In this document: positions 1 through 64,000 of the stretch, in pieces | Position numbering within the stretch: position 1 is the stretch's first letter | Layout of the letters: every line of letters begins with the position of its first letter | From: a virus | Lineage: Duplodnaviria > Heunggongvirae > Uroviricota > Caudoviricetes | DNA length: 64,000 nucleotides | Virus record (IMG/VR): IMGVR_UViG_3300025693_000001 | Strand: one strand, 5' to 3' | Position numbers and translations under genes: made by a program | Notes under the pieces: generated by a model | Database searches by the model: none | What the model saw: the letters and a program-made list of their open reading frames with translations, nothing else | What the model was told of the DNA's origin: nothing

Positions 1-42
1 TATAACTATACCTAACAAATTTGGTATAGTCAACAAGTGTAT

Positions 43-345
43 TTATTCACTTCGACTACCGTTACACTTGGGAAACGCTGTACACCCATAAAACATGCCG
101 TACACTCCTTGTCGTTCTACTGTAACCCCACCACATTTTGGGCATTTACCTTCACCGCATGGTCCTCGTTCTGCTGGAGTCCATGGAGTCGATCCGGGAT
201 TACCAATAGTAGCTCCGTATTCATCGATAAGTCCTTCTTCATATTGTGTTGCTTGATCGGCATCTTTGAATCGTTCATAGTGATCCATTTCATCCATACT
301 AGCATCAATCGAAAAATCTGCCATTTCACCCACATTTATCTCCAA
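43..345 (-). CDS. Small Cys-rich protein with a C-terminal topoisomerase-type C4 zinc ribbon
   Basis: C-terminal CPKCGGVTVERQGVYGMFYGCTAFPKCNG matches the zf-C4 topoisomerase-type pattern (CPxCG...GCxxxPxC). Confidence 0.4.
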   Translation of the reverse strand: MEINVGEMADFSIDASMDEMDHYERFKDADQATQYEEGLIDEYGATIGNPGSTPWTPAERGPCGEGKCPKCGGVTVERQGVYGMFYGCTAFPKCNGSRSE

Positions 346-725
346 TCGTTTGGGTTATAGATCTCGGAGTCGCGGGAAAAATCTTCCCACAGTTCTTTTT
401 TGTTTTGTTTTGTTATTACATATACCATAACTCTGCATATGATATACGCAAGAATGATGCCAATAATCCATCCAAAAACAGACATAAACTGAGCTGTACT
501 ATCCATCAGGACGTCCGTTTAGCAACTTCTCGTTTGATCGATTCCTCTTCCTCATCCATATCGGGTTCCCCCTCTGGATTCATAGATTCACCATACCACT
601 CCCAGTTATCAACACCACCCACCTCTAATCGTCTTAGTTGTTCTTGGGCAATTCGCAGTTGGGTGTATTCACTTTTCAATATTGTTACAGTATCTTGGTT
701 AGACATTATTTATCCTGTGTTATTG

Positions 726-816
726 TGGCGAAAGAAGGAGGATTCGAACCCCAAGCCGGTTAAGGCTCCACATGACTTCCAATCATGGTCAATCACCGGA
801 GACTGAATCATCTTTC
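726..816 (-). tRNA. tRNA-Ser (anticodon GGA), class II with long variable arm, CCA encoded
   Basis: Hand fold of the reverse complement gives a 7-bp acceptor stem (one T-T mismatch), D-loop with GG, anticodon stem CATGA/TCATG with loop TTGGAAG, a 17-nt variable arm, T-loop GGTTCGAATCC, and discriminator G followed by CCA. Confidence 0.7.
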
Positions 817-1274
817 AAAAAATTGGTGTACAGGTCAAGGAATTGAACCTTAGTTACTTGTCGACCACCTACCACCAGCATTGGTGGTACCCGTACGTTG
901 TGTGTTAATATAACCCTTCGCTGTATAACACTTTACCGTTACCGGAATTGCGAATCATATCCAACGGTTGTCCGCTAGCGGTGGCTACGGCAAGAGCTTC
1001 AGTTCTATCCATAAACACACCAAACTGATCAACAAATCCCTGATAACCTTTTTCCGGTTTGCATTCGTGTCCACCAGCTTTAACAGCTTTGATTATATCG
1101 TTCATATTCTTATCGTGGTGTCTAGCGCTCATGATGATGAGATCACCATATTTATTTGCGGCACAGACAACTTTTCGTATCGGTTTCATAATATTTATTA
1201 TACATTAGAGTTCATACAACAATCAACGGTTTTGATTGTTGCGATAAATACAGTACTACATTACGGAGCATATT

Positions 1275-1694
1275 ATGAAATTACTAGATTTAATCGAAGC
1301 AGCAAAACCAATAACATATGATAGAACCAAATATTACAAAAAAGGGTTTTGGTTGTATTCAAAAGAGTGGGATGTTGCAAAAATATTTCTTGCTGATGGT
1401 TGGGGAGAAAAAGTAGCCAAAAAGTTCAATGCTAAGTTCCACAAAGATTTTACTGTTGGTGGTGAAACCCCTCTTGTTTCAGGACTGAGTCCCGATATGG
1501 AACAAAAAATAGCACAATACATCAGTACTAGTAAATTTCACACCGCAACTGCATCATATGGTAAAAAAGGAACATCATCTGTTAGAAAACCTGGCATTGC
1601 CACTCGTGCTCAAATCAAATATATAGCTAAAGATACCCTGGATAAATTGTTATATATCCCATCAGAAGGTGTAATATATATCGGTAAATCATAA
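1275..1694 (+). CDS. Hypothetical protein (139 aa), the only plus-strand gene inside the first tRNA array
   Basis: ATG preceded by GGAG 8 nt upstream; a clean ORF lying between two minus-strand tRNAs. Confidence 0.5.
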   Translation: MKLLDLIEAAKPITYDRTKYYKKGFWLYSKEWDVAKIFLADGWGEKVAKKFNAKFHKDFTVGGETPLVSGLSPDMEQKIAQYISTSKFHTATASYGKKGTSSVRKPGIATRAQIKYIAKDTLDKLLYIPSEGVIYIGKS

Positions 1695-1697
1695 AAC

Positions 1698-1790
1698 TGG
1701 AGGAAGGAGGAGGATTCGAACCCCAAACCCGATCAAGGGTTCCACATGATTTCAAGTCATGGTGCGTCACCGGAGAAGCAATCACCTTCC
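1698..1790 (-). tRNA. tRNA-Ser (anticodon TGA), class II, CCA encoded
   Basis: Paralogue of the 726-816 tRNA with the same T-arm (GGAGGATTCGAACCCC). Anticodon stem CATGA/TCATG with loop CTTGAAA gives TGA; long variable arm present. Confidence 0.7.
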
Positions 1791-2175
1791 AATTGTTATT
1801 TCTTATTATCCTCAGGTTTCTTCTTTTTTGCAACCTGATTCAATTGTTCTTTTTGTTTGGTGGAATCCACATTACGTTCCCACTCTGCCAATCTTACTGG
1901 ATCTATCATCCGATAACCACACAAGCATTTGGTCTGATGTCATCATCCGTCCAACCATTTGCGCGTTCTTCGGCGGTTAACGTCATTTTCCCAACTTCAA
2001 TACCATCGTCGGTTTCTTCGTACCCTTCAACATCGATCCAATCCAGGTTAACAAATCGATATCCATTACCTTCATCATCGATTGATGTGATGACCGGAAG
2101 GTCTTGTGGAAGTTCTTGTAATCGTTTAACTACATCTGCTACGGTTGTGTCTGTCATGGTTATCCTTATTTAATT

Positions 2176-2253
2176 TGGTACCCCACCTCGGAGTCGAACC
2201 GAGATACACGAACTTCTAAAGATCGTAGCTTTACCAATTTGCATTAGCGGGGC
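2176..2253 (-). tRNA. tRNA with anticodon TAG (Leu-type anticodon) but a short variable loop, A73, CCA encoded
   Basis: Acceptor GCCCCGC/GTGGGGT pairs fully (with G-U); T-arm CTCGG-TTCGACT-CCGAG; anticodon loop TTTAGAA with one mismatch in the stem. Confidence 0.6.
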
Positions 2254-2726
2254 ATTATGTTACGTTTTTTATTCCCATATGTGTTTGTTTGACTGTGACA
2301 ATTCGGACACAAAAAACGTAAATTGTGTTCACTGTTATTGTTCCAATTCCCATCTCTATGGTCAATATGTAGTGTAATTGGTTTTCCGTTGTATATGGAT
2401 CCAACATGACACCCTTCACACTCTACGAGTCTACCAACTTCTACCAACGCCCGCATTAGTTGGTTGCGGCGAGGTCGATTCATCGATTCTGTATACACCA
2501 ATATATCAGCCGCGGTTTTCTTCGTGGTCTTTGGTATTCCACGCGCCCAAGCTTGTCCAGTAAAATGGGTTCGATCTATACCCAACCTATCGATTTTGTT
2601 GCGTAAACAACATATAGATCCACCAACGATTTTGGTATATCCCAACAATCTCATCGTTTGAGATATACTAACTGATTTGGCTACGGCGGCAGCTAGTTCC
2701 CGATCCGTATATTTATATTTGCTCAT
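2244..2726 (-). CDS. HNH homing endonuclease (paralogue A)
   Basis: C-terminal ...ITLHIDHRDGNWNNNSEHNLRFLCPNCHSQTNTYGNKKR is an HNH/His-Me finger; about 90% nucleotide identity to 3925-4404 over roughly 150 nt. The more likely start is the internal ATG at 2726; the ORF track extends to 2744. Confidence 0.75.
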   Translation of the reverse strand: MSKYKYTDRELAAAVAKSVSISQTMRLLGYTKIVGGSICCLRNKIDRLGIDRTHFTGQAWARGIPKTTKKTAADILVYTESMNRPRRNQLMRALVEVGRLVECEGCHVGSIYNGKPITLHIDHRDGNWNNNSEHNLRFLCPNCHSQTNTYGNKKRNIMPR

Positions 2727-2786
2727 GTGGTATTTATGGTACATGTTATTAGTAACATGACCTCTACCAATTGGGTCACGGGAGCA

Positions 2787-2996
2787 TTATTTATTCTTTT
2801 GGTTCAGATAGTCAGATAGTGATACTAGATCTGTCCGTTCCAATTCTAATGGTTGTATTGTATCATTAATTGCTTGTAACATCAACACTGGATCTTCACA
2901 TACGTGACATAAGTACCGTCCATTGTGAAAAAAAGGATTACCTGCATGGCCACCACCAGCACCACATTCAGGACAAACATATCTAGCCATCGTCAC
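2787..2996 (-). CDS. Small zinc-ribbon protein
   Basis: CPECG...CHVCEDP CxxC...CxxC pair. Confidence 0.4.
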   Translation of the reverse strand: MTMARYVCPECGAGGGHAGNPFFHNGRYLCHVCEDPVLMLQAINDTIQPLELERTDLVSLSDYLNQKNK

Positions 2997-3652
2997 TTAA
3001 TACCCATATATTTAACAGCAAGTTCAATATCTTCTTTATCCACACCATGCTGCTCAATTATGGTGGCCAGATCATCCATGAATGGAGCTAGTGAGTTGAT
3101 TTTATCATCCCAAGCATCATACCGAGATTGCATTTGTGATTCCATATATTCCATATTAGTACGCTATCCATCTGTGTGGTTTTGGTCTAAATCTACCAAA
3201 TGACACACCATGCATCTTGGCAAATCGACTACGTTTAGCTACTCTAGCTGTTGAGAAAATGCTTTGTCTGTTGTATTTAACTCGCAAGCGAGCTTGTACC
3301 CCACCCATCATCCCTAATATGTGTAGTAAGTCGGAATCCACTTCTCTACGAATCTCTTCAGCGAGTGTGGATGCCAACTCATCTTCCAGATTGAGTCCAT
3401 ATTGAACACTTAACATATCGCGATCTTCCACAGTGTACGTTGCTTTTAGCACCCGTAACATTGGTGGATAACCAAATAGCGCTCGAATTGCGTTTATTAA
3501 ACTTTTTAGGGTATTGTTCATTTGGTTTTTTGTAGTTCGCATATGATGTGGTTGCATGTTGTGGTGATGCTAAGCAATATACCTTCCATTTCCACTAACA
3601 GTTTTGATACATCGTTGTTGTTGAATTTCATCCTACCACTCTCATTGTTGTT

Positions 3653-3729
3653 TGGTACCTGACCTCAGAGTCGAACTGAGAATCACCAAATTTTGAATCT
3701 GGTTGCTTTACCAATTAGCATAGTCAGGC
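3653..3729 (-). tRNA. tRNA with anticodon CAA (Leu-type anticodon), class-I shape, A73, CCA encoded
   Basis: Fully paired acceptor (GCCTGAC/GTCAGGT), D-stem TGCT/AGCA with loop AATTGGTAA, anticodon stem CCAGA/TTTGG with loop TTCAAAA, T-loop TTCGACT; paralogue of the 2176-2253 tRNA. Confidence 0.6.
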
Positions 3730-3924
3730 ATTATTATCGCATTAATATTGATAGACATTTTGGTGGGGCTTTGTTGTATCCACCAAAACGATCATACATA
3801 TGTATGATCCTCCACCTACTCATTTTCAATCCTGGCCCATAATATCGCCGTCTACCACGATGGTGCCGGACTTCAATACGGAACAGTTTTATGTTTTTTG
3901 CTTTGTGTTTGTATCTAATCATAA

Positions 3925-4404
3925 TTAGGACTTGGTTCGTTTTTTATTACCATAGTTATCAGTTTGGCTGTGACAATTCGGACACAAAAAGCGTAAATTA
4001 TCAGCAGTGTTATTACGCCAATTACCATCTTTATGATCGATTTGTAATAGTAGTGGTTTGTTGTTGTATGTGTCAAATACTAAACACTCCTCACACTGAA
4101 CCGATCTGCCGACATCTACTAAAGCGCGAAATAGTTGGTATCGCTGTGTTCGTCTGGTTGAGTTGTGGGTATGTATCAGTATATCCGCAGTACATTTCTT
4201 TTTATTGCTAGATGTTCCCTTTGCCCACGATTTGCCCGTGAAGTGTGATCGATCGATACCAAGCCTATCCAGTCGGTTACGAAAACAACAAACAGACCCT
4301 CCTTCTATTTTCTCGTATCCTAGCGCTCGCATCGCACCAGATAAACTATACGATGCTGTCACCGCTTCTGTTATTTCTTCTGTCGTGAATTTGTATTTAG
4401 TCAT
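3925..4404 (-). CDS. HNH homing endonuclease (paralogue B)
   Basis: ...LLQIDHKDGNWRNNTADNLRFLCPNCHSQTDNYGNKKR; collinear with the 2244-2744 protein along its whole length. Confidence 0.75.
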   Translation of the reverse strand: MTKYKFTTEEITEAVTASYSLSGAMRALGYEKIEGGSVCCFRNRLDRLGIDRSHFTGKSWAKGTSSNKKKCTADILIHTHNSTRRTQRYQLFRALVDVGRSVQCEECLVFDTYNNKPLLLQIDHKDGNWRNNTADNLRFLCPNCHSQTDNYGNKKRTKS

Positions 4405-4472
4405 GGTGTATTTATGTCATACCCAATTGTTGAGTATTTACACCTTTACTAGTTTGCCTACAGCGACATTTG

Positions 4473-4544
4473 TGTTCTCGAGGGGAGTCGAACCCCCATT
4501 CACAGATTGAAAGTCTGTTGACCTAACCATTAGTCGACGAGAAC
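4473..4544 (-). tRNA. tRNA-Glu (anticodon TTC), no encoded CCA
   Basis: Acceptor CGAGAAC/GTTCTCG; anticodon stem ACAGA/TCTGT with loop CTTTCAA; T-arm GGGGG-TTCGACT-CCCCT. Confidence 0.65.
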
Positions 4545-4549
4545 ATGTT

Positions 4550-4627
4550 TGGTACTCCCAGTCGGATTCGAACCGACACATAAACTGATTTTAAGTCAGC
4601 CACCTCTACCAATTGGGTTATGGGAGC
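4550..4627 (-). tRNA. tRNA with anticodon TAA (Leu-type anticodon), class-I shape, A73, CCA encoded
   Basis: Acceptor GCTCCCA/TGGGAGT; anticodon stem GCTGA/TCAGT with loop CTTAAAA; T-arm GTCGG-TTCGAAT-CCGAC. Confidence 0.6.
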
Positions 4628-4969
4628 AATGTTTATTTTATACAGTCAACCATTTTTATATTACCACAACGTTTACATTGCAAATTGTATCTGGTACCAA
4701 TTGAGCCAGTATTGTGGTCTGTCAATACCGTTTCTGATATAACTTCCCAAACATGACAATGACCATACCATAAAAATTCAAACAAAGCTATCACATATTT
4801 CGATATCCCGTATACGTGCAATACCCACAATGTATATCCAACATTGGTGGATTTGATGTTTTCATTAATAATGGTGAACTATCAAATAGTTCAGCTCCAC
4901 ATTTAGGACACTCAAACCCATTCAATTTTGGTTGATTGCTTTGGTGTTGTATTCTACCATCGGGAGTGT

Positions 4970-5554
4970 TTAATTTTTTAAGTGTCGTATACTGCTTGCG
5001 TTTTTCCATTTGGTTATATATTCATCAATTGTTGGTTGAACCAACTCACGAAACCTACTGTGGACATAAGCATGATGGGTTGGGCACATTGGTATCAAAT
5101 TACTCGGATCGTTGTTGCTGTGATTACCATCGTTGTGATGTACAGCCACTATGTTGGTTTCCCCACACACCACACAACTTTTGTCGTGATAAGCAAAACA
5201 CAACGTTTGATAACGATTCCCCTGAAAGTTACCATTATTCAATCCAGTGCGGAAGTGTTTATTAGAACAACTACGACTACAAGTACCTTTTGACGTTTTG
5301 TAGTTCTTTACTGGTTTTGAGCATACCACACACCGCATTAAATTTGTTGGATTTAAAAAACACAACCGTTCATGATTCGTTATATTTCCGATTGTAGTGG
5401 CATGGAAACAGTATCGGCAACGATACTTCGTTTGATTCACATCACCCCAACTACCACTCATGTGGCTCACAAACGATCGTAAGTTTTTATAAACGCGAGC
5501 GTTGTGGGGGCTTGTGTATGTGCCATCCTTGTTTTTGTGAATATCATATTTCAT
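4970..5554 (-). CDS. HNH endonuclease
   Basis: ...VAVHHNDGNHSNNDPSNLIPMCPTHHAYVHSRF HNH motif plus several N-terminal CxxC pairs. Confidence 0.7.
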   Translation of the reverse strand: MKYDIHKNKDGTYTSPHNARVYKNLRSFVSHMSGSWGDVNQTKYRCRYCFHATTIGNITNHERLCFLNPTNLMRCVVCSKPVKNYKTSKGTCSRSCSNKHFRTGLNNGNFQGNRYQTLCFAYHDKSCVVCGETNIVAVHHNDGNHSNNDPSNLIPMCPTHHAYVHSRFRELVQPTIDEYITKWKNASSIRHLKN

Positions 5555-5558
5555 TTAG

Positions 5559-5631
5559 TCTCTCTGGCGGGATTTGAACCCACAATAAAACGTCCCAAAC
5601 GTTTCATGTTACCAGATTACATTACAGAGAG
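5559..5631 (-). tRNA. tRNA-Pro (anticodon TGG), no encoded CCA
   Basis: Acceptor CTCTCTG/CAGAGAG; D-stem ATGT/ACAT; anticodon stem AAACG/CGTTT with loop TTTGGGA; T-loop TTCAAAT. Confidence 0.65.
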
Positions 5632-5718
5632 AAAGATGATTGCTAATCAGAAAGAGGCGCGCATTATTGATTAGCATATCAAATTCGACATCACCACGTT
5701 AATGGTGTGCCTTGCCTT

Positions 5719-5787
5719 TTGTGCTAGGAGGAATCGAACCTCCGTCCCTCGCCCAATGCGAGTCCCTTACCATTAGAATATAGCAGA
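5719..5787 (-). tRNA. tRNA-like element (possibly degenerate; Gln-TTG or Pro-TGG anticodon if functional)
   Basis: Perfect T-arm GGAGG-TTCGATT-CCTCC and an acceptor pairing with one mismatch, but only 69 nt and no clean anticodon or D-arm in the hand fold. Confidence 0.35.
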
Positions 5788-5844
5788 CTTTGTTTGATTA
5801 TACACTACAGTTTTGATGTAGTCTACAATCGAATTTAAAAAATT

Positions 5845-5930
5845 TGGTGGATCCGGTAGGAATCGAACCTACAATCTCATAAGAGCACTGGGTTACAGCC
5901 AGCTAAGCACACCACCTGCTCAACGAATCC
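5845..5930 (-). tRNA. tRNA-Tyr (anticodon GTA), class II, CCA encoded
   Basis: Acceptor GGATTCG/CGGATCC; anticodon stem GCTGG/CCAGT with loop CTGTAAC; 14-nt variable arm; T-arm GTAGG-TTCGATT-CCTAC. Confidence 0.7.
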
Positions 5931-5945
5931 ATGGTGTTATTTTTG

Positions 5946-6018
5946 CGGAACAGACGGGAGTTGAACCCGCACTTTCTTCCTTGACAGGGAAGTGCACTAC
6001 CAGTTATGCTACTGCTCC
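5946..6018 (-). tRNA. tRNA-Asp (anticodon GTC), no encoded CCA
   Basis: Acceptor GGAGCAG/CTGTTCC; D-stem GCAT/GTGC; anticodon stem CTTCC/GGAAG with loop CTGTCAA; T-loop TTCAACT. Confidence 0.7.
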
Positions 6019-6026
6019 GGTATTTC

Positions 6027-6215
6027 TTATGCCCAGGCTAATCCGCGTTGAGTTAAATACTTCTCAACTTTGCTATATTCACGAGGACGAAACTTTTCTT
6101 TTTTTACAATTTCAGTATTACTCAACGCTGCAATGTTACGTACTGGATGTTTGTTACCATTTTTATCCAACTTCTTTTTCTTGCCGCTTTGATCTCTTGC
6201 TCCGTACTTTACCAT
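6027..6215 (-). CDS. Small lysine-rich basic protein (62 aa)
   Basis: ATG start and clean ORF immediately downstream of the sigma70-like promoter, leading into the tRNA array. Confidence 0.35.
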   Translation of the reverse strand: MVKYGARDQSGKKKKLDKNGNKHPVRNIAALSNTEIVKKEKFRPREYSKVEKYLTQRGLAWA

Positions 6216-6244
6216 TTGTGTTCCTTAGTTAGTGTTAAGTAGAT

Positions 6245-6274
6245 ATTATATACTGTTGTTTTGTTGTTTGTCAA
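6245..6274 (-). promoter_or_regulatory. Consensus sigma70 (early-type) promoter reading toward the tRNA array
   Basis: On the minus strand: TTGACA, an 18-nt spacer, then TATAAT (forward tgtcaa at 6269-6274, attata at 6245-6250). Confidence 0.5.
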
Positions 6275-6514
6275 CCGTTAATTTTAATTCCGACGGGTTA
6301 GCAGAATATACTGTTTGTTAGTGAAGGTAAGTATAACTTGGAACATTGTCAAAGTCTACCTTCAAATTCTTTTCAGGGGATGTCCTATTGAACATTGCTC
6401 CCGTGTCTGGTAAATGTGATTACTACCTCACATTCAAGTTACATTATAAGCTTCGGGGGAATTTCAACCACATGCGGATCGCTTATAATCCTTTTAAGTC
6501 CTTTGGTATTCAGA

Positions 6515-6553
6515 CTATTTAAACCAAAAAAAGGCCGGTGAATCACTTCTACC
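6515..6553. terminator. Bidirectional rho-independent terminator
   Basis: AAAAAAA-GGCCGGT-(11-nt loop)-ACCGGCC-TTTTGT; a T-run follows the hairpin on both strands. Confidence 0.6.
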
Positions 6554-7544
6554 GGCCTTTTGTATTAAGTTGTTTTAACTTCGATCTACGTTAAACTGAT
6601 TCCGTAGATAACTTACAAAAGGCGGTGGAAGGATAATCTCGTTCCAGCGACCACAAATCTTCTTCACAGAAAGATAGCGTCCCGAATAAAGGGCCCTGTA
6701 TGCTATACTGTGATGATAATAATGTGTTCATTGTCTTTTGTTCGCTTTAAATTGTTATGTGTTAATTGTACTACTATTTACTAGTAAGTCAACTAAACAT
6801 TAAAAAAAGTTGTAACCTGATGGTTCTATTGGATTTTCTTCTTCCATTTTTTAGCCATTGCCTGAATGTTTTAGTGACACTTTGGCTAAAGCTTTGTTTA
6901 TCCGGTCGTTGTATGCCCGTAATTTGTTCAGGTTACCGAGAATTCGAGAGAAGTGTTTTTTTCTGTCATCTCCAGGTTTCAATTTTGATACGAGGCTTAG
7001 TCCTTTTTTGGCTGCTCCGTATCGTTTCTCTGCATCATCCATGATACGTTGAAGGTTTGATAGTAAGCTATCGGGTACGTCTGGTATGCTAACATCCTCG
7101 CACATCATTACGATTTGCTCTGATGATGTTATGATATCATTAAACACCTGTTGTAATTCTTGTTCAATTAATGATGAGTGTAGTTGTTGTAGCATGTGTA
7201 GTCCTTATTGGTGCGCTTGATTGCGTAGCGTATCATTTGTTGTTGCCAGTTTTGATGTTCGCGTTCTGTGTGTAATGACAGAATGCGTGTCCCTTGGTTT
7301 GTTAAACGTTACACCTTTCTGATCTGTAGGATCCCACTTACCATAACATTTATCCCCCTCGGGACTCAATGCCACGATTTGTTCATCATCCGTTTGGTGT
7401 GCTTCTGCGTTTGGATAACCGAATTTAACATCATTTACCCAATTTTCGTATGAATCAAACCACAACGTTTTCTTGGGTCTTGGTTTGGGTGGTTTAGGAG
7501 GCTTCTTTTTTACAGCAGCCTCCATAAGATCACAAACTTTCATG

Positions 7545-8075
7545 TTATATTACTTTGTTGCCGTGACCAACTTGCATCAAGTCAGCAGCAAACTTATCCA
7601 TTTTAGTTGGGCTATCAGCCATGCCTTCCGCTTTAGCAAGGTGCTGTTCTGTTGTACCTTTGAATCTAAACGACTTAATTAAACTAATAAGTGCAGTCTT
7701 TTTAGCGTCACCTGTAGCTGCCCACACTTTTTGTGCTGCTGCATCTAGTTGCTTGAAGTCACCACCTTTTTTTGCTTCCACCAATATGTATTTCGTTGGT
7801 GTGTGATGTTCTATTTCCGCTTCTGTAATACCAGCTAATTCCATTATCCGGTTTTGCGTCAAATGGTGGTCATCCCCAATATCTGGGTTAACACTTTCCG
7901 ATATTGCTGTAGGTGCGTTTACGGCGCTTTGTTCTTCGGTTGCTTCGATTAAATGGCGATCACCTGATTCCGTGATCCCAGCTAACTCTTTTAATCTATC
8001 TTGTTCCATTATTTTACTTCCTGCATATAGCTTTTTAGTGAACGAGTAGTTCCACCATTGGTTAAAAACTTCCAC
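7545..8075 (-). CDS. Hypothetical protein with internal tandem repeat (RLKELAGITES... / RIMELAGITEAE...)
   Basis: ORF with a repeated ELAGITE motif; overlaps the start of the next gene. Confidence 0.35.
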   Translation of the reverse strand: MEVFNQWWNYSFTKKLYAGSKIMEQDRLKELAGITESGDRHLIEATEEQSAVNAPTAISESVNPDIGDDHHLTQNRIMELAGITEAEIEHHTPTKYILVEAKKGGDFKQLDAAAQKVWAATGDAKKTALISLIKSFRFKGTTEQHLAKAEGMADSPTKMDKFAADLMQVGHGNKVI

Positions 8076-9553
8076 ACATCGTTGGGGATTTTGTGTAGCA
8101 TAGGTCCCATTAGTGTTTGTGCAAATATTTGTGCTTCTTTGAAATCGTGTATAGTTCCAGCTTTTAATTTATCATGTAAGTCTTCGAACGCGTTCGCCAA
8201 GTCGTTATAAAAATTGGCAGCATCACGATTAGATGAGTCCAACCGTTTGGCTTCTTTTCGAGCTTGATCGATTTCAGTTTTCAACTGGCTAGTGATCTCT
8301 GCTGGGATTTTCATCTTGTTCGATTGATCGTCTTGCTTTGTATCCAACTGGCTTGGGCTTTCGTCGTTATTTGTTCCACGTTTATCCCATACCTGTTCAT
8401 CGTTGGCACTACCATCTGTAACATTTACCGGCTTATCTTTGTCTTCTTCGTAGTTAGTATATTTGTTGTCAACGTAATAATGCATAGACTCTTTCACGTG
8501 TCCTTTGAAATCGAACGAACCGAATTTATGCGTTTGACCAGCTACACGTAGTTTTTTGGCTAATTCATCATCTTTATCCAACTCAACGTCATAGAAATCA
8601 TCCGATGCGTGGCGTGATGGTTGATCTTTAAAAAAGCTACCATTCGGTTTGGCTTCACTTTTGATGGTACCGTTACCCATCGATGTGCGAACACGATCAC
8701 CGACTTCATATTTACCATTCGATGCACCCTCAGTAACAGCCTCTTCTTTGTTTTCTTTTTTTGGTGTATCTGTGGATGAAGTTGATTGTGCTTTTGAATT
8801 TTTATAATTGGATGACGTCAACACATAATCTTCGATTGGTGACAACGACCCACCAGCACGTGCTTTTTGGTCAGCTTTTTTCAATAGTGCATCTTTTTCT
8901 TTTTGTTCCATGGCATCTAGTTTTTTGGCCATACGAGAGTCATTTGATGTCGTAGCTTCGGAGTTGGATTTAATTGAAATGATTAACCCCTTACCCCCTT
9001 TCATTTGTGCTAGTCTAGCTTTTGCTTTATCTTCTGCCTCTTGACGAGTATCAGCGATAATATCAAAACCATCCGTATCACGATGCTTCACTTTTACTGT
9101 CCAACGAGACTCGCTCAGTTGTTCATTTTCATCCAGACTCATTTCGGAATGGAATGCAGATGACTCTTCTTCCTCAGCCTTTGCTTTTGCGGCTTGTTTC
9201 TCAGCTTTTAGGTGAGTCTGTTGGTCTTTGTCAAACGCATCCAGCAAGTGTATCAGTCCAGTACTACCATTATCACCTTCTAACACATCTTCCAATTCAG
9301 CGATCATGTGTGGAATATCTCCACCAAAATCAGTAGCTGGAATTTTGTCTAATGCTTTGATTGCATTTTGTAGATGTTTGATCGCACTTTTTAATCCAGC
9401 AACTTTACCGGTTAGTGACTTCTGGTCTTTTGCTGTTAAGTCTGATCGACGCAGTGGTGTTTTTCTAGCCTCTGTTACGGCAAGTCGTTCTAAAGAAGGA
9501 TCCATTCTGATACCAGAAAGTAATCTCATTTTGTTAAGTTCATGCATGTGCAT
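8009..9553 (-). CDS. Large (514 aa) low-complexity K/E/D-rich protein
   Basis: Long ORF with a charged low-complexity central region; no recognisable catalytic motif. Confidence 0.45.
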   Translation of the reverse strand: MHMHELNKMRLLSGIRMDPSLERLAVTEARKTPLRRSDLTAKDQKSLTGKVAGLKSAIKHLQNAIKALDKIPATDFGGDIPHMIAELEDVLEGDNGSTGLIHLLDAFDKDQQTHLKAEKQAAKAKAEEEESSAFHSEMSLDENEQLSESRWTVKVKHRDTDGFDIIADTRQEAEDKAKARLAQMKGGKGLIISIKSNSEATTSNDSRMAKKLDAMEQKEKDALLKKADQKARAGGSLSPIEDYVLTSSNYKNSKAQSTSSTDTPKKENKEEAVTEGASNGKYEVGDRVRTSMGNGTIKSEAKPNGSFFKDQPSRHASDDFYDVELDKDDELAKKLRVAGQTHKFGSFDFKGHVKESMHYYVDNKYTNYEEDKDKPVNVTDGSANDEQVWDKRGTNNDESPSQLDTKQDDQSNKMKIPAEITSQLKTEIDQARKEAKRLDSSNRDAANFYNDLANAFEDLHDKLKAGTIHDFKEAQIFAQTLMGPMLHKIPNDVWKFLTNGGTTRSLKSYMQEVK

Positions 9554-9673
9554 TATCTCCGCTTGAATATTTTTATGTATTTATGTCGCTCTTTCGTTAA
9601 GACTGTCTTTCTGGTACTGGGGAACGCAAAAAACCCCGATCCTCGAAGGGACCAGGGTGTTTGCCATGGGTTG

Positions 9674-10252
9674 TTATCTTAGTTTGATTGCTGTATCGAT
9701 TTTAGTCTCAAACGCTTTCTTGGCGTGTCCGGAACTAATAATCACATAGTCAGCTAAGTTGATTTTTGGATATCCTGCAACTCGCATCCACATACCCTTC
9801 CACAAATACCCAAGGTTGGTGGTGTATGCACGTTTGGCATCGATGAAGCCCGTTTGTGCGTTTTGGAATTTGTTGCGACCAGCTTCAATGATTGTTTGGA
9901 TTTTTGCATACATGGATGGATCCAATTCAATGTTGTGTTCTTTGAACCACTGGAACGTTGCTTTGCTACCACCTTCGCCCTGTCTAGCTGCCATAACCGA
10001 TGTCATTACATCTTTCATGTCATCTTTGTACATGGATGGTACAGATCCAGCTTCCATCACTTTTAGTGAATACTGGGCTAAGATATTTTCCATGTTGTCA
10101 TATTTTGCGACAAGTGAGTTTTCAGCTTCATTACCGTAGTTGTGTGCTGATACATAGGAAGTAATACCTACAAAAGCGACAACAGCCAAGACTGCTACCA
10201 AGATAAGCACTGCCTTGCCGTTATTATTTCTGATTGATGATGTATTGTTCAT
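9674..10252 (-). CDS. N-terminally anchored membrane protein, possibly LemA-like
   Basis: One N-terminal TM (AVLILVAVLAVVAFVGI), about 190 aa; AGGT Shine-Dalgarno before the ATG. Confidence 0.35.
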   Translation of the reverse strand: MNNTSSIRNNNGKAVLILVAVLAVVAFVGITSYVSAHNYGNEAENSLVAKYDNMENILAQYSLKVMEAGSVPSMYKDDMKDVMTSVMAARQGEGGSKATFQWFKEHNIELDPSMYAKIQTIIEAGRNKFQNAQTGFIDAKRAYTTNLGYLWKGMWMRVAGYPKINLADYVIISSGHAKKAFETKIDTAIKLR

Positions 10253-10571
10253 GTGTTACCTATTAAGTTTAAATTAAAAAAAAGTATTGCGACAGGAGTT
10301 ATGTTACCCTTAATCGTTTGGAAGGACAACAAGTTTTGCTACGTGTGGAATAACCTCAGTGCTGTTGGCTACGGAGTACACACATTCGTTGGTAGCCAAC
10401 GAATACATAATGTCTTGGTGTTTGATTACCAGCTTCATATAAAACGATTGTTCAACCAATGCAGCTTCGTATGAGTTGGATACGAATCTAAATACGTCCC
10501 CGTGTGATAGTTCACCAAATGTTGTTGGTACTTCAGTTACCAATAGGTTAGGATCTGTTATAATTTCCATA

Positions 10572-11207
10572 TTATAAAGCCACCAATCCAACTAAACAGA
10601 TCAACACCAACGTCAACCAGTAAAAAAATGTGGTAGCGTCACCAATTCGCTTTCCGTCACTATACGAGACTTCTTTGCGTTTCCCACCAGAAGATGATTT
10701 ATCGTAATACACCACCTGTTCGAATAAAAACAAACGTCTATAACAATAAATCCAAGCTGGTACCATAAACGTGAGCCAACTAAAACCAAAAATGACCCCT
10801 AACAAATCCTGCCCAAGATAGTTCCAAGCAATGATGAACATGGTAAACATACCAACCCTACTTTCGGAAAAATCATTAACAGCCATCCCTGTTTTTTTAG
10901 CAACATCGACAATACCATCACCAACAGCATCTATTAATGCTGTCCATTCGCGAACTTCATTAACTTTTGGAACGATTGTTTCCGGTACTGCTTTGTTTGC
11001 TGCTGCTAAGTTTGCTGCTTGTAGAACTATCTCCGCTCGTTGTGCATCTGATAACCCCTCAGCGATTGTTATATTTGATCCACCATATGCCGTAGTGGTC
11101 ATGGTGAATAGTAGTATTGCGAAAATGTATTTCATTGTGTTTCCCATTATATTAAAAAAGATGTTAGTATCGTCTACGTGATCTAAAAAGATCAACATCA
11201 TTAACAT
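10572..11207 (-). CDS. Integral membrane protein
   Basis: Several hydrophobic helices. Confidence 0.4.
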   Translation of the reverse strand: MLMMLIFLDHVDDTNIFFNIMGNTMKYIFAILLFTMTTTAYGGSNITIAEGLSDAQRAEIVLQAANLAAANKAVPETIVPKVNEVREWTALIDAVGDGIVDVAKKTGMAVNDFSESRVGMFTMFIIAWNYLGQDLLGVIFGFSWLTFMVPAWIYCYRRLFLFEQVVYYDKSSSGGKRKEVSYSDGKRIGDATTFFYWLTLVLICLVGLVAL

Positions 11208-12261
11208 GAAAGTACCATACTAATGCTGCTCCACCACCATATCCGAGTAATAAAGCCAAAATCAGAATCCAAGTTGGTGGTACTATTTCTGATTCCAGAT
11301 GTTCATAATCCTTCATCATCGGACGATCATATAGTTCGGATACCGTTTTTCCGATGAACGGTGCAAGTTGTTCAAAATTCAAAATCTTCATGTTGGATAT
11401 ACCATCCCGCATCGTAACATGAAACAGCTCATTGCCTGTATTCAAAGCCCATGTCATGATGTCTACCCAAGTTATGGTCATTCCGTCCAACCCGATGAAG
11501 ATAACAATATCATTCTTCTTACCACCTAACCACGTTTGCTCTACCGCATATCGATATGAAGGATCATCGATTTCCGTTAAAACAACTATGATATTAGCTT
11601 CCTTTGCGGCTCCTAATGTTTTAAGAATGTGGTCTATGCGTTTGTCTAGGACGGCTACCATTCCAGCTGTCAGTTCCGAATCAACATTAAGCACGTGATC
11701 CACCTGATAGTAATTGTATACGTGTGGATAGTTTGGTATTTTGCCCGGAAAGTCATCAGCACTTGCTCGTTCAGCAAAGATGCTTTGTGGAACAGCTTGC
11801 ACATAGTTTGTGTATGAGTGATTGGCTGCTGCTGGTTGTCCTACCGCACAATTCGTATATGCTTTTGGATTCGGATACAAATACACAGACCTTGATGTGC
11901 TATCCTCACTGTCAAACTTAATAGTACCTACTGACGATTTCGCATACCAATCCACTGTGTAATGTGTTTCGTAACAAGTGGAACATGATGTGTTTCCTTT
12001 GCTGTCAGTAGTACACATACAATCATACGACTCTTCATATGTGTCATGATCTCTATGTTTTGATGTAATGTAACCATTCAACGTTTCGGTGTCGGATGTC
12101 ATGCTATACTTACCGATATTCCACACGGAAACCATCACCACTGTAACTAACACACAATGAATTAGCATCTCCTGCTTTGTTATGGTGGTATTAAAAATTT
12201 GCTTGGATACTAAAGGGATCAGTAATGCGCCACCCAATAGTAATATTAATGTGATATCCAC
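11164..12261 (-). CDS. Membrane-anchored Cys-rich protein (365 aa)
   Basis: N- and C-terminal TM segments; a CMCTTDSKGNTSCSTCYETH cysteine cluster. Confidence 0.4.
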   Translation of the reverse strand: MDITLILLLGGALLIPLVSKQIFNTTITKQEMLIHCVLVTVVMVSVWNIGKYSMTSDTETLNGYITSKHRDHDTYEESYDCMCTTDSKGNTSCSTCYETHYTVDWYAKSSVGTIKFDSEDSTSRSVYLYPNPKAYTNCAVGQPAAANHSYTNYVQAVPQSIFAERASADDFPGKIPNYPHVYNYYQVDHVLNVDSELTAGMVAVLDKRIDHILKTLGAAKEANIIVVLTEIDDPSYRYAVEQTWLGGKKNDIVIFIGLDGMTITWVDIMTWALNTGNELFHVTMRDGISNMKILNFEQLAPFIGKTVSELYDRPMMKDYEHLESEIVPPTWILILALLLGYGGGAALVWYFHVNDVDLFRSRRRY

Positions 12262-12667
12262 AGTTGTTACCTATTGATTTGTTGAAAGAACGTAAAGTAT
12301 ACCCTAAAGTGGGATGGAGTGTCAAGCGTGACCGAGGAACTGCTTAACCTGAACACTAGATAGCACACTGTGTCTAACGAACGATGGGTGTGCACGCATG
12401 TATTCGTTTTGATGGTTCAGCAAGTCATCTGCTAGATTACTCGCAACTTCAAGCGATGATCGATCAATAACACCGTCGCTGATGTGGGCCCGAATGAATC
12501 GGTTGGTACTCAACCCATTGCAGCACAATAGGTCGAATATGATAGTACCATTAAAACCAACCGCCTTCAAATCTTGTCCAATTGTGTTAAACTCATGGAC
12601 GGGATTAATTCCAGGTGTGGCGGTACATATAACGGTTAGTGCATTGACCTGCACTAACCGCAAATCG

Positions 12668-13138
12668 TTACTTGAGTGGATGCTCTTCATTGTCTTTTAG
12701 GTTGTTGTGATTTAAGTGGACTTGTTTCCAGAATTCCCGACGGTACTTAGTCATGGCCACCAATGCAATAAGCCACCAAATACCTGTGAACCAAAACCCC
12801 GATCCCAATCCTATGATACCTACTATACCTGAGGTATACAACAGCAAAGTGGCTAACCATTGCGTGGATGGTGTTATTGTGGTTTCGTTGGCGGAGTCAT
12901 GACTAGCTTGCACCACAGCAGCACCATCATCGACGAACGATGAGATTGTGAAAATGCATGCAAGTAACATGAGTAGCAATCCCCATATCCACATGACATT
13001 ACCAAAAATGGTAGCAATCCCAACGAGCCAGTTTGGCAATGGGTGAATGGAACCACCCATGTTTAATGCTGATGGATCGTACATGAATGTGAATATTGCT
13101 ACTACTTGTAGAGCTATTGATGTTATAATATGTTTCAT
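12668..13138 (-). CDS. Integral membrane protein (about 4 TM)
   Basis: Hydrophobic helices across the whole ORF. Confidence 0.4.
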   Translation of the reverse strand: MKHIITSIALQVVAIFTFMYDPSALNMGGSIHPLPNWLVGIATIFGNVMWIWGLLLMLLACIFTISSFVDDGAAVVQASHDSANETTITPSTQWLATLLLYTSGIVGIIGLGSGFWFTGIWWLIALVAMTKYRREFWKQVHLNHNNLKDNEEHPLK

Positions 13139-13718
13139 TTGGTTTTGTGTATTGTGTAAGTTAGTGGTGCAGGCTCAAATTTGCTGTGTTCGTTGTGGTA
13201 TTTGAGCATGGCATATAAAACGGATAATTGTGAATAATCAACCATGATTGTGTTACTATCACCAACAGTGATGTTAATACCACTACCATCATCATGGAAT
13301 GTACCTGCGGTGGTACCTTTGATGTGGTCATGCCACCCCGATAGGTATCCGTAAGTAACTTCAAATCGTTGGTTCCAAAGAACTTCCAACCCACCTTGCT
13401 CGTTTGCTGTTACCTCACAATCATAATCGGAGTAATCCCCGTGTTGTTTGTCGGTAATAGTAATGGAACGCTTCCGCTTTTTACATGCTACGGTGGCTGG
13501 TTTGCATCTGAAACAATCGACAATCGATTCATCTTCATCGAAGATGTATGCAATTTTTCGTGAATTAGGATTAATGCACACTCCAACCACCGTGTTTTGT
13601 GTATTAGATGACTTAAACGGTTTACCTGATCGTTTAACGACTGCGGTTCCTATTGCTGCAGATGCACTAGCCATAGCAGCCAAGTATTCTGATTTGTTTG
13701 TTATTTCTGGTTCTCTCA

Positions 13719-14831
13719 TCATTTTGTTTCCGTTTTTTCGTTTGAAATACCGTAGTTCTTCCAATTTTTCTTCATGGAAGCCTTGTAATCTACGGGACGT
13801 TGCATGTACAGGTTCATCACCAAGCCGAACTCTTGTTTGGTTAACTCTTGACCAGCTGTAATTGCGAAATCTTTGCGATCGTATCGTTCATTTGTTGCAA
13901 AAAAAGTTTCAACGGTGGAAACCATGTGGTTGTATCGTGTATCAACAAATTCTTGCATTTCATCGATAAGCACGATCGCTTGAGGGTCATCATAGAACAT
14001 TGAGCGCATATCGTCAACAGCATCATCAACACAAGCATCGAATAATCTACGTGGGCAGTTAATCGAATCTTTCGTGCGGTGCAACGACAAGTATTTTTCT
14101 GTTTTCAATTTGAACCACAAACCATCTGTAGTAATACAAACGAAGCCTTCAATGCTATCTGTCATGCGTGGTACAGATTCAACGAACGATACCACATCAT
14201 CTGTTTTTACGTTGGGGTATGAGTAGTCGATGAACGTTGACATAGAGGCAGGGCGATACAATCCTGTGGCAGTATCGCGGATATTCAATACAATCAATGC
14301 TGACTGCTCGTATCCTAACACGATTCGATTGTCGGGTCCCACCCATTCCAAGTTTACAGTGTGACCGTTTAGGGTGAAGTGCAACAAGTCCATTTTGAAG
14401 TCGATGTTCTCGTATTTGTTCAACCACTCCATAGCATCAATCGCTTGGACAGAAGCTAACGATCCTTTGGATTTTAGCCGCATTTCACTGCCATGCATGT
14501 ACGTTGAGATTAACGAACCATCCGACTTAACCATAATTCGATCAACAGTTGTTAGGTCAACATCCATAGTAAATGGATTTTCGTGCAAATTGTAGAATTT
14601 GTGCATAGGAAGTGCAGCTAATCTAATGGCATCCCCACATTCATCCAATTCAAACATAATACCTCGACATTCTTGCGCTGACGGTAAACAAAACAACGAA
14701 TATGATGCTAATCGATAGTTGAAAATTCGGTATTTAATGCGTTCGTGTGTGTGATCAGCGAAAAAGAAGGCATCGGTGGTTGATGTTAGGGCTATCAATT
14801 GATCGTATAAAGTTTGTTGGTATTGGTTCAT
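13719..14831 (-). CDS. rnlA: RNA ligase 1 (T4 RnlA-like, Rnl1 family)
   Basis: 371 aa from the ATG at 14831 (T4 RnlA is 374 aa). Nucleotidyltransferase motif I as MVKSDGSLISTYM (KxDGSL, compare T4 KEDGSL). The ORF-track start at 14867 is TTG. Confidence 0.75.
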   Translation of the reverse strand: MNQYQQTLYDQLIALTSTTDAFFFADHTHERIKYRIFNYRLASYSLFCLPSAQECRGIMFELDECGDAIRLAALPMHKFYNLHENPFTMDVDLTTVDRIMVKSDGSLISTYMHGSEMRLKSKGSLASVQAIDAMEWLNKYENIDFKMDLLHFTLNGHTVNLEWVGPDNRIVLGYEQSALIVLNIRDTATGLYRPASMSTFIDYSYPNVKTDDVVSFVESVPRMTDSIEGFVCITTDGLWFKLKTEKYLSLHRTKDSINCPRRLFDACVDDAVDDMRSMFYDDPQAIVLIDEMQEFVDTRYNHMVSTVETFFATNERYDRKDFAITAGQELTKQEFGLVMNLYMQRPVDYKASMKKNWKNYGISNEKTETK

Positions 14832-14876
14832 TAGTAAATATCCACATATGATTAAAAACAATAACAATACAACAAT

Positions 14877-15461
14877 ATGAAAATTATATCAAGAGTTGAA
14901 GCAAAACAGTTAACGCTTACTAGGTATTTTAGTGGACTGGTGTGCAGAAATGGACACACATCAGAACGATTGACGTCGTCGGGTGAATGCACATCGTGCA
15001 AACAAGAACGGGAGCGCCGGCGGTATTCGGCAGATCCAACATACCAAAAAGAACATTATCAAAAAAATCGGGAATCATATTTGATGAAACAAAAACAACG
15101 ACAACGTCAGAACCGACTATCATATCACAAATACCAACAAATGTGGCGGGATCGGAATCCGGACCACGCAATACAATATAGGATCGATCACCAAGAATTG
15201 TTTAGACTATATGCTGCTAACAGACGGGCAGCAAAATTGAATGCCACTCCAACTTGGTATGAAGCTGAATTGATAGCAGCTATATACAAAAGGGCTGCTG
15301 CATTATCACACGGCGGAATGACCAACTATCAAGTGGATCATATTATACCACTACAACACGAATTGGTTTGTGGGCTACATTGCTATGCCAATCTACGTAT
15401 CATCACCGAAGCGGAAAACAAAACTAAGAGTAACACACATCACGTGATGGCAGATGTGTAA
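14877..15461 (+). CDS. HNH endonuclease (CRNGH zinc-finger subfamily)
   Basis: N-terminal CRNGH...CTSC; C-terminal QVDHIIPLQHELVCGLHCYANLRIITEAENKTK. Divergent from rnlA across a 45-nt gap. Confidence 0.7.
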   Translation: MKIISRVEAKQLTLTRYFSGLVCRNGHTSERLTSSGECTSCKQERERRRYSADPTYQKEHYQKNRESYLMKQKQRQRQNRLSYHKYQQMWRDRNPDHAIQYRIDHQELFRLYAANRRAAKLNATPTWYEAELIAAIYKRAAALSHGGMTNYQVDHIIPLQHELVCGLHCYANLRIITEAENKTKSNTHHVMADV

Positions 15462-15480
15462 ACCAGAACTATACTACGGA

Positions 15481-15942
15481 TTACATGTTTAGTAAACCCT
15501 TTAGTTTATCTAAGTTTTTGTTGTATGCTAGAACCGGAGCGGTTTTCTGTCCTAATTGGTATGCAGCAACCAAACGGTGACGACCGTCTGTAAATTGGAT
15601 TAGTTTGTGGTGTGAGTCAAAACTGATAACAGCAAGATCCATGTACCCACCATCTTCCCAAAACTTTTTTGCGTTGACAATTCTGAAATTTTTTGCGTTA
15701 GATCCGCCATCAGCAACATCAGGATTCAATTGTTGCATATCGATTGTTTTAGAAAATAGTTTTTTAATATCAACATTAATCATGGTGAAGTCACCACTAT
15801 TAATGTTGTGTTGGTGCACACTCAACCCTTTGTCGACGTGTTTACCAGTTGCCCACTTGATGTTGTTTGCGTTTTCGAATAAGTCAACTAATTTCATGAT
15901 AATTGAGATATTTTGATTTGGTAGTTTTTGCGTATTCCCCAC
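15481..15942 (-). CDS. ParB-like nuclease / sulfiredoxin-fold domain protein
   Basis: FTDGRHRLVAAYQLG matches the ParB N-terminal-domain DGxHRxxA motif. Confidence 0.45.
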   Translation of the reverse strand: MGNTQKLPNQNISIIMKLVDLFENANNIKWATGKHVDKGLSVHQHNINSGDFTMINVDIKKLFSKTIDMQQLNPDVADGGSNAKNFRIVNAKKFWEDGGYMDLAVISFDSHHKLIQFTDGRHRLVAAYQLGQKTAPVLAYNKNLDKLKGLLNM

Positions 15943-17923
15943 TTAGAAAACACCAACGTTACAGTATTTGGGTTTTCTTTGTCGCGGGATTTTTTACGTT
16001 TTACGTCATGCGAATCTTTCGTGCGAGCAACAATTTTGTCGATGATGTCATCCATGCTAGTAGCTTCGACGTCATGACTTTTACTGTGATCCCCACCCAA
16101 TTCAACAACACGAAATGTGAATTTGCGCTCCAATGCTTCGTGAAACATAGCTGATGACATCCGCCAATCGGCTTCCATACCACGAAATTTAGCTAACTGC
16201 TCAACAGCAAACTGCAAATTTGTTTCGTATTGTTTCCATGCATTCTTTAGATCAGGGGTCGGGCGTTGCACACCCGACACATCATACGCTTTATGCACTA
16301 AATCTAGTGCATTTGCCCAATCTTGATCCAAATCTTTAGCACCGTTTTTGATATTTTTTTGCACTTCTGCAAAAGCATCTTCTGGTATTGCATCAAGAGG
16401 ATCACCGGCTTCTGATAGCACGTGTAAATCTTGAAGGAACGTCATATTATCGTCTTCTCGAGCTTGAACCCAAAATACCAACCGAACCTGGGCTTACGCG
16501 TGAAATCGATCTATCAGATGGTTTATCACCCAAACGTATTAAATATTTAGCATTGGCGATCTTTGCAACAAATGCTTTTTCTTTTGGTGTTTGTTTGAAA
16601 GGTGACTTTGGTGTAGCTTTACCACCATCATCCCACAAAGCATCTGCAGAATATACAGGTAAATCTTTAGCTTCCGATGCTGGTACACTACCATGGATAT
16701 CACTCCACGATCGTGCTGTTGATGAAGTTATTTTTCGTTGTTCATCACCAAGCATGGATCCAGAAGTGACCAATTTGAAGCTACGGCTACGGCTTCCTTC
16801 AAAACCAACATCTACCAGATATGTATTCCGTCCTACTTTAACAACGACACGGCGTTGATTGGGATGTTTTACAATCTTATCCATAGGTTTGGGTGAAGCT
16901 TTCCCCCACAATTCTTGAGCAGTAACAACTGGTACATCGGCTATCGTACTCTTTGCTACTTTGCTACCCTGACTGGAGGATATTTGGCTCCATGAACTAG
17001 GATTACGAACCCAATTGTGAGTGTCGCTCTCTGTTAAAAATTCTTTGAATGTTAAATCCATCACGCCGTTCCTTTAATAAATTTGTGATATCGTCCAATC
17101 GCGCCTTTTAATGTGGTCGCTGTATTGTACGCTCTGTGTGTATTTGTTATATATGTTGTCTTACCGGATTTGTCTGTCGATTTCCACACTGCTGGAGATG
17201 GGCTACCATTTGGTCCATGGTGCCAAACGGCTTTTTCTTTCATTACAGTAGCCCGTTCTTCGGGTGACAACTCAACCTTATGTTTAGTCAACACTTTAAA
17301 TGCAGATGCTTCGGCTAAGTATTCGGTAAACCGCATTACATTTCCATTGTGGTAAATTTGATGGTAACTGTTCCATCCTTATTTTTGACAGATTCTTTAT
17401 CACCAACACCGATCTTGTGCTGTCTGAATACGTTATCTACCGCAGCAGGGATTTTACCATCTTTGGTTGTGATTGCCAACACAGAATTCGTGCCGCCAGT
17501 TTTAGTTGCTACTGTAGCGTTAAACTTACCAGATGTGGCACTGTTTATCATGTCCGCAATGCGTTTGGTGGATGCTCTTGTTTTGGCATCTTCAACCAAA
17601 AATTGCTTGAATGTCTTTTCCATAGTATTTGAACCCTTGTGGTTGTTTTTATTTATCTATTATTTATTGAAAAGGCTACAAACCTTGGTGGTTTTGGCTT
17701 TTTTAACGCTTGGATAGGGTTTGCAAAATATTATTTAGATCTTTTCGTGATCGGTTACCATTTTCAGTGGTTCGTTTTAGTTGAGTTTTGGTGCGTATTA
17801 GCTCTTGATGTAGCTTTGCCACTGCAGTCCGCAAATTATCGTTTTGCTTGGTTTGTTCCTGTAGCAATCGTCTCATCTCGATTAGTTCTTTTTGGGTTTG
17901 TATATCCATGTTAATATTTATGG

Positions 17924-18238
17924 TTACCTTTTGCGCTTCCTACTAGAGGTGTCGTTGTTTTTACTATAGAAGTCTAACGGCTTCTTTTTCATCCACGAAA
18001 CAAACTTTTTCATTTCAGGGTGTTCGATAATCCTATCTGTTGTGTGATAGAAACTAAACAGTTCATGCTCCGAAAATGTAGCATGGATCTTTTGGTGGCA
18101 CATTTTGTGTATGTCTACACGATTTTCACCCAAGTGTACATCAGATGTACGGTTGCGGAATGTACGGGGGAGCAGGTGATGGGATTGCATTTGACCACCT
18201 GCTTCTCGTCCACAGATAGGACATTTAGGTTGATTCAT
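17924..18238 (-). CDS. HNH endonuclease (small)
   Basis: CPICG...SHHLLPR...NRVDIHKMCHQKIH His-Me finger; start taken at MNQPKCPICG. Confidence 0.6.
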   Translation of the reverse strand: MNQPKCPICGREAGGQMQSHHLLPRTFRNRTSDVHLGENRVDIHKMCHQKIHATFSEHELFSFYHTTDRIIEHPEMKKFVSWMKKKPLDFYSKNNDTSSRKRKR

Positions 18239-18704
18239 TGAAAAAATCCAACACACCGTATATGTCTTTCACCGTATGGATACCATGACGCTCACACAAC
18301 GCATTCACGTGCTTAGATCTCCAGAACTCATCTGGACACACAACAACAGTTTTGTCTGGTTTTGCCATGACTAACATCCCCAGCTCCATCATCGAAACAG
18401 GAGATTGTGTGTTGGCATCGAAATACACAACCACATAATCCGCAAACAACATAGCGTCCCAATCCCAATCAACCAACATCTTAAACGCTTCGGTGGTTTC
18501 CGGTTCAATCCAATTTGACGACCTTGGATTGAGTAGAGCAACGCTACTATTCTGCATTGAATCTGCTATCATTTGTTGCCAATCGATTGCTTCGTCTGAT
18601 GATATCGATCCTGCCAAAAATACCGAAAATGCACATCCGTGATTTTCGTACTCGTCTGGTGTTCTAATGTGTTTCATGTAATTCCCATTGGTTGTATTTG
18701 TCAA
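18225..18704 (-). CDS. Nucleoside 2-deoxyribosyltransferase-like protein
   Basis: VFLAGSIS ... MMELGMLVMAKPDKTVVV fits the NDT/LOG Rossmann family pattern, including the catalytic Glu in an ELG context. Confidence 0.5.
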   Translation of the reverse strand: MTNTTNGNYMKHIRTPDEYENHGCAFSVFLAGSISSDEAIDWQQMIADSMQNSSVALLNPRSSNWIEPETTEAFKMLVDWDWDAMLFADYVVVYFDANTQSPVSMMELGMLVMAKPDKTVVVCPDEFWRSKHVNALCERHGIHTVKDIYGVLDFFNEST

Positions 18705-19273
18705 AATTTCGTCGCTCTTGCATTGTTAATTGCTCAGCGTTGGACACCCACCCATTGTGACGTGGATTGCAACACATCGAGCACGAACAATCTTTCATAT
18801 TGTCACGAATTCGGGATGCTTGTTCATGTATCTGATCGGTGGTATAATCATCACTATACCACCGATCTCGCACCAACAGAAGTGCAGCTTTATATTTTTT
18901 TTGCGTTTGGTGGCGACGAAAAGCTCGTTTTTTGTTCATAGTTCACACTCAATACCCACATCACCATCCAACGGAATTGTTGGTAGATGTGTGAGCTATA
19001 TCGTGTGTAACGTTTTTGTTGTGTTGCTTATCATTGGTTATTTGTTGTGCAGGCTGTTTTTAATACGTTGGTGCATGTTATTCAATGCTTCCTTACGTTT
19101 TTCACACCCACACGGTTTTTTTGTGACCTTAGATACTGCTGCTGCAATTTTGTCAGCATGTACCTTTTTTAATTGCTCTTCGACGATATCGCCTAATAGT
19201 TTTTCTTCTGCCATTTTAGTATCCTTGTAATTGATGATGGTTGGCGATAAACCAACCATCGTGGTGATCTTAT

Positions 19274-20746
19274 TTATTGTTGCATTGGTTTACAGACTTT
19301 GTTTTTTGTCTCAAGATATAAAAGCTTGATTCGACGCTGTCTGCTTGGGAATGGTACTATTCGGCTCTCACCTTTCAACACAGCCCCATCACAATCATTA
19401 CATAGCAATTCTTTAACATCATTGATGTTGTTGTGTTTTTCATCGATCGTGAAGAACTTGTAAAATAATGTTAACATAGCGTACATAAAAACAAACAACA
19501 GAGCCAATGACCCAACCAATAACACTGCCCATTGTATCATACTCCACATTACATATGCAACATATCCAAACATCATAACAAGACCCACAATACCGATGGT
19601 GTTAACAATGCGCCACCCTAAGTTCTGACGCTTACACAACAATCGGTCGATATACTTAATGTATTTATCCAGTCTATCCCACATCGTGGTGTGAGCAGCC
19701 CACAATATCAACGATGCCAGCACATCAACGACTACACCAATCTTCACCAATGCTATTACCGTCAAACTAGTCAACACAACACTATCAACACTATCCAAAT
19801 CCGAGCCCATATAAATGATACTATATATGAAGGCTACGACCGATGGTATTAGTGGCACAAATGAAAAGAAATATTGGTTCAGTGTGCTGTATCCATCGGT
19901 GTGTTTGTGTGTGATTTTCGGCAGGTAGTCGTTGGCGAGCCAATTACCACCGTATTCATCGCTGAAAATATCCGCAGCATCGAATTCGAACACCTGCAGA
20001 ACCAAGTTCCAGTTGACGTTTTTTCTATAACCACACCCTGCCACAAAAAATGATAGCATCAATCTAAGGGTCATAGCCACCAACGCATACACAATCATAG
20101 CTTCCCACTTTATGGTACACGCAATTATCAATCGCTGTCTGTAGTTGCATTCATCCACCGCTTTGTTTGAGTGCCACATATTGACGAATCTCTTCATGCG
20201 AGGTCCAGGCTCTTTACCAAACACGCCTGCTGGGATTACCACAGGTAATGATGTATATTTTGCGATCTCACGACCAGCGGTGTATCCCTCACCTGCATAA
20301 TCCAACATATCTGTTGCGAAATCACCGTGCAACTTACGCATGAATTTTTTATTGATTTCTTTGCGACCACCAACAGCGTTTATAATCCAAGCGTGTAGAA
20401 TTACGTCTCCCGCTTTGGTGCAGCGTACGAATGTTTTTAGTTGTGTTAATGGTATTAACTGACGTTGCATTTCCTGTCTGCTACCTTTTTGTGCTGATAT
20501 CAGTAGGATGTGTGGATCGACAACATTTGATTCGTTTAGGGCGTCTATCAGCTCTTCTGTAATACACCAACGAACTTGGATGTCACCGTTAAGGATTTCT
20601 TGATTATTATCCCCCACCTGCAATTCAAAGTCAGGTGGGGGGTTTTTGTGGTGTTCAGCCAGAATGGCAGCAGTGTCTTTCTTTTGCTGTGCGACTTGCT
20701 TGTGTTGTTGTGACTTTTGTTTTTGTAACTTAGATTTTTTAGACAT
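19274..20746 (-). CDS. Two-domain protein: N-terminal cytoplasmic domain plus C-terminal polytopic membrane domain (490 aa)
   Basis: About 230 aa with a soluble character, then at least 6 TM helices; Cys pairs (CNDCDG) near the C-terminus. Confidence 0.45.
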   Translation of the reverse strand: MSKKSKLQKQKSQQHKQVAQQKKDTAAILAEHHKNPPPDFELQVGDNNQEILNGDIQVRWCITEELIDALNESNVVDPHILLISAQKGSRQEMQRQLIPLTQLKTFVRCTKAGDVILHAWIINAVGGRKEINKKFMRKLHGDFATDMLDYAGEGYTAGREIAKYTSLPVVIPAGVFGKEPGPRMKRFVNMWHSNKAVDECNYRQRLIIACTIKWEAMIVYALVAMTLRLMLSFFVAGCGYRKNVNWNLVLQVFEFDAADIFSDEYGGNWLANDYLPKITHKHTDGYSTLNQYFFSFVPLIPSVVAFIYSIIYMGSDLDSVDSVVLTSLTVIALVKIGVVVDVLASLILWAAHTTMWDRLDKYIKYIDRLLCKRQNLGWRIVNTIGIVGLVMMFGYVAYVMWSMIQWAVLLVGSLALLFVFMYAMLTLFYKFFTIDEKHNNINDVKELLCNDCDGAVLKGESRIVPFPSRQRRIKLLYLETKNKVCKPMQQ

Positions 20747-20803
20747 TACTGTTCCTAAACGATTAAATGTGAACCTTTAGTATACAGACAATACCCAATT
20801 ATT

Positions 20804-21340
20804 TCAACGCCACTGTGTCTTACGATGCTTTTTCCAACTATGGTTTTGTGAACGACAATAGTCATCCCACGAATTTGGTAGACTATTCACGTTGCGTTTA
20901 CCTCTCGGTTTAACAACGATACCATAATCGTCATACGCATCCCAGTTTTCTACTGCCTGTCTGCGCTCATTCGTGGTGCGTAGTGCTCTAAACCAACGAT
21001 AGCTGGAGTACTTAGATCCCGATAATCTACGAGGTCCTTTCCAACGGTACTTGCTTTTGAATCGTTTATTCCACTCGTCTATCAGATCTTGCAAGTGGAC
21101 TATTTCTCCATAATCATCACGTATTATGACTTCACTGTGGCGATATATTTGTATGCCATAGTGCTCATCCGCAAATTCTTGATGGTAAGAAAATGTAGTG
21201 AATTGGCTTCCAACTTCACCAATAGCTCGTATTGATGTGATATATCGGCAAGCTTCTTGTATATTTTCAAATGTCCACAATTTGCCATCAGTGTGATGGA
21301 AGATATGGATACGGTTTTGGTACGGTTTTGTTTCTTTCAT
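20804..21340 (-). CDS. Hypothetical protein, basic C-terminus
   Basis: AAGGA Shine-Dalgarno 9 nt before the ATG; clean ORF. Confidence 0.4.
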   Translation of the reverse strand: MKETKPYQNRIHIFHHTDGKLWTFENIQEACRYITSIRAIGEVGSQFTTFSYHQEFADEHYGIQIYRHSEVIIRDDYGEIVHLQDLIDEWNKRFKSKYRWKGPRRLSGSKYSSYRWFRALRTTNERRQAVENWDAYDDYGIVVKPRGKRNVNSLPNSWDDYCRSQNHSWKKHRKTQWR

Positions 21341-21437
21341 TTTGGGTTCCTTTAGTTAAAATATAACTAATGAAACCCACTTTTAAAATGTTTTATCATA
21401 ATATTGAAAAATCGTATGTTATTGGGTTTGTCTTAAT

Positions 21438-21467
21438 GTGGTGGTTGTTTTAACGTGTAACCACCAC
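21438..21467. other. Perfect 9-bp hairpin (GTGGTGGTT ... AACCACCAC)
   Basis: Inverted repeat seen directly in the sequence; no T-run on the minus strand. Confidence 0.4.
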
Positions 21468-22001
21468 TTTGCTATACTTATCGATTCGGAACAGTTAACA
21501 CGCGTTACCAACTAAATGGGTTTAACCCCGATACAGCTTCACCGATACCATCCAGTGCTTCGTCTACAACATCCGTTACGTCTGTTGCGATTTCAGTATC
21601 CAGTAGCATGCTAGTAGCACCAGCAACTAAGCCAGCTCCAACCAGACCACCAGCAATCGATATGATGTCAGAAACGATACTATCGTCCCCACATACTTCC
21701 ATCAGTGCGTCTTCTGTATACGTGCCTGCAGCATAGCCTGCAGCCAATTCCAAAATTGTTTTAGTTGTGCTCATTTTATCTCCGAAAGTGTACAAATAAT
21801 ACCAACAACATACACCCAAATCGGGGCACCGGTTATTACAGCTACCGACACACCAAAGATAATGAGTGTTACTGGGTGAAACATGCAAAAGAAACCAATA
21901 ACATAGGCAAGGATGCCCATATCCATTCCAATTACAAGAAATAAACAAAATAATATTAAATACATGTGACTATTATACCTGGTGTGTGAATTATTGCAAC
22001 C

Positions 22002-22436
22002 TCAGTCGCTTAGAAATAGAAAAGCTTTGTGATATTTTTCCAAACGGGTGAAGTCTTTTGCTCTAATACCTTTCATGCGAAGAATATCCGAGTTGTGTCG
22101 TAAGTCAGCTTTTTTGATGTCGCGTGCGCGAAAATCTAGGTGTGGCGATGCGTAAACTCGCTTGATGTAATCATCGTACGTCTCATCTTTCAGGTGTGTG
22201 ACAGCTTCAACAACCATCACAGTTTCCGGTTCAAATCCTTCGTTGATCAATCGTTCATAATACCACTCAGGACAATCTTCAATCAAGTCATGCATAACAG
22301 CTGCTATACGTCCTTGTGTGTCATTTTCTGGAATTTGATACATAACTGCCAAGCAGTGTAATATGTATGGTTGCCCACCTTTATCGAATTTACCTTCGAA
22401 TGCCTGTGCGACGATGGCTATAGCTTTATCAAGCAT
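22002..22436 (-). CDS. HD-domain small alarmone hydrolase (RelA/SpoT hydrolase-domain-like)
   Basis: GGQPYILHCLAV ... AAVMHDLIEDCP reproduces the SpoT hydrolase H...HD...ED signature (compare GePYitHpLaVA...AALLHDvvEDT). Confidence 0.7.
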   Translation of the reverse strand: MLDKAIAIVAQAFEGKFDKGGQPYILHCLAVMYQIPENDTQGRIAAVMHDLIEDCPEWYYERLINEGFEPETVMVVEAVTHLKDETYDDYIKRVYASPHLDFRARDIKKADLRHNSDILRMKGIRAKDFTRLEKYHKAFLFLSD

Positions 22437-23001
22437 GAAACACCTTTTGTTGTAGTGATATAATAGTATAACACATCAACAAAAGGTGGTCAAGTGTTAT
22501 TTTTTCTTCTTTGTGGATGTTTTTTTCTTAACTGCTGATACAACTTTAGCAGCTACGGATTGTGATGGGGTTGGTTCTTTAACGTCTTCAACTTCTTCGA
22601 CTGTATCCACAGGAGCTTCAACAACTGGGATTGTAGCTTCTTTAATTTCTGTGTTGGCGATTTTAGCTAAGCGTGCTGCACGCTTTCTCATTAATGTGTT
22701 CATTTAGGTAGATCTCCTTTATAATTGTTGGTATTTATCCGAAAATGCTCTCTAGCCACGTTTTTTCTTCTTCATACTGACTGGTTATATCTTCAGGATT
22801 CTTTCGAGCGCGGTCCATTGCTACTTGCAATTCGCGTTCAGTAAACAACGCTGGAGCGACAGTGTCGTCTTTTGTGTTGATGTAGCATGGGAAATATGTA
22901 GCATTTGCTAATCGGTGTTGTTCGAGGTTTTCTACTTCCTCGTTCATATCCATGATGGATGCGATTGGTTCTCTTTGGTCAGTCATGTAATTCTCCGTTG
23001 G

Positions 23002-23784
23002 TTATTGTACTCGATCGATATGCTCTTTTGCATATGAATATAAGCGTGATATTAGTTTCTGGTAATACTTGTTGTCCGTTGGATGAAAAATGGACTTAGG
23101 TGGAGGGGTGCTTCCAAATATAGATGACATGATTGTTGATTTGCCTGATTTGAAAATCATCTGCAGCTCATACTTAGACAGTTGTTTAAAAATTAATTCC
23201 GAAAGCTGCTCATTTGTAATCTTTTTTCCATCAACCTTATCCAACTCTGCAGTTAACCCTTTCATTGCTTGAGATAATCTAGCGTTAATTTCCGTACGAC
23301 GACGGTGATATTGTTTGGTGTGGTCCTGATCACCTTGTGAATCTGGCTCATTTGTTTCTTTGTGTTTGGATGTCATTCCTTTGTGATCGCCCTTCGTTTG
23401 TGAGTATTCCAGAACGTGTTTCAACTCATGCACCAGTGTGCTAGCTAATTTTGTTTTTGATCTTAATGCGTGGGTATTGACTGCAACCATCCCTTGTTGT
23501 GCTTCACCAGCGTTGTTAGATGCTTTGGAATTAAACACCTCCACTTTAACTTTACCCAATCTGTTATATAATGAACCTGTTAGTTTTGAACCTGCTAATT
23601 TAGCAACAGTACCAATCACACCCGTATGTGGGATTTCGTGATCGCCCAACTTCATCGAAGGTAGAGTTCCATTTTTTATACCATCCATGATGTTGGTGGC
23701 TATCGCATCGGCCAAGGCACTGATGATGCGCTCATTTGCATGACTTTCATATAATATATCACTAACTTTCATTAAAATCTCCAT
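23002..23784 (-). CDS. Putative zinc metallopeptidase (HExxH)
   Basis: TLVHELKHVLEY HExxH motif. Confidence 0.35.
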   Translation of the reverse strand: MEILMKVSDILYESHANERIISALADAIATNIMDGIKNGTLPSMKLGDHEIPHTGVIGTVAKLAGSKLTGSLYNRLGKVKVEVFNSKASNNAGEAQQGMVAVNTHALRSKTKLASTLVHELKHVLEYSQTKGDHKGMTSKHKETNEPDSQGDQDHTKQYHRRRTEINARLSQAMKGLTAELDKVDGKKITNEQLSELIFKQLSKYELQMIFKSGKSTIMSSIFGSTPPPKSIFHPTDNKYYQKLISRLYSYAKEHIDRVQ

Positions 23785-24068
23785 GTGTTAATTGGGTATT
23801 TATGAGGTAATACCCACCCATAAATACAAAATACAATAATATAGGATGGTAACATGATACGAATTACACTCTCTGCTGAATTTTTGGTAGATGTACTAAC
23901 AAAATCGGGGCAAGCAATGATAATATCGGAAGGTGGATTGGATGGATACAAAAACAAATTAGTGAGCATTGACCACGATACTGTGAAAGATCACATAACA
24001 TTGATGTTTTCCGATGGGTGCGAAGAAATAACAGATAGGACCATAACCATAACAGTGCCTAATTAAAT

Positions 24069-24143
24069 TGGTAGTCCCGTACGGAATCGAACCGTATACG
24101 GCCTCTGTGTAAAAGAGGTTCCTCGCCATTCGGACTCGGGACT
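24069..24143 (-). tRNA. tRNA-Val (anticodon TAC), CCA encoded
   Basis: Perfect acceptor AGTCCCG/CGGGACT; anticodon stem CCTCT/AGAGG with loop TTTACAC; T-arm TACGG-TTCGATT-CCGTA. Confidence 0.65.
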
Positions 24144-24689
24144 ATTTTGTGTTGCGTTGTACGGATTGAAATAAATGACAATTCCAGTTACATTCTAACC
24201 GCTCATATGCAGCGATAGCTTCCTGTTCATCGAAGTATATTTGATTACCAACATCTGCGTCTTCGAATATTATAATCCACCGCTGATCGTTATCATCTCT
24301 TGGATGGTAATAAGTATCATCAGTGGTTACATCGTTGCATCGTTGTAACATACCGCTGATTTTCATATTTGCGATGTGAATACGACGAATTATCTTATCT
24401 TGGTTGTTCTGTGAATCTGCAACTGGTCGGTTCAACGCAGCGTACCAAGCAGATCTCCACTTACACAACTGATCATATTCAGCGATGTTTCTGTTGCTTA
24501 TCACATCCAATGCCAGAAGAATACAATAGCCATTGATGCAAAGGTGGCTCCAATATAACGCAAGAAATCTTTTATTGGGTCATCATCGTATCGTTTATTT
24601 AAAAACCACGTTAATACCCAAACTACAATTAATGTTACAATAGCGACAAAAGCTGTCATTTTTTTACCTTCAAAATAGTTAAAATTAAT

Positions 24690-24765
24690 TGGTGGACCGC
24701 CTGGGATTTGAACCCAGTACCCTTCGATTAAAAGTCGAATGCTCTGCCGATTGAGCTAGCGATCC
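24690..24765 (-). tRNA. tRNA-Lys (anticodon TTT), CCA encoded
   Basis: D-stem GCTC/GAGC; anticodon stem TTCGA/TCGAA with loop CTTTTAA; T-arm CTGGG-TTCAAAT-CCCAG. Confidence 0.7.
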
Positions 24766-24776
24766 ATTGTTCCCTC

Positions 24777-24975
24777 GTGTCGTAACACGGATGGTTCCCG
24801 ATAGTGCCACTTTGTGGCTTGTGTCGGGAGGGGAGGTGTGACTACCATTCTTATCTTTCCTCCACCTCCGTGCACAGATGTGGATTCGTCACCATTCTTA
24901 TGTTGTTCCCCCATATGCCGTAGCATGTATGGTTCCCGATAGTGTCAGGTGTTGGGTACGGGATGGGAATAACAC
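24777..24975. repeat. Imperfect direct repeats in the tRNA spacer (shared core ATGGTTCCCGATAGTG at 24791-24806 and 24929-24944; ACCATTCTTAT at 24845 and 24891)
   Basis: About 75% identity between two units of about 60 nt; contains a small hairpin GCCAC-TTT-GTGGC; no ORF supports them as coding. Confidence 0.55.
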
Positions 24976-24990
24976 AAAATTGTTATTTTG

Positions 24991-25065
24991 CTCAACAGGG
25001 AGGAGTCGAACCCCCAATGTCCGGTAGGTGTCAAGCTGCGCATAGTTGCTGACACGTTCTGCTGA
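24991..25065 (-). tRNA. tRNA-like element, fold unresolved (possible pseudogene)
   Basis: Canonical T-arm GGGGG-TTCGACT-CCTCC and an acceptor pairing TCAGCAG/CTGTTGA, but no clean D-arm or anticodon arm; a 7-bp hairpin with a 14-nt loop sits where the anticodon arm should be. Confidence 0.3.
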
Positions 25066-26249
25066 TCTATCTAAATTTGTTTTTTTCACAGTCGCTAAAA
25101 TTTATCCACTTTACGTATTTGTGTTTACATTTTGGACACACAACCATATCAGGTTTTTGTCTCCATCGAAATGAGCATTCACTGCAATGATATATCGCTT
25201 CCATTTATTACCACCAAAAGTACCTATAAATTAAACCGTCGGTGAAGATCTCCTTCACTGACTTGTTGATTTTTTATCGCTAATGCAGCTCTTGCATCCT
25301 CGGCCGCTAACAACAATTTTACTGATTCCAGATGTTCTGTTGTCAATTCGATATCACGCATATCTGATAACGCTTTTTTGTACTTCTTGTTTGTAACCCC
25401 AAAATCTCTGGCCATGTTGCCCTTAAAACTCTCAAAAACTAATACTATGCAATGTATAATCGTCACCAGCTTTGATTCGCTCAGCTTGTGCCAATATGAC
25501 TGCTTGCTCTTTGGTTAACGCCCAAACTTCAACCTTTTGGGGGTCATATGATGAATCAGAAAACCACACTATAAATTGTATATGTTTCATTTAGTTATTT
25601 ATGAAAAGTCTAGGCCAAGAAAGTTAAATGTCTTGGCAATCATTTTTTTGATGTTAGCTTTAGTACCCTGTTCTACTTGGGTGACAATATCTGTAACATT
25701 TGCAACCATCACTTGTTCGCACCATTGGTGCATATCTGCATCTACCGATCGAAGAGACATGCTATATGTCCTCGTATCGAATTGTTGCTGATCGTCGGCG
25801 GTTTGAAAGACAACAACCCGTAAAACAGGATTGTGTTGTTCGGATCTATCAATCTCACTCTCTACTATAAACATTACCAATTATCCACGTCTGTTAAATC
25901 AAGTTTAGCACCACAAGCACACATAACCACAACTACAGTACCCAACCCCGTTGGAGTGAAGCTGTACGTTAGTCTACCACCTATTGCACCACAAGGATTA
26001 GAAGCTGTGCTCCCGTCATCGTAAAATTTGCATGTTTTGTTGTGATCTGCTAACCAATCATTAATCAGTAGCGTATCTGATGGTGACATATCAAATCCGG
26101 AGATTGTTCCTGGTTCTTTGTCACGATCTTTAGATACTGTGAACACCGTGGTGTTGCTATCATTCGGATCCAGCTCAAATACCGGCCACTTAAAAAAGTT
26201 GCCTATTCCAGGTTTTCTATCAGACATCATGCATCCTCGTTGTTTTTTG

Positions 26250-26317
26250 TGGAGGTACGGAGAGTTGAACTCCGCCCGGTTGGTTGCAAACCATCCAGTC
26301 TAACCGTATACACCCCC
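26250..26317 (-). tRNA. Short tRNA-like gene (68 nt; anticodon possibly TGC)
   Basis: T-arm CGGAG-TTCAACT-CTCCG and acceptor GGGGGTG/TACCTCC, but a truncated D-arm and a mismatch in the anticodon stem. It lies inside ORF 26227-26427, which is therefore probably spurious. Confidence 0.4.
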
Positions 26318-26655
26318 AGTTGTTGAAATTGTGCTACATATAAATCTTTAAATCTTTTTACATTGCGTTCTCTATCGGTTGGCTTCATCTCGTCAAGCCA
26401 CTCATCCAAGTCCAGCATTGCACACATTCAGAATATCCCATCCTTCGTTGTCACTTCGGTTTTGTCAGCTCGTAAATGAGAGACAAATTCCTCAAGCAGG
26501 TCAGCTAATTCTTCTTCCGAATTTGACATTCTTGCAGAAAATTCACAGCTACATTTGTTATCACCTTCACCGTATGTTATACAGTATCTGGTTTGATTCT
26601 CGATGCCCATGATCTTCGCTAATTCCCCTAATGTATCCATTGCTTTTTCCTTATT

Positions 26656-26730
26656 TGGCTCCCACTCGAGGAATCGAACCTCGCTAAATCTCCTTAACAG
26701 GGAGGTGCCACACCTTGCGGCCCAGTGGGA
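26656..26730 (-). tRNA. tRNA-Asn (anticodon GTT), CCA encoded
   Basis: Perfect acceptor TCCCACT/AGTGGGA; D-stem GCCG/TGGC; anticodon loop CTGTTAA; T-arm CGAGG-TTCGATT-CCTCG. Confidence 0.65.
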
Positions 26731-27200
26731 ATAATCTATTCTCGATGTAGTTCAGCTAAGATTGTTAATCGTTGTTCAGCTAAGTCACCGTGTTCTATTT
26801 TCGTTGTTGCTTCTTGTCCAGTACCTGGATATTTTATTTTAATCAAAATGGCAGCATCTTCACGCCACAATTTTATAATGGTTGGCTTCGGGTCCAACAC
26901 ATCCCATTGGTTAACAATAAACGCCTCATACGAGTTGTATGAGAAGTCCGGAACTGGTAACGTATTATCAAACATTTCTTCTATGGAGTCAACATCAAAC
27001 TTGATAATCAGCTTGCCATTCTTACGAATCTCAACATCGTTATCCGTCTGGATTATCTCAACACCATCCCTTTTCATCCCAACCAATCCATATATGGCGT
27101 TGGTAAGTTCTTTGAAATTGTTGATACCCAGGAATCCTAGGAATCCTATTACAGCTTGCGAAATTGTTAATGTACCTATCATTATTATCCTTTTTGTTTG

Positions 27201-27272
27201 TAGCAGATTTGGGATTCGAACCCAAAACTTCCCACTTATCAGGTGAGCACTCTACCAATTGAGTTAATCCGC
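27201..27272 (-). tRNA. tRNA-Ile (anticodon GAT), no encoded CCA
   Basis: D-stem ACTC/GAGT with loop AATTGGTA; anticodon stem CTCAC/GTGGG with loop CTGATAA; T-arm TTGGG-TTCGAAT-CCCAA. Confidence 0.65.
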
Positions 27273-27959
27273 TATTATTAAAATTAGGTGGAAGAAACTA
27301 ACTTCCACAGTTGTGATGACCACTCGATTTCTGATGTCCCTGATACATACCCAAAGTCGATTGGACTGCCAGCACTCGTGTGCGTTTTTGTAGCTTCATC
27401 TTTCTTTGCTTGCAATTTCTTTCTAGTTTTAGCTTGTATGTTGATGGTGCGTGAAGTCTCGCTCCACTCACCACCACTATACCCACCTCTAGTTATCACA
27501 CCATATGTCATATACATTATTGTCGCACCATTGTTAGTGCTGAGATTTGGGAAAAATCAGGGATTAAGTTACCATTATAAATCAATCTCCAGGTTCCATC
27601 ATCAAGTTCATCCAAATGTATCATGTTCTTTTGTGTTTTTACCGCAGTTGCTTTTGATAGCTCCAACACAATATCTGTTCCAGTTAGTTCAATCGACCGT
27701 TTGTCTTTCATTATATTACCTTTACGAACGTGCCATCTTTAACAGCTTTGCGGATGTATCTCATCAACAGTATTGCCTTCTCTTCGTGGTGAAGGGTAGC
27801 ATCCTGTACATCATCCAATGGAACCGGAAATGAATACTCAATGTTTTCACCTGGAACCAATACACTATAATACACTACTTGGTGTCTATAGTATAGCATG
27901 TTAGCTACATTATTTTTTACAATATCTTTAATACTAAAAGTCATGTTACTTCCTTATTG

Positions 27960-28036
27960 TGGAGCTCCAGTACGGAATCGAACCGTATTCCCAACTTTAC
28001 AAGAGTTGACATCATCCAGATAAATGCTTCAAGAGC
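27960..28036 (-). tRNA. tRNA-Thr (anticodon TGT), CCA encoded
   Basis: Anticodon stem CAACT/AGTTG (perfect) with loop CTTGTAA; T-arm TACGG-TTCGATT-CCGTA; one mismatch in the acceptor stem. Confidence 0.6.
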
Positions 28037-28448
28037 TTATTGTTATTAAATTGTTGTGTATCTTTCTGTGGCAATTAGCACACACGATAACACACTTTTG
28101 TATTTCTTCCAGTAACACCCCCCATCCACATTTCGTGGCAGCGCTGCTAATGTTGAATTTTTTTTGTGTCGGATCTAAGTGGTGGAAATCTAAGCAACAC
28201 AATTCATCTTCACCACAACACACACACCCTGATTGCATCTTCAACGACGTTATGTATGCCTGGCGTTGTTTTGCATACGAATATCGCATGTTGTGATATT
28301 TCTTTGGGTTTTTAGCCCTGGATCCTTTGGTGCTTACATCAGCACACGATTTACAACTAGATTGGTACCCATCCTTCATTCTAACAGCTTTGTAGAATTC
28401 AGTTAACGGTTTATCACTATCACACTTAGTACATTTTTTCATGCCCAT
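28029..28448 (-). CDS. HNH endonuclease
   Basis: CTKCDSDKPLTEF...CKSC...LDFHHLDPTQK...CANCHRKIHN. The ORF track extends to 28487; the likely start is one of the internal ATGs (MGMKKC). Embedded in the second tRNA array. Confidence 0.6.
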   Translation of the reverse strand: MGMKKCTKCDSDKPLTEFYKAVRMKDGYQSSCKSCADVSTKGSRAKNPKKYHNMRYSYAKQRQAYITSLKMQSGCVCCGEDELCCLDFHHLDPTQKKFNISSAATKCGWGVLLEEIQKCVIVCANCHRKIHNNLITISS

Positions 28449-28491
28449 ATTTACGAGTCGAACCATCACCCACAAATACAAATCCATTGTG

Positions 28492-28564
28492 AGCCTTAGA
28501 CTGGAGTCGAACCAGCAACATCTAAATTACGAAATTAGAGCTCTACCATTGGAGCTACTAAGGC
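28492..28564 (-). tRNA. tRNA (anticodon read as CGT; identity uncertain), no encoded CCA
   Basis: Perfect acceptor GCCTTAG/CTAAGGC, D-stem GCTC/GAGC, T-arm GCTGG-TTCGACT-CCAGT; anticodon stem CTAAT/TTTAG with a 31-39 mismatch. Confidence 0.55.
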
Positions 28565-29000
28565 TTATTATCACACCACATATACCAACCGTCATTATCA
28601 AAATGTAGGTTAGGATGTAGTGAGCTTAAAGGTTCCTTTTTCATAACGATTATGGAACCACATTCCGCAACACCATGTTCGATTACTCGTCTGTGTTGCT
28701 TGTTTATTTTTGAAATTATCCGTATTTTCTTTTTCATATATCCGTATATAGTGAAAACCGTTTCCGACTTTGATTAACGAGTGTTTGGCACGGTAAAACA
28801 CCTTTCAGACTTCACTCGAGTACTTGCGATGCCACAGGCGTACTAACCTGCCTTATAATCCTTACTATAAAAGGTTGCGTCTATCTTCCGCACAAGGTTG
28901 CGGTGGGAATGTTCGTAGTAGCTTAGGCTACGATCTAGGCTCCTTTAAGTTGACCGCGTGTTACACATCATCAACCCATCCTCGTGCATGTTGTTCTTAT

Positions 29001-29077
29001 TGGTGGAGCTGGGGGGATTCGAACCCCCGACCCTCTACTTGCAAGGCAGATGCTCGTTCCAGCTGAGCTACAACCCC
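29001..29077 (-). tRNA. tRNA-Ala (anticodon TGC), CCA encoded
   Basis: 5' GGGGTTGTAGCTCAGCTGG..., D-stem GCTC/GAGC; anticodon stem TCTGC/GTAGA with loop CTTGCAA; T-arm GGGGG-TTCGAAT-CCCCC. Confidence 0.7.
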
Positions 29078-29195
29078 AATATTACTTCCAACTTGCTTTG
29101 TCTCTCCGCACTTTATAGGTTATTATACCTAGGCACAGTGCGACAGAGCCAGCAAATAAAACTATTCCAAAAACGTATATCCAAGTTAAATCCAT

Positions 29196-29675
29196 CTATT
29201 CCTCATTTAGTGCTTTAATGTGTCCATCTTCGATGCTACCACCAAAGTTTAATTGTGGACATATTTTATCGTGAATGGCTTGATAGTATTGTACTATAAT
29301 CCAGTCGTCCATGTCAAGCTTATCATAAGCTTTGTTAACAGTTGCTCGTATTGCTTCACCACTTTCTGTATCAGCAAAAAACCAAAACACAACTATAAGT
29401 GCGCCTGTTATCCAGATTGCTGATCCAATAACCATCGCTAAGTTGGGGATGATATACTCACCGCCATGCATAATAGCCATCATCACTTGTAGTGGTGGTG
29501 TACCGATGCACATCGTAACCAAGGATCCAAGGAACACATATCCAGCAATTAAGACCACCCCAAACATCACACGTCGCATGAATGGGCATAAATTTGATGT
29601 CATGTGTATTTCCTCAAAGAAGACTCCATACAGTGCCAATCGATACCAGATACTACCTTTTTCTATATTAATCAT
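29196..29675 (-). CDS. Integral membrane protein
   Basis: Multiple TM helices (VLIAGYVFLGSLVTMCI..., IWITGALIVVFWFF). Confidence 0.4.
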   Translation of the reverse strand: MINIEKGSIWYRLALYGVFFEEIHMTSNLCPFMRRVMFGVVLIAGYVFLGSLVTMCIGTPPLQVMMAIMHGGEYIIPNLAMVIGSAIWITGALIVVFWFFADTESGEAIRATVNKAYDKLDMDDWIIVQYYQAIHDKICPQLNFGGSIEDGHIKALNEE

Positions 29676-30096
29676 TTTTGCTCTTTTATTGTTTCAAATC
29701 GTTCAAATTCCCACCCTTCATATTCGTAACCATCATACATCCGATCTTGCATAAAGTGGTGTATTTCGGTTCTGAATTGTTTGGTGGACCTATCCATTTT
29801 TAAAATAGCTTCGATTCTGTCATGTTGAGAACTATTGTCCGCGAATAAGTCAGTTTGGGCTTTGGCTGGTTTCTTTTCATACCAGTAACCTTGCTTGACT
29901 CGTTCGGTCGCAATTTGAGCCAACACCTTAAAGTAATCTTCGTTACCCCGCAGCAAAAAATATGCTGGGTAATCTTTTTCTTTGAGTACCATCAGTGTTG
30001 GATCTGTTATCCGAAGTGCCATAATCTGTTTCCTATCAAAAAAACATATTATACTATACTTCGTTTTTTATTTCAATCCACATTTTTAAAGAGCAT

Positions 30097-30138
30097 AAAA
30101 AAACCCCAGGTCATTTCTGAGCTGAGGTTTTTTATTTT
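30097..30138. terminator. Rho-independent terminator (hairpin with flanking A- and T-runs)
   Basis: AAAAAAA-CCCCAGGTCATTTCTGAGCTGAGG-TTTTTTATTTT; about 9-bp stem with one mismatch; lies downstream of the minus-strand gene that ends at 30312. Confidence 0.5.
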
Positions 30139-30311
30139 AAAACTAGTTATTACTACAATTAAAATCCAAACTCAGCCCACTCGTGCTTTGTGGCAATATT
30201 AATTGCCACTGCATTCGCGGTATTCGTTGTGGTGTTCTTAATTGTTTTCATAATAGTCTCAAAAAGTGTTAAAGATGTAAGTATATATGCTGGTCCCCTA
30301 AAGGGCAACAA

Positions 30312-30854
30312 TTATTTGTATTTTTTTACACCATAAAACTCTTTACGAGTGTTGATCCAGCGTAATACGCTACCTTTGGTGATGCCGATTTTATCAGCAA
30401 TTTCTTGAGCATCGAAAGGTTCTTGACCATCGTTAGTCTGTTCTTTAGCAATTCGCTCCATTTCTTTGCCAGCTCCAGCATACCCACCTTGCTTTTCAAC
30501 CCAAGCTTTTGCAGCACCACTACCAGCACTCAGAGCTTTCCCTTTACGAGCATCGGACGCTTCTTTGTCATCGTGTCGTGATGCTAATTTTTGATTGAAG
30601 TCTTTTGTTGTGCTTTTGTCACCACTATCCTGTGCATTTTCTTTTGCAATTTTTATTTGCTCGTTAATTGCAGCGATCTTATCAACGAATCCACGGAACT
30701 TATTTTGTAGGTGATGTGGAACTTCTGATTTGCTTTTGATGCTGTTATCCCGTCTGAAAGCGGAATACTTTGATCGTGCATCACCCAATTCTTGTTCTAA
30801 TTGTGCTACTGTTTTTGCTGCTTCTGTTAATGGTTTTATTTCGGATAGTCTCAT
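30312..30854 (-). CDS. Protein with C-terminal helix-turn-helix (putative DNA-binding regulator)
   Basis: C-terminal FDAQEIADKIGITKGSVLRWI is HTH-like; charged coiled-coil N-terminal part. Confidence 0.4.
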   Translation of the reverse strand: MRLSEIKPLTEAAKTVAQLEQELGDARSKYSAFRRDNSIKSKSEVPHHLQNKFRGFVDKIAAINEQIKIAKENAQDSGDKSTTKDFNQKLASRHDDKEASDARKGKALSAGSGAAKAWVEKQGGYAGAGKEMERIAKEQTNDGQEPFDAQEIADKIGITKGSVLRWINTRKEFYGVKKYK

Positions 30855-31111
30855 GTTAATCTAATCTCATATTCGGTTGTTGCTGCTGCTAGCGATGGGA
30901 ATACATCAGCTTCCACAAATGTTGTTACCCCTGCCTGTCCAGTGATACGTACATCGTACGATAGTGTTGATTCAATCGCATTTGTAGTAGAACCCACTTG
31001 TATGATAGATCCAGCCTCTACGGATAACACTTCGTATGTGTTACATATCGATGGTTTGATAACCCACACTAGTTGCTTTGGATCGTATAGATAATTGATT
31101 GTGCCTGCCAT
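30851..31111 (-). CDS. Small late-expressed protein (86 aa from ATG 31111)
   Basis: Preceded on the minus strand by the exact late box TATAAATA, then about 17 nt, AGGAG, 9 nt, and ATG. Confidence 0.45.
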   Translation of the reverse strand: MAGTINYLYDPKQLVWVIKPSICNTYEVLSVEAGSIIQVGSTTNAIESTLSYDVRITGQAGVTTFVEADVFPSLAAATTEYEIRLT

Positions 31112-31139
31112 GTGCAAGTTCTCCTTGTGTATTTGCTTG

Positions 31140-31147
31140 TATTTATA
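31140..31147 (-). promoter_or_regulatory. T4-type late promoter box TATAAATA
   Basis: Forward tatttata; positioned 29 nt upstream of the ATG at 31111 with a consensus Shine-Dalgarno between them. Confidence 0.55.
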
Positions 31148-31155
31148 GGTAACAC

Positions 31156-31178
31156 AAAAAAACCGACATAAGCCGGCT
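31156..31178 (-). terminator. Rho-independent terminator after the SPFH gene
   Basis: On the minus strand: CCGGC-TTAT-GTCGG followed by TTTTTTT, immediately 3' of the stop at 31208. Confidence 0.5.
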
Positions 31179-31207
31179 TCTTTGTGTTACTGGTGGTTAC
31201 ACCATTG

Positions 31208-32707
31208 TTACTTTACTGACATATCCAAGTCAAGCGCTTTTAAGTTCTTTAACATTTGACTGGTTACGACTGTGTCCATATCACTGCTACTACCAAGTTG
31301 TCCTTTGGCGTTACCACTATACACTACTGTTGTTGGTACTTTACGTTTGGCGAATGCTTCTGCGTTGTCCTTATTCATTTGGACGATTGCATCTGTTTTC
31401 AGCTTCAACCCGTTATCTGCTAAGATTTTAAGCTTACGACTCTTTGCTTCCGCTTGAGCAGTAACAACTGTCGCTTTAGCGTCCACCTGTGCCTTTTCAA
31501 GTAAGATGTCAGCAGTTTTCTTGTCGATTTCCGCTTGTTCTTTTAATTGGTTGGCAACTGTGATTGTTAGCTGTTTAGCTGTTTCCGCTTTAGTTGTTTG
31601 TTCGATTTGATCAGCTCTCCAAACAGCTTGTCTTTCAGCTACTTCGCGATCACCTTTGGCGATTGCTAACAACTTCTGTTCTTCTTCTTGGATTCGACTC
31701 TCACGAGCGATGGCACGGTCAGCAGAAGCTTTTTGTTTTTTCTGCATTCGAGTGATAAACTCACTATTAGGATCCATGTTGGGAATACGAGCTTCGATAA
31801 CAGACACACCATAATTGGTAAACGCTTGTTTCTTACGAACTGGTGTCACACCATCAGCTTCCATAACCTTAACAACTTTGAAAATGACTTTTTTGTTATC
31901 TTCGTAATCGTCTTGCTTGTCACCTTTAGATGCGTTTGCGGAACTTTTGGTTGATTGTGTTTTATCAGCAACAACGAACTCTTCACGACGAACCAAGTAT
32001 ATACCGTTATTCATTTGGTTTTCGAACTCGGTAGCGAATTCTGTACGAGCACCAGCAAAGTATTCTTCGGCACTCATTAATGATGCGGTAGCTTGCAACG
32101 TCTCTTTAAATGCAGGAATTAGTGCAGTACGTAAGAAGTTAGCTGGGTTTCGATATTCGTGTGCTAAATGCAAAAATGTTTCTTTATCGGTTGGTAGTCT
32201 AAAACGTACAGAAGCGGAAGCATCAGCATCTACGTTGTCCAAGAATACGATATTTTGTGGTAGTAAGTTGGCACTAATAGCATTTTCGTTTTGTGAAATT
32301 TGATCTGCATTGCCAGCACCAGTGTTGTTAGCTGCTTGAACAGATACAGCTTTTTTCCAAGGTTCAATCTGACCACCACCATAATACGACCACCCAATAC
32401 CATCAACCACACGTTCCTGGTTGAACATTGTTCTTACGTGATACATATGTGTCGGTTGAGCATAAAACAACATGAAGTTGAATACGAAAACTGATAATGA
32501 AAGTGAACCCAAACCAAATAACGCTGAACCAGACCAGGCTGGTAGCGGAAACACTTCTGATTCCAACAAGGCTTCGATTTTTTCGTCATCGTACCCCCGC
32601 TCTTTGCCAGTAGCTCGCATTTTCGCTAAGTTGTTGTTGTGGATGCGTTTCCAGACGGAAACACCAATGATAGCCGCAAAACAAACTATCGTTAAAAATA
32701 ATGACAT
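31208..32707 (-). CDS. SPFH/band-7 (flotillin/HflKC-like) membrane protein
   Basis: Two N-terminal TM helices, then an SPFH-like core (FLRTALIPAFKETLQATASLMSAEEYF) and a long Ala/Glu/Lys coiled coil. Confidence 0.5.
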   Translation of the reverse strand: MSLFLTIVCFAAIIGVSVWKRIHNNNLAKMRATGKERGYDDEKIEALLESEVFPLPAWSGSALFGLGSLSLSVFVFNFMLFYAQPTHMYHVRTMFNQERVVDGIGWSYYGGGQIEPWKKAVSVQAANNTGAGNADQISQNENAISANLLPQNIVFLDNVDADASASVRFRLPTDKETFLHLAHEYRNPANFLRTALIPAFKETLQATASLMSAEEYFAGARTEFATEFENQMNNGIYLVRREEFVVADKTQSTKSSANASKGDKQDDYEDNKKVIFKVVKVMEADGVTPVRKKQAFTNYGVSVIEARIPNMDPNSEFITRMQKKQKASADRAIARESRIQEEEQKLLAIAKGDREVAERQAVWRADQIEQTTKAETAKQLTITVANQLKEQAEIDKKTADILLEKAQVDAKATVVTAQAEAKSRKLKILADNGLKLKTDAIVQMNKDNAEAFAKRKVPTTVVYSGNAKGQLGSSSDMDTVVTSQMLKNLKALDLDMSVK

Positions 32708-32955
32708 ATGTAAATCTCCAAAGTTAAAATTAAAATTACATCTTACATAAGATGTTAACCATATTATACTATGGAACTTAGATATATCAACCTATTCTTT
32801 TTCTGGTTGTTGAAATAGCTGCTCTACTTGATATAGATAGGCTTCATCAGAATCGGTAGCCCGTTTGAATACTGCTTCTTGTTCGGCAGTAAGTGGAGCT
32901 TCTTGTCGAAGCCCCAACTCTGATAATGCTTTTGTTACTTTTGCGTTTGATGTAG

Positions 32956-34050
32956 TCATAATAGGTCAGCAATAACTGCGATGCGAAGATTATCGATTGC
33001 TACACCAATTTGCTTACCTTCCAACGTATGATTGGCCGGTAGCGAACGAAACGATATAAATCTGATGAGGTTGTGTCCTTGTATAACGCGATCGTATATC
33101 AACGCCCCTGATGGATTCACTACACTAATGGCGGTTGAAATATCGTAGAGCAATTCAGAAGTTTTTATTGTTTTTAAAAATCCCAATACAGCCTCTGGTG
33201 TTACATCGTTGCTCACCAATTGCATAGCATGTTGAAATGCTAGCACATCTCTGATTACTGATGATGGTGCTCGTAGCTTTGTTAATGCGTCAGAAGCATC
33301 CAGCATCGGTCCAAATAATATCATCATTCGGATGGCGGTGCTGCAATTTCTGAGTGTTGCCGATCTAAACGATTTTCCATTTGCTACCAGAGTTTTTGTT
33401 AGCCCTGGTATGATAACATTCAATGCTCCACATCGATGGAGTATCCAAAAAAACTCCATTGCATTTGGTAGCTCGATTGCTTTAGCTGTTTCAGCCCACA
33501 CACGTTCGGGTACCAAATGATCCACTTCACCGTTTGTGGTCATTGTTGTCATCAATTGCATTGTTTGTCTGGTTACATTGAACCCATACTTAGCGTTGAA
33601 TCTAGCTATTCGCAACAATCGTACTGGATCATCCGCGAAATGCTCGGATGTGTGTTTTAGTGTTTTGTTAACAAGATCTTGCAACCCACCACATGGATCG
33701 ATCACTTTGGTAACATCATGTGTTGTTTTGAACTGATCCCAATCAGATAGCAATACTGCCATTGAGTTAATAGTTAGGTCACGGCGTAGTAGATCTTCGG
33801 CTAAGGTAACGGTGGGATTGAAGTTCGTTTCGAACCCATTGTAACCGTTACCGTTTTTCCGCTCGGTTCTAGCTAATGCGTATTCATCGCCATTGGGGCA
33901 TAAGAATACGGGAAAGTCCGCTCCAACTTGCTTGTAGCCTAACGACTCCATCTCTTCGGGCGTTGAACCGACAACAACATAATCGATATCGTTTACTGGT
34001 TGGTTTAGTAAGGTGTCTCTAACGGCACCACCAACTACATATATTAACAT
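32956..34050 (-). CDS. cca: tRNA nucleotidyltransferase (CCA-adding enzyme, class II)
   Basis: N-terminal MLIYVVGGAVRDTLLNQPVNDIDYVVVG (GGxVRD...DxD head-domain signature); 364 aa. Confidence 0.85.
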   Translation of the reverse strand: MLIYVVGGAVRDTLLNQPVNDIDYVVVGSTPEEMESLGYKQVGADFPVFLCPNGDEYALARTERKNGNGYNGFETNFNPTVTLAEDLLRRDLTINSMAVLLSDWDQFKTTHDVTKVIDPCGGLQDLVNKTLKHTSEHFADDPVRLLRIARFNAKYGFNVTRQTMQLMTTMTTNGEVDHLVPERVWAETAKAIELPNAMEFFWILHRCGALNVIIPGLTKTLVANGKSFRSATLRNCSTAIRMMILFGPMLDASDALTKLRAPSSVIRDVLAFQHAMQLVSNDVTPEAVLGFLKTIKTSELLYDISTAISVVNPSGALIYDRVIQGHNLIRFISFRSLPANHTLEGKQIGVAIDNLRIAVIADLL

Positions 34051-34089
34051 TATTTAATTCTCGTGTGTGGTTGTAATTTTGTGATGATA

Positions 34090-34581
34090 CTACCTTTTAC
34101 GGTGGATATCAACATCAGGCACACACCAATCATTGTTCCGTTTTGATTTACCATCGTATGGAACAGCGTATCCCCTCTCCAACATCCGTTGACCAACATT
34201 TACACCACCAATATACACATCACCAACAATTCTACCAGCGTAAGCACCATATTCAAGGTTTTTTACTGTCATTGTTCCGCCATGTCTGGAGTGTAGTAAT
34301 CGCAGATACGCTGTAGCCGCTCTTGCTCGCTTAGCTTCCAGTCTGCACTTTGCTCGTCCTAGCTTTCCGGTGACCACATAACTGGCAGCTGGATTTTCTG
34401 GAGTATCGATTCCGCGTATACGGACACTAACTTTATTCAGTGGTGCTGGTAACGATAAATTTGTTACAATGGTGTCTCCATCATACACCCGAATAATGGG
34501 TAGAATCAGCTCTCCACTATCAGCTTGCGCTGTGTGGGTAATCCCGAAAAGTATAGCGATTAATATTAAATGTTTCATCAT
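34090..34581 (-). CDS. Secreted thermonuclease (SNase-like)
   Basis: Signal-peptide-like N-terminus; YDGDTI ... VRIRGIDTPE matches the staphylococcal nuclease motifs. Confidence 0.7.
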   Translation of the reverse strand: MMKHLILIAILFGITHTAQADSGELILPIIRVYDGDTIVTNLSLPAPLNKVSVRIRGIDTPENPAASYVVTGKLGRAKCRLEAKRARAATAYLRLLHSRHGGTMTVKNLEYGAYAGRIVGDVYIGGVNVGQRMLERGYAVPYDGKSKRNNDWCVPDVDIHRKR

Positions 34582-35723
34582 GCGATTTTAAATATGGTCT
34601 TGTTAAGTGGTGTTTTTCCGACAGCGGTATATTTTCTACCATGGGGTAGTGTTCCTTCTTTGCGATCGCCACCCAATTCGCGAACTCGAAACCCGTCGTT
34701 GTTTCTAGCAATAACTTGAAATTGTTTACCACTAGGGGAGTGAAGAACATCACCTTTATTTGGTTCACCGTCTTGTGATTGTGTCCCAGTTTGTTTGGCG
34801 TGATCTGCATCCATTTTGCGTTGGAAGTTAGCTGAATCTTGGGTAATTGATTGTTTGTCAGCTTTTTGTTTGTTGAGATCGTGGCGAAGTTGTAAGTCGC
34901 TGTGATCATATTCGATTAAAAATTGCTTGAAAGATAGTGATTCATTGTCCATTGGTATTGTCCTTGATTTATCGCTCAATTGGAGCGTTGGTCTCGATTT
35001 ATTAACCCAAATATAACGAAAAAACTTCACGTGGTAACATTATCTGCTTCCACGTGAAGTTTTTGTTGTTCGTGTTAATGCTCGGCAATAACAATGAAGG
35101 CATCGTAAGTTTATATACTTGGTGTAGTATTTATCACAATGCTCGAAGTTCGTCCCGTAAAACTTCTGCTGCTTCTCTAGCTATATTGATGTCGGGTTCG
35201 ATTTCTTCTCGCTCCTCCAACGCTAGTAATAGTTCGTCGGTTAGTTCCAAAACATGGATTAGGAATTCGTTTCGTCCTTGCATACGTTTAATTCTCCGTT
35301 GAGTATGAGGTAATTTTGTAAATCATGATGTATGTATGGTTGGGGATTGTTAGAAGTTGGATTTGGGTTATCCGTAACCCACCCTTCCCAGTCTTGTTTT
35401 GAGTATCCAGCTGCACCAACACCACCACTGGCATTGGCACAACCAAGACATCCACACGCACCCGATTCGCACCATCTGTACCGCCAATCCATTGGCATTG
35501 CACTCATAATTGATGATAGCTCCATTACTATCCTAGTAAAATTTCTTGACCAGATGATGTTACAGGAACGATTACCATTTGGTCCCCTTCCTTGCACATT
35601 TTCGATCCGTGGTCGGATGCGATGGATTCAGATAAAAACTGTCCACCCATTAGTTGTCCGTTAATTTTTGCTGCGTAGTACTGAGTTGCCCCAGACATTT
35701 GATCTATGTCGTTGTTCATGATT

Positions 35724-36167
35724 TTAGTCCCATAAATGTATATTTGTTGTTACTGTATCGAATACACCATCGAGCATTTGAATAATAGGAAACACTTCTG
35801 TATCCCAATCCAAACCACCACGATCTGATCCGATTTTCGGCAATTGTACGTCAATACCATATTGTTCAGCAAACTCATAAACACTCATAAGTGCTGTTCT
35901 GATTGCACTGGGTGACGCATATTTCTTTTGATCTGTACCACACTCATCTTGAGTATAACAATTGGCAACATATAATAGATCACCAACTTCAATGGTATCC
36001 ACCATTCCTAAAGTTGATTTACTGTCCATATATACTTCGTATATGATGGGCCATTTGTTTTTAATTGCTAATGCAACACCTGATCCCATTTTTTTCTGAC
36101 AGTTTACACCGTGCGCTACGATTCCAGTTGTTGCAGTTGTGATATCTTTATGTATCTCGTTAATCAT
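35724..36167 (-). CDS. Macro-domain protein (ADP-ribose binding/processing)
   Basis: HKDITTATTGIVAHGVNCQKKMGSGVALAI resembles the macro-domain D-I-T...VNAAN...GGGV..AI pattern; 147 aa. Confidence 0.5.
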   Translation of the reverse strand: MINEIHKDITTATTGIVAHGVNCQKKMGSGVALAIKNKWPIIYEVYMDSKSTLGMVDTIEVGDLLYVANCYTQDECGTDQKKYASPSAIRTALMSVYEFAEQYGIDVQLPKIGSDRGGLDWDTEVFPIIQMLDGVFDTVTTNIHLWD

Positions 36168-36958
36168 TGTTGGTTACCTTGTAATTTAAAATTTATACCA
36201 TATAAACATTTACATTCGGCCGGTGGACAGCAGTCTGTATCTTCGCACATGCCACACATCGGACATTTGCCGATTACTTTGTGGTTGTTTAGTAGTGCTT
36301 GTTCTTTCGTAAAACACGTTTGTTTGCGAGCTCCACTCAACACTGGGTGTGAAAATAAACCCAATCCTGCAAACTCCCATCCATGGCTCAGTAATAACTC
36401 ATCATCTTGATCTTTTACAACACGGTTGGTGCTTGATATCCGAGAGTCTAAGAACGATACCTCATCTTGTGTGTGATTTTTCATTGTGGCTCCATCAAGC
36501 TTGGTATTGATTTTTCTGTCTTTGTTGGTGAGTGAACCATACCTTGGAATGCGATAATACGCTCCCCTACAGAGAACACTGACAACGCACCGTTGCATTG
36601 CCAACCTTGCTGAATCATCGCTTCACACACATCAGCCACATACGAAGGCGTACCTTCAATTATTTTATAATGTTCACTCATAGGTACAGTTGAGGCTCTC
36701 TGCCTTTTAAATCGTTTAGTGTGATCAATGGTAAGCTCATAAAAATATGATACAATGGATTTGATGTGGTGATACTTCCAGCATCATGTTCAAATCCACA
36801 TTCTTTGATTTGGTTCGTTTGTAAATCAACAACCAACAACGATTGTTCAACCATTCTAGCGATACGTGATTCGTTTGATATTGACGTTAAATCGTCGTGT
36901 GATAGTGCTACGCGATACATTCTGTTCTCAAATATAAAGGCATACATTAACAGTTCAT

Positions 36959-37405
36959 TCACCCCATTTTCTCCTGTATTATCTGTTTGATGATAGGTCC
37001 AGCGATTTGTCCATCCACTTGATCCGGAAAGGCTTTGTTTAACGCACCCATCGTTCTACCCATCAACTTCATGGAGATTTCCGATGATGATAAACTAGAT
37101 AACAATCCCGACGCGAATTCAGTAATCACTTCTTCTGATATTGTAGCTGGAATATATTGCTCGTACAACGCAACTTCATTTATTTCAGCATCAGTCAGCG
37201 GACGATATGTTTGATTGTCTCGAACGCCCTTAATGAATTTCTTGACAACCTTCATAACTTCATCGTCAGTTGACTCACGATTACCATCATTCTTACCTAA
37301 GATGGCAGCTTCGCCGTACAGTGTTGTTAATGTTGTTGCGGCAGCTTTATTTCGGTCCTTACGGAATTGCAATCGATCTGCAGCTATTTGTGATAATAAT
37401 GACAT
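36959..37405 (-). CDS. yqeY: GatB/YqeY-domain protein
   Basis: C-terminal MGRTMGALNKAFPDQVDGQIAGPIIKQIIQEKMG against YqeY MGKVMGAL...GRADGKLVNQIVKEKL; the N-terminal half is also collinear. Confidence 0.75.
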   Translation of the reverse strand: MSLLSQIAADRLQFRKDRNKAAATTLTTLYGEAAILGKNDGNRESTDDEVMKVVKKFIKGVRDNQTYRPLTDAEINEVALYEQYIPATISEEVITEFASGLLSSLSSSEISMKLMGRTMGALNKAFPDQVDGQIAGPIIKQIIQEKMG

Positions 37406-37415
37406 ATTGTTGTTC

Positions 37416-37868
37416 CTATTTGTGTGATTTTAGATTGCGCAATGTTATTGTCGCATCAGTATCAAGTGTGTTTTCGTCATGGACGCTTTTTTTTGGCTTT
37501 TGCTCTGGTTGTATCTCTCGCTTGGGAAACATTTCTCTCCACCGTTTTTTGATTCGTGAGTTCGCTATGGCTACGTCATCATGCCATTCAAAATCAAAAA
37601 ATATCACCAAAGATGTGACTAATCCAATTACCAATCCTATCATGGCAATTATGATTTCGGGTTGTGTAAACCCTGATATCACTGTAAGCCTGTCGATATC
37701 CTTCGGGTTGTGTGGCACACTAACAACCAAACTGATAAATTGCCATCCAAAACTAATCCAGTACCCTATCACCGGAAAATGTCTACATTCGTTGTGATTT
37801 GACAATGCTACTATTGTGAACGTAATAGTAGTGAGAAAGATCATACATATAAAAAAAGTTAATATCAT
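37416..37868 (-). CDS. Membrane protein (150 aa, 3-4 TM)
   Basis: Hydrophobic helices; stop overlaps the NAMPT start region. Confidence 0.4.
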   Translation of the reverse strand: MILTFFICMIFLTTITFTIVALSNHNECRHFPVIGYWISFGWQFISLVVSVPHNPKDIDRLTVISGFTQPEIIIAMIGLVIGLVTSLVIFFDFEWHDDVAIANSRIKKRWREMFPKREIQPEQKPKKSVHDENTLDTDATITLRNLKSHK

Positions 37869-39289
37869 AATGTGTTAGTTGTGTTGAATCTAGTAGTACG
37901 AACTTCTTCCAATGTTGTAGTTCGCAATATTTTACCATTTAGGTACACAGGAGTGAGCATTTGTTCATCCATTGTTTTTGCCCCAATACAATCTGTTGTA
38001 AATTTACCTGCATCCGAACGGTATAACATTAATTGTCCACGTTTCGAGCGTTTACCGGTATCGGTAATCGGATCTTTGAATACATCGACCCACTCACCAT
38101 TGATAAATGCAGCACTTGCTTTATATGCCCATCTGCCAGTATCTCGATCCAGTTGTTGTAATAACGCACCACCCTGTCCAAATAATACATTTTCCGCACT
38201 GAACTTGTATCCAACCATCTTCGATAATATAGCATCAATGCTTTTGGTTGTAATGCCATCACCTTGCAACACTCGAACATGTTTTAGTACTTTATAGCCT
38301 TTGGTATTACGGATGTAACCGAATGCGGATTCAAGCAACAACATAATTTTTGTTACCACGGTTGCTGGATCACCACTATCAGGTCTGATAACTAGCCACC
38401 CATCACACTCAATAACCAATTCTTTCAGCTCATCACCCCAGATATGTTCAACTGCATTGAAAATATCGTACGAGTCGGATACCACAGAGAATGCGAAGAA
38501 CTTGTCTCCATATTGCTTCAACATATTGCGATATGCTTCTGTCTCCCGTCCCTTGCCCCATGTAGTAATTGAACTGTGTTCGGATGCTGGTACAGATTTT
38601 CCTGACATCTCATGCGAATATTGTCTATTTGCGTGAACTATACCTGGTACATTATCAGATCCTTTGAAATTTACCAAGTGTGCAGCTCCACCAATCATGG
38701 CACTTTCCAGTGAACTAACACCACGCGATCCGAAGTCATGCAACATAAAATCGATAGCATCTTCCTGTTCTTGTCCGGTTAAGTCGGATGTTGATTTCAT
38801 GTAACTCGTAATTACTTTTCTGGTGGTCCAGCTGTTGGTTGCTACTGTAGTTGGATACCACACACCACGTAATATCGATGGTTCGACGTGTGATGGTAAC
38901 CAAAAGCATTTCGGATCAGTATTAACGATAGTAACCAGTGCATTGCTTACCGGTACAACAGTACCTTCCGCCACCGACTTGATTTTTAACGGTAAGTAAC
39001 CGTTGTGCTCTTTTAATATGTGTTGCCATCCTTCTTTGTTGAATGGTTCACCATGAGCAGGCCAGAACAATTCCGCTTCGTCAATCATTTCTTGTGTGAT
39101 TGGTTTGCTCATGTATTCTTGTAAGAACATCTGCAATCCGAAGAATACCGTTTCATCGTATACCCCACCACGCGATTCAATATAGCAGTGAACATACTCA
39201 ATACCAGGGGGATACTGCAACCAATGGCTCGCTTTATATGAATCTGTGTTTAGTAAAATGTTAAAAACTGCGTGTTGTAAAAAGTTCAT
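37865..39289 (-). CDS. nadV: Nicotinamide phosphoribosyltransferase (NAMPT)
   Basis: Collinear with NAMPT across its whole length: FNILLNTDSYKASHWLQYPP, GWQHILKEHNGYLPLKIKSVAEGTVVP, LHDFGSRGVSS, AAHLVNFKGSDNVPG, IRPDSGDP, VLQGDGI, KRSKRGQL. Confidence 0.95.
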   Translation of the reverse strand: MNFLQHAVFNILLNTDSYKASHWLQYPPGIEYVHCYIESRGGVYDETVFFGLQMFLQEYMSKPITQEMIDEAELFWPAHGEPFNKEGWQHILKEHNGYLPLKIKSVAEGTVVPVSNALVTIVNTDPKCFWLPSHVEPSILRGVWYPTTVATNSWTTRKVITSYMKSTSDLTGQEQEDAIDFMLHDFGSRGVSSLESAMIGGAAHLVNFKGSDNVPGIVHANRQYSHEMSGKSVPASEHSSITTWGKGRETEAYRNMLKQYGDKFFAFSVVSDSYDIFNAVEHIWGDELKELVIECDGWLVIRPDSGDPATVVTKIMLLLESAFGYIRNTKGYKVLKHVRVLQGDGITTKSIDAILSKMVGYKFSAENVLFGQGGALLQQLDRDTGRWAYKASAAFINGEWVDVFKDPITDTGKRSKRGQLMLYRSDAGKFTTDCIGAKTMDEQMLTPVYLNGKILRTTTLEEVRTTRFNTTNTL

Positions 39290-39313
39290 TATAGAAATCC
39301 TCTATGTTTGCGT

Positions 39314-39336
39314 GGGATATCGTCTATCGATATCCC
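39314..39336. other. Perfect 9-bp hairpin GGGATATCG-TCTAT-CGATATCCC between HNH and nadV
   Basis: Inverted repeat seen directly; no adjacent T-run. Confidence 0.5.
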
Positions 39337-39394
39337 TTGTGCGTTAAAAATAAAAAGCATCACCTGTAACTGCAATGCTCGACAACTGGTTTTG

Positions 39395-40009
39395 TTAGTC
39401 ACCAATGAAAGCATTGACGATGTTGGTTGAGTTTAGTGCCGTTGTTACTATATCCAATATATCTTCCGCAGTATTACCCTCTTGTTTCAATTGCCAAATA
39501 GCAACTTGTATGTGTTCGGTTGGTGTTCCGTTGTTTTTTATCCGATTGGCTCGATTCGATATAATGTTAATATTATCCATTGTATATCCGTTTTCGGGTA
39601 TGAGTCTATCAGTGGACGGAGAATTATCCGTCATTACTCCTTCGATTTTATCATATACTATCGGTATATGAAGTACCGGACATAGATGCACTGTTCCATA
39701 TATTGTTCTAAATTCTTCTTTTGTCAACAAAAACAAAACATTCTTTTTTTTTGCCCGTTGTTTAATTTCATTGTATATTTCACGGGATCTATTAAACACC
39801 CTATTGTGGGTAACACGAATATCACGAGCAACCTTACAACAAATTGGACAGCTATTGTCTTTTGTGTAAAATAATACTTTTCCGTGTTTTTTACAGATGT
39901 GGCGATAATATGTGGCATTGCGTTGTTTTGCTTCCACTAACGTTTCAGCTACATCGTCTGTCGTTTGATATAATATATCCCACCGTTGTTTAAAGTTTAT
40001 CATTTCCAT
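39395..40009 (-). CDS. HNH homing endonuclease inserted between nadM and nadV
   Basis: CKKHG...CPIC zinc finger, then ...IPENGYTMDNINIISNRANRIKNNG (HNH_3-type motif). Confidence 0.6.
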   Translation of the reverse strand: MEMINFKQRWDILYQTTDDVAETLVEAKQRNATYYRHICKKHGKVLFYTKDNSCPICCKVARDIRVTHNRVFNRSREIYNEIKQRAKKKNVLFLLTKEEFRTIYGTVHLCPVLHIPIVYDKIEGVMTDNSPSTDRLIPENGYTMDNINIISNRANRIKNNGTPTEHIQVAIWQLKQEGNTAEDILDIVTTALNSTNIVNAFIGD

Positions 40010-40018
40010 GTGTGGTCT

Positions 40019-40046
40019 CCTGGAAGAGATAATGCTCTCTTCCAGG
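40019..40046. other. Perfect 11-bp hairpin CCTGGAAGAGA-TAATGC-TCTCTTCCAGG between nadM and HNH
   Basis: Inverted repeat seen directly; lies 8 nt after the nadM stop. Confidence 0.5.
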
Positions 40047-40053
40047 TTATTTA

Positions 40054-41091
40054 TTACAACCGTCCCAACATATCAAAAATAATATCGTAGTGATCTTCAA
40101 ACAATTGATCGCGCATTTCTTTAATTGTGGTAATCGGAATCCATTGTGCTTTTTCAGCATCATCGCTTCCTTTCACTTTTGGAAGTCCACCTGGTGGTAA
40201 TTCGATACCGTAAGCATGTGTTATAGTTCTACCCCGTAAACTTCGGGCAGGGTGATCGTACACCTCTTGTATTTTGATATTCCCCCGTAATATAGGATCG
40301 GGCACCTTAATTTTAGTCTCTTCTCTTAATTCCCGTAACATAGCATCAATGAGAGTCTCGTTTGGATTTACAAACCCCCCGACAATAGCCCACAATCCTT
40401 TTCCTGGAGCCGATCGCCGTTTTACCAATAACACGTGTCCTGATTGCACCACTACAGCATCAACTGTCACGAAGATTGGTTCATATGGAGCTACAGCCCA
40501 AGCGGATTTATATTTCTGTATAAATTCATATTCATATTTCAGTTGTTCGAAGATAGGTTTTAGCTTCCATGCCAACAAGTATTCGTGAATAGCTTTTGGT
40601 AATGTTGGCATAACTTGTTTGCTGAAAAAGTCTGTTGAGTGTTCAAACAAAGCGACACGGATGTCAGTTGCGTGCAAGTCGTTGATATTAGGAACCTCAA
40701 CATGCTTCCATTGAGGAAACATTTTTAAGTAGAATGATGTGTCATCTTTAGTGTGACCGATCATTCCGATGTGGCTTCCTTCGGTGCTTAACGTTTCGAC
40801 CATTTTTTGGACTTGTGTAACCCAACGTTGATTGTTGTAAGCATCATCCGCAATGGGTGCAAATTGTACTCTGAGTTTTTCGCTATGAGATAGCGAGTTG
40901 CTGATCATTTCCGCACGTTCTTGCCATGACCAAGGATTTTTGATTGTCTTTGGTTGAAATGACGATCCGATTAGTATTATAACATTTTTGGATTGTTGTA
41001 ACGCAATTTTGATTGTTTCGATGTGTGCCAAGTGAGATGGCTGAAATCTACCAATGTACACGAGGTAGTCGTATTGTTCTTCTGTATTCAT
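40054..41091 (-). CDS. nadM: Bifunctional NMN adenylyltransferase / Nudix hydrolase (NadM-like)
   Basis: N-terminal YLVYIGRFQPSHLAHIE ((H/T)xGH-type nucleotidyltransferase motif); C-terminal Nudix box GGFVNPNETLIDAMLRELREETKI. Confidence 0.9.
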   Translation of the reverse strand: MNTEEQYDYLVYIGRFQPSHLAHIETIKIALQQSKNVIILIGSSFQPKTIKNPWSWQERAEMISNSLSHSEKLRVQFAPIADDAYNNQRWVTQVQKMVETLSTEGSHIGMIGHTKDDTSFYLKMFPQWKHVEVPNINDLHATDIRVALFEHSTDFFSKQVMPTLPKAIHEYLLAWKLKPIFEQLKYEYEFIQKYKSAWAVAPYEPIFVTVDAVVVQSGHVLLVKRRSAPGKGLWAIVGGFVNPNETLIDAMLRELREETKIKVPDPILRGNIKIQEVYDHPARSLRGRTITHAYGIELPPGGLPKVKGSDDAEKAQWIPITTIKEMRDQLFEDHYDIIFDMLGRL

Positions 41092-41144
41092 AGGAAATCC
41101 TCCTAGGTTATTGTTATGCGATGAGTCTATCTCATCGCTGTTAT

Positions 41145-41699
41145 TTATGGACAGTACAGGCCATAGCCAAATTGTACGTTAAGACCCTCATTCCAAAACC
41201 CATTAATAGGTGGTGGCGGATCAAATGCTGCAAATGCTGGATCAGCAATTGCAATGTCTTGAGCCATTATATACTCAAGATCGGGTAATGACAACTGCAC
41301 AAACCACAACCACAGGTCGATAAAGTGTCTAAATCTATCGTCTTCGTTGAAGTAGTACACATCATTACCATCATACATATAATGTCCTTTGATGAAATTA
41401 TCAACAAGAGGACAATCCAAATCAACTAATATATCATACGTTTCTTGATATGTGAATGGTTTGTCATACTCTGTTGCAATTCGATACAATTTATCCACTC
41501 GCCAGTCCCGTGCGACTTCGGTATAATCCTCGTTGTGATTGAAGGATATTCCAGTCATCTTGCATGATGCTTTGTATGCTTTTTGTATATCATCCACCGT
41601 TTTGTTGGTTCTGATACCAAAGTTGGTTGTTTGACTGTGACCATCACTGGACCAATCTCCAAGCACCAATAGCATATCGTGTTGATCTACCTTACTCAT
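41145..41699 (-). CDS. Hypothetical protein (184 aa)
   Basis: Clean ORF overlapping the next gene by 8 nt. Confidence 0.4.
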   Translation of the reverse strand: MSKVDQHDMLLVLGDWSSDGHSQTTNFGIRTNKTVDDIQKAYKASCKMTGISFNHNEDYTEVARDWRVDKLYRIATEYDKPFTYQETYDILVDLDCPLVDNFIKGHYMYDGNDVYYFNEDDRFRHFIDLWLWFVQLSLPDLEYIMAQDIAIADPAFAAFDPPPPINGFWNEGLNVQFGYGLYCP

Positions 41700-42456
41700 A
41701 CTGACCTACCGGATAACATTGTTTAGAATCTTTACAGGCATATAGCATCCCCGATGAATGTGTTACTAATTTAATTGGTTTAAAAATTATTGGTGCTTCG
41801 TCTTTTAGTGATGGGTCGCTTGTTGCTATTTGTCCATCATCACCTTTAAACAGATATATTGGTGTTTTGCTTCGTATGCGATTGCTTAGGTATTCGGTTT
41901 TAAACCGTCTACCTTTGGTGTTCACTTGTTTTAGTGTTTGGACTGCATCTTCTGATTTTGTTGAAGTTGAACTAGTGACACTGATGTTATCACCGACAAA
42001 CGAAAAGAACATAAATGCTACGAATATCCCAACAAACAAACTTTCGGTAAATATCCAAACCACCACGAAGATGACACAAGTAACCAACACAAAACCTGTG
42101 TTTACTGAAGAGCTATCATCACTATCGGTGGTTTGTTCCACCACTTCCGATATGTCAGCCTTAACGTCTGGTCGTAATTTGCTCATGTCTGCTTTCACAT
42201 CAGCTTTGATGGCATTCAATTCCCGCTTCGTGTCATCTTGGATGGTTTTTATATCTTGTGTTATAGCGATTGGTGTTTCCGGTATGACAGCATCCATGTG
42301 AATATTCGCAGCAGCCCACCCAACGAACACACCAGTTCCGATAACGTACAGTATCAATGGCATATCCAACTCCAGTAAGAAATCAAAAAACATAGTGCCA
42401 ACAATTAATGCAAAGTACAGCAGAATCATAGTTCCCATCATTTCACCCGATAACAA
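41692..42456 (-). CDS. Membrane protein with charged central segment (254 aa)
   Basis: Two N-terminal and two central TM helices; repeated KADxxK segment. Confidence 0.45.
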   Translation of the reverse strand: MLSGEMMGTMILLYFALIVGTMFFDFLLELDMPLILYVIGTGVFVGWAAANIHMDAVIPETPIAITQDIKTIQDDTKRELNAIKADVKADMSKLRPDVKADISEVVEQTTDSDDSSSVNTGFVLVTCVIFVVVWIFTESLFVGIFVAFMFFSFVGDNISVTSSTSTKSEDAVQTLKQVNTKGRRFKTEYLSNRIRSKTPIYLFKGDDGQIATSDPSLKDEAPIIFKPIKLVTHSSGMLYACKDSKQCYPVGQYE

Positions 42457-42713
42457 GTATCAACATCAATGGCATCACACGCATATAGTGTTCCATCTGA
42501 GTGTTGTTTTAGTGTAACTTCTTTGTGACTGCGTTTTTTATTTGGTAGGTACTCACGGACAATATTCTCTTTTGATTTGAATACGGGAGGATTACTAGTT
42601 GTACCTTTACGCTCTTCCATTTCCTTCACCGCAGGGATAACGATTGATGCTAATATACCGATGATTGTTACCACAATCATCATCTCAATTAATGTGAAGC
42701 CTTTTTGTTTCAT
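42438..42713 (-). CDS. Type IV pilin / pseudopilin-like protein (prepilin N-terminal methylation motif)
   Basis: MKQKGFTLIEMMIVVTIIGILASIVIPA is the classic prepilin signature: a short basic leader, G followed by FTLIE, then a hydrophobic helix. The ORF track starts earlier (42791); the ATG at 42713 is favoured. Confidence 0.65.
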   Translation of the reverse strand: MKQKGFTLIEMMIVVTIIGILASIVIPAVKEMEERKGTTSNPPVFKSKENIVREYLPNKKRSHKEVTLKQHSDGTLYACDAIDVDTCYRVK

Positions 42714-42792
42714 AATATTCTCTTTATTGTTAATAAAATTGGGATTCGTCCCATTAGAAAACTGAATTATACTCGATACGTGCACGTGCATG

Positions 42793-43047
42793 CTACGAAA
42801 ATACCATCCAGGCGAAGTATGCGTTCGTTATCACGTAAGACAAACCCACCGACATAACCAGAAATACGATAACAAATAGCACAGGCAATACACCTTGTAT
42901 GCTCAATGATGCTATTCGTTCGTATCTACCACCATACTTGCCTATGAACCCATTTCGGTAATCATTAAATAGGGTAGCCCACCAGACAACTAGGAATCCA
43001 TTAACGATTCCTAGAACCAATACCATAAGGAACAATAATGTATTCAT
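42793..43047 (-). CDS. Small two-TM membrane protein (84 aa)
   Basis: Two hydrophobic helices. Confidence 0.4.
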   Translation of the reverse strand: MNTLLFLMVLVLGIVNGFLVVWWATLFNDYRNGFIGKYGGRYERIASLSIQGVLPVLFVIVFLVMSVGLSYVITNAYFAWMVFS

Positions 43048-45023
43048 TATAACAACTGCATGAAGTCTTCAACTGTAATGATCTTTTTGCTTAGATCTCT
43101 GGCTTTCTTTAGTTTACCACTCGCACCGTTCACATCAACGGTCACAACGAGATCGGTGGTTTTGCTAACACCACTCTGTACTGTACCACCTTTCGACTCC
43201 ACAGCAGCTTGAAGTGGTTTATCACGAAAGCCGGTGAAGCATATTTTCATCCCAGCTAATTTAGCATCGGTTGGTGTTGCACTTTCAAGTGTTACCAGAT
43301 GCTTAACGATGGGGAAAAAGTCATTGAATGCGTTTATAGCGGCCATGGCGCCCGTAGCGGTGATGGTATCAAAGCCATCCAACGATTTGATCGATGATAT
43401 TGATTGGTTGGTGGTAAAGTTACCACCAACTGCTAGCTCAACCTTACGCATCTTTCGTATACCAATTCCACGTTGATTTGAGTGTGCACCTACTAGCTTG
43501 TGTAGTGTAATACCATTTAACTTTTCGTGAATGCTTTTGAATACTTTTTTCCCATTCTCACCCAGCACACCAACCAATTCAGCTTCGGTCATTGTTAGTA
43601 TCGATTCGGGTGTGTCAATTTTGCTATCAACTAATTTCGTTACATTGCCCATACCAAGAAACGCAATATCTAGTTTATCAAAGAAATCATATAACTGCTT
43701 GATTAATATGATGGAATGGTTGCTAATGTCGACTACCTTTGCATCCACACCGTCCCCTTTGTCTGTGGTAGACCAGGTCCAAACGCCGAACTGATCCATT
43801 TGATCATTGAACCACAAGTTGTATTCGTCATCAGACATTTCGTCGGTCTGTCCCAAAATCTTTGTTACATTAGGAACCACATCCCCCATACGAGAGATTG
43901 CCACTTTTGTGCCTGGTCTGATTTTGTTTTCTAGTAAGTATTTGGCGTTTAGGGCTGTAGCATGAACGATAGTAACACCGACCAGATTAACAGGTTTAAC
44001 GTGAAATCGTGGTTTTATGAATCCGTGTTTGGATAATCTCAGTTCAATCCAAGTAACTTCCGTTTCTGCGTAATTATCAGCATCTGTCGTTTTGTACTTA
44101 AATGAATATGATGGATTGAGGGCAGCAGCATTTGGACTGAGTCTCACACGCTCTAATTCGTCATCAACATCAACAACAATACCATCGATTTCATATTCAG
44201 CTTTCTCTTTTCGTTCTGTTAGGTATGCAATTAAGTCTGGATCATTCAGATCCCTACCCATCCGCGTTGCCAGAACGGGAACTTTAAAGCCGTACTCCAT
44301 TAGAGTATACAGCATTGCTGTTTTACTAAGAGTAACACCAACGATTTGGTATGATACGAATTTGAGAAATGAATACACGATATCCGGATTTGTTTTTGAA
44401 TTCATCAACCCTGCAACCATATTGCGAGCGTTTTTGTATTCTAAGCCCTGACGAGTAAACACTTTAGTTTTCAGGACATCAAACCCTTCTTTTGTTAGAA
44501 TGATTTCACCACGAATAGCCAACGATGTTGGGTGTGGTATTGATTTTGGTACAATTTTTGATAGGTGACGAGAAATATCCGCACCTTCCGTACCATCCCC
44601 ACGACTATAACCAATTTGAAACGGTTCATCGTTACCAGGATAGATTGCCATCGCACTAACACCGTCAAGTTTGTCGGTTATAACAAATCGTGATGTTGTT
44701 AATCGGTTATCAGAAACCCAAGCTTCTACATCATTCTCGAATATTTGGTTTAGACTGCCCATTTTATGTGGCAGTTTTACTTTACCACCACGGACAGCAC
44801 TTCCAACCCCAGTAAAATATACGTGGTGAGGAACGGAGAGTTGCAATTTGCGGCGTAGGATGTCGTATTGTGTGTCTGTTAGTGTTAAATCACCATCAGT
44901 ACTGTTGGCATATTCATCGTCGGCAGTCATTAGAATATCAATTAATTCCTGGGTTGAATGCTCTTCGATCAGTGTATCAATTAATTCGGTTGTGGATTTT
45001 GCTGCATCTGTGATAAAACTCAT
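43047..45023 (-). CDS. ligA: NAD+-dependent DNA ligase (LigA type)
   Basis: KxDG adenylation motif as ITDKLDGVSAMA at about residue 118 (E. coli K115); 658 aa; C-terminal BRCT-like KICFTGF...VSKTTDLVVT...SGKLKKA. Confidence 0.85.
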   Translation of the reverse strand: MSFITDAAKSTTELIDTLIEEHSTQELIDILMTADDEYANSTDGDLTLTDTQYDILRRKLQLSVPHHVYFTGVGSAVRGGKVKLPHKMGSLNQIFENDVEAWVSDNRLTTSRFVITDKLDGVSAMAIYPGNDEPFQIGYSRGDGTEGADISRHLSKIVPKSIPHPTSLAIRGEIILTKEGFDVLKTKVFTRQGLEYKNARNMVAGLMNSKTNPDIVYSFLKFVSYQIVGVTLSKTAMLYTLMEYGFKVPVLATRMGRDLNDPDLIAYLTERKEKAEYEIDGIVVDVDDELERVRLSPNAAALNPSYSFKYKTTDADNYAETEVTWIELRLSKHGFIKPRFHVKPVNLVGVTIVHATALNAKYLLENKIRPGTKVAISRMGDVVPNVTKILGQTDEMSDDEYNLWFNDQMDQFGVWTWSTTDKGDGVDAKVVDISNHSIILIKQLYDFFDKLDIAFLGMGNVTKLVDSKIDTPESILTMTEAELVGVLGENGKKVFKSIHEKLNGITLHKLVGAHSNQRGIGIRKMRKVELAVGGNFTTNQSISSIKSLDGFDTITATGAMAAINAFNDFFPIVKHLVTLESATPTDAKLAGMKICFTGFRDKPLQAAVESKGGTVQSGVSKTTDLVVTVDVNGASGKLKKARDLSKKIITVEDFMQLL

Positions 45024-45089
45024 TGGTAACCCTTATTTGTGTAATTGAGTATATTATAGGTTAAAGTGTTGTTGTTGTCAACCAACCAT

Positions 45090-45097
45090 TATAAATA
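45090..45097 (+). promoter_or_regulatory. T4-type late promoter box TATAAATA (plus strand)
   Basis: Exact octamer 29 nt upstream of the ATG at 45126, with AGGA between them. Confidence 0.5.
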
Positions 45098-45125
45098 CAC
45101 CATTATTAACTAATAGGAAATTATA

Positions 45126-45551
45126 ATGACTCAACCAACAATAGCCGATTATCAAGTTGACTTAACAGAGAGCTTGAAAGGTAAGATAGATTTAAACGAC
45201 ATCAAAGATGTAAGTGCCCCCGGACCTGCAGATGGTGAAGCATTGGTGTGGAATAACACAAACGCGAAATGGGAGTCTAGCATTTCTGCACCAGGTACAC
45301 ATTACATAGAGGTGACTGGAGCAGGTGTTGGTACAGTATTACCAGGCGGTTGGTCTGTTGTACGTGATAGTGCAGGAGTATACACGATAACACACAACTT
45401 GGGCAATTCGACGTTGGGATATGCAATCATGCAAGCTGATGCTGTAGCTATTGCTCAGTCTAGTAGTATAACAGCTACGACTACTAATACGTTTACTATA
45501 ACATTTAGTAGTGCAACTGATACTGATTTTGCTGGTCGTGTGATTACTTAA
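45126..45551 (+). CDS. Late-promoter-driven small beta-rich protein (141 aa), possibly virion-associated
   Basis: Late box plus Shine-Dalgarno; Thr/Ser/Gly-rich composition. Confidence 0.45.
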   Translation: MTQPTIADYQVDLTESLKGKIDLNDIKDVSAPGPADGEALVWNNTNAKWESSISAPGTHYIEVTGAGVGTVLPGGWSVVRDSAGVYTITHNLGNSTLGYAIMQADAVAIAQSSSITATTTNTFTITFSSATDTDFAGRVIT

Positions 45552-46309
45552 CTCACAGCATTTTCGTAATTGGTCATGCTGTGGTCTGATATTGATGGAG
45601 TACCATCACCATTACCAAGTTGCGATAACTCCACTGGGTGGTGGTAATAGAAAGGAAATGCAAACGGTACCATTGGTACGATGTCATCCTCGTAACGGTA
45701 TATTGTTATGGGAAATCGTACTGATGTATCTTCATTGTGTCGTTGTTTATTGTACACGAAGGTACGAGGACAAGCAAATCCAACATATTCAACAACCTCA
45801 TATCCATCATGTTTTAATAACATTCCTACGATAAGTGCTAGTGCCGCTCCAAGTGAATGTCCAGTTAGCACTACAGGCTTGTCTTTGTATATGTGAGACT
45901 TCAAGTCTTCAGTGATCCGTACAGCGCCTTTGAGAAAACCAGAATGTGCCCAACCTAACACTGGATGGTACCAAGGAATAAAGCGCATGTCGCGTATAAC
46001 ATCCATAAATCCCAAACCGGAGATTAATTGGCCTCCTTCTGTTCCTCGTATTGCTATAACTTGCTGGTCTTTCTTTAGTTCCACTAACACTTCACACTCG
46101 TTTGTCGAGAAAGTGTATGCGTCGTAGCTACGTGCAGCTGCTCGTGCTAATTCTTTGTGTGTAATTTGTTCCATTGCTATACTCCTGATAAAAACGTATT
46201 TAGGATTCACCACCATAAATACCAGGACAAGCACGATAACAATGATGTTATCATTTACACGGAATGAGGAAGGAAATTCATGGCTGATAATCACGATAGA
46301 CGCAATCAA
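45548..46309 (-). CDS. Class 3 lipase (alpha/beta hydrolase)
   Basis: VVLTGHSLGAALALIVG nucleophile elbow GHSLG. Confidence 0.8.
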   Translation of the reverse strand: MIASIVIISHEFPSSFRVNDNIIVIVLVLVFMVVNPKYVFIRSIAMEQITHKELARAAARSYDAYTFSTNECEVLVELKKDQQVIAIRGTEGGQLISGLGFMDVIRDMRFIPWYHPVLGWAHSGFLKGAVRITEDLKSHIYKDKPVVLTGHSLGAALALIVGMLLKHDGYEVVEYVGFACPRTFVYNKQRHNEDTSVRFPITIYRYEDDIVPMVPFAFPFYYHHPVELSQLGNGDGTPSISDHSMTNYENAVS

Positions 46310-46579
46310 AAAACTGTATGGGATATCTTGCCTGCGTTAGCTATGATAGGTAGCGTTATTACCGCATGGGTGAATCTAAACGGAGAGCTAACTCAAGTAC
46401 AAATACAGCAAGAATATAGTGAGAAATTCAACTCGGTAAAGATCGAAGAGTTGCAAAAAGATCTAACAACAATAAAACAATCGATCGCACATATAAAAAC
46501 TACCGATGCTGAGCTACAAGAGCAGTTATCGGATATGGAGCGTACCGTTACACACATATACTCAACCAACAAGAGATAA
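46280..46579 (+). CDS. Membrane-anchored coiled-coil protein (99 aa)
   Basis: GAGGAAGGAAA Shine-Dalgarno before the ATG; one TM, then a heptad-like region. Confidence 0.4.
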   Translation: MADNHDRRNQKTVWDILPALAMIGSVITAWVNLNGELTQVQIQQEYSEKFNSVKIEELQKDLTTIKQSIAHIKTTDAELQEQLSDMERTVTHIYSTNKR

Positions 46580-46584
46580 ACAAC

Positions 46585-47013
46585 GTGACTCGTATACTAA
46601 TAATGCTACTACTGGTAGCATCGCTTCGACACGCGCATGCCGAAACGGTAATACACACTGCTCCGCCTGCTGAAAAACTAACAGCAACGCAGACGTTTAA
46701 ATTGACAAACATATTTACCCGAAAAACAACAAAATGGGTATCAACAGGTGCAAAGATAACGGTGTTTATCCGTCCAATAAACTCAATCGAGCACAAACTT
46801 TTTGTTTTGCAGTGGTTAAACCTATCAAACTACCGATACAAAAAGTTATTACAACAAAATACGTTCTCTGGTATTTCATCAAGCGTAAAAACTATCATTT
46901 CCGATGAGCAAATGATGATTATAATTAAATCCACACCAAATTCAATTGGGTATGTGGGCGACTACATGGTATGGAATGATGATTCGGAAATTACTATTAT
47001 TACTGCTGATTAG
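46585..47013 (+). CDS. Secreted PstS-like (periplasmic phosphate-binding-protein fold, short form) protein
   Basis: Signal peptide MTRILIMLLLVASLRHAHA/E. KITVFIRPINSIEHKLFVLQWL and PNSIGYVGDYMV resemble PstS ...VVRRADGSGTSFVFTSYL and ...PGAIGYVEYAYA. GTG start. Confidence 0.4.
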   Translation: MTRILIMLLLVASLRHAHAETVIHTAPPAEKLTATQTFKLTNIFTRKTTKWVSTGAKITVFIRPINSIEHKLFVLQWLNLSNYRYKKLLQQNTFSGISSSVKTIISDEQMMIIIKSTPNSIGYVGDYMVWNDDSEITIITAD

Positions 47014-48052
47014 TTTTGTTCCGTTTGCTACACATGCACACGATCACGACACTAGAAGTTACATAGACAAACACTTTGATGTATCCGGATATGTTGGATA
47101 TCAATTTGTATACGGATCACCCGAACCGGAACCGGTTGAAAGCAGTCCGGAAGTTGGACTGTTGATCAATTACGACATATCATCTGAGTGGATGGCTTTT
47201 ACCCAATTCAGATTGGATACTGAGCACATGGAGCAATCAGTTGCATATGCATTTGTAGAGTACGACAGCGTGATAGCTGATGTCGTTCCAATAGAGCTAA
47301 CAGCTGGTAAGTTACGACATCACTACGGATTATACAACAAAGACCGTTTAAACCCACGAACACGACCAGGAAATGTTGCTCCACAAGCAATGTACTGGGA
47401 TCAATTGCGATATGCGTTGACAAGCGGTTGGGGTGTAGCAGTTGGAACATCATATGAAAATTGGTCGTTTAAATACACAATCACCACACCAATCGTGGTT
47501 GATAAGAAAGAAGAGTCTGTTATTTGGTTTTCTGGACGTCCGATAGAAGTAGAAACAAAATTTGGTGGTCATCAATTGATTAACATTGATTACATCAGAG
47601 ACGACTGGAGGGTTGTTACGGCGATAACGCTACAAGATTGGGGGCATGGAGCAGCAGGTAAAAATTATATTGTATCACTGGGTGGTGAAAAACGTTTTGG
47701 TGATGTAACATTATCACTAGAAGGGATGGCGGTGATGAAGTACTTGAATACATCATACGGTATTTCTGCTACTGCTCAGTATGATGTGTCGGATTTGATA
47801 TCTGTCCACGCAAATTATAACAGATACGAAGCCATCTTTAAGGATGATGCTATAGCTGCAATGCGTACACCACACACAATCATGTCAAACGATGCTAGTG
47901 TTGGAATTACGATACACCGCGACCAATGGGAAGTTAAAACAGAATATCACGTGGCTAAGGGAAGTATCTGGATTGATTACAAAACAGCATCCAACCCAGA
48001 ATTTGCCGATTTGTGGCATTACGGAGCAGTGTCAGTAGTATACCACTTTTAG
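46976..48052 (+). CDS. Outer-membrane beta-barrel protein (porin-like; possibly phosphate-selective porin O/P family)
   Basis: Signal peptide MMIRKLLLLLLISFVPFATHA; alternating hydrophobic beta-strand pattern; C-terminal ...VSVVYHF with terminal Phe, the outer-membrane-protein assembly signature. The ORF track starts at TTG 46946. Confidence 0.5.
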   Translation: MMIRKLLLLLLISFVPFATHAHDHDTRSYIDKHFDVSGYVGYQFVYGSPEPEPVESSPEVGLLINYDISSEWMAFTQFRLDTEHMEQSVAYAFVEYDSVIADVVPIELTAGKLRHHYGLYNKDRLNPRTRPGNVAPQAMYWDQLRYALTSGWGVAVGTSYENWSFKYTITTPIVVDKKEESVIWFSGRPIEVETKFGGHQLINIDYIRDDWRVVTAITLQDWGHGAAGKNYIVSLGGEKRFGDVTLSLEGMAVMKYLNTSYGISATAQYDVSDLISVHANYNRYEAIFKDDAIAAMRTPHTIMSNDASVGITIHRDQWEVKTEYHVAKGSIWIDYKTASNPEFADLWHYGAVSVVYHF

Positions 48053-48401
48053 GACTGTATAACAGCTCCCCGTCCAGCTCCAGTCATTCCGTAGTGGGTG
48101 TCTATGTTAGAAAAATGGGGATCGGTATCCCCCTTTATGTTTCTTTTTCTTTTTCGCTTTCTTGTGTGAATATTAATTTTCGTGGTTTTGTATTCTTTTG
48201 ATGATACCAATTCTTCAACTTTCATATGTCACCTATTCAAAAATGCACCAGGTGTACTACCTTGATGCGGACTTTGATTCCATCCAGCACTCAACTCGGG
48301 ATCTGCTGGGTTTTTAGCTTTACGTTTTATCATGGCTCTCATTCGTTTGAGAACTTCTGCTTTAGTTGGTTCAGGAACTACCTCGTGCACTTTCATCCTG
48401 G

Positions 48402-48409
48402 TATTTATA
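48402..48409 (-). promoter_or_regulatory. T4-type late promoter box TATAAATA
   Basis: Forward tatttata overlapping the stop of the 48405-49202 gene; followed on the minus strand by AGGA and a GTG/ATG start of an unlisted ORF of about 52 aa. Confidence 0.4.
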
Positions 48410-49202
48410 ACTCGACAGTCAACAGGTCGTTAAATTCTCCATTAACATCATGTTTCATGTATCCGAATGGGTTTGCTAGTATTCTAGTATTACCAATCAT
48501 GTAGTCACTAGTTGAGTGCATGTGTCCGTGAACCCACACATCTGGTTCAGCGGCGAGTATTTCATCCACCAATACTGAAGCATATGCACCAGCTGTGTCA
48601 GCATTTCGCCACTCAGGCGCCGACGATTCATGTGATGGAGCGTGATGAGTAACAACCATAACGCTGTTGCCCATTTCTTTTTGTTTTGGAATTTCTTTGA
48701 ATATAAAGTCTTTTGCATGAGTAAAGTCAACAAATGCATCTTCTGGACCAAATTTCCTACGCCACGGCTCACTTTTCGGGCCTGTTCGTATCAGTTTGAA
48801 ATCATTCATACCAGTTTTTGCATACCACATTGACATCGGATTTCCACCATCGAAATCAGTCCACAACGTGGCACACACGAATGCAACACCATCAACGATA
48901 ACAGTATCTTTATCTACCACACTAACATTGCTCAATGATTTTAATTTGTCTTGCAATATGCTCAACGTTAATGGAAATTTACCACGGTAGTGCTCATGGT
49001 TTCCCATTATATATATTATGTGTTTAAATCTGTTGCTCATTTTGGTAAAAAATCCAACATACACATCCGGTTGGTGCGCTATCCCAATATCACCCGCCAA
49101 CACCAACGTGGTGTTCTGTTCATCTTCACCAACCGCCACATCCAATTCTCCAAATTCAAGATGGAGGTCACTCATTATTCGTATTTTCACCAATGTTACC
49201 AA
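48405..49202 (-). CDS. Calcineurin-like metallophosphoesterase
   Basis: MSDLHLEFGE (DxH), VLAGDIG (GDxxD), GNHEHY (GNHE). Confidence 0.8.
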   Translation of the reverse strand: MVTLVKIRIMSDLHLEFGELDVAVGEDEQNTTLVLAGDIGIAHQPDVYVGFFTKMSNRFKHIIYIMGNHEHYRGKFPLTLSILQDKLKSLSNVSVVDKDTVIVDGVAFVCATLWTDFDGGNPMSMWYAKTGMNDFKLIRTGPKSEPWRRKFGPEDAFVDFTHAKDFIFKEIPKQKEMGNSVMVVTHHAPSHESSAPEWRNADTAGAYASVLVDEILAAEPDVWVHGHMHSTSDYMIGNTRILANPFGYMKHDVNGEFNDLLTVEL

Positions 49203-49213
49203 TGTTAAAATTG

Positions 49214-49570
49214 TTACCCAGTCGCATAAAACGCATCTGGGTGTTTGTTTTTCTTTTTCATATTTTCCGTATGTGGAATTATTCGTAAGTTTGATATGGT
49301 ATGCAATCCACTCACGAGTTTTCCGTTAATGGGATAGTAATGATCCACGGAGTGTATCATTAAAGTGGCTGTTGATATCGTTTTGGCTAACGCATACGTA
49401 TCACGGATCCACACCCGCTCGAGTGGTGTCATCCAATTAGGTGTTGCTCTTTTTTGTTGTTGATATCGTTTCGACATGCAAGCAACACACCGATTGCATT
49501 TTATGTATCGTATCCCGCTGTGTCCGTTTCGACAGGGTTTACCTTGGTATTGCGTGACTGATTGTGTCAT
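49214..49570 (-). CDS. HNH endonuclease (CRNGH subfamily, paralogue of 14877-15461)
   Basis: CRNGHSG...CNRCVAC and VDHYYPINGKLVSGLHTISNLRIIPHTEN. Confidence 0.6.
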   Translation of the reverse strand: MTQSVTQYQGKPCRNGHSGIRYIKCNRCVACMSKRYQQQKRATPNWMTPLERVWIRDTYALAKTISTATLMIHSVDHYYPINGKLVSGLHTISNLRIIPHTENMKKKNKHPDAFYATG

Positions 49571-50370
49571 TTTAATCTAGCTCGTTGTACATGCATGTAG
49601 TCACGATTCGTGGCACGTCCAAGAGATGTCCATTGTTCATCTTCCCAGATTTTCCACCACTCGTCGTACATTGGATTTGCAAAATTGGCACGTTGACTTC
49701 CCCACTTTAACTGATTTCTGGCACTATCCCAATCGATAGCAATACCCCAAGAGTGCATGGAGTAGTTGTTACCACCACGCATCTTACGAACATTCAAACA
49801 TCCAGCCCAAAGATCCATACCCAAATCGATGTATTGTTCGGATCCGTAATGATCCAGAACTCGATCTAACACACGAACGATACTATCAGCAACCTTTTCG
49901 TGACAAGTAAATCTGTTGATTTTTGTGTCAGTATCCCAAGCCAGACGTACAGCATGTGGCAAATCAACTTTTACTTGATTTGTACCCACTTCTCCGTAAT
50001 ATTTTACTAGGTCTTTGTAATTTTGTAAAGGAATATCCGATATAATACCAGGTGCTGGAACATTAACATCACCATCACGCCAAATTTGTTCTGGTTTATC
50101 ATGTTTGATTAAATACTTTAGTTGATCCAATGCGTATAATGTTTGTGGTCCCATGTATCCATCTATTGGTCCTCCATTGAATCCTTCAATAAAAGCATAC
50201 AACTGGATGAAACACACGATTTTGCGTTGATCCTTCCAAGGTAATGGGATTTGTGGAACGTGATCCAATGCTGCCATTGTTTTTGCACCAGCATCACCAT
50301 CAACGATCAAGTTCTGAGCGCAATGCTTATTCATACCAGTTTGTACTGTTTGTATTGTTTCTATATTCAT
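49567..50370 (-). CDS. Endolysin: peptidoglycan-binding domain plus peptidase M15 (L-alanyl-D-glutamate / D-Ala-D-Ala peptidase family)
   Basis: N-terminal DGDAGAKTMAALD (PG_binding_1-like); C-terminal SMHSWGIAIDWD (SxHxxGxAxD) of M15 peptidases. Confidence 0.8.
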   Translation of the reverse strand: MNIETIQTVQTGMNKHCAQNLIVDGDAGAKTMAALDHVPQIPLPWKDQRKIVCFIQLYAFIEGFNGGPIDGYMGPQTLYALDQLKYLIKHDKPEQIWRDGDVNVPAPGIISDIPLQNYKDLVKYYGEVGTNQVKVDLPHAVRLAWDTDTKINRFTCHEKVADSIVRVLDRVLDHYGSEQYIDLGMDLWAGCLNVRKMRGGNNYSMHSWGIAIDWDSARNQLKWGSQRANFANPMYDEWWKIWEDEQWTSLGRATNRDYMHVQRARLK

Positions 50371-51436
50371 GTATTCACCTCGATGTAATATCGTTGTTTA
50401 ATTATATTGTCTTATACACCAAGAATCAAACGCTTACTAACGGTCATTCTGCGAAAGAGAGGCAATTATATCCATGGTAGTTTTGTAACTTGCGATGTCA
50501 TTGTACATATTTGGTGGGATCTTGAGTATCTGCTCATCAAATGTAATCATATCTTCCAACAAATCAGATGTTGGGAGTAACTCTTTGTTACGTGCTGCCA
50601 GGAAGGCGGGATCATCATGGAGAAGTTTTACCAGCACATAAATTAGGTCAACATTAAGTGAATTATCCTTATTTTGTTGATAGTAAATCATCAACTCGAT
50701 TGGATATTTTTTAATTAACAAATTGGCCAAGAATTCGTGACTAATAATGATGGTATCTTTGTCTTTGGTTTTTGAGTCATCACACATACCACCACTCAAC
50801 AGCGGTGACAAGGAAAAGTGATCGCCTGTCTCGATTATCACCGTATCTTTGATCAGTTCCAACATATCCGTTACAAAATCATCTGGAATGTCAATTTGTG
50901 CAGAAATATTATCGGGCAATGTGGTTGGTATATAAGTCATGTGCTTTATCCAGTTAGTTATCAATGCGTAAATGATACCCTATTGCGATCCAATTATCAA
51001 CTATTAATACGTTGATACATCTCGATAAAGTCTGTCGGACTGGTTTGTCCAGCAATCATACTGTCTAATTGTGTTGTCACATATGCTTTTAAGCTACCAT
51101 TGAATTCCGGTAAATCATACAGTCGTACTACGTCATATCGCAACCGAGCGATGTCATTGAGGGTTTTTATCTGTTTCTTCATTTTGTTTCCGTGACCTGT
51201 ATACAGGGTGTAATACACATTCAGTGTGAGAGCATATTGTGTGTGTGCGTTTTGATAGACCAAAGATTATACCAACAACACACCCAAGCCACAATTGAAC
51301 AGCCATACCGTACAAAATACTAATATACGACAATGCGTCAGGTAAATCGTTCCACAGTATTAACCCCCAGATAACAAGACAAGCAAATGTGGCTAGTTTG
51401 ATGCTAGCCAATTTTATTAAAGCCGCTGACGGACGT

Positions 51437-51700
51437 TTAATCGTCATGATCGTATGCGCATGAGTGGGCTTCGTCAACCAAGCAAGCTGCACAACACGAT
51501 CGATGGTACCTCCAGTTGTAATACAACAAGAATGTCCATGATGATAAACAAAAACCCCACAACCCCTTAGCTACGTTGTGTGCGGCAGTATAATCTGGTG
51601 TTACTGGTACATGTATCATGTAGTTTGTTAACAATACATCACCCCAACACAACAGAAGTAATGCTGTAAAAATGAATATGAATATTTTCTTAGCTTCCAT
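51437..51700 (-). CDS. Small membrane protein (possible holin-class protein)
   Basis: Two TM helices in 87 aa; within about 1 kb of the endolysin; function not established. Confidence 0.3.
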   Translation of the reverse strand: MEAKKIFIFIFTALLLLCWGDVLLTNYMIHVPVTPDYTAAHNVAKGLWGFCLSSWTFLLYYNWRYHRSCCAACLVDEAHSCAYDHDD

Positions 51701-53443
51701 GACAAAGCTCTCCTGGTTTACCTTACTATTGAGAGGTATTTATGCTACCTGCACCATCCAGTTTGGAGTTTTGATAGGGGTCGATTGTATACCCACGATA
51801 TGCGTATGGTGTAGCAACTCCAAACAAATAAATGATAACCAGTATTAATATTCTTTGATACGTCATGATGATCTCCTCTTTAAATAATATTTATGTTAGA
51901 AGCGTATGTCATCATCTTCTTCATCTGTAACCACTTCAAATGTTGGAAGATTTTTCCAATCCAATTGCGGACATTTAGCCTTCAATGATTCAACATCCGT
52001 GAATGGATTAAAGTTATGCATTGTATCATCATCAGCTTCAAACACATATACGCTACCCATTATTGTGTTTGTTGGTGATGGTTTTGTTCCAGCTATAACA
52101 ACACTATCATCGGTAAGTATGTTATATCCCCACGCTCCATTGTTGATGTACCATTCATTCTCGCCAACTCTGTGAGCTATCGTACCACCATTAGTCATCG
52201 CGTATAAATTACTCATTGGGAACCGCCTGTCCTTCGATTACCGTAATAAGATCAATTACTGATGCGTATATATTACTACCATTCTCACACACATCATGAT
52301 ACTCGGATATTAATATTGGTAAGATGCCATACTCTTCGAAGAATTGTTGATACTCTTCCAATTCCAGTTCATGTGCTTCCGATATCATATCAGTGGTCAA
52401 CGACGAATCCATGAATGAGAATATCTGACGTACCAAAGATGGTGGTTGGTTTGATGAATCGCACATGTGATATAAAATGGCTACCAATTCTCGTTTGGAT
52501 ATTACTCCCTGTTGGCATAATACCGAAAAATGAATAAATGGTAGGTATCCAAATATGTTATGCTTAGCAAACATATCGGTTACATCCTCTTTCGTTAGGT
52601 TGTAGTCGCCCAGTATGGGAGTTATTTTCATTAGCTGTAAACCCAGCTGATTCAAATACAATTCGTAGGCTAGTTTACATTTTCCGTAATCTACCCCAAA
52701 AATCATTTCTTTTAATATTGTCTTTAAGTCTGTCATTTGTTTCCCTTGTTAACACAGGCAACGACCATACATGCTGGCCATCCTAGTAAATTCACCACCC
52801 AATATATCTCCATACCCAAGTAATTAAACATCATCTCTACCGATCGGATCACCAAACAAACAAGCAATCAACAATACAGCAAACACTACATACGGAACCA
52901 TGCACATAATTACATCCTATCAATAAGAGTTATAAATTCGAACAACTTTAATATTGCTGGGAAGTTTAGATACATCTATTTCGTATCCTTCTTTCATATC
53001 AGCACTATACGGTGTTACCGCGTCTTGTATGCTAATCTCCATACCCGGTTCATCACCTGGGTCATCACCTTCAAAGAAGTCTTGTACCTCATCAGGAATT
53101 GTTACGTTTGCTTTCTCACACGACCTCCAAATGGTTGCCATATTGACCCAAGTTTCATCTGCCTGGCAATACCCAACAACACGTGTATTCGTACCCATAT
53201 CCATACTCCTAAAAACGTATTAAAAAAGAAAATTATAACACAAACATACAGGGAAGTAAACTAAATAATAATGTATATTTGGTGGAGATAAAAAATGAGA
53301 GCTTGTGTATTTGTATTGATCGTGCTGATGGTTGTGTTAATATCAGCAACCCCTACGTCTGACGATGATGTTGCTACGGAACCAGTATCAACAGAATTAT
53401 CGTATGAACAACAACTATTGATACTGGATGCTATATTAGAAGA

Positions 53444-53854
53444 TTAATTATCTGCGCGATCGTGCTGTAACGATGTTAGTTGTTTGCTCAATCTGGTTAC
53501 AAACCGAGCACCATACACCAATACAGCACAACACATTGCAAATAACGTAACCCACCAAAAGTGAATAACTGGGGGGATCAACATCACGCCTATGAATGAC
53601 CAAAATAGTGCAACGTCAGCACACAGTGTTACCGATGGATCTTTGATGTATCGAAATATTGGGTCGGATGGTGATTGTTTATACCCTATTGCACCCATCA
53701 TTGATACTATCATCATGTTGGGTGTTTTGGACTTATCATCTTGCACCCATTTATATACCAGTTGACAACCATATACGAGTAACAACACCCCGATCCAACA
53801 AACTAAAGCCATTTCCATTTGGAATGCCATATTACCTACCAATGTATTACTCAT
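53444..53854 (-). CDS. Integral membrane protein
   Basis: 4 TM helices. Confidence 0.4.
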   Translation of the reverse strand: MSNTLVGNMAFQMEMALVCWIGVLLLVYGCQLVYKWVQDDKSKTPNMMIVSMMGAIGYKQSPSDPIFRYIKDPSVTLCADVALFWSFIGVMLIPPVIHFWWVTLFAMCCAVLVYGARFVTRLSKQLTSLQHDRADN

Positions 53855-54327
53855 TTGTTTCTCCTGTCATGTGCATTGTTATCGTTGACGTGAATGCTTA
53901 CCACTTTTGACAATCGTCGCAAGCCTCGCAACCCAAACATAAAGGCAATCGCCATAGCAACAAAGCCCAATACCACCCAATATTCCGCTATCGTAGCAAC
54001 AACCATTGGTAGCATTGCTAATGCTATTGGAGTTACAAATATAGCCAAGGCTCCATCGCTAGCATGATATACACCATCAATGTCCTTCCCGAATAAACCC
54101 ACACTACGACCATGACAATCATTGTTGGTGTTAATGTGATATCCAAATATATGGATCATGGTCCATTGCATCACGAGATTTGTTTTGACTATATCACTAT
54201 CATCGACCCAAGCAACTACCCAGTGAATGATCTGAAATAAAAACATCAAAGCCAAAAAACCGACTGGAGCGAAAAAAGTTGTGTGGATAATTTCCACTAC
54301 GAATGTTTCATAAACTGATTGTTGCAT
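53851..54327 (-). CDS. Integral membrane protein
   Basis: 4-5 TM helices; translationally coupled to 53444-53854. Confidence 0.4.
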   Translation of the reverse strand: MQQSVYETFVVEIIHTTFFAPVGFLALMFLFQIIHWVVAWVDDSDIVKTNLVMQWTMIHIFGYHINTNNDCHGRSVGLFGKDIDGVYHASDGALAIFVTPIALAMLPMVVATIAEYWVVLGFVAMAIAFMFGLRGLRRLSKVVSIHVNDNNAHDRRNK

Positions 54328-54351
54328 TTTGTATCCTAATTAATTTTATTT

Positions 54352-54771
54352 TTAAAGGGTTGGACATTCAATCGTTCGAATGCCAAAAGAATGTGTTAAT
54401 TCGATATCACTATCCGACATTTCGACGCATTTCGATAATACCAGGGCGAGTGTGGATTGATTCAAATCAATTGTAACATCATAGTGATATGCTAACTGCT
54501 TCGACCATATAGATCGAACGTACGCATATGTTTGTATCATTATAGCGTGCGATTGTACATCTACATTAGCATCAACCAATGCAAGTTCTATTTTTTCGAT
54601 TGATTGTTGTAAGTGAATTCCCATATCGTTGTTTGATTTGGTATTTTGTGCCACAATATCATTACTAGGTACAAGCATAACAATCATAAACAAACCAAAC
54701 AACAACACAACACTAACGACGTGAATGAAGTTTCGCATTGATTGATTTTCGTTGGGTTTTGTGTTGGACAT
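54352..54771 (-). CDS. N-terminally anchored protein (139 aa)
   Basis: AGGAGG immediately upstream of the ATG; one TM. Confidence 0.45.
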   Translation of the reverse strand: MSNTKPNENQSMRNFIHVVSVVLLFGLFMIVMLVPSNDIVAQNTKSNNDMGIHLQQSIEKIELALVDANVDVQSHAIMIQTYAYVRSIWSKQLAYHYDVTIDLNQSTLALVLSKCVEMSDSDIELTHSFGIRTIECPTL

Positions 54772-55591
54772 CTATCCTCCTAAATTTAATAACATAAAAT
54801 CGTATATTACCCTAATGGGTGAGAAATGTCAAACTGTAATTTTGGCACTTTGCCATATTCGAAGTTCCGTATATACTACCTGTTGGATTTTTGTCAGCAT
54901 TTGGATTGCAGAACTATTGTTGGCTGACATAAAACAAAACAATAGATCTGGACAATTTGTAAGCGGGACTTAACCACGTACACCATCTTTGGGAGCAATA
55001 GCTTATTGTAGATGGAATCAGATATGTGGGTGCTCGGTCCTCCGATGCTAGCTGAATCAGCTCAGGAATAAACAGACATTAACCTATACCATCTTATGAC
55101 GATGCGACTCATCCACGATACGGAGGTCTGATAAACGCAAATTCAGCCATCATAATAATATATGATGACTTTTAACTATAAACATACAGTCAGGAGCCAC
55201 AGTTCCTCTGATGGGAAGGTTAAGGAGTAGGAGGGCTGCGTCTAACGAAAACTGAATGGATCGTAAGTCTTTTTCTTTGGAGTTGTTGGTTTGGTTGCTC
55301 CCATGGGTTTTACTAGCAAATCAATGGTCCGTTGAAGTTCTATTGGACCGCCTTTGATTTGATCGGGACTCACCGTAGTGATAGTCGTACCATTGTATAC
55401 TACTATGGTAATGTCCGATAGACGCTTGCGGTATAAATGAATACCAAGTTGGTGGTTTTCGATCGTGCGAGAGAGACTTGGATTTGTGTGGTCTAGTAAA
55501 ATTGTTTTGATCATGTGTATTCGTGATTAGTAAAAGTAAAGACCCCCATCATACCAAAAAAACTGATATGGGTCAACAATTCCAATAGACG

Positions 55592-55612
55592 AAAAAAAAG
55601 GCCGTGAGGCCT
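55592..55612 (-). terminator. Rho-independent terminator
   Basis: GGCC-GTGA-GGCC hairpin directly after the TAA stop of the 55613-56164 gene, followed on the minus strand by TTTTTTTT. Confidence 0.6.
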
Positions 55613-56164
55613 TTATGTATCGCAACCAAGTTTGGCTGCTTCGTGCTTATCGTGGACGTGTCCGTAGAATACCAGACACGTCCACGGTATTTTGTGAGCG
55701 TACTCTCGAATCAAGTCGTGGGATAGTTTGTTTTTACCCATTGGCAACCGTTCCCACCATATATTAAAATGCCACTTGCGTATGAAATCGTCCGACATCA
55801 CTTGGTATTGTGATATGAAACACCACGTAACGCGGTGGTAATTTTGAGCAATCACATCTTCTGTTAGTGTTTGGTACTGACTAACCAATTCCCAATTAAC
55901 GCTATCTTCGAATTCTATTATAAAATCAATAGATAGCGTTTGAAATTTGCTAACAGTGGTCCAATCAATAACATCTGCATGTTCTCGCATAAACGATTCG
56001 GATAGCATATTTGTGGAACATATCGCCGTCCAGTTATATGTCTTCTCTAGCTCATCTAGCGATGTGATCAAATCAACCACACAAATATCTCGTAGCTTCG
56101 GTTGTACAGTGGGTACAGTGGGATTCTGGGATAGGTGTATCGAAATCATCACCATCACCATCAT
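55613..56164 (-). CDS. Repeat-containing protein (three copies of an about 16-aa VS(K/Q)(F/Y)QxLSxDFI motif)
   Basis: VSKFQTLSIDFI / VSQYQTLTEDVI / ISQYQVMSDDFI seen in the translation. Confidence 0.4.
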   Translation of the reverse strand: MMVMVMISIHLSQNPTVPTVQPKLRDICVVDLITSLDELEKTYNWTAICSTNMLSESFMREHADVIDWTTVSKFQTLSIDFIIEFEDSVNWELVSQYQTLTEDVIAQNYHRVTWCFISQYQVMSDDFIRKWHFNIWWERLPMGKNKLSHDLIREYAHKIPWTCLVFYGHVHDKHEAAKLGCDT

Positions 56165-56426
56165 GCAGTATTACTGTTTTGCAGTAAAAGCACTCCGATA
56201 ATACTCCACGTTCAACTGGATCATCTCGGTAATCCCAAGCTGTGTCTACGATTTCAAGCCAATCCTCGTAATATGGATCGATAGGCTTGTTACTGCGTTG
56301 CATTGGGAAGTATTTACTTTGGACAAATATCAACAATGCGAATATTACTGTACATAGCATTACAAATTCAAACATGGTTATCTCTCGGTTGGTGTATAAT
56401 ATTGTGTTGGGGGTGATGCAACTACA

Positions 56427-56852
56427 TTAAGCCTTATCGACATTGAGTGCCCACCATGGTGTGTTGGTTAAATTGTCCAGAACTGTATGTAAAAACGCTA
56501 ATTCATCGATTGCCAACGATAGCGATTGCTTATCAGATACAACTCTGGTGCGATTGGGCTCACCCATTGTTTGTCTGTTGAGGTACCAGGCAGTATATGG
56601 TGTACCATCACATGATGCAGCCCCTACGTATTCGGCAATGGGGCAATATTGACACAACGACTGATGTTGTAACATGAATGCTTGGCAACAAGCACAATCG
56701 GTGTGACCCCCATCCGCTTTATTTTCGAATATGATGCCATTCCATTTGGCTATCGATGACTGTAGCGCTTGCCGTTGGGAACTGCGATGATGGATGATAA
56801 GTATCCACCACCCAACAGCAAAGCCCAACAACAACGATATCAGGATACCCAC
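56427..56852 (-). CDS. Membrane-anchored Cys-rich protein
   Basis: One TM, then a CACCQAF...CQYCP...SCDG cluster. Confidence 0.35.
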   Translation of the reverse strand: MGILISLLLGFAVGWWILIIHHRSSQRQALQSSIAKWNGIIFENKADGGHTDCACCQAFMLQHQSLCQYCPIAEYVGAASCDGTPYTAWYLNRQTMGEPNRTRVVSDKQSLSLAIDELAFLHTVLDNLTNTPWWALNVDKA

Positions 56853-57305
56853 TATTCCAGCTCTTTCATTATCGCTTCCAATTCCATTTCACGACGTTGT
56901 TCTGGTGAGATGATAGCTTCTAACCGTGTTTCCAATTCAAGCAACTTGCGTTTTTTTGATTTGATATGAATAGATGCTATCCGTTTTTTGAAATCATCAA
57001 CCCAATCATCCAATTCAAACCCACAAACCTGTGAGGATACATCAAGGCCCAAAATGATGGCTGCTTTTGTTTCATAGTCACGCGTCATTAACATTTGGGA
57101 GTATACGTCTAGTATGGTTGCTTCGCATGCTACTTGAATGTTAATTGGTTGTGCTACCCCATCACGCGTGAATGAGCAGTTCGTTTTCCATGATCGTTTA
57201 ATTTTTGTTTCATCCGCGTCTACGCTTTTTTTGCGCTTCATGAGCGTATCGAATAATGTTTTTATTTGTTTATCTAATTGTTCATTGGCCATTTTAATAT
57301 TATTC

Positions 57306-58496
57306 CTATGTTTTGTTGGGGATTGTGTTCCCATTTTCTAATACGATATGCAGATCACCATACCCCATTTCGATCAATCCAGCAAATATGTTTTCGCGTG
57401 TGGCTTTTGTAACATCAATGTCAGCATCTCGTAGCATTGTACGCAGTTGTTGTGTTACGTTCTGTTGGTATGTTTCCAACAACCGTCGCTTATCGGATAT
57501 CCGGTTGTAGTAATTATAATTTGTCCGAGCTGAATTAAATAACACTCGAATCAAATGTCCATCTTCGTCGGTTTTGATGTCGTCGAAGGATATCGAGATT
57601 GGTTGTCGTTCCAGGTTAGTTGTGTTCTGCCCATACGCGTACAAGTACGCCTTGATAATTCGATCATCTTCAATCTTGTGCAGTTCAACGTATGATCGAT
57701 TGGAAACATCCTGGGTGGCAGCACTTCTCACTACAAACGATTTTATACGTTGGGAGTTTGATGTGTGGAAGTATTTATCGATTAAATCGGCGACGTTACT
57801 TACTTCACTCGTGCTTATTTCGTGACTCAGCGTTGTTGCAGGGGTTGGAAAGAATGTACCAGCACTATTAACAAATATGTGTTTTTTGCCTTTATCCTTT
57901 TGGTATCGCTGTTGATCGATGTCAGAGCTGTAACCATACTTATATTCTGATGTAAGCCATGGAAACCTACCAATGTATGTTAGTATTCCGCTGTGTTTCT
58001 TTTGACCGTATTGTCGACCAACAACAAGATCACGAGCGCTTACTTTGAGTGATTGTTTAGCTGTGTACTCGACTGATTCGGTATATTCAACGGAGTTTGT
58101 TGGTAGTAATACCAAGTCAGCACCACTCCAAGCAAACACACAATCTTCGACGATATCGCGTTTTGATACATCACTGTGCATCAACAAACCGATTAAGTTG
58201 TCAACTGATATTTCAAACTCAAAGTCGCGTGGATCGTACACACGGATAACACTACGACCGCTACCCCAATGCCCATCCCGCTTGACACCTTTGTTGAAAA
58301 TGTAGCCATTGCGTGGATCGTTGTCGATTTCCAGTGTGGTTATAGAATCGTCGCACCACCCTGTCCACGATTTTTCTTTTCTAATCTTACCTTTTTCGTC
58401 ATAATAGATGACGTATGCTAACATACCAGTAAACGTATCACTACGCTTTCTAAAACCTACGCGAATTTTTGAAGGTATAAATAAATTGGTTTTCAT
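57306..58496 (-). CDS. Hypothetical protein (396 aa), first gene of a 6-gene translationally coupled operon
   Basis: Start/stop overlaps chain 57306-58496, 58493-58885, 58882-59238, 59241-59663, 59664-60218 and 60218-60613. Confidence 0.45.
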   Translation of the reverse strand: MKTNLFIPSKIRVGFRKRSDTFTGMLAYVIYYDEKGKIRKEKSWTGWCDDSITTLEIDNDPRNGYIFNKGVKRDGHWGSGRSVIRVYDPRDFEFEISVDNLIGLLMHSDVSKRDIVEDCVFAWSGADLVLLPTNSVEYTESVEYTAKQSLKVSARDLVVGRQYGQKKHSGILTYIGRFPWLTSEYKYGYSSDIDQQRYQKDKGKKHIFVNSAGTFFPTPATTLSHEISTSEVSNVADLIDKYFHTSNSQRIKSFVVRSAATQDVSNRSYVELHKIEDDRIIKAYLYAYGQNTTNLERQPISISFDDIKTDEDGHLIRVLFNSARTNYNYYNRISDKRRLLETYQQNVTQQLRTMLRDADIDVTKATRENIFAGLIEMGYGDLHIVLENGNTIPNKT

Positions 58497-59663
58497 TTTG
58501 TTGCCTTATCAGTTATGGATAATCCGATGACATTTAAGTGACCATCACATTTCACACCATTTGCATCTTTATTGCAGATCAACGCTATCGATAGGTCAAT
58601 GCTAGACGTACCATGATTTAAAATGTGGGTCTTGAATATAGCACCATTTGGTGTGTCGTATAGATGCATATCACATACCAGTGCATCATCGGTGCACCTT
58701 ACGTTTTTAGCTGAACCGACTATACGGTATATGTCTATTTCAGTAGAATTGAGGTTTTGTTGGATGAACACTTCTCGAACTACATTTTGACACAACTCTT
58801 CTATATGCTCTGCATGACATCTAGTCAATTTTAAGTTAGATGTGTCATCATCATATTTGAAAATTATTACATTGTCAACAATCATGTGGATACTCTAGCC
58901 AGAGCGGAATCCAGGACTTCATCGAAGCTGCCACCGCCGTTATAAAATAATAGTTGGTATTCGATGGTTCCATCTTCTTTTTCTTGTGAGCGTGAAAATC
59001 CATATTCATCTAGCTGTTCGTTTTCGATTCGATATATTTTTCCATTGTGTATGTGAGCAAATTTGTTATCAAATGCACCCATGTTGTGTTTCATATAATC
59101 CAACCACGACGTGGTAAAATCATCGAAGTCTCTATCCGTCACACCAAGAGCCTCCAAATGAAATTTTGCAGTAGCTTCCAGGGTTTCTTTTTGTTCGATT
59201 GGAATTAGCCTACCGAAGTGACACTCATTGTCGCTCATTTTTATTCCTTAGTGATAATCAATATTCTAGCAACCTGATCAGGAGATAAACCAGTCAGGTC
59301 TAGTGTTAGTGTTGGTGGTCGTTTCTCGGAACGTGATTGCACTAAATCGGTAGTACTGTCTAGCTCATCCAGTTGTTGTTGATAATCTTGCAATATAGAT
59401 GATGCAATGTCTTGTACCTGTGTTGGAGTACTAACAAAACAATCAACCCCCCTAACTGTAACAATAACACCAGAACCATCATGCAGTAACATACAACGGT
59501 ATTGTATGTTGTGTGTTAGAATTAGTGTGGTGTTTGAATCAGTCGCTGGTCCACCTCGGTGTGTTACTTGTAGATCCGTTGGGTCGATTAGGTTGTCACG
59601 TATTGTGGAGCATATAGCATCTAACGTTAGTGAGTTCATTGTATTTGTATTTAATGTTTGCAT

Positions 59664-60218
59664 TTAAAATGGTAATGGGTTGTCATTGAATTGATCTCGA
59701 ACAGCCATCCATGCGAAGCCTAACACGTTCTCACCTTCCCACTCTTCTACGGTTAGCTTTTTAGCTCGAGCTGCATATGTACCAATACCGAGAACAGTAT
59801 CATACGTACTAGCACCAACGAGGATATCTTCACCAGTTGCCATCAAAGTGTCCATAACTTCACGGTGTTGGATAGCCTTGAGCACATTTATACGTACCAA
59901 GACGTTAAATAGGTGTTCGCTCCACTGTTCTTTATCAATCCCAACGACTTTAGCTTTCATGTCAATTGGTCTGGTGATCTTCATAATAGCATCTGCTGTG
60001 GCTACATCACCAAACATCAATGCTTTTGTAACAACCATTGCTTGTTCACCACAATTGAATGTTCGTGTACCATCAGTGATAGAGTGTGGACTCCACAAAT
60101 TTAAGCAACCTAGTGGTGTGGGTTGTTTATAGAAGTCAGTAACACCCCAAAAATAACTAAAGGTTGGTTCAAATCCATTCCGTATTGCTTGGATGAGTTC
60201 TTTTTTTGTGTTCATCAT
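59664..60218 (-). CDS. NADAR-family (YbiA-like, DUF1768) protein
   Basis: ...NCGEQAMVVTKALMF..., ...DTVLGIGTY...GENVLGFAWMAVRDQF against YbiA TSEHYFQAQKF...DAYWGDGGHG...NRLGYLLMELREQL. Confidence 0.75.
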   Translation of the reverse strand: MMNTKKELIQAIRNGFEPTFSYFWGVTDFYKQPTPLGCLNLWSPHSITDGTRTFNCGEQAMVVTKALMFGDVATADAIMKITRPIDMKAKVVGIDKEQWSEHLFNVLVRINVLKAIQHREVMDTLMATGEDILVGASTYDTVLGIGTYAARAKKLTVEEWEGENVLGFAWMAVRDQFNDNPLPF

Positions 60219-61198
60219 TATCCTCGTGATTCTTGTAATAGTTGACGTAGTTGTCTGATTGTTAAATCCTTCACCAAGTAAGAATCTGGTAGTGGTGATA
60301 ATTCAGGTGGCAACAACGAATGTGAAGTATCTTCCAGTTGGTCAATGAAACGTTGGACATCGTCTTCGGTCTTTATAACGAATGTGCCGGATGGTAAACT
60401 GATATCCACCGTGCCATCGGTGTAATCGAGTGATACCTGCAATTTGTATGTAGGAAATTCGATGATGCGAGTGTTCGTGCTTATGCCACAAACTGCCACA
60501 TTAGCGTCGTGTGGTAGTTTGTGGCATAGTAACGTCATCAATCCGCTAACGTGTTCTTCTGTTTTCATTTCTTGGTTCTCCAGAACATCACAGTTTCGAT
60601 AATTGTCAAACATAAGCTTGTGAACAAATCTACAATAAATTCAGCCATTTTCAGTATTTCCTATAAAAGTGTGTATATCTTTGCATGCCTGGTCCGCTTC
60701 TTGTTGTGTGTCGATAACCCACTCACTTCTAGCTAACATGACAAGTATTTTTTGGTCGACGTAGAAGCATCTAGCAAACATACCATGTCCACAATCAACC
60801 ATGTATATATCATACCCCGGTAACACATGGTAGTCAAGCCCCAATTGTTCAATGAACCGTTCAATTGGTACATCACTCATAACCGAACATATCTCCAAAT
60901 GCAGTAACTTCGGTTAATCGTATTGCTGATGTGTGTGAAATTACGACTTTTTCCCAATACGATGCACCTTCTTCGAATTTCCAGTCGTTTTCGGGACCGA
61001 GCTCAGATAGCAAATTAAAAACGTCAACAGGTATATATTTGTCACGAATTTTTCCAAGAATGTTAGCCATGTGTTTGAAGTATTCTTGTTCTGTACCATC
61101 TTGAAAGTAACTAGCGGCATACACTTCTTTTAACGATACGTCCGCAGTGTTACCTTTGCAGGCTTCGATGATGATTTGTTCTATGGTTTTGGTTGCAA

Positions 61199-61834
61199 TC
61201 ATTTTTGTGTTCCGGTTAATACATCAGCTATTGATGATACTGGTTTTACGTCAAGGTGTAGTGGGGATGTTGAAGCTCCACATACTTGTTTGATCTTAGT
61301 AAGATGCTCATCGGTGCACCGGCCTTTGTGTATGACACAGACTTTACCAATGATTAAATCCCCTATTGCCTCTCTGGTGATTGGGTGATCAACTAAATGT
61401 AGCATCTCATTAGTATCAAATGTTATCTCGTGGTAAAAGCAACTTAACGATGATGCTGTCTGCTCAACCAAGATGTGATTGATATCCGTATCCAAGTATA
61501 TTAGATCAAATGTAACATCACCCAGTGTGCATACGATTCTGCCGTGTTGGTGTTCCATCATATATTTGGTTGAATCTGGATTTTCGGGGTGGGGTGGGTC
61601 GTCTTGGTCGTATCGAATTTTGTTATCGACTGTATCGAATAATTGAGCTAGTAGTATATCGGTTACCCATTGCTCCATACGTCGTGGACCACAAATAAAC
61701 ACATCAATGTCATTGTAGTTATATTGGGGCATCACTAAATGTCGACCGTATGATCCACCAACATATACACCTGAGGTGTATGCTGCTCGGATCATTTCCA
61801 GACCTTTTTGTATATTGTCGTTTCGTTTGTTCAT
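61199..61834 (-). CDS. Nucleotidyltransferase-fold protein (Pol-beta / minimal NTase superfamily)
   Basis: VYVGGSYGRHLVMPQYNYNDIDVFI fits [GS]x(9-13)DhD. Confidence 0.5.
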   Translation of the reverse strand: MNKRNDNIQKGLEMIRAAYTSGVYVGGSYGRHLVMPQYNYNDIDVFICGPRRMEQWVTDILLAQLFDTVDNKIRYDQDDPPHPENPDSTKYMMEHQHGRIVCTLGDVTFDLIYLDTDINHILVEQTASSLSCFYHEITFDTNEMLHLVDHPITREAIGDLIIGKVCVIHKGRCTDEHLTKIKQVCGASTSPLHLDVKPVSSIADVLTGTQK

Positions 61835-63134
61835 TGGTTATTCCGTCTGATGTAAAAACAGATAGTATACCCTATATGAAACTAATCAGCAACGCATCGA
61901 ATGGTAATGTTGTTGAGGTCAGGACCACCACCTGTACAAGTGAATGATTCCGATTGTGGTAAGCGAGGGAGGTAGGATGTTATGTTTTCTAATTGTGGCA
62001 CTATCCAAATCACACCAACTACTACAATGGTTATCGTAGCAACTATTGATGATACCAATACCACTAGTCTTGCAATCTCTCTATCTAGTGGGAATATTGG
62101 TTTTGATTTCCCCATGTGTTGGTGTGGTTGGTATTGATTTAGGTTTATTTTGGTCATATCGGGTGGTAATCCATCACCAACGCGATGGCAATCACGAATG
62201 GAATGAATATCATCCAGCCAACGAATGTCCAGTGTGTAAACATTTCACCCAACAAATGTTGGAAAATTAAGGTAACAATCCACACAACGAGCGCCAATGC
62301 GATATAATACACGGATAACGCTAACATCATTTCAAACATAGTTACCCACCATACACACCTTGGTATGCGATATACAGCTCAAGAAACAACACAGAAGTTA
62401 AAATTATGTTGTATTCACTATTTAATTGTTTTAGTTTATTCATTTTATTTTCTCGGTAATATTGTAGCGGTCCCTGTTAGTGTTAGGATTAATCGATCAT
62501 CAATGTTATCCAATTCAATCAAGCATGGTACTGGTGGGCCTTGTCTCAACAGGTCAAAGGTCATCAGTTAAGCACCAAATGCGGTCTAAATCTTTATTTA
62601 TCTCACGCGACTCGAAGTCACGCATGTGGCCCTCGGATAAGAACGAGACAAACTGAGTAAAGCCAGTTTTTTGTTGTTTGTATAACGCACAGACTTCGCA
62701 CGATCTACCATCATACATAGCAATAACCCCACATACATCTTGATTAACATGTAGTGTTGCAGCTCCATATGAAATACTGGTTACAGTACCATCAAATTTG
62801 GTACCGGTTTGTTGTGTATACATATTTTATCCCAGACTTAACATTTCTCGTGTTAGGTGTTCGTATTGTTTCACCACCTTGAATGGGATGAATTTTGGTT
62901 TAGCTTGCTCAATCATTTTCTTTTGGATTTCGGTCATACCGTCTTCTCCATCGAGCGCAGATCTTGATCCAAAACTTCACACCAAACTTTTGACGGGTTG
63001 TCAATTTTTGCAAATTGGTGCCAATTCCCAGATTTGCCCATGTACGTTAGTCGTTCTGGTTGATTGACCCAATTGTATCCCGTACCGATTTCGAATTCTG
63101 TGTTATCTGATGCCATGCTATCCTCTTGTTTAAG

Positions 63135-63821
63135 TTAAGTTACAGGCACACTATCACACAATTCAATGAATTTGTCAAAGAATTCTGGGGCAAGTGCGTC
63201 ATAATCAGGTCTACCGAATAGGGGGAAGTCAATTACTTCATCCAAATGAGATGTCAATGCTTGAGTCGTTCGGTGTATAGCTTCCCAATATTCAATATGA
63301 TCGAAACAGTTATCGGTATCGCACCCAGTTACTCCTGTAACGTATGTGTTTACAAGGTTCCGATGTCTTGATGCTTTTTCACTACCATCCCACCTACCAT
63401 CGGCGTTGCTCATTAGGTACCTGTTGATATCAAATTCCATCAACAACCACAGTAAGTTCCGACTCTGTTTTGGTAATACGCGAAGTTTAATATCGCATCC
63501 GTGCCTATCACTAACTTCATTGAATTTGTCAGCGGTGGCTTGACTAAGGTCAATGTCCAGTTTGTACGCTAATAAGTCCAAATACATCTGAGCATCAGCC
63601 AATTCTTTGGCTATATCATTACGCGTTTCGTCTATGGTGCTGTCACCCCGATCAACTTTTTTTATAAAATTGGCAGCTTCCCCAATTTCACCAACTAATG
63701 CATTCATCCATTGAGCTGGAATCCAAGTGTGATCCACTTTAGAACATACTTGTAGATCTAACCGTGTTACATTTGCGTTGCGTAAATCTCCTAGAGACAA
63801 TGTTTGGTTATTTGATGTCAT
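63135..63821 (-). CDS. MazG-like all-alpha NTP pyrophosphohydrolase domain protein
   Basis: LVGEIGEAANFIKK ... ELADAQMYLDLLAYKLDIDLSQATADKFNEVSDR matches the MazG E.GEL...ELADV..Y...A..LGID...A...K..KN..R pattern. Confidence 0.5.
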   Translation of the reverse strand: MTSNNQTLSLGDLRNANVTRLDLQVCSKVDHTWIPAQWMNALVGEIGEAANFIKKVDRGDSTIDETRNDIAKELADAQMYLDLLAYKLDIDLSQATADKFNEVSDRHGCDIKLRVLPKQSRNLLWLLMEFDINRYLMSNADGRWDGSEKASRHRNLVNTYVTGVTGCDTDNCFDHIEYWEAIHRTTQALTSHLDEVIDFPLFGRPDYDALAPEFFDKFIELCDSVPVT

Positions 63822-64000
63822 GTTATCCTCGTAATATCGTAAATTTCTGATAAAACACCAAAGTGTTTATCCTTTAATGGTACTGTTAACGTCTTGGCTC
63901 CAAACTTAATCACCACTCGAACAACATGGTGTCGATCGTTTTCCAGTTTCCATAACTGCAATTCCAGTTCTTCGGTGTCGTGTTTAACGATAGCTATGTT

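What the first reader, a model, noticed from the sequence alone, without database searches (positions are those of the whole stretch)
726..29077. Two tRNA arrays where 8 of 19 genes lack an encoded CCA, coupled to a phage CCA-adding enzyme, RNA ligase 1 and a YqeY-domain protein
By hand fold, 11 of the 19 tRNA or tRNA-like genes encode their own 3' CCA. The other 8 (Glu, Pro, Asp, Ile, the CGT tRNA and the three tRNA-like elements) do not. The window also encodes a class II CCA-adding enzyme (32956-34050), a T4 RnlA-like ligase (13719-14831) and a GatB/YqeY protein (36959-37405). Together these make a self-contained tRNA maturation and repair toolkit, likely aimed at host anticodon nucleases. 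No polynucleotide kinase (Pnk) gene is visible in this window.
Basis: partly seen in the sequence, partly recalled or inferred. Interest (0 to 1): 0.55.

Follow-up and report, generated by a model that had tools for sequence, protein, structure and literature searches.

The report
Jumbo-phage tRNA arrays with optional CCA
An uncultivated giant phage carries about 20 tRNA genes, 8 without the 3' CCA tail, plus its own CCA-adding enzyme and an RNA ligase; this gene set is already known from other giant phages, but here the CCA tail is gained and lost unusually often between close relatives.

Summary
ARAGORN, Rfam and motif searches recover all 19 elements with the stated split: 11 encode CCA and 8 do not. 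They also find a 20th conserved tRNA-like gene (824-896) that encodes CCA. The three proteins are confirmed: a CCA-adding enzyme that lacks the HD domain, a T4 RnlA-family ligase, and a YqeY-domain protein. No Pnk is present in the window.

The same gene set is already described for jumbo phages (Iyer 2021) and is annotated in Vibrio phage 2.275.O. A phage Cca is neither necessary nor sufficient for CCA-less tRNAs:
- T4 has no Cca, and 4 of its 8 tRNAs lack CCA.
- XacN1 has a Cca, and all 28 tRNAs in the stretch scanned encode CCA.

RnlA without an end-healing enzyme cannot repair classical anticodon-nuclease breaks.

Two things are new. In four related metagenomic phages, 11 of 14 syntenic tRNA families differ in CCA status, including pairs 96-97% identical. 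CCA-less genes almost always keep C74 and change C75 (N73-C-A-A-A; 30 of 33). This fits trimming back to C74 followed by addition of CA, but that is inferred, not shown.

Verdict: a new member of a known kind, of moderate interest.

The parts
726..816 (-). tRNA-Ser(GGA), long variable arm, ends G-CCA (CCA encoded)
   Evidence: Rfam tRNA-Sec model 33.9 bits. ARAGORN -ps80 structure. Sequence.
It has a 7-bp acceptor stem, a T-arm, discriminator A and an encoded CCA. The D and anticodon regions are replaced by a 6-7 bp hairpin plus a conserved GUCGACAA stretch.
   Evidence: T-loop motif and fold. A counterpart sits in relative L013 at 10748-10818, with the compensatory change C4:G69 to G4:C69.
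1698..1790 (-). tRNA-Ser(UGA), ends U-CCA (CCA encoded)
   Evidence: Rfam tRNA-Sec model 46.5 bits. ARAGORN -ps80.
2176..2253 (-). tRNA-Leu(UAG), 78 nt with a short variable loop, A-CCA encoded
   Evidence: ARAGORN. Rfam 38.1 bits. Sequence.
3653..3729 (-). tRNA-Leu(CAA), 77 nt, A-CCA encoded
4472..4544 (-). tRNA-Glu(UUC), no CCA; discriminator A is followed by CAAA
   Evidence: ARAGORN. Rfam 64.3 bits. 3' end read.
4550..4627 (-). tRNA-Leu(UAA), 78 nt, A-CCA encoded
5558..5631 (-). tRNA-Pro(UGG), no CCA; A followed by CUAA
   Evidence: Rfam 59.6 bits..
5719..5787 (-). tRNA-like element (Gln-UUG-like) with a C2·C71 mismatch and a non-canonical anticodon loop lacking U33. No CCA (A followed by AAAG). 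No counterpart was found in relatives.
   Evidence: Rfam tRNA 41.6 bits. ARAGORN -ps80. Absent between Tyr and Pro in L011 and L013.
5845..5930 (-). tRNA-Tyr(GUA), A-CCA encoded
5945..6018 (-). tRNA-Asp(GUC), no CCA; G followed by CAAA
   Evidence: Rfam 67.6 bits.. The orthologue in L013 (89% identical) ends G-CCA.
24069..24143 (-). tRNA-Val(UAC), A-CCA encoded
   Evidence: ARAGORN. The orthologue in L008 is 86% identical and shows compensatory anticodon-stem changes on inspection of the two sequences.
24690..24765 (-). tRNA-Lys(UUU), A-CCA encoded
   Evidence: Rfam 68 bits..
24990..25065 (-). tRNA-like element with good acceptor and T arms and a degenerate core. No CCA (G followed by CAAA).
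   Evidence: T-loop motif. ARAGORN -ps80. A counterpart sits at the same place in L008 (19587-19664) with an identical acceptor stem and a G-CAGA tail.
26247..26317 (-). Atypical tRNA-Ala(UGC)-like gene, 71 nt with a reduced D arm. It has G3:U70, A73, U33 and a UGC anticodon. No CCA (A followed by CAAA).
   Evidence: Rfam tmRNA acceptor/T-arm hit, 29.1 bits. ARAGORN. The L008 counterpart is called tRNA-Ala at default threshold and ends A-CCA. Compensatory changes occur in the T stem (A:U to G:C) and the anticodon stem (G:C to A:U).
26656..26730 (-). tRNA-Asn(GUU), G-CCA encoded
   Evidence: ARAGORN. Rfam 29.1 bits.
27200..27273 (-). tRNA-Ile(GAU), no CCA; A followed by CAAA
   Evidence: Rfam 65.5 bits.. 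Orthologues in L008 and L005 end A-CCA.
27960..28036 (-). tRNA-Thr(UGU), U-CCA encoded
   Evidence: ARAGORN. The orthologue in L008 is 96% identical but ends U-CAG.
28491..28564 (-). tRNA-Thr(CGU), no CCA; U followed by CACA
   Evidence: Rfam 55.4 bits..
29001..29077 (-). tRNA-Ala(UGC), A-CCA encoded
   Evidence: Rfam 63.1 bits..
32956..34050 (-). Class II tRNA nucleotidyltransferase (Cca), 364 aa. The head and neck resemble proteobacterial Cca. The HD phosphohydrolase motif is deleted.
   Evidence: PF01743 64.9 bits and PF12627 29.5 bits. PRK10885 301 bits over positions 1-211 of 409; PcnB only 70 bits. Motifs GGAVRD, DID, RRDLT and DDPVR present. 48% identical to Limnohabitans Cca up to the HD region, which is missing in the whole phage clade.
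13719..14831 (-). T4 RnlA-family RNA ligase 1 with the tRNA-specific C-terminal domain
   Evidence: TIGR02308 310 bits against a cut-off of 242. PF09511 plus PF20819. KSDG adenylylation motif. 43% identical to Vibrio phage 2.275.O RnlA.
36959..37405 (-). GatB/YqeY-domain protein, 148 aa, function unknown
   Evidence: PF09424 47.3 bits. Syntenic in relative L005. Homologues in 26 phage records, most from genomes over 200 kb.
22002..22436 (-). Small alarmone hydrolase (SpoT-type HD_4 domain). It is a possible further member of a tRNA 3'-end care set (inference).
   Evidence: PF13328 31.8 bits. PDB 7smg (p)ppApp hydrolase, E 1e-22. Small alarmone hydrolases restore tRNA whose CCA end was pyrophosphorylated by toxSAS toxins (bioRxiv 10.1101/2021.04.30.441581).
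3925..4404 (-). HNH endonuclease inside array 1. A second one lies at 4970-5554.
   Evidence: Weak, sub-threshold Pfam HNH-family hits (PF01844 21.2 bits against a cut-off of 21.4; PF13392, PF13391). Parallels SegB in the T4 tRNA cluster and the heg genes in the T5 tRNA region.
48405..49202 (-). Calcineurin-type metallophosphoesterase. It is the only conceivable 3'-end-healing candidate in the window, and its role is unassigned.
   Evidence: PF00149 39 bits. phrog_1649, E 9e-50. No PDB relative by sequence. Not orthologous to the Metallophos gene inside the array of relative L011.

Best explanation
The window is the accessory translation and counter-defence region of an uncultivated jumbo phage. 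Its longest known contig is about 325 kb.

Twenty tRNA and tRNA-like genes sit in two co-oriented arrays, interspersed with small ORFs and homing endonucleases, as in T4 and T5. Twelve encode their 3' CCA. Eight do not, and five of those eight are fully canonical tRNAs.

Proposed pathway for the CCA-less tRNAs:
1. They are transcribed with an A-rich trailer of the form N73-C74-A-A-A.
2. RNase P cuts the 5' end.
3. Host 3' exonucleases trim the trailer back to C74.
4. A CCA-adding enzyme adds C75 and A76. This is the phage's HD-less Cca, the host enzyme, or both.

Because CCA can always be supplied after transcription, the encoded C75-A76 is under little constraint and flips between close relatives. 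C74 is retained.

RnlA is a separate RNA-repair gene. On its own it can seal only 3'-OH/5'-phosphate breaks. YqeY is a recurrent companion of phage tRNA sets with unknown function.

What is shown: the genes, their families, CCA presence or absence, the flipping between relatives, and C74 retention. What is inferred: the processing order, which Cca acts, and any defence target.
For: **Genes and 3' ends:**

**CCA-less tRNAs are canonical:** 55-68 bits on the Rfam tRNA model.

**Phage identity.**
- The exact Cca protein occurs on 4 JGI contigs, the longest 324,905 bp.
- There is no DNA match in INPHARED.
- The best protein matches are jumbo phages.

**Cca conservation.** The catalytic motifs are conserved in the phage clade and the HD segment is deleted.

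**Synteny.** The order ligase ... NMNAT-NAMPT-YqeY ... Cca-Band7 ... tRNA array is conserved in relatives L005 and L008.

**Flipping of CCA status.**
- 11 of 14 syntenic same-anticodon families are mixed CCA/non-CCA among the window, L005, L008, L011 and L013.
- Thr-UGU: 96% identical, CCA versus CAG.
- Asp: 97% identical, CCA versus AAT.
- Pro: 89% identical, CUA versus CCA.

**C74 retention.**
- 30 of 33 CCA-less genes keep C74, and position 75 is A in 23 of them.
- Binomial p = 2e-15 against base composition and 1.3e-3 against one random hit in three positions.
- 22 of 23 well-formed canonical cases keep C74, against 3 of 7 in cyanophage S-PM2.

**Exonuclease logic.** RNase T prefers A-rich trailers and is blocked by a 3'-terminal C (PMC5824355).

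**Precedent.** T4 has 4 of 8 tRNA genes without CCA and no cca gene of its own in the region examined.
Against: - The host is unknown, so nothing shows that it has RNase T-type trimming or whether its own tRNA genes encode CCA.
- XacN1 has a Cca and all 28 tRNAs in the stretch scanned encode CCA. A phage Cca therefore need not serve maturation.
- T4 shows that a host Cca can suffice.
- Sequence cannot separate CCA-adding from A-adding or CA-adding specificity. PDB matches to A-adding, poly(A) and CCA enzymes all lie between E 1e-13 and 1e-17.
- C74 retention could partly reflect shared ancestry (the counts are not phylogenetically independent) and A-biased drift.
- The S-PM2 control is small.
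Confidence: 0.6

Rival explanations
1. Cca, RnlA and YqeY form one self-contained tRNA maturation and repair system whose main purpose is to reverse cleavage by host anticodon nucleases, as the T4 Pnk-Rnl1 pathway does against PrrC.
For: - RnlA is a full member of the T4 family, including the tRNA-specific C-terminal domain.
- The arrays include Lys-UUU, Tyr, Asn and Asp, which I recall (own knowledge, not tested here) as known nuclease targets.
- Jumbo phages are thought to combine tRNA provisioning with RNA repair (PMC7824862).
- Other anti-RNase and anti-defence genes are nearby: an RnlB-like antitoxin, a DarG-like Macro protein, NADAR and NAD salvage genes.
Against: - No Pnk or other 5'-kinase is in the window, in 10 kb beyond its high end, or in any related locus.
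- Without end healing, Rnl1 cannot join 2',3'-cyclic-phosphate and 5'-OH ends.
- The Cca has lost the HD phosphoesterase.
- rnlA and cca lie 18 kb apart in different neighbourhoods.
- A CCA-adding enzyme acts at the 3' end, not at the anticodon loop.
- The conserved ORF translationally coupled to rnlA (13135-13722) has no recognisable catalytic family and gave no usable structure.
Confidence: 0.2
2. The phage Cca serves mainly as a counter-defence that rebuilds tRNA 3' ends damaged by host immunity, possibly together with the small alarmone hydrolase. Such damage includes CCA-tail cleavage, tail extension and pyrophosphorylation. CCA-less genes are then a tolerated by-product of always having the enzyme.
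For: - XacN1 keeps a Cca although all 28 tRNAs in the stretch scanned encode CCA. This argues for a repair role.
- Cas12a3 cleaves tRNA CCA tails as an immune effector, and the authors note that viral tRNAs cannot evade this (PMC12851939).
- toxSAS toxins such as CapRel pyrophosphorylate the CCA end, and small alarmone hydrolases reverse this.
- The window encodes a small alarmone hydrolase 1.6 kb from array 2.
- Iyer et al. assign the phage CCA enzyme to restoring missing 3' nucleotides.
Against: - All of this is by association; no target system is known for this phage or its host.
- The alarmone hydrolase may simply degrade (p)ppGpp or (p)ppApp.
- This reading does not by itself explain why C74 is kept.
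Confidence: 0.25
3. The CCA-less genes and tRNA-like elements are decaying, non-functional copies. Only the CCA-bearing tRNAs matter, for codon supply.
For: - 5719-5787 has an acceptor mismatch, lacks U33 and has no counterpart in relatives.
- 24990-25065 has a degenerate core.
Against: - The five canonical CCA-less tRNAs are among the best-scoring in the window.
- Orthologues retain cloverleaf structure, with compensatory changes.
- The same tRNA family is CCA-less in one phage and CCA-bearing in another, so the CCA-less state does not mark decay.
- Three of the four tRNA-like elements are conserved in position and stems.
Confidence: 0.05

Closest known systems
Jumbo-phage RNA-repair and tRNA-provisioning repertoire (Iyer et al. 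2021, PMC7824862), for example Vibrio phage 2.275.O._10N.286.54.E11 and Xanthomonas phage XacN1
   Same: - tRNA arrays, a class II CCA-adding enzyme, Rnl1, YqeY, Macro and HD proteins, and NAD salvage genes occur together.
- 2.275.O has a tRNA array, Cca, an HD protein, NUDIX, YqeY and Macro within 30 kb. Of 14 tRNAs there, 6 lack CCA, and 5 of the 5 well-formed ones keep C74.
- XacN1 has tRNAs next to a Band-7 protein and a RelA/SpoT-like gene.
   Different: - There is no DNA similarity, and protein identity is only 39-52%.
- All 28 XacN1 tRNAs in the stretch scanned encode CCA.
- No Pnk is seen near rnlA here.
- The lineage itself is known only from metagenomic contigs.
Bacteriophage T4 tRNA gene cluster
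   Same: - Half of the T4 tRNA genes (4 of 8) lack an encoded CCA.
- A homing endonuclease (SegB) sits inside the cluster.
- Two small stable tRNA-associated RNAs (rnaC, rnaD) are present.
- Pro and Gln keep C74.
   Different: - From my own knowledge, T4 encodes no Cca and relies on the host enzyme and RNase BN.
- T4 pairs Rnl1 with Pnk.
- T4 has 8 tRNAs, against about 20 in this window.
Bacteriophage T5 tRNA region
   Same: - tRNAs are interspersed with small ORFs and HNH endonucleases.
- Several 'tRNA-like stable RNAs with unknown functions' are annotated.
- A small 'tRNA amidotransferase' gene (T5.081) lies beside tRNA-Arg; by its name it may be GatB/YqeY-type, which I did not test.
   Different: - All 22 genuine T5 tRNAs encode CCA (three apparent exceptions are parsing artefacts or a false call).
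- I did not check T5 for a Cca; it is not among the 30 Cca tblastn hits listed.
- The tRNA sequences are not specifically related, at 60-74% background identity.
Proteobacterial multifunctional Cca (E. coli type, NCBIfam PRK10885)
   Same: The head and neck are 48% identical to a betaproteobacterial Cca. Motifs A, B and D are intact.
   Different: - The segment of about 45 residues that carries the HD motif is deleted in the whole phage clade. The phosphatase and 2',3'-cyclic phosphodiesterase 'repair' activities are therefore expected to be absent.
- The score is below the equivalog cut-off (301 against 451).
T4 Pnk-Rnl1 pathway that reverses PrrC anticodon-nuclease cleavage
   Same: The ligase belongs to the same family and has the same two-domain architecture.
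   Different: The end-healing partner Pnk is absent from the window and from all related loci examined.

Membership tests
Class II CCA-adding tRNA nucleotidyltransferase | Pol-beta head domain with motif A (GGxVRD ... DxD) | tested here: met
   PF01743 64.9 bits against a cut-off of 23. GGAVRD and DID are present and invariant across the phage clade.
Class II CCA-adding tRNA nucleotidyltransferase | Motif B (RRD) and the nucleotide-templating motif D ([E/D]DxxR) | tested here: met
   RRDLT and DDPVRLLR are present. R89, R90, D91, D141, P142 and R144 are invariant.
Class II CCA-adding tRNA nucleotidyltransferase | Specificity for adding C-C-A, rather than A only, CC only or poly(A) | not testable with these tools
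   The best curated model is Cca (301 bits) and PcnB scores only 70 bits. PDB matches do not discriminate. An enzyme assay is needed.
Multifunctional Cca (addition plus repair, E. coli type) | C-terminal HD phosphohydrolase domain | tested here: not met
   There is no PF01966 hit. The alignment with Limnohabitans Cca ends where the H...HD segment begins, and that segment is deleted in all phage-clade members.
T4 RnlA (RNA ligase 1) family | Curated equivalog score, nucleotidyltransferase domain with the KxDG lysine, and the Rnl1-specific C-terminal domain | tested here: met
   TIGR02308 310 bits against a cut-off of 242. PF09511 62 bits and PF20819 60 bits. VKSDGS motif.
T4-type tRNA break-repair pathway (Pnk plus Rnl1) | A polynucleotide 5'-kinase/3'-phosphatase partner | tested here: not met
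   This applies to the window, 10 kb beyond its high end, and related loci only.
- No P-loop or HAD motif.
- No family hit among the ORFs scanned.
- tblastn with CC2 PseT finds nothing.

The remaining roughly 250 kb of the genome could not be read.
GatB/YqeY domain family | Match to PF09424 above the gathering score | tested here: met
   47.3 bits against a cut-off of 27, covering 139 of 143 profile positions. The family has no established biochemical function.
Canonical elongator tRNA | Cloverleaf with a 7-nt anticodon loop, U33 and a standard D arm | tested here: met
   Met for 16 genes. Not met for 824-896, 5719-5787 and 24990-25065. Borderline for 26247-26317, which has a reduced D arm but an intact anticodon arm with U33 and the Ala identity pair G3:U70.
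Small alarmone hydrolase (RelA/SpoT hydrolase-only) | HD_4 domain and similarity to a solved small alarmone hydrolase | tested here: met
   PF13328 31.8 bits against a cut-off of 27.2. PDB 7smg, E 1e-22, over the full length. Its substrate (alarmone or tRNA 3' pyrophosphate) was not tested.

The most novel reading that the evidence does not exclude
In this phage lineage and in Vibrio phage 2.275.O, CCA-less tRNA genes may follow a selected design, N73-C74 followed by an A-rich trailer. C74 would act as a stop for host 3' exonuclease trimming and protect the discriminator base. The phage's HD-less Cca would then add C75-A76. Together with the small alarmone hydrolase, this would form a phage-run tRNA 3'-end maintenance module. 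That module would also neutralise immunity aimed at the CCA tail (Cas12a3-type cleavage, toxSAS pyrophosphorylation). It would explain why the encoded CCA toggles freely between near-identical orthologues.
Probability: 0.2. Interest if true: 0.6.

Novelty: new member of a known kind. Interest (0 to 1): 0.35.

Why it matters
In itself the window is one more example of a described jumbo-phage repertoire: tRNA provisioning, RNA-end repair enzymes and NAD salvage.

Two comparative observations made here could matter if they hold up. The first is rapid switching of the encoded CCA between orthologous phage tRNAs. The second is near-universal retention of C74 in the CCA-less state. Together they give a simple, sequence-readable sign of how phage tRNA 3' ends are processed. 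They also offer a handle for asking whether phage CCA-adding enzymes exist for maturation, for repair of defence-inflicted damage, or for both. That question has become timely now that immune systems targeting the tRNA CCA tail have been found.

Tried and rejected
1. **Megablast of 25 kb against INPHARED:** no match.
2. **Scans for relatives of Cca.**
   - IMG/VR gave one 42% relative without tRNAs (L001).
   - JGI metagenome contigs gave only a 26-residue fragment.
   - A degenerate pattern from the Ala-like element found nothing in IMG/VR.
3. **Walking beyond the window to look for Pnk.**
   - Five exact-protein look-ups for low-end genes failed, because the database gene calls differ or the JGI 67.9-kb contig ends at window position 12187.
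   - Only 10 kb past the high end could be read, and it holds no Pnk.
   - The 324,905-bp contig itself is not readable with these tools.
4. **The conserved 195-aa ORF translationally coupled to rnlA (13135-13722) as a possible novel end-healing enzyme.**
   - Only 5 homologues exist.
   - There is no Pfam hit, and the only PHROG hits are to families of unknown function.
   - The AlphaFold model has mean pLDDT 41, so no fold search was attempted.
5. **The metallophosphoesterase 48405-49202 as a healing enzyme.** It has no solved relative by sequence and is not orthologous to the Metallophos gene inside the array of L011. It is left unassigned.
6. **Shared ancestry of these tRNAs with T5, T4, XacN1 or 2.275.O tRNAs.** Rejected; identity is only at background level, 60-79%.
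7. **S-PM2 as a control from a host outside the gammaproteobacteria.** It is usable but small (7 well-formed CCA-less genes). The RefSeq tRNA feature coordinates did not match the sequence.
8. **The automatic discriminator parser** mis-registers tRNAs whose first acceptor pair is mismatched (T5 Gln and fMet, T4 Ile). Those rows were excluded from the 'well-formed' counts.

Full report
**What is in the sequence**

All predicted RNA genes lie on the minus strand, co-oriented with nearly all ORFs.
- ARAGORN at default settings tRNAs.
- Rfam at gathering score, including one ARAGORN misses, 5719-5787 at 41.6 bits.
- Rfam E-value searches add two long-arm Ser tRNAs through the tRNA-Sec model (730-816 at 33.9 bits; 1702-1790 at 46.5 bits). 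They also add an acceptor/T-arm match at 26247-26317.
- A T-loop motif search finds 26 sites against 7.2 expected. Relaxed ARAGORN then gives 24990-25065.

**CCA status**

I read the 3' ends directly and with a bracket-structure parser.
- CCA follows the discriminator in Ser-GGA, Ser-UGA, Leu-UAG, Leu-CAA, Leu-UAA, Tyr, Val, Lys, Asn, Thr-UGU and Ala.
- CCA is absent from Glu, Pro, Asp, Ile, Thr-CGU and the three tRNA-like elements.
- The new element 824-896 ends A-CCA.

The five canonical CCA-less tRNAs are among the best-scoring in the window, at 55-68 bits. They are not decayed genes.

**The proteins**
- 32956-34050 has the PolyA_pol head and RNA-binding domains.
  - Its first 218 residues score 301 bits on the proteobacterial Cca model PRK10885. 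The PcnB poly(A) polymerase model scores 70 bits.
  - Motifs GGAVRD, DID, RRDLT and DDPVR are present and invariant in its relatives.
  - The segment carrying the HD phosphohydrolase motif of cellular Cca is deleted in the whole phage clade.
- 13719-14831 passes the T4 RnlA equivalog cut-off, 310 against 242 bits. It has the Rnl1-specific C-terminal domain and a KSDG motif.
- 36959-37405 is a YqeY-domain protein.
- No Pnk is present.
  - No ORF has a P-loop or HAD motif.
  - There is no family hit among the 80 window ORFs scanned.
  - tblastn with a T4-family PseT gives no hit against the window or any related locus.

**What the window comes from**

There is no DNA match to any deposited phage. 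The Cca and RnlA proteins match jumbo phages best, at 39-52% identity: Xoo-sp13, XacN1, Vibrio phage 2.275.O, and Asteriusvirus- and CBB-like phages. The exact Cca protein occurs on four JGI contigs, the longest 324,905 bp. A 67.9-kb JGI contig overlaps window 12187-64000.

The rest of the window holds typical jumbo-phage conflict genes:
- NAMPT and NMNAT-Nudix.
- An NAD-dependent DNA ligase.
- A DarG-like Macro protein, NADAR and an SNase.
- A small alarmone hydrolase and an RnlB-type antitoxin.
- Homing endonucleases.

**Comparison with what is known**

Iyer et al. 2021 (PMC7824862) already describe the jumbo-phage RNA-repair repertoire. It comprises tRNA sets, Rnl1/Rnl2/RtcB ligases, Pnk-HAD or other phosphoesterases, the CCA-adding enzyme and NAD salvage.
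- Vibrio phage 2.275.O has a tRNA array, Cca, an HD protein, NUDIX, YqeY and Macro in one stretch.
- YqeY homologues occur in 26 phage records, most of them from genomes over 200 kb.
- T5 has a small 'tRNA amidotransferase' gene beside a tRNA. Its tRNA region also holds HNH endonucleases and annotated tRNA-like stable RNAs.
- T4 has SegB plus rnaC and rnaD in its tRNA cluster.

The gene combination is therefore a known kind.

**Is CCA loss coupled to the phage Cca?**

I compared a few genomes.
- XacN1 has its own Cca, and all 28 tRNAs in the stretch scanned encode CCA.
- 2.275.O has its own Cca, and 8 of 14 encode CCA.
- T4 has no Cca, and 4 of 8 encode CCA.
- T5: I did not check for a Cca. 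All 22 genuine tRNAs encode CCA.

A phage Cca is thus neither necessary nor sufficient for CCA-less tRNA genes. XacN1 shows that a phage Cca can be kept for reasons other than maturation.

**New comparative evidence**

Homologues of Cca and of the 514-aa ORF at 8009-9553 led to metagenomic contigs of related phages. Gene order is conserved, and so are both arrays.

Of 14 syntenic, same-anticodon tRNA families, 11 are CCA-bearing in one phage and CCA-less in another.
- Thr-UGU is 96% identical between the window (CCA) and L008 (CAG).
- Asp is 97% identical between L013 (CCA) and L011 (AAU).
- Pro is 89% identical between the window (CUA) and L013 (CCA).

The encoded CCA is therefore evolutionarily labile in this lineage.

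The loss is not random. Of 33 CCA-less genes (this lineage, 2.275.O and T4), 30 keep C74. Position 75 is A in 23 and U in 7, giving N73-C-A-A-A. Among well-formed canonical cases in this lineage plus 2.275.O the count is 22 of 23. In cyanophage S-PM2 it is 3 of 7. These counts are not phylogenetically independent, and the control is small.

**Most likely mechanism**

RNase T removes A-rich trailers quickly and is blocked by a 3'-terminal C (PMC5824355). An N73-C74-AAA precursor would therefore be trimmed to tRNA-N73-C74, with the discriminator protected. A CCA-adding enzyme would then add C75-A76. With that enzyme always available, from phage or host, C75 and A76 drift while C74 stays. Every step of this pathway is inference. 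The host is unknown, and the specificity of the phage enzyme cannot be read from sequence.

**RnlA and the anticodon-nuclease idea**

Without a kinase-phosphatase, Rnl1 cannot join the 2',3'-cyclic-phosphate and 5'-OH ends left by PrrC- or RloC-type nucleases. It could seal the 3'-OH/5'-phosphate breaks left by metal-dependent nucleases. A Pnk may lie in the roughly 250 kb I could not read. Aeromonas phage CC2, for example, has pseT 4 kb from its cca. The conserved ORF coupled to rnlA gave no informative family or structure.

**A 3'-end counter-defence reading**

Cas12a3 cleaves tRNA CCA tails (PMC12851939). toxSAS toxins pyrophosphorylate the CCA end, and small alarmone hydrolases reverse this. 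The window encodes such a hydrolase at 22002-22436 (PDB 7smg, E 1e-22), close to array 2. A 3'-end maintenance role for Cca plus this hydrolase is attractive. It rests on association only.

**The tRNA-like elements**
- 26247-26317 keeps G3:U70, A73, U33 and a UGC anticodon. Relative to its L008 counterpart it has compensatory changes in the T and anticodon stems, and that counterpart encodes CCA. It is probably a functional, atypical tRNA-Ala.
- 824-896 and 24990-25065 are conserved in position and in their acceptor and T arms, but they lack a normal anticodon arm.
- 5719-5787 has no counterpart and may be a pseudogene.

**Verdict**

This is a new member of a known kind. The CCA flipping and C74 retention are modest but testable new points.

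Noticed in passing
window 12322-12690 (-): A 122-aa ORF matches PF15933 RnlB_antitoxin at 66.6 bits. RnlB is the antitoxin of the RNase LS (RnlA) toxin. A phage-borne copy about 1 kb from the RNA ligase gene would be a Dmd-like anti-toxin device.
   Followed up: no
window 22002-22436 (-): A small alarmone hydrolase (HD_4; PDB 7smg (p)ppApp hydrolase, E 1e-22) lies 1.6 kb from tRNA-Val. Enzymes of this kind can remove the pyrophosphate that toxSAS defence toxins put on tRNA CCA ends.
   Followed up: partly
window 2176-2253, 3653-3729, 4550-4627 (-); L011 15359-15436 and 17428-17502; L013 7020-7097: All Leu-anticodon tRNAs of this lineage are 75-78 nt, with a 5-nt variable loop (class I shape) and A73. 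They lack the long variable arm of bacterial tRNA-Leu. The Leu tRNAs of T4, T5 and XacN1 are 85-87 nt.
   Followed up: no
window 824-896 (-): A twentieth, unlisted tRNA-like gene has a 7-bp acceptor stem, a T arm and an encoded A-CCA. It is conserved in L013 with a compensatory base-pair change, and its core is non-tRNA (a hairpin plus GUCGACAA).
   Followed up: partly
CCA-less tRNA genes in the window, L008, L011, L013 and L020 (Vibrio phage 2.275.O): CCA-less genes keep C74 and change C75, mostly to A (N73-C-A-A-A): 30 of 33 overall. In cyanophage S-PM2 the count is 3 of 7.
   Followed up: partly
window 3156-3557 (-): A 133-aa ORF between two Leu tRNAs has a short match to the T4 Gp23 major capsid protein family (PF07068 positions 148-195, E 1e-6). 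It looks like a capsid-protein fragment in the tRNA array.
   Followed up: no
window 726-816 and 1698-1790 (-): ARAGORN draws Ser-GGA (726-816) with an 8-bp acceptor stem and a 4-bp T stem. Both Ser tRNAs were reported by Rfam only through the tRNA-Sec model, and default ARAGORN misses both.
   Followed up: no
window 35724-36167, 37865-39289, 40054-41091, 59664-60218 (-): A DarG-like Macro protein, NAMPT, bifunctional NMNAT-Nudix and NADAR are present. Together they form an NAD+-salvage and ADP-ribose counter-defence set, syntenic in relatives L005 and L008.
   Followed up: no
window 13135-13722 (-): A 195-aa ORF overlaps the rnlA stop codon. The same arrangement is conserved in L011. It has only 5 homologues in 5.8 billion proteins and no recognisable family, and the AlphaFold model has pLDDT 41.
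   Followed up: yes
L011 15640-16407: In one relative, a Metallophos phosphoesterase gene sits inside tRNA array 1, between two Leu tRNAs. It is not orthologous to the window's Metallophos gene at 48405-49202.
   Followed up: partly
L021 (NC_006820 S-PM2, 146001-196000): The RefSeq tRNA features (16 in this stretch, inside a giant 'short tail fiber' CDS) do not coincide with the 9 tRNAs ARAGORN finds there. The record's tRNA coordinates appear to be out of register with the sequence.
   Followed up: no

Follow-up and report, generated by a model that had tools for sequence, protein, structure and literature searches.

Three phage tRNAs with leucine anticodons lack the long variable arm and fit a short-arm tRNA-Leu lineage

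Introduction

tRNA-Leu is counted among the class-II tRNAs (PMC7609411), and its long variable arm is stated to be universal outside animal mitochondria (PMC9976931). E. coli LeuRS requires A73, A15-U48, G18G19, A20a and the D/T tertiary pairs of its substrate, and tRNA variants without the variable arm stay active with this enzyme (PMC9976931). Human mitochondrial tRNA-Leu, which has no such arm, is recognised via A73 and A14 (PMC9976931). In M. tuberculosis LeuRS, Arg921 has been proposed to contact the long arm of tRNA-Leu(CAG) (PMC3561953), so that the arm-independence of LeuRS may not hold in every bacterium.

In contrast to the reviews, the databases reveal a coherent short-arm lineage that extends over many phages, bacterial tRNA arrays and the mycobacterial CAA and UAA tRNA-Leu. 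Hundreds of phages already have short-arm tRNA-Leu annotated, and some tRNA-Leu of mycobacteria and bifidobacteria normally take this form. M. tuberculosis and M. smegmatis have five tRNA-Leu listed each; those with anticodons CAA and UAA are 74-nt class-I molecules and the sole tRNA-Leu listed with those anticodons. Class-I tRNA-Leu is also present in the Micromonospora L159 and cyanobacterial L173 arrays. A short-variable-loop tRNA-Leu(TAG) has been remarked in passing for Mycobacterium tRNA clusters (PMC6582537). When we searched the literature for an explicit account of class-I tRNA-Leu in phages, we found such passing remarks only; neither the L-array paper (PMC8421152) nor the review of non-canonical tRNAs (PMC7609411) mentions it.

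Here we analyse three tRNA genes with leucine anticodons in a 64,000-nucleotide stretch of phage DNA (the window), and compare them with these systems.

Gene calls and fold

The three genes are confirmed as genuine leucine-anticodon tRNAs without the usual long extra arm. Their coordinates are as follows:

2176-2253, minus strand: tRNA-Leu(UAG), class I, 78 nt including the encoded CCA (ARAGORN and Rfam RF00005)
3653-3729, minus strand: tRNA-Leu(CAA), class I, 77 nt including the encoded CCA (ARAGORN and Rfam RF00005)
4550-4627, minus strand: tRNA-Leu(UAA), class I, 78 nt including the encoded CCA (ARAGORN and Rfam RF00005)

A sequence-only reading had assigned the anticodons TAG, CAA and TAA to these intervals by manual folding, and had named automated folding as the check that could overturn the assignment. 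ARAGORN gave identical coordinates and anticodons and no long arm. Together with Rfam, it also bears out the class-I architecture proposed in that reading, with variable loops of 5-6 nt, A73, similar D loops and a canonical T arm, which excludes the error in manual register that had been allowed for. The RF00005 scores are 38.1 bits (UAG), 55.6 bits (CAA) and 57.2 bits (UAA), all in the class-I register and above the gathering score of 29; the UAG gene is listed by Rfam only in a permissive run and is absent at default filters.

The variable loops are UGUAU (5 nt) in the UAG gene, UGAUU (5 nt) in the CAA gene and UUAUGU (6 nt, ending in U48) in the UAA gene. None of them forms the long variable arm, a stem-loop of at least 10 nt, that characterizes canonical class-II bacterial tRNA-Leu; a class-II tRNA-Leu was also sought elsewhere in the window and was not found. 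The D loops read AAUUGGUAAA in both the UAG and the CAA gene and AAUUGGUAGA in the UAA gene. The CAA gene has a 4-bp D stem, beside which its D loop is written as AAUUGGUAA, and the UAA gene has a 3-bp D stem with C13.A22. The T loops are UUCGACU in the UAG and CAA genes and UUCGAAU in the UAA gene; the anticodon loops are UUUAGAA (UAG), UUCAAAA (CAA) and CUUAAAA (UAA). The anticodons UAG, CAA and UAA read the codons CUA, UUG and UUA, and none is a suppressor anticodon (CUA, UUA or UCA). A G1.U72 wobble is found in all three genes. In the UAG gene, one nucleotide is added where the acceptor stem passes into the D stem, and U10.U25 and U30.U40 are mismatched; pairing is complete in the acceptor stem (7/7) and in the T stem (5/5), and A73, U48 and CCA are retained.

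Leucine identity elements

The discriminator base is A73 in all three genes, as in the E. coli LeuRS identity set. The bases of A14 and of the A15:U48 Levitt pair are likewise present in all three and would pair accordingly in three dimensions, and the T-loop partners of the elbow, U54, U55, C56 and A58, are complete in each gene. The D loop, A14 A15 U16 U17 G18 G19 U20 A20a (A/G)21 A22, matches those of E. coli leuW, leuX and leuZ column by column.

The window genes align with leuZ, leuX and leuW end to end, with a single gap of 8-10 nt at the variable arm, and A14, A15, G18, G19, A20a, A22, U48 and A73 are invariant across both sets. The E. coli tRNAs have the same anticodons, U48, A73 and T loop, and share a 3-bp D stem with a 13.22 mismatch and the D-loop pattern A14 A15 U16 Y17 G18 G19 Y20 A20a R21 A22. 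They differ in having a variable stem-loop of 13-15 nt, which brings their length to 85-87 nt, where the window genes have 5-6 unpaired nucleotides. G1.U72 was considered as a sign of non-leucine identity and rejected, because it is also found in E. coli leuZ and in about one third of the family members among the matches listed.

Family survey and relatives

To place the trio, we surveyed class-I tRNAs with the leucine D-arm register by a motif scan anchored on D-loop and T-loop motifs and an NAR anticodon; the proportions given here hold for that subset only. The scan recovered at least 100 viral and at least 45 bacterial sequences. Among the 145 matches listed, all have leucine anticodons and none has GAA, A73 is present in 144, U48 in 145, and the variable loops are 5-7 nt long. 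Among the 152 unfiltered unique matches listed, standard pairs occupy 96% of stem positions, compared with 37-48% when the partners are slid, and 18 of the 20 stem positions show at least three Watson-Crick pair types. This covariation supports a class-I fold as the predicted structure of the short-arm lineage. The window trio fits the lineage pattern: a leucine anticodon, a leucine-type D arm, a variable loop of 5-7 nt ending in U48, and A73.

By BLAST, the UAA gene has short homologues annotated as tRNA-Leu in 359 phage records. The matches of the other two genes are weaker (75-81%): the CAA gene has weak homologues annotated as tRNA-Leu in cluster M-type mycobacteriophages (for example Bongo and PegLeg), and homologues of the UAG gene are annotated as tRNA-Leu in Mycobacterium phages (for example I3 and Alice) and Acinetobacter phages. 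A blastn search of 5,426 E. coli genomes with the UAA gene gave no match, which suggests that E. coli is without a native homologue of this gene at the sensitivity used. A megablast search of window positions 1-8000 against phages returned four short tRNA matches only and no close phage relative. Relatives of a 514-aa ORF (8009-9553) were sought in IMG/VR and none was found.

For the alignment to phage tRNAs proposed in the sequence-only reading, the comparison is with Felix O1 (Felixounavirus, AF320576). Felix O1 has the same short trio (UAG, CAA and UAA; 78-79 nt, class I), each gene having A73, U48, a CCA that is encoded and a D loop of the leucine type. Its tRNA-Leu(UAA) is 82% identical to the window UAA gene, and its tRNA-Leu(UAG) has the extra nucleotide and U10.U25 seen in the window UAG gene. 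The two phages nevertheless differ: Felix O1 is an enterobacterial phage, whereas the NAD ligase of the window phage most resembles jumbo-phage NAD ligases; tRNA-Leu(CAA) of Felix O1 has G1-C72; and the window CAA and UAG genes are paralogous to each other (74% identity in pairwise comparison) and only 52-58% identical to their Felix O1 counterparts.

Among cellular tRNAs, the M. tuberculosis chromosomal tRNA-Leu(UAA) (Leu-4) is 84% identical to the window UAA gene. Mycobacterium Leu-4 (UAA) and Leu-1 (CAA) and the Bifidobacteriaceae tRNA-Leu(CAA) resemble the window genes in their class-I body of 74-75 nt, A73, the D arm CCCAAUUGG(U/C)AGAGG and a 5-nt variable loop ending in U. In contrast to the window genes, they are cellular housekeeping genes in which CCA is not encoded and 1-72 is G-C. 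The tRNA-Leu(CAA) genes of Bifidobacterium and Gardnerella adjoin pyruvate kinase, whereas the window genes lie in a phage tRNA cluster with interleaved HNH endonuclease genes. Bacterial tRNA arrays likewise combine class-I tRNA-Leu with HNH endonuclease genes in dense clusters, but they hold 20-25 tRNAs in 2-4 kb of contig, while the window tRNAs are distributed over about 30 kb with protein genes between them.

Mitochondria have a LeuRS of bacterial type. The animal mitochondrial tRNA-Leu(UUR) and (CUN) are also class I, lack the long arm and take their identity from A73 and A14 (PMC9976931); their D and T loops are degenerate and their stems weak, whereas the window tRNAs have fully canonical elbows.

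Codon usage and genomic setting

The codon-usage comparison called for in the sequence-only reading was made on 80 window ORFs from a mechanical ORF call, in which UUG accounts for 30%, UUA for 28% and CUA for 17% of leucine codons, or 75% together. The G+C content of the phage is 40%. As an internal control, long arms are retained in this phage by its Tyr tRNA and its two Ser-type tRNAs; only the leucine tRNAs have lost theirs. Bacterial TyrRS reads the long arm. SerRS, too, has been reported to depend on it. Further features that bear on the interpretation are the following:

2244-2744: HNH ORF, the stop of which overlaps the 5' end of the UAG gene
2737-2785: truncated Leu-type tRNA, a neighbour of the UAG gene
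13719-14867: T4 Rnl1-type RNA ligase
32956-34050: CCA-adding-type nucleotidyltransferase

A phage LeuRS was sought in the window, where the longest ORF encodes 658 aa and thus no LeuRS-sized gene is present. A Pfam scan of 39 window ORFs for a synthetase domain found none.

Function and alternative explanations

The three tRNAs are very probably functional leucine isoacceptors that belong to the short-arm (class-I) lineage of tRNA-Leu and are charged by the host LeuRS. The sequence-only reading had listed short-arm isoacceptors as one of three possibilities, and this one gains support from the E. coli LeuRS elements in all three genes and from the mycobacterial homologues, which are the sole UUA/UUG isoacceptors listed. 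The genes would be transcribed from the minus strand together with the other tRNA genes of the region, and the CCA is already encoded at their 3' ends. The host LeuRS would then charge them with leucine: bacterial LeuRS is reported to rely on A73 and the elbow of the D and T loops (A14, A15:U48, G18G19, A20a and U54/U55/C56/A58), not on the anticodon or a long arm, and the trio has all of these elements. By standard wobble rules, the UAA tRNA would decode UUA and UUG, the CAA tRNA UUG, and the UAG tRNA CUA and related CUN codons; the trio would thus supply the codons most used for leucine in this phage. The tRNAs are probably trimmed-arm relatives of normal tRNA-Leu, not as retargeted tRNAs of another identity. 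The UAG gene is the weakest case for such a function, with two U.U mismatches, an extra nucleotide, a score of 38 bits and A37 in place of the G37 that is usual in CUN-reading tRNA-Leu.

The observation is correct but ordinary. The premise that short-arm tRNA-Leu is unusual is only partly right, since class-I tRNA-Leu is common in phages, bacterial tRNA arrays and Actinobacteria. Annotation of the genes as tRNA-Leu(UAG), (CAA) and (UAA) needs no special flag, and short tRNA-Leu genes should not be taken for errors by annotation pipelines or first-pass readers. Judged by sequence, the short-arm lineage would provide a natural confirmation that bacterial LeuRS can do without the arm.

A class-I body with a leucine anticodon is also the expected look of an anticodon-shifted tRNA of other identity, and the sequence-only reading had considered charging by another synthetase. 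Such charging would recode UUA, UUG and CUA in phage genes; CUN reassignment has precedents in yeast mitochondria (PMC7609411). The identity elements speak against it. G3.U70 of tRNA-Ala is absent, the 3-70 pairs being C-G, C-G and U-A; in place of the G73 and long arm of tRNA-Ser there are A73 and short loops; and PheRS needs G34, where the trio has U or C. A35 does not fit the anticodon-reading Lys, Ile, Met and Thr enzymes, and A/G36 does not fit ValRS. Given also the leucine-type D arm with A20a and the 13.22 mismatch, the close homologues that are the sole CAA and UAA tRNA-Leu listed for mycobacteria, and a window with no ORF above 658 aa and no synthetase domain in the 39 Pfam-scanned ORFs, we regard a non-LeuRS identity as highly improbable. 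It is less far-fetched, though still unlikely, that arm loss is an anti-defence adaptation, in which leucine-carrying class-I bodies evade toxins or nucleases of the host that recognise tRNAs of class II, and replace the attacked host tRNA-Leu. The arm is lost only in the leucine tRNAs of this phage, the window encodes tRNA repair functions, and fragmentation of tRNA-Leu by a prophage terminase tRNase has been reported (PMC11610961). We give a similarly low probability to the fuller version. In it, phages would keep the short arm because host defence enzymes that identify class-II tRNAs by their variable arm cannot see such leucine tRNAs, which LeuRS nonetheless charges, and the trio would be part of a counter-defence kit with the Rnl1-type ligase and the CCA-adding enzyme instead of simply supplying codons. 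Mycobacteria and Bifidobacteriaceae have this short form as native housekeeping tRNA-Leu, so a phage-specific explanation is not needed; moreover, no known toxin selects tRNA-Leu by its arm, MenT3 shows no preference for tRNA-Leu, and the window gives no sign of a link between the trio and a defence system.

At least one member of the trio, most plausibly the UAG gene, might instead be a degenerating copy without function, a remnant of homing-endonuclease traffic through the tRNA cluster, which we consider improbable. Its U10.U25 and U30.U40 mismatches, its extra nucleotide, its 38.1 bits and its absence at Rfam default filters are consistent with decay, as are the overlapping stop of the HNH ORF and the adjoining truncated Leu-type tRNA. 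However, the extra nucleotide and U10.U25 are common to the Felix O1 tRNA-Leu(UAG), so these oddities appear to be conserved features and not recent damage, and a pseudogene assignment was largely rejected on this ground. The complete acceptor and T stems of the UAG gene, the retention of A73, U48 and CCA, and the share of CUA among leucine codons likewise argue against decay.

Three class-I tRNA-Leu genes in the phage genome

Of the 14 tRNA genes that ARAGORN called in the window, every one lies on the minus strand and three carry leucine anticodons:

2176-2253, minus strand, tRNA-Leu(tag), ARAGORN; RF00005 38.1 bits
3653-3729, minus strand, tRNA-Leu(caa), ARAGORN; RF00005 55.6 bits
4550-4627, minus strand, tRNA-Leu(taa), ARAGORN; RF00005 57.2 bits

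All three exceed the gathering score of the Rfam tRNA model (29 bits). ARAGORN draws each as a class-I cloverleaf with a 7-bp acceptor stem, a 5-bp T stem, a UUCGA(A/C)U T loop and a variable loop of 5 (UAG, CAA) or 6 nt (UAA). A73, an encoded CCA and a G1.U72 wobble are present in all three. The UAG tRNA has one additional nucleotide separating the acceptor and D stems, as well as U10.U25 and U30.U40 mismatches. The sequence-only reading had arrived at exactly these coordinates and anticodons and at the same class-I fold (T-arm, 5-6 nt variable loops, A73), while allowing for errors in its manual register. Because Rfam aligns all three genes above the gathering score in that same register, which is also that of ARAGORN, the manual fold is correct and the proposed error falls away. 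No long-arm tRNA-Leu turned up anywhere in the window when Rfam was run at permissive settings.

The genes' folds and sequences, their identity elements and homologues, and their match with codon usage together make it very probable that these are ordinary leucine isoacceptors of a short-arm lineage, which would be expressed, charged by LeuRS and used to decode UUA, UUG and CUA.

Leucine identity elements

By position numbering, the D arms are of the type typical of bacterial tRNA-Leu. After the pairs 10-25, 11-24 and 12-23, position 13.22 differs among the three: the CAA tRNA has a U-A pair there, the UAA tRNA C.A and the UAG tRNA A.A. The D loop reads A14 A15 U16 U17 G18 G19 U20 A20a (A/G)21 A22 in all three. 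Since every variable loop ends in U, U48 is available for the A15:U48 Levitt pair. We aligned the three genes by MAFFT with Escherichia coli K-12 leuZ (UAA), leuX (CAA) and leuW (UAG) and the three tRNA-Leu genes of phage Felix O1. The alignment is collinear end to end except for one 8-10 nt gap at the variable stem-loop of the E. coli genes, and A14, A15, G18, G19, A20a, A22, U48 and A73 are invariant across it. The G1.U72 wobble is not foreign to tRNA-Leu, as leuZ carries it too.

For E. coli LeuRS, A73 is crucial, whereas the anticodon and long variable arm are not; the enzyme requires A15-U48, G18G19, A20a and D/T tertiary pairs, and tRNA-Leu variants lacking the variable arm keep activity (Giege and Eriani, PMC9976931). 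In human mitochondria, tRNA-Leu(UUR) lacks a long arm and is read via A73 and A14 (PMC9976931). All sequence elements of this E. coli set occur in the three phage genes, and the host LeuRS would charge them through A73 and the elbow. Of the options in the sequence-only reading, the first, short-arm isoacceptors recognized by A73 and tertiary shape, is judged the right one.

Relatives in phages and bacteria

Against a blastn database of 50,697 phage records, the UAA tRNA has matches in 359; the full-length matches listed are about 76 nt long and mostly annotated tRNA-Leu. They belong to Felix O1-like Escherichia, Salmonella, Shigella and Citrobacter phages and to Streptomyces, Pseudomonas, Vibrio and Mycobacterium phages. 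The CAA and UAG tRNAs match tRNA-Leu genes in Mycobacterium and Acinetobacter phages, and Streptomyces phage MulchMansion has two tRNA-Leu(tag) genes of 75-76 nt. Felix O1 (AF320576) has the same anticodon trio (UAG 78 nt, CAA 78 nt, UAA 79 nt), all class I, and its UAA tRNA is 82% identical to that of the window.

A motif scan for a leucine-type D loop, NAR anticodon, class-I spacing and T loop returned at least 120 loci in IMG/VR and at least 120 in GTDB genomes; the resulting figures apply to sequences selected by that motif and are no census. Fixing the D-arm register gave, among the matches listed, 100 viral and 45 bacterial well-folded members, in which the motif-selected anticodon is Leu in 145/145 and GAA in none, A73 occurs in 144/145, U48 in 145/145, and variable loops span 5-7 nt. 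In the unfiltered set of 152 unique sequences among the matches listed, standard pairs form at 96% over 20 stem positions, compared with 37-48% once the 3' partner is shifted by 1-3 nt, and 18 of the 20 positions show at least three Watson-Crick pair types.

The bacterial matches listed occur either in dense tRNA arrays (20-25 tRNAs within 2-4 kb) or as solitary chromosomal genes:

L159, 360-2391, Micromonospora tRNA array, 20 tRNAs
L173, 3980-7813, cyanobacterial tRNA array, 25 tRNAs, including four short tRNA-Leu (taa, gag, caa, tag)
L135, 2724-2798; L170, 5011-5085; also L140, L154, L166, L168, L187, L188 and L191, Bifidobacteriaceae tRNA-Leu(CAA)

The array contents reveal that phage tRNA clusters and bacterial arrays both host the short-arm lineage. 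The clearest solitary case is a conserved 75-nt class-I tRNA-Leu(CAA) in Bifidobacterium, Gardnerella, Alloscardovia and relatives, which adjoins pyruvate kinase and, in B. apis, also DNA polymerase I. In Mycobacterium tuberculosis H37Rv and M. smegmatis, Leu-1 (CAA) and Leu-4 (UAA) are 74-nt class-I tRNAs, while Leu-2, Leu-3 and Leu-5 have long arms (PMC11541572, supplementary table); M. tuberculosis Leu-4 is 84% identical to the window UAA tRNA. As that table lists no other CAA or UAA tRNA-Leu for either species, a short-arm tRNA must serve as tRNA-Leu in both.

Reviews describe the long arm as universal for tRNA-Leu outside animal mitochondria (including PMC9976931), and bacterial or phage class-I tRNA-Leu is absent from both the identity review (PMC9976931) and a review of non-canonical tRNAs (PMC7609411); Behra et al. 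remark in passing on the short variable loop of a tRNA-cluster tRNA-Leu(TAG) of Mycobacterium (PMC6582537). GenBank annotations of the kind go back two decades, it is native to Actinobacteria, and the window genes are a further instance. The only mild surprise is how scarcely the tRNA literature acknowledges it.

Codon demand and alternative explanations

The window has a G+C content of 40%. Across 80 mechanically called ORFs, leucine is encoded by UUG (30%), UUA (28%), CUA (17%), CUG (11%), CUU (9%) and CUC (5%), so that UUA, UUG and CUA, the codons whose usage the sequence-only reading had singled out for checking, cover 75% of leucine demand. The three tRNAs would supply their decoding to an AT-rich phage. 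The remaining tRNAs of this phage also match its favoured A-ending codons (for example CCA 56%, tRNA-Pro(UGG); AAA 78%, tRNA-Lys(UUU)).

Loss of the arm as an escape from class-II-specific host toxins is unlikely as the driving cause, though compatible with LeuRS-charged isoacceptors. Leucine is the only case of arm loss among the window tRNAs, and LeuRS is reported not to need the arm. Bacterial TyrRS reads the long variable arm, and the same phage retains long arms in its Tyr tRNA and two Ser-type tRNAs. SerRS reportedly depends on the long variable arm as well (PMC7609411). Somewhat less likely still is that one copy is decaying, chiefly the mismatched UAG gene; the UAG tRNA of Felix O1 has both the additional nucleotide and U10.U25 in common with it. 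Charging by another synthetase, which would recode leucine codons, is very improbable: competing identity elements are absent from the three tRNAs (no G3.U70, no G73, no long arm), and PheRS needs a G at position 34, where the three have U or C. No synthetase domain was found among 39 ORFs scanned against Pfam, and a LeuRS-sized gene is absent from the window, as its longest ORFs reach at most 658 aa.

Other features of the window

The large ORFs include a Band-7 protein, and the top phage matches of an NAD-dependent DNA ligase are the jumbo phages Phosso, XacN1 and Atu_ph07 (33-39% identity). Genes for tRNA care and NAD salvage occur together:

13719-14867, minus strand, T4 Rnl1-type RNA ligase
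32956-34050, minus strand, CCA-adding/poly(A) polymerase-family nucleotidyltransferase
37865-39289, minus strand, NAMPT
40054-41091, minus strand, NMNAT-Nudix fusion

No Pnkp partner was recognised adjoining the Rnl1-type ligase. Three homing endonuclease ORFs of the HNH type alternate with tRNA genes:

2244-2744, minus strand
3925-4404, minus strand
4970-5554, minus strand

The first two look paralogous, with a C-terminal HNH motif in common, and the stop of the first overlaps with the UAG tRNA at the 5' end of the latter. The start of that ORF is overlapped by a truncated 49-nt Leu-type tRNA (2737-2785, minus strand), in which an acceptor 5' strand and D arm near-identical to those of the UAA tRNA are followed by a 6-bp hairpin and UACCA, with neither T arm nor 3' acceptor strand; it was probably left as a scar when endonuclease activity drove a rearrangement. 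A 133-aa ORF lying between the CAA and UAG tRNAs (3156-3557, minus strand) matches the T4 Gp23 major capsid profile at residues 148-195 only (E = 1.2e-06) and appears to be a piece of a capsid gene left stranded among the tRNAs.

Two tRNAs with Ser anticodons, 1702-1790 (UGA) and 730-816 (GGA), both minus strand, were missed by ARAGORN. In their minimum-energy folds the acceptor stem has 8 bp (one U.U) and the T stem 4 bp, the variable arm is long, and the D stem is extended and capped by a 6-nt loop; this predicted 8/4 shape is tRNA-Sec/allo-tRNA-like. On the Rfam tRNA-Sec model, whose gathering score is 47, they reach 46.5 and 33.9 bits, respectively. By eye, Felix O1 tRNA-Ser(UGA) may have an extended acceptor stem too. 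Two further minus-strand sequences are aberrant and tRNA-like: 5719-5787 (RF00005 41.6 bits) has an anticodon loop of 5 nt, or 7 nt with A33, and 826-900 combines sound acceptor and T arms with a 7-bp hairpin and no anticodon arm. A tRNA-sized match to the tmRNA model at 26247-26317 (minus strand; 29.1 bits, below gathering; no ARAGORN call) may be a further divergent tRNA-like gene in the second tRNA cluster.

Follow-up and report, generated by a model that had tools for sequence, protein, structure and literature searches.

A probable Aph1-family hydrolase gene with no adjacent toxin gene in a tRNA-rich region of an uncultivated phage: a candidate counter-defense function

Results

The window analyzed here is a 64,000-nt stretch of viral DNA (IMGVR_UViG_3300025693_000001). 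At positions 22002..22436, on the minus strand, it carries a coding sequence for a 144-aa hydrolase that runs from an ATG at 22436-22434 to a TGA at 22004-22002 and is supported by the ORF call, by homology, and by a structural model. A first-pass annotation had placed a 144-aa ORF at exactly these positions; we confirmed it from ATG to TGA and add the strand, which had been absent. An identical protein is encoded in JGI metagenomes, on contigs that reach 324,905 bp, and homologs are plentiful, ranging from 79% to about 50% identity. This is clearly a genuine protein-coding gene.

Upstream of the gene, also on the minus strand, lies a σ70-type promoter-like site (22465..22493; TTGACC-17 nt-TATACT) that matches the consensus at 10 of 12 positions and has a TG before the -10 element, as in extended -10 promoters. 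The candidate -10 ends 28 nt upstream of the hydrolase ATG. The coding strand of the window has 22 equally strong sites and the other strand 6, against an expectation of about 9.8 per strand in Markov-1 simulations (maximum 20 in 30 simulations). This excess is in keeping with transcription of the region by the host polymerase early in infection and, judging from its sequence, the σ70-like promoter probably drives early transcription by host RNA polymerase. The same interval, between the stop codon of the upstream gene and the hydrolase ATG, contains an imperfect inverted repeat on the minus strand (22441..22488; arms of 22 nt at 22441-22462 and 22467-22488, 86% complementary) that is predicted to form an RNA hairpin with a ΔG of -21.9 kcal/mol (z -4.8; 1 of 200 shuffles was equally stable). 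The -10 hexamer falls within the apical part of this hairpin, and the Shine-Dalgarno sequence AAGGTG (22446-22441) within its 3' arm. In a read-through transcript, the ribosome-binding site would be paired, whereas RNA started at the gene's own promoter would not include the 5' arm, which would leave the site free.

G+C content is 40% throughout the window, and nearly all genes, together with all 14 tRNA genes, are on the minus strand. The tRNA gene closest to the hydrolase, for Val, is 1.6 kb away; a T4 Rnl1-type RNA ligase (13719-14867) is about 7 kb and a CCA-adding enzyme (32956-34050) about 10.5 kb from it. At these distances, the hydrolase does not form an operon with the tRNA, the RNA ligase, or the CCA-adding enzyme. 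Other identifiable genes encode an RnlB-antitoxin homolog (12322-12690), a Nampt (37865-39289), an NMNAT/Nudix fusion (40054-41091), a NADAR domain protein (59664-60218), an NAD-dependent DNA ligase, and HNH endonucleases. The nearest relative of the RNA ligase, at 43% identity, belongs to a 349-kb Vibrio jumbo phage, and this relative, together with source contigs of 278-325 kb, points to a jumbo phage that has not been cultivated. When 6 kb around the hydrolase was compared with 50,697 phage records by megablast, no match was obtained; the phage has no close sequenced relative. The genes that flank the hydrolase (19274-21948 and 22497-24510) had no informative Pfam or PHROG match, with at most PHROGs of unknown function, and no homologs in related viral loci (best 80 of at least 507). 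For the 260-aa ORF upstream, a PDB search gave only spurious TPR matches. An exact look-up found no identical protein on record for a 514-aa ORF at 8009-9553. The bulk Pfam scan of window ORFs also included a weak Macro-domain match.

The hydrolase scores 31.8 bits against Pfam HD_4 (PF13328; E 1.4e-7, residues 5-84 only), above the gathering cut-off of 27.2 bits, and matches the PHROG family phrog_990, "metal-dependent phosphohydrolase", at E 2.3e-40. Its top PDB match by phmmer is 7smg, a 149-aa "(p)ppApp hydrolase" (E 1.1e-22, residues 1-143), ahead of the next PDB matches by about 14 orders of magnitude. Chains of Rel, SpoT, and RelH matched at E 1e-8 or weaker, with long RSH chains at 1e-8 to 1e-3. 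The first-pass annotation had reported a strong match to an HD signature of SpoT type and had suggested the HD_4 search. The HD part of that claim holds for HD_4, phrog_990, and 7smg, but matches to SpoT and Rel proper are weak and partial: NCBIfam TIGR00691 gave 38 bits (cut-off 499) over residues 6-89 only, and NF008303 gave 30.7 bits (cut-off 947), so that the curated SpoT/RelA cut-offs are more than tenfold above the scores obtained. In both profile and PDB searches, matches to Rel and SpoT end at about residue 85-120. The 7smg alignment extends to query residue 143 (chain residue 142), with a well-conserved C-terminal block. The authors of the Aph1 study separated Aph from (p)ppGpp hydrolases by homology in this C-terminal part, a stretch of ~53 residues (Y90-E143; PMC10083569).

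An AlphaFold2 model of the protein, built on a 42-sequence alignment, had a pLDDT of 95.8 and a pTM of 0.90. With Foldseek, the model aligned to each of the four chains of 7smg over 142-143 columns, with TM 0.89-0.93 and an rmsd of 1.2-1.3 Å, compared with TM 0.66-0.79 and 2.6-5 Å for RelH, MESH1, PaSAH, and the hydrolase domains of Rel/SpoT. DSSP assigned eight helices of at least 6 residues and one 4-residue helix. The predicted structure is a compact, all-helical HD fold of the size of Aph1, without the helix α9 that other small alarmone hydrolases (SAHs) have at their C terminus.

The metal and catalytic residues are all present in the alignment (H27, H49-D50, E53-D54, D111, and N115, corresponding to H33, H53-D54, E57-D58, D110, and N114 of Aph1). 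H27, H49-D50, and D111 would act as metal ligands and E53-D54 as the catalytic pair. Substitution of the catalytic His or Asp had been named as the finding that would speak against a hydrolase; H27, H49-D50, E53-D54, and D111 are unsubstituted. The description of the gene as a phage-encoded, single-domain small alarmone hydrolase is thus borne out by an intact HD active site.

The Aph1 family is defined by an HD motif, a compact eight-helix fold without the C-terminal helix, and a six-residue signature that is missing from (p)ppGpp hydrolases (PMC10083569). Residue numbering in PDB 7smg is that of the paper (D24-K25-A26 align), and window residues could therefore be mapped onto the signature. 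It is complete: D18, R93, D117, R120, K134, and Y135 are the equivalents of D24, R96, D116, R119, K133, and Y134 in Aph1. All 42 metagenomic homologs keep D18, R120, K134, Y135, and each catalytic residue, while R93 (R in 23/42) and D117 (D in 34/42) are less fixed. Among viral homologs (best 80 of at least 507), D18, R120, Y135, H27, H49, D50, D54, D111, and N115 are kept in 80/80, E53 in 79/80, and K134 in 77/80; R93 is R in 34/80 and D117 is D in 68/80 of this set. Because of the PDB match, the signature, the fold, and the missed SpoT/RelA cut-offs, we assign the protein to the Aph1 family and not to the SpoT type, an assignment in which we have high confidence. The label "SpoT-type" used in the first-pass annotation should consequently be replaced. 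The closest deposited phage protein is at most 48% identical and Aph1 itself 39-41%, and homologs occur in 264 deposited phage genomes. The gene is a fairly divergent addition to the Aph1 family; phage SAHs, the neutralization of toxSAS, and the Aph1 signature had already been published.

These residues also bear on which alarmone the enzyme would cleave. The first-pass annotation had suggested that a SpoT-like enzyme could lower host (p)ppGpp and dampen the stringent response. This would be in keeping with membership in the RSH superfamily, with the HD_4 score and partial matches to spoT_relA models, and with the annotation of many homologs as "guanosine-3',5'-bis(diphosphate) 3'-pyrophosphohydrolase". 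Specificity within the Aph family is also less than absolute: ppApp was hydrolyzed by all 12 members assayed, and modest ppGpp activity was seen in two of the 12 (PMC10083569); clusters E and I are those with ppGpp activity. The same paper cites ATfaRel, an SAH of Cellulomonas marina, as able to degrade ppApp and (p)ppGpp alike. However, the guanine-binding residues R43, R44, and S45 of TtRel correspond to D18, K19, and G20 here, so that the guanine-stacking Arg is replaced by an invariant Asp; S. aureus Rel likewise has Arg at this position. The equivalent of R119 (R120 here) fills the space that guanine O6 needs (PMC10083569). Wild-type Aph1 had no detectable ppGpp hydrolysis, and a D24R/R119A mutant gained this activity, from which it follows that D24 and R119 carry specificity (PMC10083569). 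Sequence and fold are, in addition, far nearer to Aph1 than to those of any (p)ppGpp hydrolase. With the signature that excludes (p)ppGpp in Aph1 present, we judge a role in lowering host (p)ppGpp to be unlikely, and from the residues at these positions (p)ppApp is likely to be preferred over (p)ppGpp.

The Aph1 gene of temperate phages comes third in a module with the order MuF-Apk2 toxin / IapK / Aph1 (PMC10083569; PMC12226406). We used Streptococcus phage IPP37 and Pasteurella phage Pmp13 as reference modules. Both loci have the gene order MuF - small ORF - HD hydrolase, and comparison of their Aph1 proteins with the window ORF gave E values of 3e-23 and 6e-17, respectively. An immunity enzyme against a (p)ppApp-synthesizing toxin of the phage itself therefore has to be considered, as this is the role of Aph1 and of its S. 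pneumoniae and P. multocida orthologs, and the toxin scan took in 64 kb out of a genome that measures 325 kb or more. Searches with the two Apk2 toxins and two IapK proteins nevertheless found nothing in the window (tblastn and phmmer with filters off; best E 0.41) or, by tblastn, in the related viral loci (±10 kb; best 80 of at least 507). No RelA_SpoT synthetase domain was present in 116 non-overlapping window ORFs in a bulk Pfam scan that gave complete lists of 9 and 21 families. Without a synthetase, Apk2, or IapK, the hydrolase is thus an orphan, at least within 64 kb. The immediate neighbors, moreover, are ORFans that are conserved in none of the relatives in that set, and an assayed orphan homolog in the lytic phage PVP-SE1 is likewise without an adjacent toxin. 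Placement of the window gene in an Apk2-IapK-Aph1 module was rejected, as these ORFan neighbors include neither a MuF synthetase nor an IapK/Tis1 gene, and self-immunity seems to us very improbable.

To describe the setting of the gene in other viruses, we surveyed ±10 kb around the hydrolase in the best 80 of at least 507 IMG/VR loci. tRNA genes were found in 25 of these 80 loci, and 195 of their 210 tRNAs were co-oriented with the hydrolase. In 6 of the 25 tRNA-bearing loci the hydrolase lies within 100 nt of a tRNA, compared with 1.03 expected by a permutation carried out only within loci; the resulting P of about 3e-4 is approximate because random positions were not restricted to gene slots. 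The six tRNA-adjacent hydrolases share just 37-62% identity and therefore represent diverged lineages. A CCA-adding enzyme is encoded within 10 kb of the hydrolase in 7 of the best 80 loci, directly downstream of it in one (L033), and Rnl1 in 3. The link to nearby tRNA and RNA-repair genes remarked on in the first-pass annotation therefore holds as a recurrent tRNA and accessory setting, but no fixed operon partner accompanies the hydrolase, and in the window these genes are 1.6-10.5 kb apart from it.

The same survey revealed genes of NAD metabolism. Nampt lies within 10 kb of the hydrolase in 9 of the best 80 of at least 507 loci, and in three (L063, L068, and L087) the hydrolase immediately precedes NMNAT/Nudix and Nampt, with 90-436 nt between the genes. 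In phage Aeh1, Nampt is about 5 kb from the hydrolase, and in Lbo-JY46, PncB is about 6 kb from it. Together with the Nampt, NMNAT/Nudix, and NADAR genes of the window, these clusters raise the question of whether the enzyme could hydrolyze another 3'-phosphorylated adenosine, such as NADPH, pAp, or an ADP-ribose-derived or signaling nucleotide, in nucleotide or NAD metabolism. RSH hydrolases are promiscuous; for example, MESH1 is an NADPH phosphatase that is also active on tRNA-PP (bioRxiv 10.1101/2021.04.30.441581). Efficient hydrolysis of ppApp by each of the 12 assayed Aph1-family members, however, and the intact ppApp signature of the window protein argue against a different substrate, and none has been reported for the Aph1 family in the literature searched. 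Adjacency to NAD salvage is confined to a minority of loci and would be explained equally well by the clustering of counter-defense genes. Overall, we regard a role in NAD or nucleotide metabolism as quite improbable.

Discussion

On balance, and with moderate confidence in the reading as a whole, we favor a counter-defense role for this hydrolase. The protein would be a stand-alone, metal-dependent adenosine 3'-pyrophosphohydrolase with a pocket (D18, D117, R120, and K134-Y135) that accepts adenine and rejects guanine, so that ppApp and pppApp would lose their 3'-pyrophosphate to give ADP and ATP. It would be expressed early in infection from its host-type promoter and would reverse the products of host toxSAS-type effectors. 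These could be (p)ppApp synthetases that drain ATP or blockers of tRNA charging of the CapRel/FaRel2 type. Because such an enzyme would act on the product, it would be indifferent to which toxin is present. With no cognate toxin nearby, the gene would be an orphan counter-defense (or counter-toxin) enzyme rather than an immunity gene. In the literature searched, no phage Aph or SAH, from lytic phages included, was reported to counter defense during infection, nor was there a direct report of (p)ppApp as an antiphage output.

Neutralization of alarmone-producing toxins or defense modules had also been proposed in the first-pass annotation, and this part of it gains support, by analogy, from a homologous enzyme. 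Jimmy and colleagues (2020) found that two stand-alone phage SAHs each neutralized all five toxSAS in E. coli (PMC7229694). One of the SAHs they assayed, from phage PVP-SE1 and placed in the "PbcSpo" subfamily, neutralized CapRel, PhRel, PhRel2, FaRel2, and FaRel upon over-expression in E. coli (PMC7229694, Table 1). We take PVP-SE1 gene 220, annotated as a metal-dependent phosphohydrolase, to be the SAH that was assayed. This gene is among the 264 homologs from phage records. Over 97% of its length, the window protein shares 38% identity with the gene 220 product (E 3e-19), which in turn shares 38% with Aph1 (E 9e-31) and has 7smg as its top PDB match (E 7e-27). Given this likeness to Aph1, PbcSpo, as represented by PVP-SE1, and Aph1 appear to be the same kind of enzyme. 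Like the window gene, gene 220 is an orphan, with no adjacent toxin, in a large lytic Salmonella myovirus, and it keeps the D, R, and K-Y positions of the signature. It differs in having Gly at the R96 equivalent, in being extended at both the N and the C terminus (annotated length 169 aa), and in adjoining a thymidylate kinase gene instead of tRNAs.

Aph1 itself, from a Bacteroides caccae prophage (PDB 7SMG; Ahmad et al. 2023, PMC10083569), is the founding monofunctional (p)ppApp hydrolase. The likeness extends to a single HD domain, similar length (149 vs. 144 aa), an identity of about 39-41%, the HD/ED motifs, and the six signature residues. Aph1 is a tetramer that hydrolyzes (p)ppApp but not (p)ppGpp (PMC10083569), whereas the window protein is known from its sequence and a model. 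The genetic settings also differ. Aph1 belongs to a temperate phage, in which its gene immediately follows two others, one for a MuF-fused (p)ppApp synthetase toxin and one for structural immunity, while the window gene has no such partner in 64 kb and is situated in an accessory, tRNA-rich region of a jumbo phage.

A second way in which the enzyme could serve the phage concerns tRNA. Because tRNA ends in an adenosine, an enzyme that removes 3'-pyrophosphate from adenosine would be chemically suited to act there, and the 3'-pyrophosphorylated terminal adenosine of tRNA is possibly cleaved as well, by analogy with related enzymes. ATfaRel, a PbcSpo enzyme that serves as the antitoxin of the FaRel toxSAS, restored aminoacylation in vitro of tRNA whose 3'-CCA had been pyrophosphorylated by FaRel2 (bioRxiv 10.1101/2021.04.30.441581). 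It acts on the product and neutralizes all toxSAS classes, and its activity depends on a catalytic Asp, D54, at the same position as in Aph1. It differs in being encoded with its toxin in a chromosomal three-gene toxin-antitoxin operon, and we liken it to the window protein by description. Taken further, orphan Aph enzymes of large, tRNA-bearing phages may primarily be tRNA-end repair enzymes that read A76 and strip the 3'-pyrophosphate added by CapRel, PhRel, or FaRel2. Aph, the phage tRNAs, the CCA-adding enzyme, and Rnl1 would then make up a toolkit for tRNA maintenance. This proposal fits the embedding of the gene in tRNA arrays, the CCA-adding enzyme next to the hydrolase in L033, and the published tRNA-PP activity of PbcSpo; Kurata and colleagues (2021) partly foresaw it for SAHs in general. 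We put it forward tentatively, as a possibility that falls short of being probable.

If counter-defense is the role of the window enzyme, phages in general could meet toxSAS defenses with hydrolases that degrade toxin products, because the action of such enzymes would be independent of the host toxin or sensor. With the family present on at least 507 IMG/VR contigs and in 264 deposited phage genomes, it may be among the commoner counter-defense genes. A label of the Aph1 type, in place of "ppGpp pyrophosphohydrolase" or "SpoT-like", alters the biology that is predicted from the gene: an Aph1-type enzyme would restore ATP and tRNA function and would not manipulate the stringent response. The most useful practical outcome of this analysis is the corrected annotation, and no new principle follows from a single gene.

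Comparison with other RSH hydrolases helps to place the protein. With the hydrolase domain of SpoT/Rel it shares the superfamily, the metal-dependent 3'-pyrophosphohydrolase chemistry of the HD/ED motifs, and the core helices. The match is nevertheless limited to the N-terminal 85-120 residues (TM 0.66-0.76), with Arg in SpoT/Rel where the window protein has Asp, and the latter is without the synthetase, TGS, and ACT domains and without Rel helices α0 and α9. MESH1, PaSAH, and RelH resemble it in being single-domain RSH hydrolases, but their TM scores to the window protein (0.66-0.79) are lower than those of Aph1, and they are larger (about 175-195 aa), with an extra C-terminal helix, dimeric, and dual-specific. 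The PaSpo SAH of Salmonella phage SSU5, compared here by description only, is likewise phage-encoded and neutralizes all toxSAS.

Expression and sequence of the hydrolase

The hydrolase gene (Aph family, 22002-22436, minus strand) has a σ70-like promoter that sits inside a strong hairpin (both within 22441-22493, minus strand; hairpin ΔG -21.9 kcal/mol, z -4.8), and the Shine-Dalgarno sequence of the gene falls within the 3' arm of that same structure. Translation of the hydrolase could, through this hairpin, depend on which promoter produced the transcript. Promoter-dependent translation through such hairpins is known for some T4 genes. A second promoter-like site (TTGCAA-16-TATAAT; 21999-21972, minus strand) begins 3 bases past the stop codon of the hydrolase (region 21963-21999, minus strand). 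Its end is separated by 6 nt from the start codon (ATG, 21965) of an ORF encoding a 64-aa hydrophobic protein. Given that short distance, the mRNA of this small ORF may be leaderless. Across the whole window, strong σ70-like matches number 22 on the minus (coding) strand versus 6 on the other, with approximately 9.8 expected per strand. This enrichment suggests an early region with many promoters, transcribed by the host RNA polymerase.

Within the hydrolase itself, residue 28 (22353-22355), located just past the first metal-binding His, divides the Aph family. Among 80 viral homologs from IMG/VR, Cys (39/80) and Pro (40/80) are almost equally represented, while the 42 closest metagenomic relatives all carry Cys. 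Pro is found at this position in both Aph1, the (p)ppApp hydrolase of a Bacteroides caccae prophage, and the homolog from Salmonella phage PVP-SE1.

Gene neighborhood and NAD+ salvage

Several kinds of enzyme genes neighbor the Aph gene on contigs of related viruses. A CCA-adding enzyme follows it directly in one locus (L033, 9387-10340; gap of 22 nt), and NMNAT/Nudix and Nampt genes do so in three others (L063, 336-3201; L068, 353-4024; L087, 3761-6894), with gaps of 90-436 nt. In a further locus (L065, 9529-10429), it adjoins a nucleoside 2-deoxyribosyltransferase-like gene. The window encodes Nampt, the nicotinamide phosphoribosyltransferase (37865-39289, minus strand), and an NMNAT/Nudix fusion (40054-41091, minus strand). 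Together, these form the two-enzyme NAD+ salvage pair of KVP40-like phages, which has been proposed to counter NAD-depleting defenses. Three genes upstream of the hydrolase, a 260-aa ORF (23002-23784, minus strand) carries a metalloprotease-like HELKH (HExxH) motif; it had no PHROG or precomputed Pfam match, the PDB search gave nothing meaningful, and no homolog was present in the 80 related viral loci.

Other counter-defense and accessory candidates

An RnlB antitoxin homolog of 122 aa (12322-12690, minus strand) was identified by both PDB search (6y2p_C, E 3.9e-9) and the Pfam scan of 116 non-overlapping window ORFs (RnlB_antitoxin, E 2.5e-18). The gene for the Rnl1 RNA ligase is approximately 1 kb away. 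Carried by a phage, an RnlB protein would be a candidate for blocking RNase toxins of the RnlA/LsoA type in the host, a role that is filled by Dmd in T4. A NADAR-domain protein (59664-60218, minus strand; E 9e-30) and a weak Macro-domain match (E 8e-5, somewhere between window positions 32 and 64 kb) may be additional counter-defense genes, since both domains undo ADP-ribosylation.

Between the CCA-adding enzyme and Nampt lies a 148-aa YqeY-domain protein (36959-37405, minus strand). The YqeY domain is kin to the tRNA-binding tail of GatB, and this protein may be a further tRNA-related accessory gene. Within the first tRNA array, a 133-aa ORF matches the T4 Gp23 major capsid family over 48 residues (E 1.2e-6, exceeding the Pfam cut-off), and the adjoining ORF has weak HNH endonuclease matches (E 3e-4, slightly under the Pfam cut-offs); the two are placed at 3156-3557 and 3925-4404 (minus strand). 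The Gp23-like ORF may be a capsid-gene fragment brought along by a homing endonuclease.

Follow-up and report, generated by a model that had tools for sequence, protein, structure and literature searches.

A 9.3-kb stretch of the phage DNA examined here (the window, 64 kb at its whole length) raises the question of whether its genes for NAD+ synthesis, a macro domain, a DNA ligase of the NAD+-dependent type and the genes interleaved with them form a single functional unit. An earlier note on this DNA had proposed a broad NAD+/ADP-ribose module of this kind, to which a separate NADAR gene elsewhere in the window was also assigned. Because proteins of the window recur on a 324,905-bp contig, the DNA is attributed to a jumbo phage (~325 kb), for which no close DNA relative was found among 50,697 phage records; the window corresponds, in reverse complement, to a contig of a JGI metagenome. 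All open reading frames named in that note lie on the minus strand, and an ORF check found every one of its coordinates exact. Profile searches backed NAMPT, NadM, the macro domain, YqeY, the prepilin-like protein and LigA.

The core of the locus is formed by two enzymes of NARP2, a pathway that has been defined, and its anti-defence activity demonstrated experimentally, in published work (10.1101/2024.02.11.579819).

40054..41091, minus strand: NadM, bifunctional NMN adenylyltransferase/Nudix protein (ADP-ribose pyrophosphatase type), second NARP2 enzyme (Pfam)
37865..39289, minus strand: NAMPT (NadV-type nicotinamide phosphoribosyltransferase), first NARP2 enzyme (Pfam NAMPT_N and NAPRTase)

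NAMPT matched NAMPT_N with 107 bits and NAPRTase with 174 bits, and scored 596 bits against NCBIfam PRK09198 (curated equivalog cut-off 405). NadM matched CTP_transf_like (41 bits) and NUDIX (68 bits), scored 440 bits against NCBIfam NF003786 (curated equivalog cut-off 397), and has a readable Nudix box (GX5EX7REUXEEXGU) in its translation. By these Pfam and NCBIfam results the nicotinamide-to-NAD+ route claimed earlier is a genuine NARP2-type pair, and thus an already published phage counter-defence pathway. NAMPT would convert nicotinamide and PRPP to NMN, which the adenylyltransferase domain of NadM would join with ATP to give NAD+. As in the NARP2 of vibriophage KVP40 (NadV/NatV), the same two enzymes with the same domains are encoded near each other and in the same orientation in a large phage genome. 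The closest phage NAMPT is that of Xanthomonas jumbo phage RTH11 (55% identical), and the identity to NAMPT of the KVP40-like phage R11Z (L007) is ~45%; the NadM of this phage resembles bacterial NadM (47-51% identity) to the same degree as it does that of other phages. In a neighbourhood survey of 62 non-redundant phage NadM locus clusters, NAMPT was found within 10 kb of NadM in 54 clusters, nearly always downstream and on the same strand. The order NadM-NAMPT-macro is retained in the closest relative (L008) and in the next one (L011).

The pair differs from its KVP40 counterpart in being split by a homing-endonuclease-like gene and in the presence of a two-hairpin RNA leader on each of its genes, whereas the covariance model described below detects none in the locus of R11Z.

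41091..41140, minus strand: NadM two-hairpin leader, GCGAUGAG-AUAGA-CUCAUCGC, a 12-nt spacer, then UAGGA-GGAUU-UCCUA into AUG
39395..40009, minus strand: HNH/endonuclease VII-like gene, 204 aa, between NadM and NAMPT (phrog_3322, E 6e-24; phrog_1035, E 3.9e-18)
39355..39380, minus strand: terminator-like hairpin with a T-run, 3' of the HNH gene and 5' of the NAMPT leader
39291..39337, minus strand: NAMPT two-hairpin leader, GGAUAUCG-AUAGA-CGAUAUCC, a 9-nt spacer, AUAGA-GGAUU-UCUAU, then AAUG

Homologues of the HNH gene occur near NadM in 5 of the 62 clusters, and its ribosome-binding site is covered by an 11-bp hairpin (40019-40046). Since the terminator-like hairpin separates NadM and the HNH gene from NAMPT, NadM and NAMPT may not share one transcript.

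In both leaders, a stem of 8 bp capped by an AUAGA loop is followed by a hairpin that holds the Shine-Dalgarno sequence inside a pentaloop. A covariance model that was built without sequences from the window had only two matches in the 64 kb, one preceding NadM (32.7 bits, E 4.7e-5) and one preceding NAMPT (35.2 bits, E 1.3e-5; the top match). The minimum-energy structure predicted by RNAfold for the NadM leader is exactly the two hairpins (z -4.7), and the NAMPT leader has a z of -5.2. The phage loci yielded 86 matches, all but one of them (85/86) on the coding strand, and the leader lies directly 5' of NadM or NAMPT in 96 of the 112 matches having a downstream assignment. It also precedes one phage nadA, as well as bacterial nadM and the next gene downstream in gamma- and epsilon-proteobacteria. 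Covariation is strong (96% of cells paired; changes on both sides in 12 of 13 pairs), and no Rfam model matches the leader, which is the one apparently new element of the locus.

The leader is shared by both NARP2 genes and by bacterial nadM loci and precedes no other gene of the window, so that NAMPT and NadM are most likely controlled together via translation or mRNA processing. The operators of NrtR in bacterial nadM-nadV operons (Synechocystis and others) are different: each is a 21-bp palindrome in DNA that combines conserved arms with a GT-N7-AC core, whereas in the leader the arms vary and covary, the conserved loop is asymmetric and strand specificity is strict. Like the NAD+ riboswitches of class I (nadA motif) and class II (pnuC motif), it lies in cis in the 5' leaders of NAD+ pathway genes and includes the Shine-Dalgarno sequence in its structure. 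Guanidine-II (mini-ykkC) RNAs consist of two small hairpins that are conserved in their loops alone and joined by a variable linker; they are an architectural analogue, although the two loops of the leader are unlike each other and not complementary. A protein operator and a ligand-binding element are equally possible.

The macro gene follows 1.7 kb downstream of NAMPT, outside the operon and beyond five small genes, and lacks the shared leader.

37416..37772, minus strand: 118-aa membrane protein (gene call; homologue in L008 only)
36959..37405, minus strand: YqeY/GatB-like protein (PF09424, 47 bits; phrog_1460, E 3.7e-27)
36164..36962, minus strand: three small overlapping ORFs of 94, 66 and 106 aa between YqeY and macro (gene calls)
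35724..36167, minus strand: stand-alone macro domain, 147 aa (Pfam PF01661, PHROG, NCBIfam, family profile)

The Pfam score of the macro domain is barely above the cut-off (23 against 22 bits); the call is strengthened by matches to PHROG 335 (E 1.6e-29) and to the DarG macro model (E 2.9e-9; the sole NCBIfam match), and by a family profile that matches solved macro domains (E 1e-23). The protein is placed in the DarG/BT1257/SCO6735/Poa1p/TARG1 clade, whose members score much higher with the family profile than do macro domains of the MacroD type or of viral nsP3. The ADP-ribose-binding Asn (N22) and the GxG loop are kept; the second phosphate-binding loop is GSDRGG instead of the GxGLAGG of the family, so that the substrate may differ. 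Homologues are carried by 1082 phage records, and in 15 of the 62 clusters (24%) one lies within 10 kb of NadM, usually within the NadM-NAMPT operon and in 12 of these 15 at 0.7-4.9 kb downstream of NadM on the same strand. The cultured Rhizobium phage RHph_I1_18 has an overlapping NadM-NAMPT-macro operon, and the macro proteins of L008 and L011 are 68% and 48% identical to that of the window. NARP2 operons repeatedly, though not always, carry the macro domain as an accessory: the association that the earlier note drew holds as a non-random neighbourhood, but is not specific to this phage.

Its role could nevertheless be independent of NARP2, the clustering being a by-product of early auxiliary gene placement and the protein a de-ADP-ribosylase of macromolecules (for example one that counters DarT as PhiKZ AdfM does, or one that reverses the ADP-ribosylation of RNA or protein). 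The DarG match in NCBIfam and the best solved-structure matches, the macro domains of DarG from M. tuberculosis and from T. aquaticus, agree with this, DarG being a DNA de-ADP-ribosylase; removal of DarT2 marks by DarG-like macro proteins of phages is on record (PMC13309987). Among cultured phages, XacN1 has the closest homologue (45% identical), which is ~30 kb from the NAMPT gene of XacN1, and the homologues of FADO and Felixounavirus phages do not adjoin NAD+ genes. We nonetheless regard such a role as unlikely, as the FPTK motif with the catalytic lysine of DarG, TARG1 and AdfM is replaced by N(A/C)YTQ here and in all NARP2-linked homologues, and as the enrichment and the fixed place inside NadM-NAMPT operons would be difficult to account for if no function linked these proteins to metabolites of NAD+ or ADPR. 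The N(A/C)YTQ motif is common to BT1257 and SCO6735, and a C-terminal DarT-binding domain is absent.

The Poa1p match of the family profile (E 1e-16) fits another possibility, by which the macro protein, like Poa1p, would clear ADP-ribose-1''-phosphate or 1'',2''-cyclic phosphate arising from NAD+-dependent RNA 2'-phosphate removal during tRNA repair. The window holds 14 tRNA genes, a T4 Rnl1-type RNA ligase, a CCA-adding enzyme 1.7 kb past the macro gene and YqeY, which fits this tRNA-related set more plausibly than NAD+ metabolism; links of this sort to RNA repair are described by Iyer, Burroughs, Anantharaman and Aravind (2022). This explanation is very improbable in our estimate, since Pfam calls over ~12.2-64 kb of the window include neither KptA/Tpt1 nor a 2H phosphoesterase, and since the same macro family sits elsewhere between NadM and NAMPT and not beside RNA ligases.

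Most likely, as the analogous macro phosphatase Adpp within NARP1 operons (Osterman et al. 2026, 10.64898/2026.01.28.702374) suggests, the macro protein acts on soluble ADP-ribose derivatives. It would convert ADPR-1''-phosphate or O-acyl-ADPR to ADPR, which the Nudix domain of NadM would then cut to AMP and ribose-5-phosphate, a PRPP precursor. The NARP1-AP system of that preprint (Adps-Adpp-Namat) likewise combines an NAD+ reconstitution pathway with a Poa1p-related macro protein, which is optional in both cases (15% of NARP1 operons, 24% of the NadM loci here). The core here, however, is the PRPP-based NARP2 and not the ADPR-based NARP1, and because ADPR is not a NARP2 substrate the macro protein cannot serve the feeding step known from NARP1-AP; moreover, the macro gene of the window stands beyond the operon. 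As NARP2 alone already cancels aRES defence (Osterman et al. 2026), a phosphatase is not obviously required for NAD+ synthesis.

The remaining genes decide how far the unit extends.

45053..45081, minus strand: sigma-70 consensus promoter TTGACA-17-TATAAT, ~30 nt upstream of the LigA start, heading the leftward block
43047..45023, minus strand: divergent DNA ligase of the LigA family (NAD+-dependent type), 658 aa (adenylation, OB and BRCT domains by Pfam)
42793..43047, minus strand: 84-aa predicted membrane protein (ORF; start overlaps the LigA stop)
42438..42713 (ORF 42438-42791), minus strand: small prepilin-like protein, N-terminal methylation motif present (PF07963, N_methyl, 39 bits; PHROG pilin-like families)
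41692..42441, minus strand: 249-aa membrane protein (no Pfam match)
41145..41699, minus strand: 184-aa protein, phrog_20092
59664..60218, minus strand: NADAR-family protein, 184 aa (PF08719; TIGR02464)

That NAMPT, NadM-Nudix, macro, LigA, NADAR and some interleaved genes were selected as one module for NAD+/ADP-ribose recycling and de-ADP-ribosylation is suggested by their common strand, short or overlapping junctions and a single consensus promoter upstream. This promoter matches the consensus at 12 of 12 positions and is conserved in L008; the 64 kb contain only two such perfect matches (0.18 expected), the second preceding a tRNA cluster. The entire gene order from Lipase_3 to Band_7 (~20 kb) is also collinear with L008, but this collinearity covers all genes, clearly unrelated ones included, and therefore reflects common descent. 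Homologues of LigA, YqeY, the 184-aa protein, the membrane proteins and the prepilin-like protein were found near NadM in only one of the 62 clusters, that of L008, and L011 has no LigA in the 8.9 kb covered upstream of its NadM. Neither LigA nor the interleaved genes can accordingly be retained as conserved members of the module, and the position of LigA beside NARP2 looks like lineage-specific synteny.

LigA scored 200 bits against TIGR00575 (cut-off 444 bits) and aligns over its full length with E. coli LigA (2OWO). The KLDG, RGDG, RGE and FKY motifs and the equivalents of D50, Y53 and D54 in domain Ia are present; the four Zn-finger cysteines are missing, and Asp stands at the aligned position of the motif IV lysine. 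It would be the replicative ligase of the phage, and is probably NAD+-dependent and hence a beneficiary of NARP2.

Among the interleaved genes, the 84-aa protein has a 49% identical homologue at the equivalent position in L008 and the 249-aa protein a 28% identical one, whereas YqeY is seemingly split into two pieces there; the 106-aa ORF also stands 5' of the macro gene in L011. Family matches were found neither for the 118-aa protein (Pfam, PHROG) nor for the 84-aa protein and the 94-, 66- and 106-aa ORFs (PHROG). The C-termini of the 249-aa and the prepilin-like protein resemble each other. For the 184-aa protein, structure prediction gave a confident model in which no known fold was recognised, and a distant homologue stands in an unrelated, non-NAD context, which also speaks against a single module.

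The NADAR gene is present as reported (88 bits against TIGR02464; cut-off 73.7 bits), but is not co-localised, as it lies ~15 kb from LigA and ~19 kb from NadM; a second one follows just past the window end, so that both are ~19-25 kb from NadM. In other phages, NADAR adjoins NadM in 7 of the 62 clusters and a deoxyribosyltransferase-like gene lies near it in 7, so that these two and macro do recur beside NadM. All in all, we consider a single selected module quite improbable: of the broad proposal, the NARP2 pair and the macro link stand, whereas LigA, the interleaved genes and the co-localisation of NADAR do not.

The novelty claimed for the co-localisation is largely pre-empted by Osterman et al. 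(2026) for macro in NARP1 and by Iyer et al. (2022) for NADAR. The latter already describe NADAR-NadM/NadV neighbourhoods, an NAD+-dependent ligase in ~1/3 of jumbo phages and, as here, large genomes of the myovirus type in which Macro, NADAR, Nudix and SLOG/deoxyribohydrolase-like domains occur together; in its accessible text their survey names NADAR but not Macro as a NadM/NadV neighbour, and it mentions no RNA leader.

The 9.3-kb stretch would form the beginning of a long leftward early/auxiliary gene block in the ~325-kb jumbo phage, starting at the consensus host-type promoter that precedes LigA; its early class is one that we infer from a single promoter match. We think it reasonably probable that the locus comprises a NARP2 core with co-controlled leaders, the macro protein as an accessory, LigA by lineage synteny, and the other interleaved genes (homing-endonuclease-like, membrane proteins, prepilin-like, YqeY and 184-aa protein) as unrelated passengers. 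With this core the phage would refill the NAD+ pool drained by TIR, SIR2, SEFIR or RES defence effectors, an activity that is established for homologues and that we infer here.

Every open reading frame to which the earlier note had assigned coordinates was found there on the minus strand, and the profile searches that it had proposed supported NAMPT, NadM (NMNAT-Nudix), the macro domain, YqeY, the prepilin-type N-methylation motif and the LigA-type ligase. The features concerned are the following.

35724-36167, minus strand: stand-alone macro-domain protein
37865-39289, minus strand: NAMPT (NAMPT_N and NAPRTase in Pfam; PRK09198, 596 bits against a cut-off of 405)
39291-39337, minus strand: leader of NAMPT
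40054-41091, minus strand: NadM (CTP_transf_like and NUDIX in Pfam; equivalog NF003786, 440 bits against a cut-off of 397)
41091-41140, minus strand: leader of NadM
41145-41699, minus strand: 184-aa protein
43047-45023, minus strand: LigA-type ligase (adenylation, OB and BRCT domains in Pfam)
59664-60218, minus strand: NADAR (PF08719; TIGR02464, 88 bits against a cut-off of 73.7)

NadM and NAMPT are encoded on one strand, with NadM 765 bp upstream. The profile scores and the NMNAT partner place the predicted NAMPT in the NAMPT clade of phosphoribosyltransferases and not in the Namat clade of NARP1, and no PRPS-like Adps was present among the Pfam calls between window positions of about 12.2 kb and 64 kb. 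NAMPT of the window is at most 55% identical to any cultured-phage NAMPT. Depletion of NAD+ is among the commonest bacterial anti-phage strategies, and no phage answer to it is known to be broader than the NARP pathways. The combination of NAMPT and NMNAT has been named NARP2; it is present in about 1.1% of phages, and the genes of phage KVP40 overcome NAD+-depleting defences (10.1101/2024.02.11.579819). NARP2 also cancels the RES-based aRES defence (10.64898/2026.01.28.702374), and its constitutive expression is reportedly metabolically costly and toxic. With both of its genes predicted here, the pair is assigned to NARP2; this core of the locus is already known and adds no new pathway. NadM and NAMPT are split by an HNH/endonuclease VII-like gene (39395-40046, minus strand; phrog_3322, E 6e-24). 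An 11-bp hairpin encloses the ribosome-binding site of this gene, and on the 3' side of the gene there is a second hairpin that resembles a terminator and has a T-run. In 5 of 62 phage clusters, NadM has a homologue of the HNH-like gene nearby, a distribution suggestive of mobility of the homing type around the cassette.

The window corresponds, in reverse complement, to a JGI metagenome contig. Its proteins recur identically on a contig of 324,905 bp, and the virus is therefore a jumbo phage. When 50,697 phage records were compared with the 9.3-kb region by megablast, no close DNA relative emerged, nor did a single-protein scan of IMG/VR with NAMPT find any relative. The genes leftward of 45023 are co-directional, with short or overlapping junctions, and a perfect sigma-70 consensus promoter, conserved in a relative, lies in a divergent intergenic region, about 30 nt ahead of LigA; the 64 kb contain two such perfect matches against 0.18 expected. 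The other one (6274..6245) heads the first of two tRNA clusters (2176-6018 and 24069-29077, minus strand), which together hold 14 tRNA genes. The window also encodes a T4 Rnl1-type RNA ligase (13719-14867) and a CCA-adding enzyme (32956-34050); the tRNAs, these two enzymes and YqeY look like a gene set for tRNA supply and repair. An HD_4 protein, a nucleoside deoxyribosyltransferase-like protein, an SNase-like nuclease, Band_7 and Lipase_3 are encoded as well, and such a mixture of auxiliary genes is typical of early regions.

The neighbourhood of NadM was surveyed in the best 80 IMG/VR loci with NadM relatives, which were identified by an alignment-based NadM scan and fetched with up to 10 kb of flank per side, and in four cultured-phage neighbourhoods; all were searched with iterated profiles built from the window proteins. 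The NadM sequences were collapsed at 90% identity into 62 clusters, and genes within 10 kb of NadM were counted. The sample consists of the best NadM matches and is thus non-random, and kinship is handled by the 90% clustering only. Many flanks end with their contigs, and the neighbour counts are therefore lower bounds.

Genes within 10 kb of NadM (number of the 62 NadM clusters)
NAMPT: 54
Macro homologue: 15
Rnl1: 8
NADAR: 7
Deoxyribosyltransferase-like: 7
HNH-like: 5
LigA, YqeY and the 184-aa protein: 1 each (in L008, the closest relative of the phage, only)

The co-localisation of the macro domain with the NARP2 pair, which the earlier note had regarded as new, reflects a real link that recurs among the clusters, while the macro gene is optional and not an obligatory partner. 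Twelve of the 15 macro genes have the orientation of NadM and follow it at a distance of 0.7-4.9 kb, often placed between the two pathway genes, and Rhizobium phage RHph_I1_18 has a NadM-NAMPT-macro operon with overlapping genes. The order NadM, NAMPT, 106-aa ORF, macro is kept in L011, the next relative of the phage (NadM 61% identical). The best cultured-phage homologue of the window macro (45% identical) is encoded by phage XacN1, about 30 kb from the NAMPT of that phage, and no NAD+ reconstitution (NARP1) gene was annotated within the 3.5-4 kb flanks of the macro homologues of Bacillus phage FADO and a Felixounavirus. A nucleoside 2-deoxyribosyltransferase-like gene (PF15891; 18225-18704, minus strand) is located about 22 kb from NadM in the window; in 7 of 62 other phage clusters, a homologue of this gene separates NadM from NAMPT, frequently next to a macro gene. 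Overall, 25 of the 62 clusters (about 40%) have an accessory gene of the macro, NADAR or deoxyribosyltransferase-like type.

The remaining proposed members of the module fared less well. LigA occurs near NadM in L008 only and is absent from the 8.9 kb examined upstream of NadM in L011, so that its link to NadM appears to be specific to one lineage. The proteins encoded by L008 (a Logan assembly) are 28-78% identical to those of the window, and the two loci are collinear from Lipase_3 to Band_7; this collinearity includes clearly unrelated genes and is therefore attributed to common descent, not to selection for linkage. The interleaved genes, proposed as candidates for additional members, are best regarded as passengers, with YqeY and the 184-aa protein found near NadM in that same relative only. 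The separate NADAR gene is present as described and its family is a genuine neighbour of NadM elsewhere, but in the window it is too distant to count as co-localised. A second NADAR gene (175 aa), likewise too distant, follows beyond the window (at about 65.1-65.6 kb if its numbering is continued; 2869-3396 of locus L002), about 5 kb from the first, and the phage has two NADAR paralogues. According to Iyer et al. (2022), Macro is found in 56%, an NAD+ ligase in 32% and NadV in 33% of jumbo phages; on these base rates, a jumbo phage with all of these families would be unremarkable.

Pfam support for the macro domain is weak, at 23 bits against a cut-off of 22, and the assignment is borne out by PHROGs (E 1.6e-29) and the DarG macro model (E 2.9e-9). 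Compared with solved macro domains, the family profile gave an E-value of 1e-23; it matched Poa1p (6LFU/6LFQ) with E-values of 1e-16 to 2e-15, with DarG, BT1257 and SCO6735 scoring higher, and the DarG/BT1257/SCO6735/Poa1p/TARG1 clade scored far above the MacroD-type or viral nsP3 macro domains. By these profile comparisons, the family is placed in the former clade. The window protein consists of a single domain of 147 aa that covers positions 6-132 of the DarG model, which is 338 positions long (36.6 bits against a cut-off of 250), and the C-terminal DarT-binding domain of the DarG type is absent from it. The catalytic lysine in the FPTK motif of DarG, TARG1 and AdfM, which we take to be K80 in DarG and K84 in TARG1, is also absent; the position reads T/Q within ANCYTQ, and N(A/C)YTQ replaces FPTK in the window macro and in all NARP2-linked homologues. 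The protein is therefore not filed as a DarG or AdfM member. Residues 113-118, in the second phosphate-binding loop, read GSDRGG in the window protein and its L008 orthologue, and GxGL(A/G)GG in all other family members including that of L011; with this unusual loop, the substrate may differ.

A macro accessory in an NAD+ reconstitution operon has already been published for NARP1, where the Poa1p-like macro phosphatase Adpp is present in 15% of the operons and converts ADPR-1''P to ADPR (10.64898/2026.01.28.702374). By its profile matches to Poa1p, the window macro falls in the Poa1p-related clade, as the Poa1p-like Adpp does. Adpp is an accessory within the NAD+ operon. In the window, five small genes stand between NAMPT and the macro gene, which follows 1.7 kb downstream; homologues of the macro gene lie inside the operon in other phages. 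Because of the analogy to Adpp and the ADPR-pyrophosphatase-type Nudix domain on NadM, we propose a clean-up and recycling role, in which the macro protein would convert an ADPR derivative to ADPR, which would then yield AMP and ribose-5-phosphate and, from the latter, PRPP. The recurrence of macro domains as accessories to NARP2-type operons appears to be undescribed in the literature searched. The accessory rate of about 40% in NARP2-type loci parallels NARP1-AP (Adps-Adpp-Namat) and hints that clearing or recycling of ADPR derivatives may matter for PRPP-based reconstitution too.

The LigA-type ligase, which had been described as NAD+-consuming, has the expected domains and is a divergent member that scores below the TIGR00575 and PRK07956 cut-offs. 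It aligns over its full length to LigA of E. coli, spanning the HhH region, and has kept KxDG and the catalytic motifs. The NMN-binding residues in domain Ia of the E. coli enzyme are presumably Y22, H23, D32, Y35 and D36. Three of these five positions are kept (D50, Y53 and D54, aligned to D32, Y35 and D36), and opposite Y22 and H23 stand N40 and S41, or, if the alignment is shifted by two residues, Y38 at Y22. There are no cysteines in the segment aligned to the Cys4 zinc finger, all four being absent, and the position of the motif IV lysine is Asp. With the motifs and three domain Ia residues kept, the zinc-finger cysteines lost and Asp in motif IV, dependence on NAD+ is probable, not certain.

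Structure prediction, a further check that had been proposed for the uncharacterized neighbours, revealed no NAD+ role for the 184-aa protein: the AlphaFold2 model is confident (pLDDT 90) and had no structural neighbour in the PDB. The protein belongs to phrog_20092, and large phage contigs encode more than 200 homologues of it; G14, D15, D19, G20 and H21, in a GDWSxDGH stretch, are invariant, and the C-terminus has an NVQFGYG motif. We rejected it as an NAD+-related enzyme, given the lack of a family annotation and of a structural neighbour, and the unrelated neighbourhood of a distant homologue. The adjoining 249-aa membrane protein (41692-42441, minus strand) and the prepilin-like protein (42438-42713, minus strand) share a similar C-terminal motif, G-x-LYAC...C-Y-x-V, and, at 42% identity over 31 aa, the latter also matches the C-terminal part of the 258-aa homologue that L008 encodes. 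Between its homologues of the 249-aa and 184-aa proteins, L008 encodes an intein-split AAA ATPase (7945-10008; Hom_end_hint/Hom_end) that is absent from the window.

The leaders of NadM and NAMPT share an RNA element of two hairpins. At both genes, a perfect 8-bp hairpin with an AUAGA loop is followed by a spacer of 9 to 12 nt and a 5-bp hairpin that directly adjoins the AUG and has the Shine-Dalgarno sequence in its GGAUU pentaloop; the stem sequences of the two leaders are unrelated to each other. Both leaders fold into exactly these hairpins (z-scores of -4.7 for NadM and -5.2 for NAMPT). The same elements are present in L008 (10525-10574 and 12637-12683), with different and compensating stems. 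Among the surveyed loci, the start zones of NadM and NAMPT contain 153 AUAGA pentamers, 64 of which are flanked by at least 7 of 8 pairs, compared with 35 of 2582 pentamers elsewhere in these loci. Of 51 leaders of this kind, 47 also have the Shine-Dalgarno hairpin; among 471 control gene starts, 59 have it. The covariation in the MAFFT alignment A2 is circular, its sequences having been chosen for pairing, and was not counted as evidence.

A covariance model was seeded from 22 sequences of equal geometry, none of them from the window or L008. Applied to the whole window with filters off, it yielded exactly two matches, the leaders of NAMPT (35.2 bits, E 1.3e-5) and NadM (32.7 bits, E 4.7e-5), with E-values that are rough because of a shortened calibration; the next match scored 10 bits. 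The phage loci gave 86 matches, 85 of them on the coding strand, and 80 bacterial nadM loci gave 28, all but one just before nadM or the next gene, in gamma- and epsilon-proteobacteria. Of 112 matches with an assigned downstream ORF, a list outside which the window leaders stand, 96 directly precede NadM or NAMPT homologues, and one further match precedes a phage quinolinate synthase NadA (PF02445, E 1e-83). In the bacterial alignment, 96% of the cells pair, 12 of 13 pairs vary on both sides, and the covariation score is 0.95 compared with at most 0.16 for slid partners, while conservation is confined to G-AUAGA-C and A-GGA-NN-U. The general form is an 8-bp stem with a G-AUAGA-C loop, a spacer of 8-13 nt and a Shine-Dalgarno sequence in an A-GGANN-U pentaloop beside the AUG, and it is common to gamma- and epsilon-proteobacterial nadM loci and phage NARP2 operons. 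Xanthomonas phage LucasX, a cultured relative, has the leader as well. The motif also precedes a radical SAM protein of about 310 aa on two phage contigs, between NadM and NAMPT in L047 (5133-6124) and just upstream of NAMPT in L027 (12295-13284), and several small ORFs of 81-124 aa adjoining NadM. It is absent before the macro, NADAR and LigA genes of the window; judged by the leader, co-regulation is predicted for the two NARP2 enzymes only.

With Rfam 15, neither the window nor the bacterial locus L099 had a match at the leader positions at E <= 10, and 10 leader-carrying loci gave none at gathering score. A c-di-GMP-I riboswitch (RF01051, 57.5 bits) was found on a 135-kb phage contig (L016, 19172-19259), about 9 kb from its NARP2 genes. 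Full-text literature searches, of incomplete coverage, gave no description of the leader motif, which appears to be undescribed in the literature searched. The NrtR operator is a DNA palindrome of 21 bp whose arms are conserved and whose core is GT-N7-AC. The AUAGA element also measures 21 nt, but its core is G-AUAGA-C, its arms are unconserved and unrelated even within one genome, and its occurrence is strand-specific; on these grounds we judged an NrtR DNA operator unlikely. A kissing complex between the two loops is unlikely, since the loops are not complementary, as is an intrinsic terminator, since most copies lack a U-run. The leader could instead be a small riboswitch-like sensor of a metabolite of the NAD+ pathway, or the operator of a conserved RNA-binding protein.

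The boldest reading of these data is tentative and, taken as a whole, somewhat on the improbable side: the leader would be a regulatory RNA, hitherto undescribed, that belongs to genes for NAD+ salvage and synthesis and that phages captured with the enzymes, and, separately, the macro, NADAR and deoxyribosyltransferase-like genes would mark an extended 'NARP2 plus ADPR clean-up' type of operon. Most of the upside of the locus lies in the leader. If the reading is true, phages captured host NAD+ salvage enzymes together with their control element, and the costly, PRPP-consuming NARP2 is switched on only when NAD+ falls. A built-in control element of this kind would explain how phages afford NARP2, and would be relevant to the engineering of therapeutic phages that carry it.
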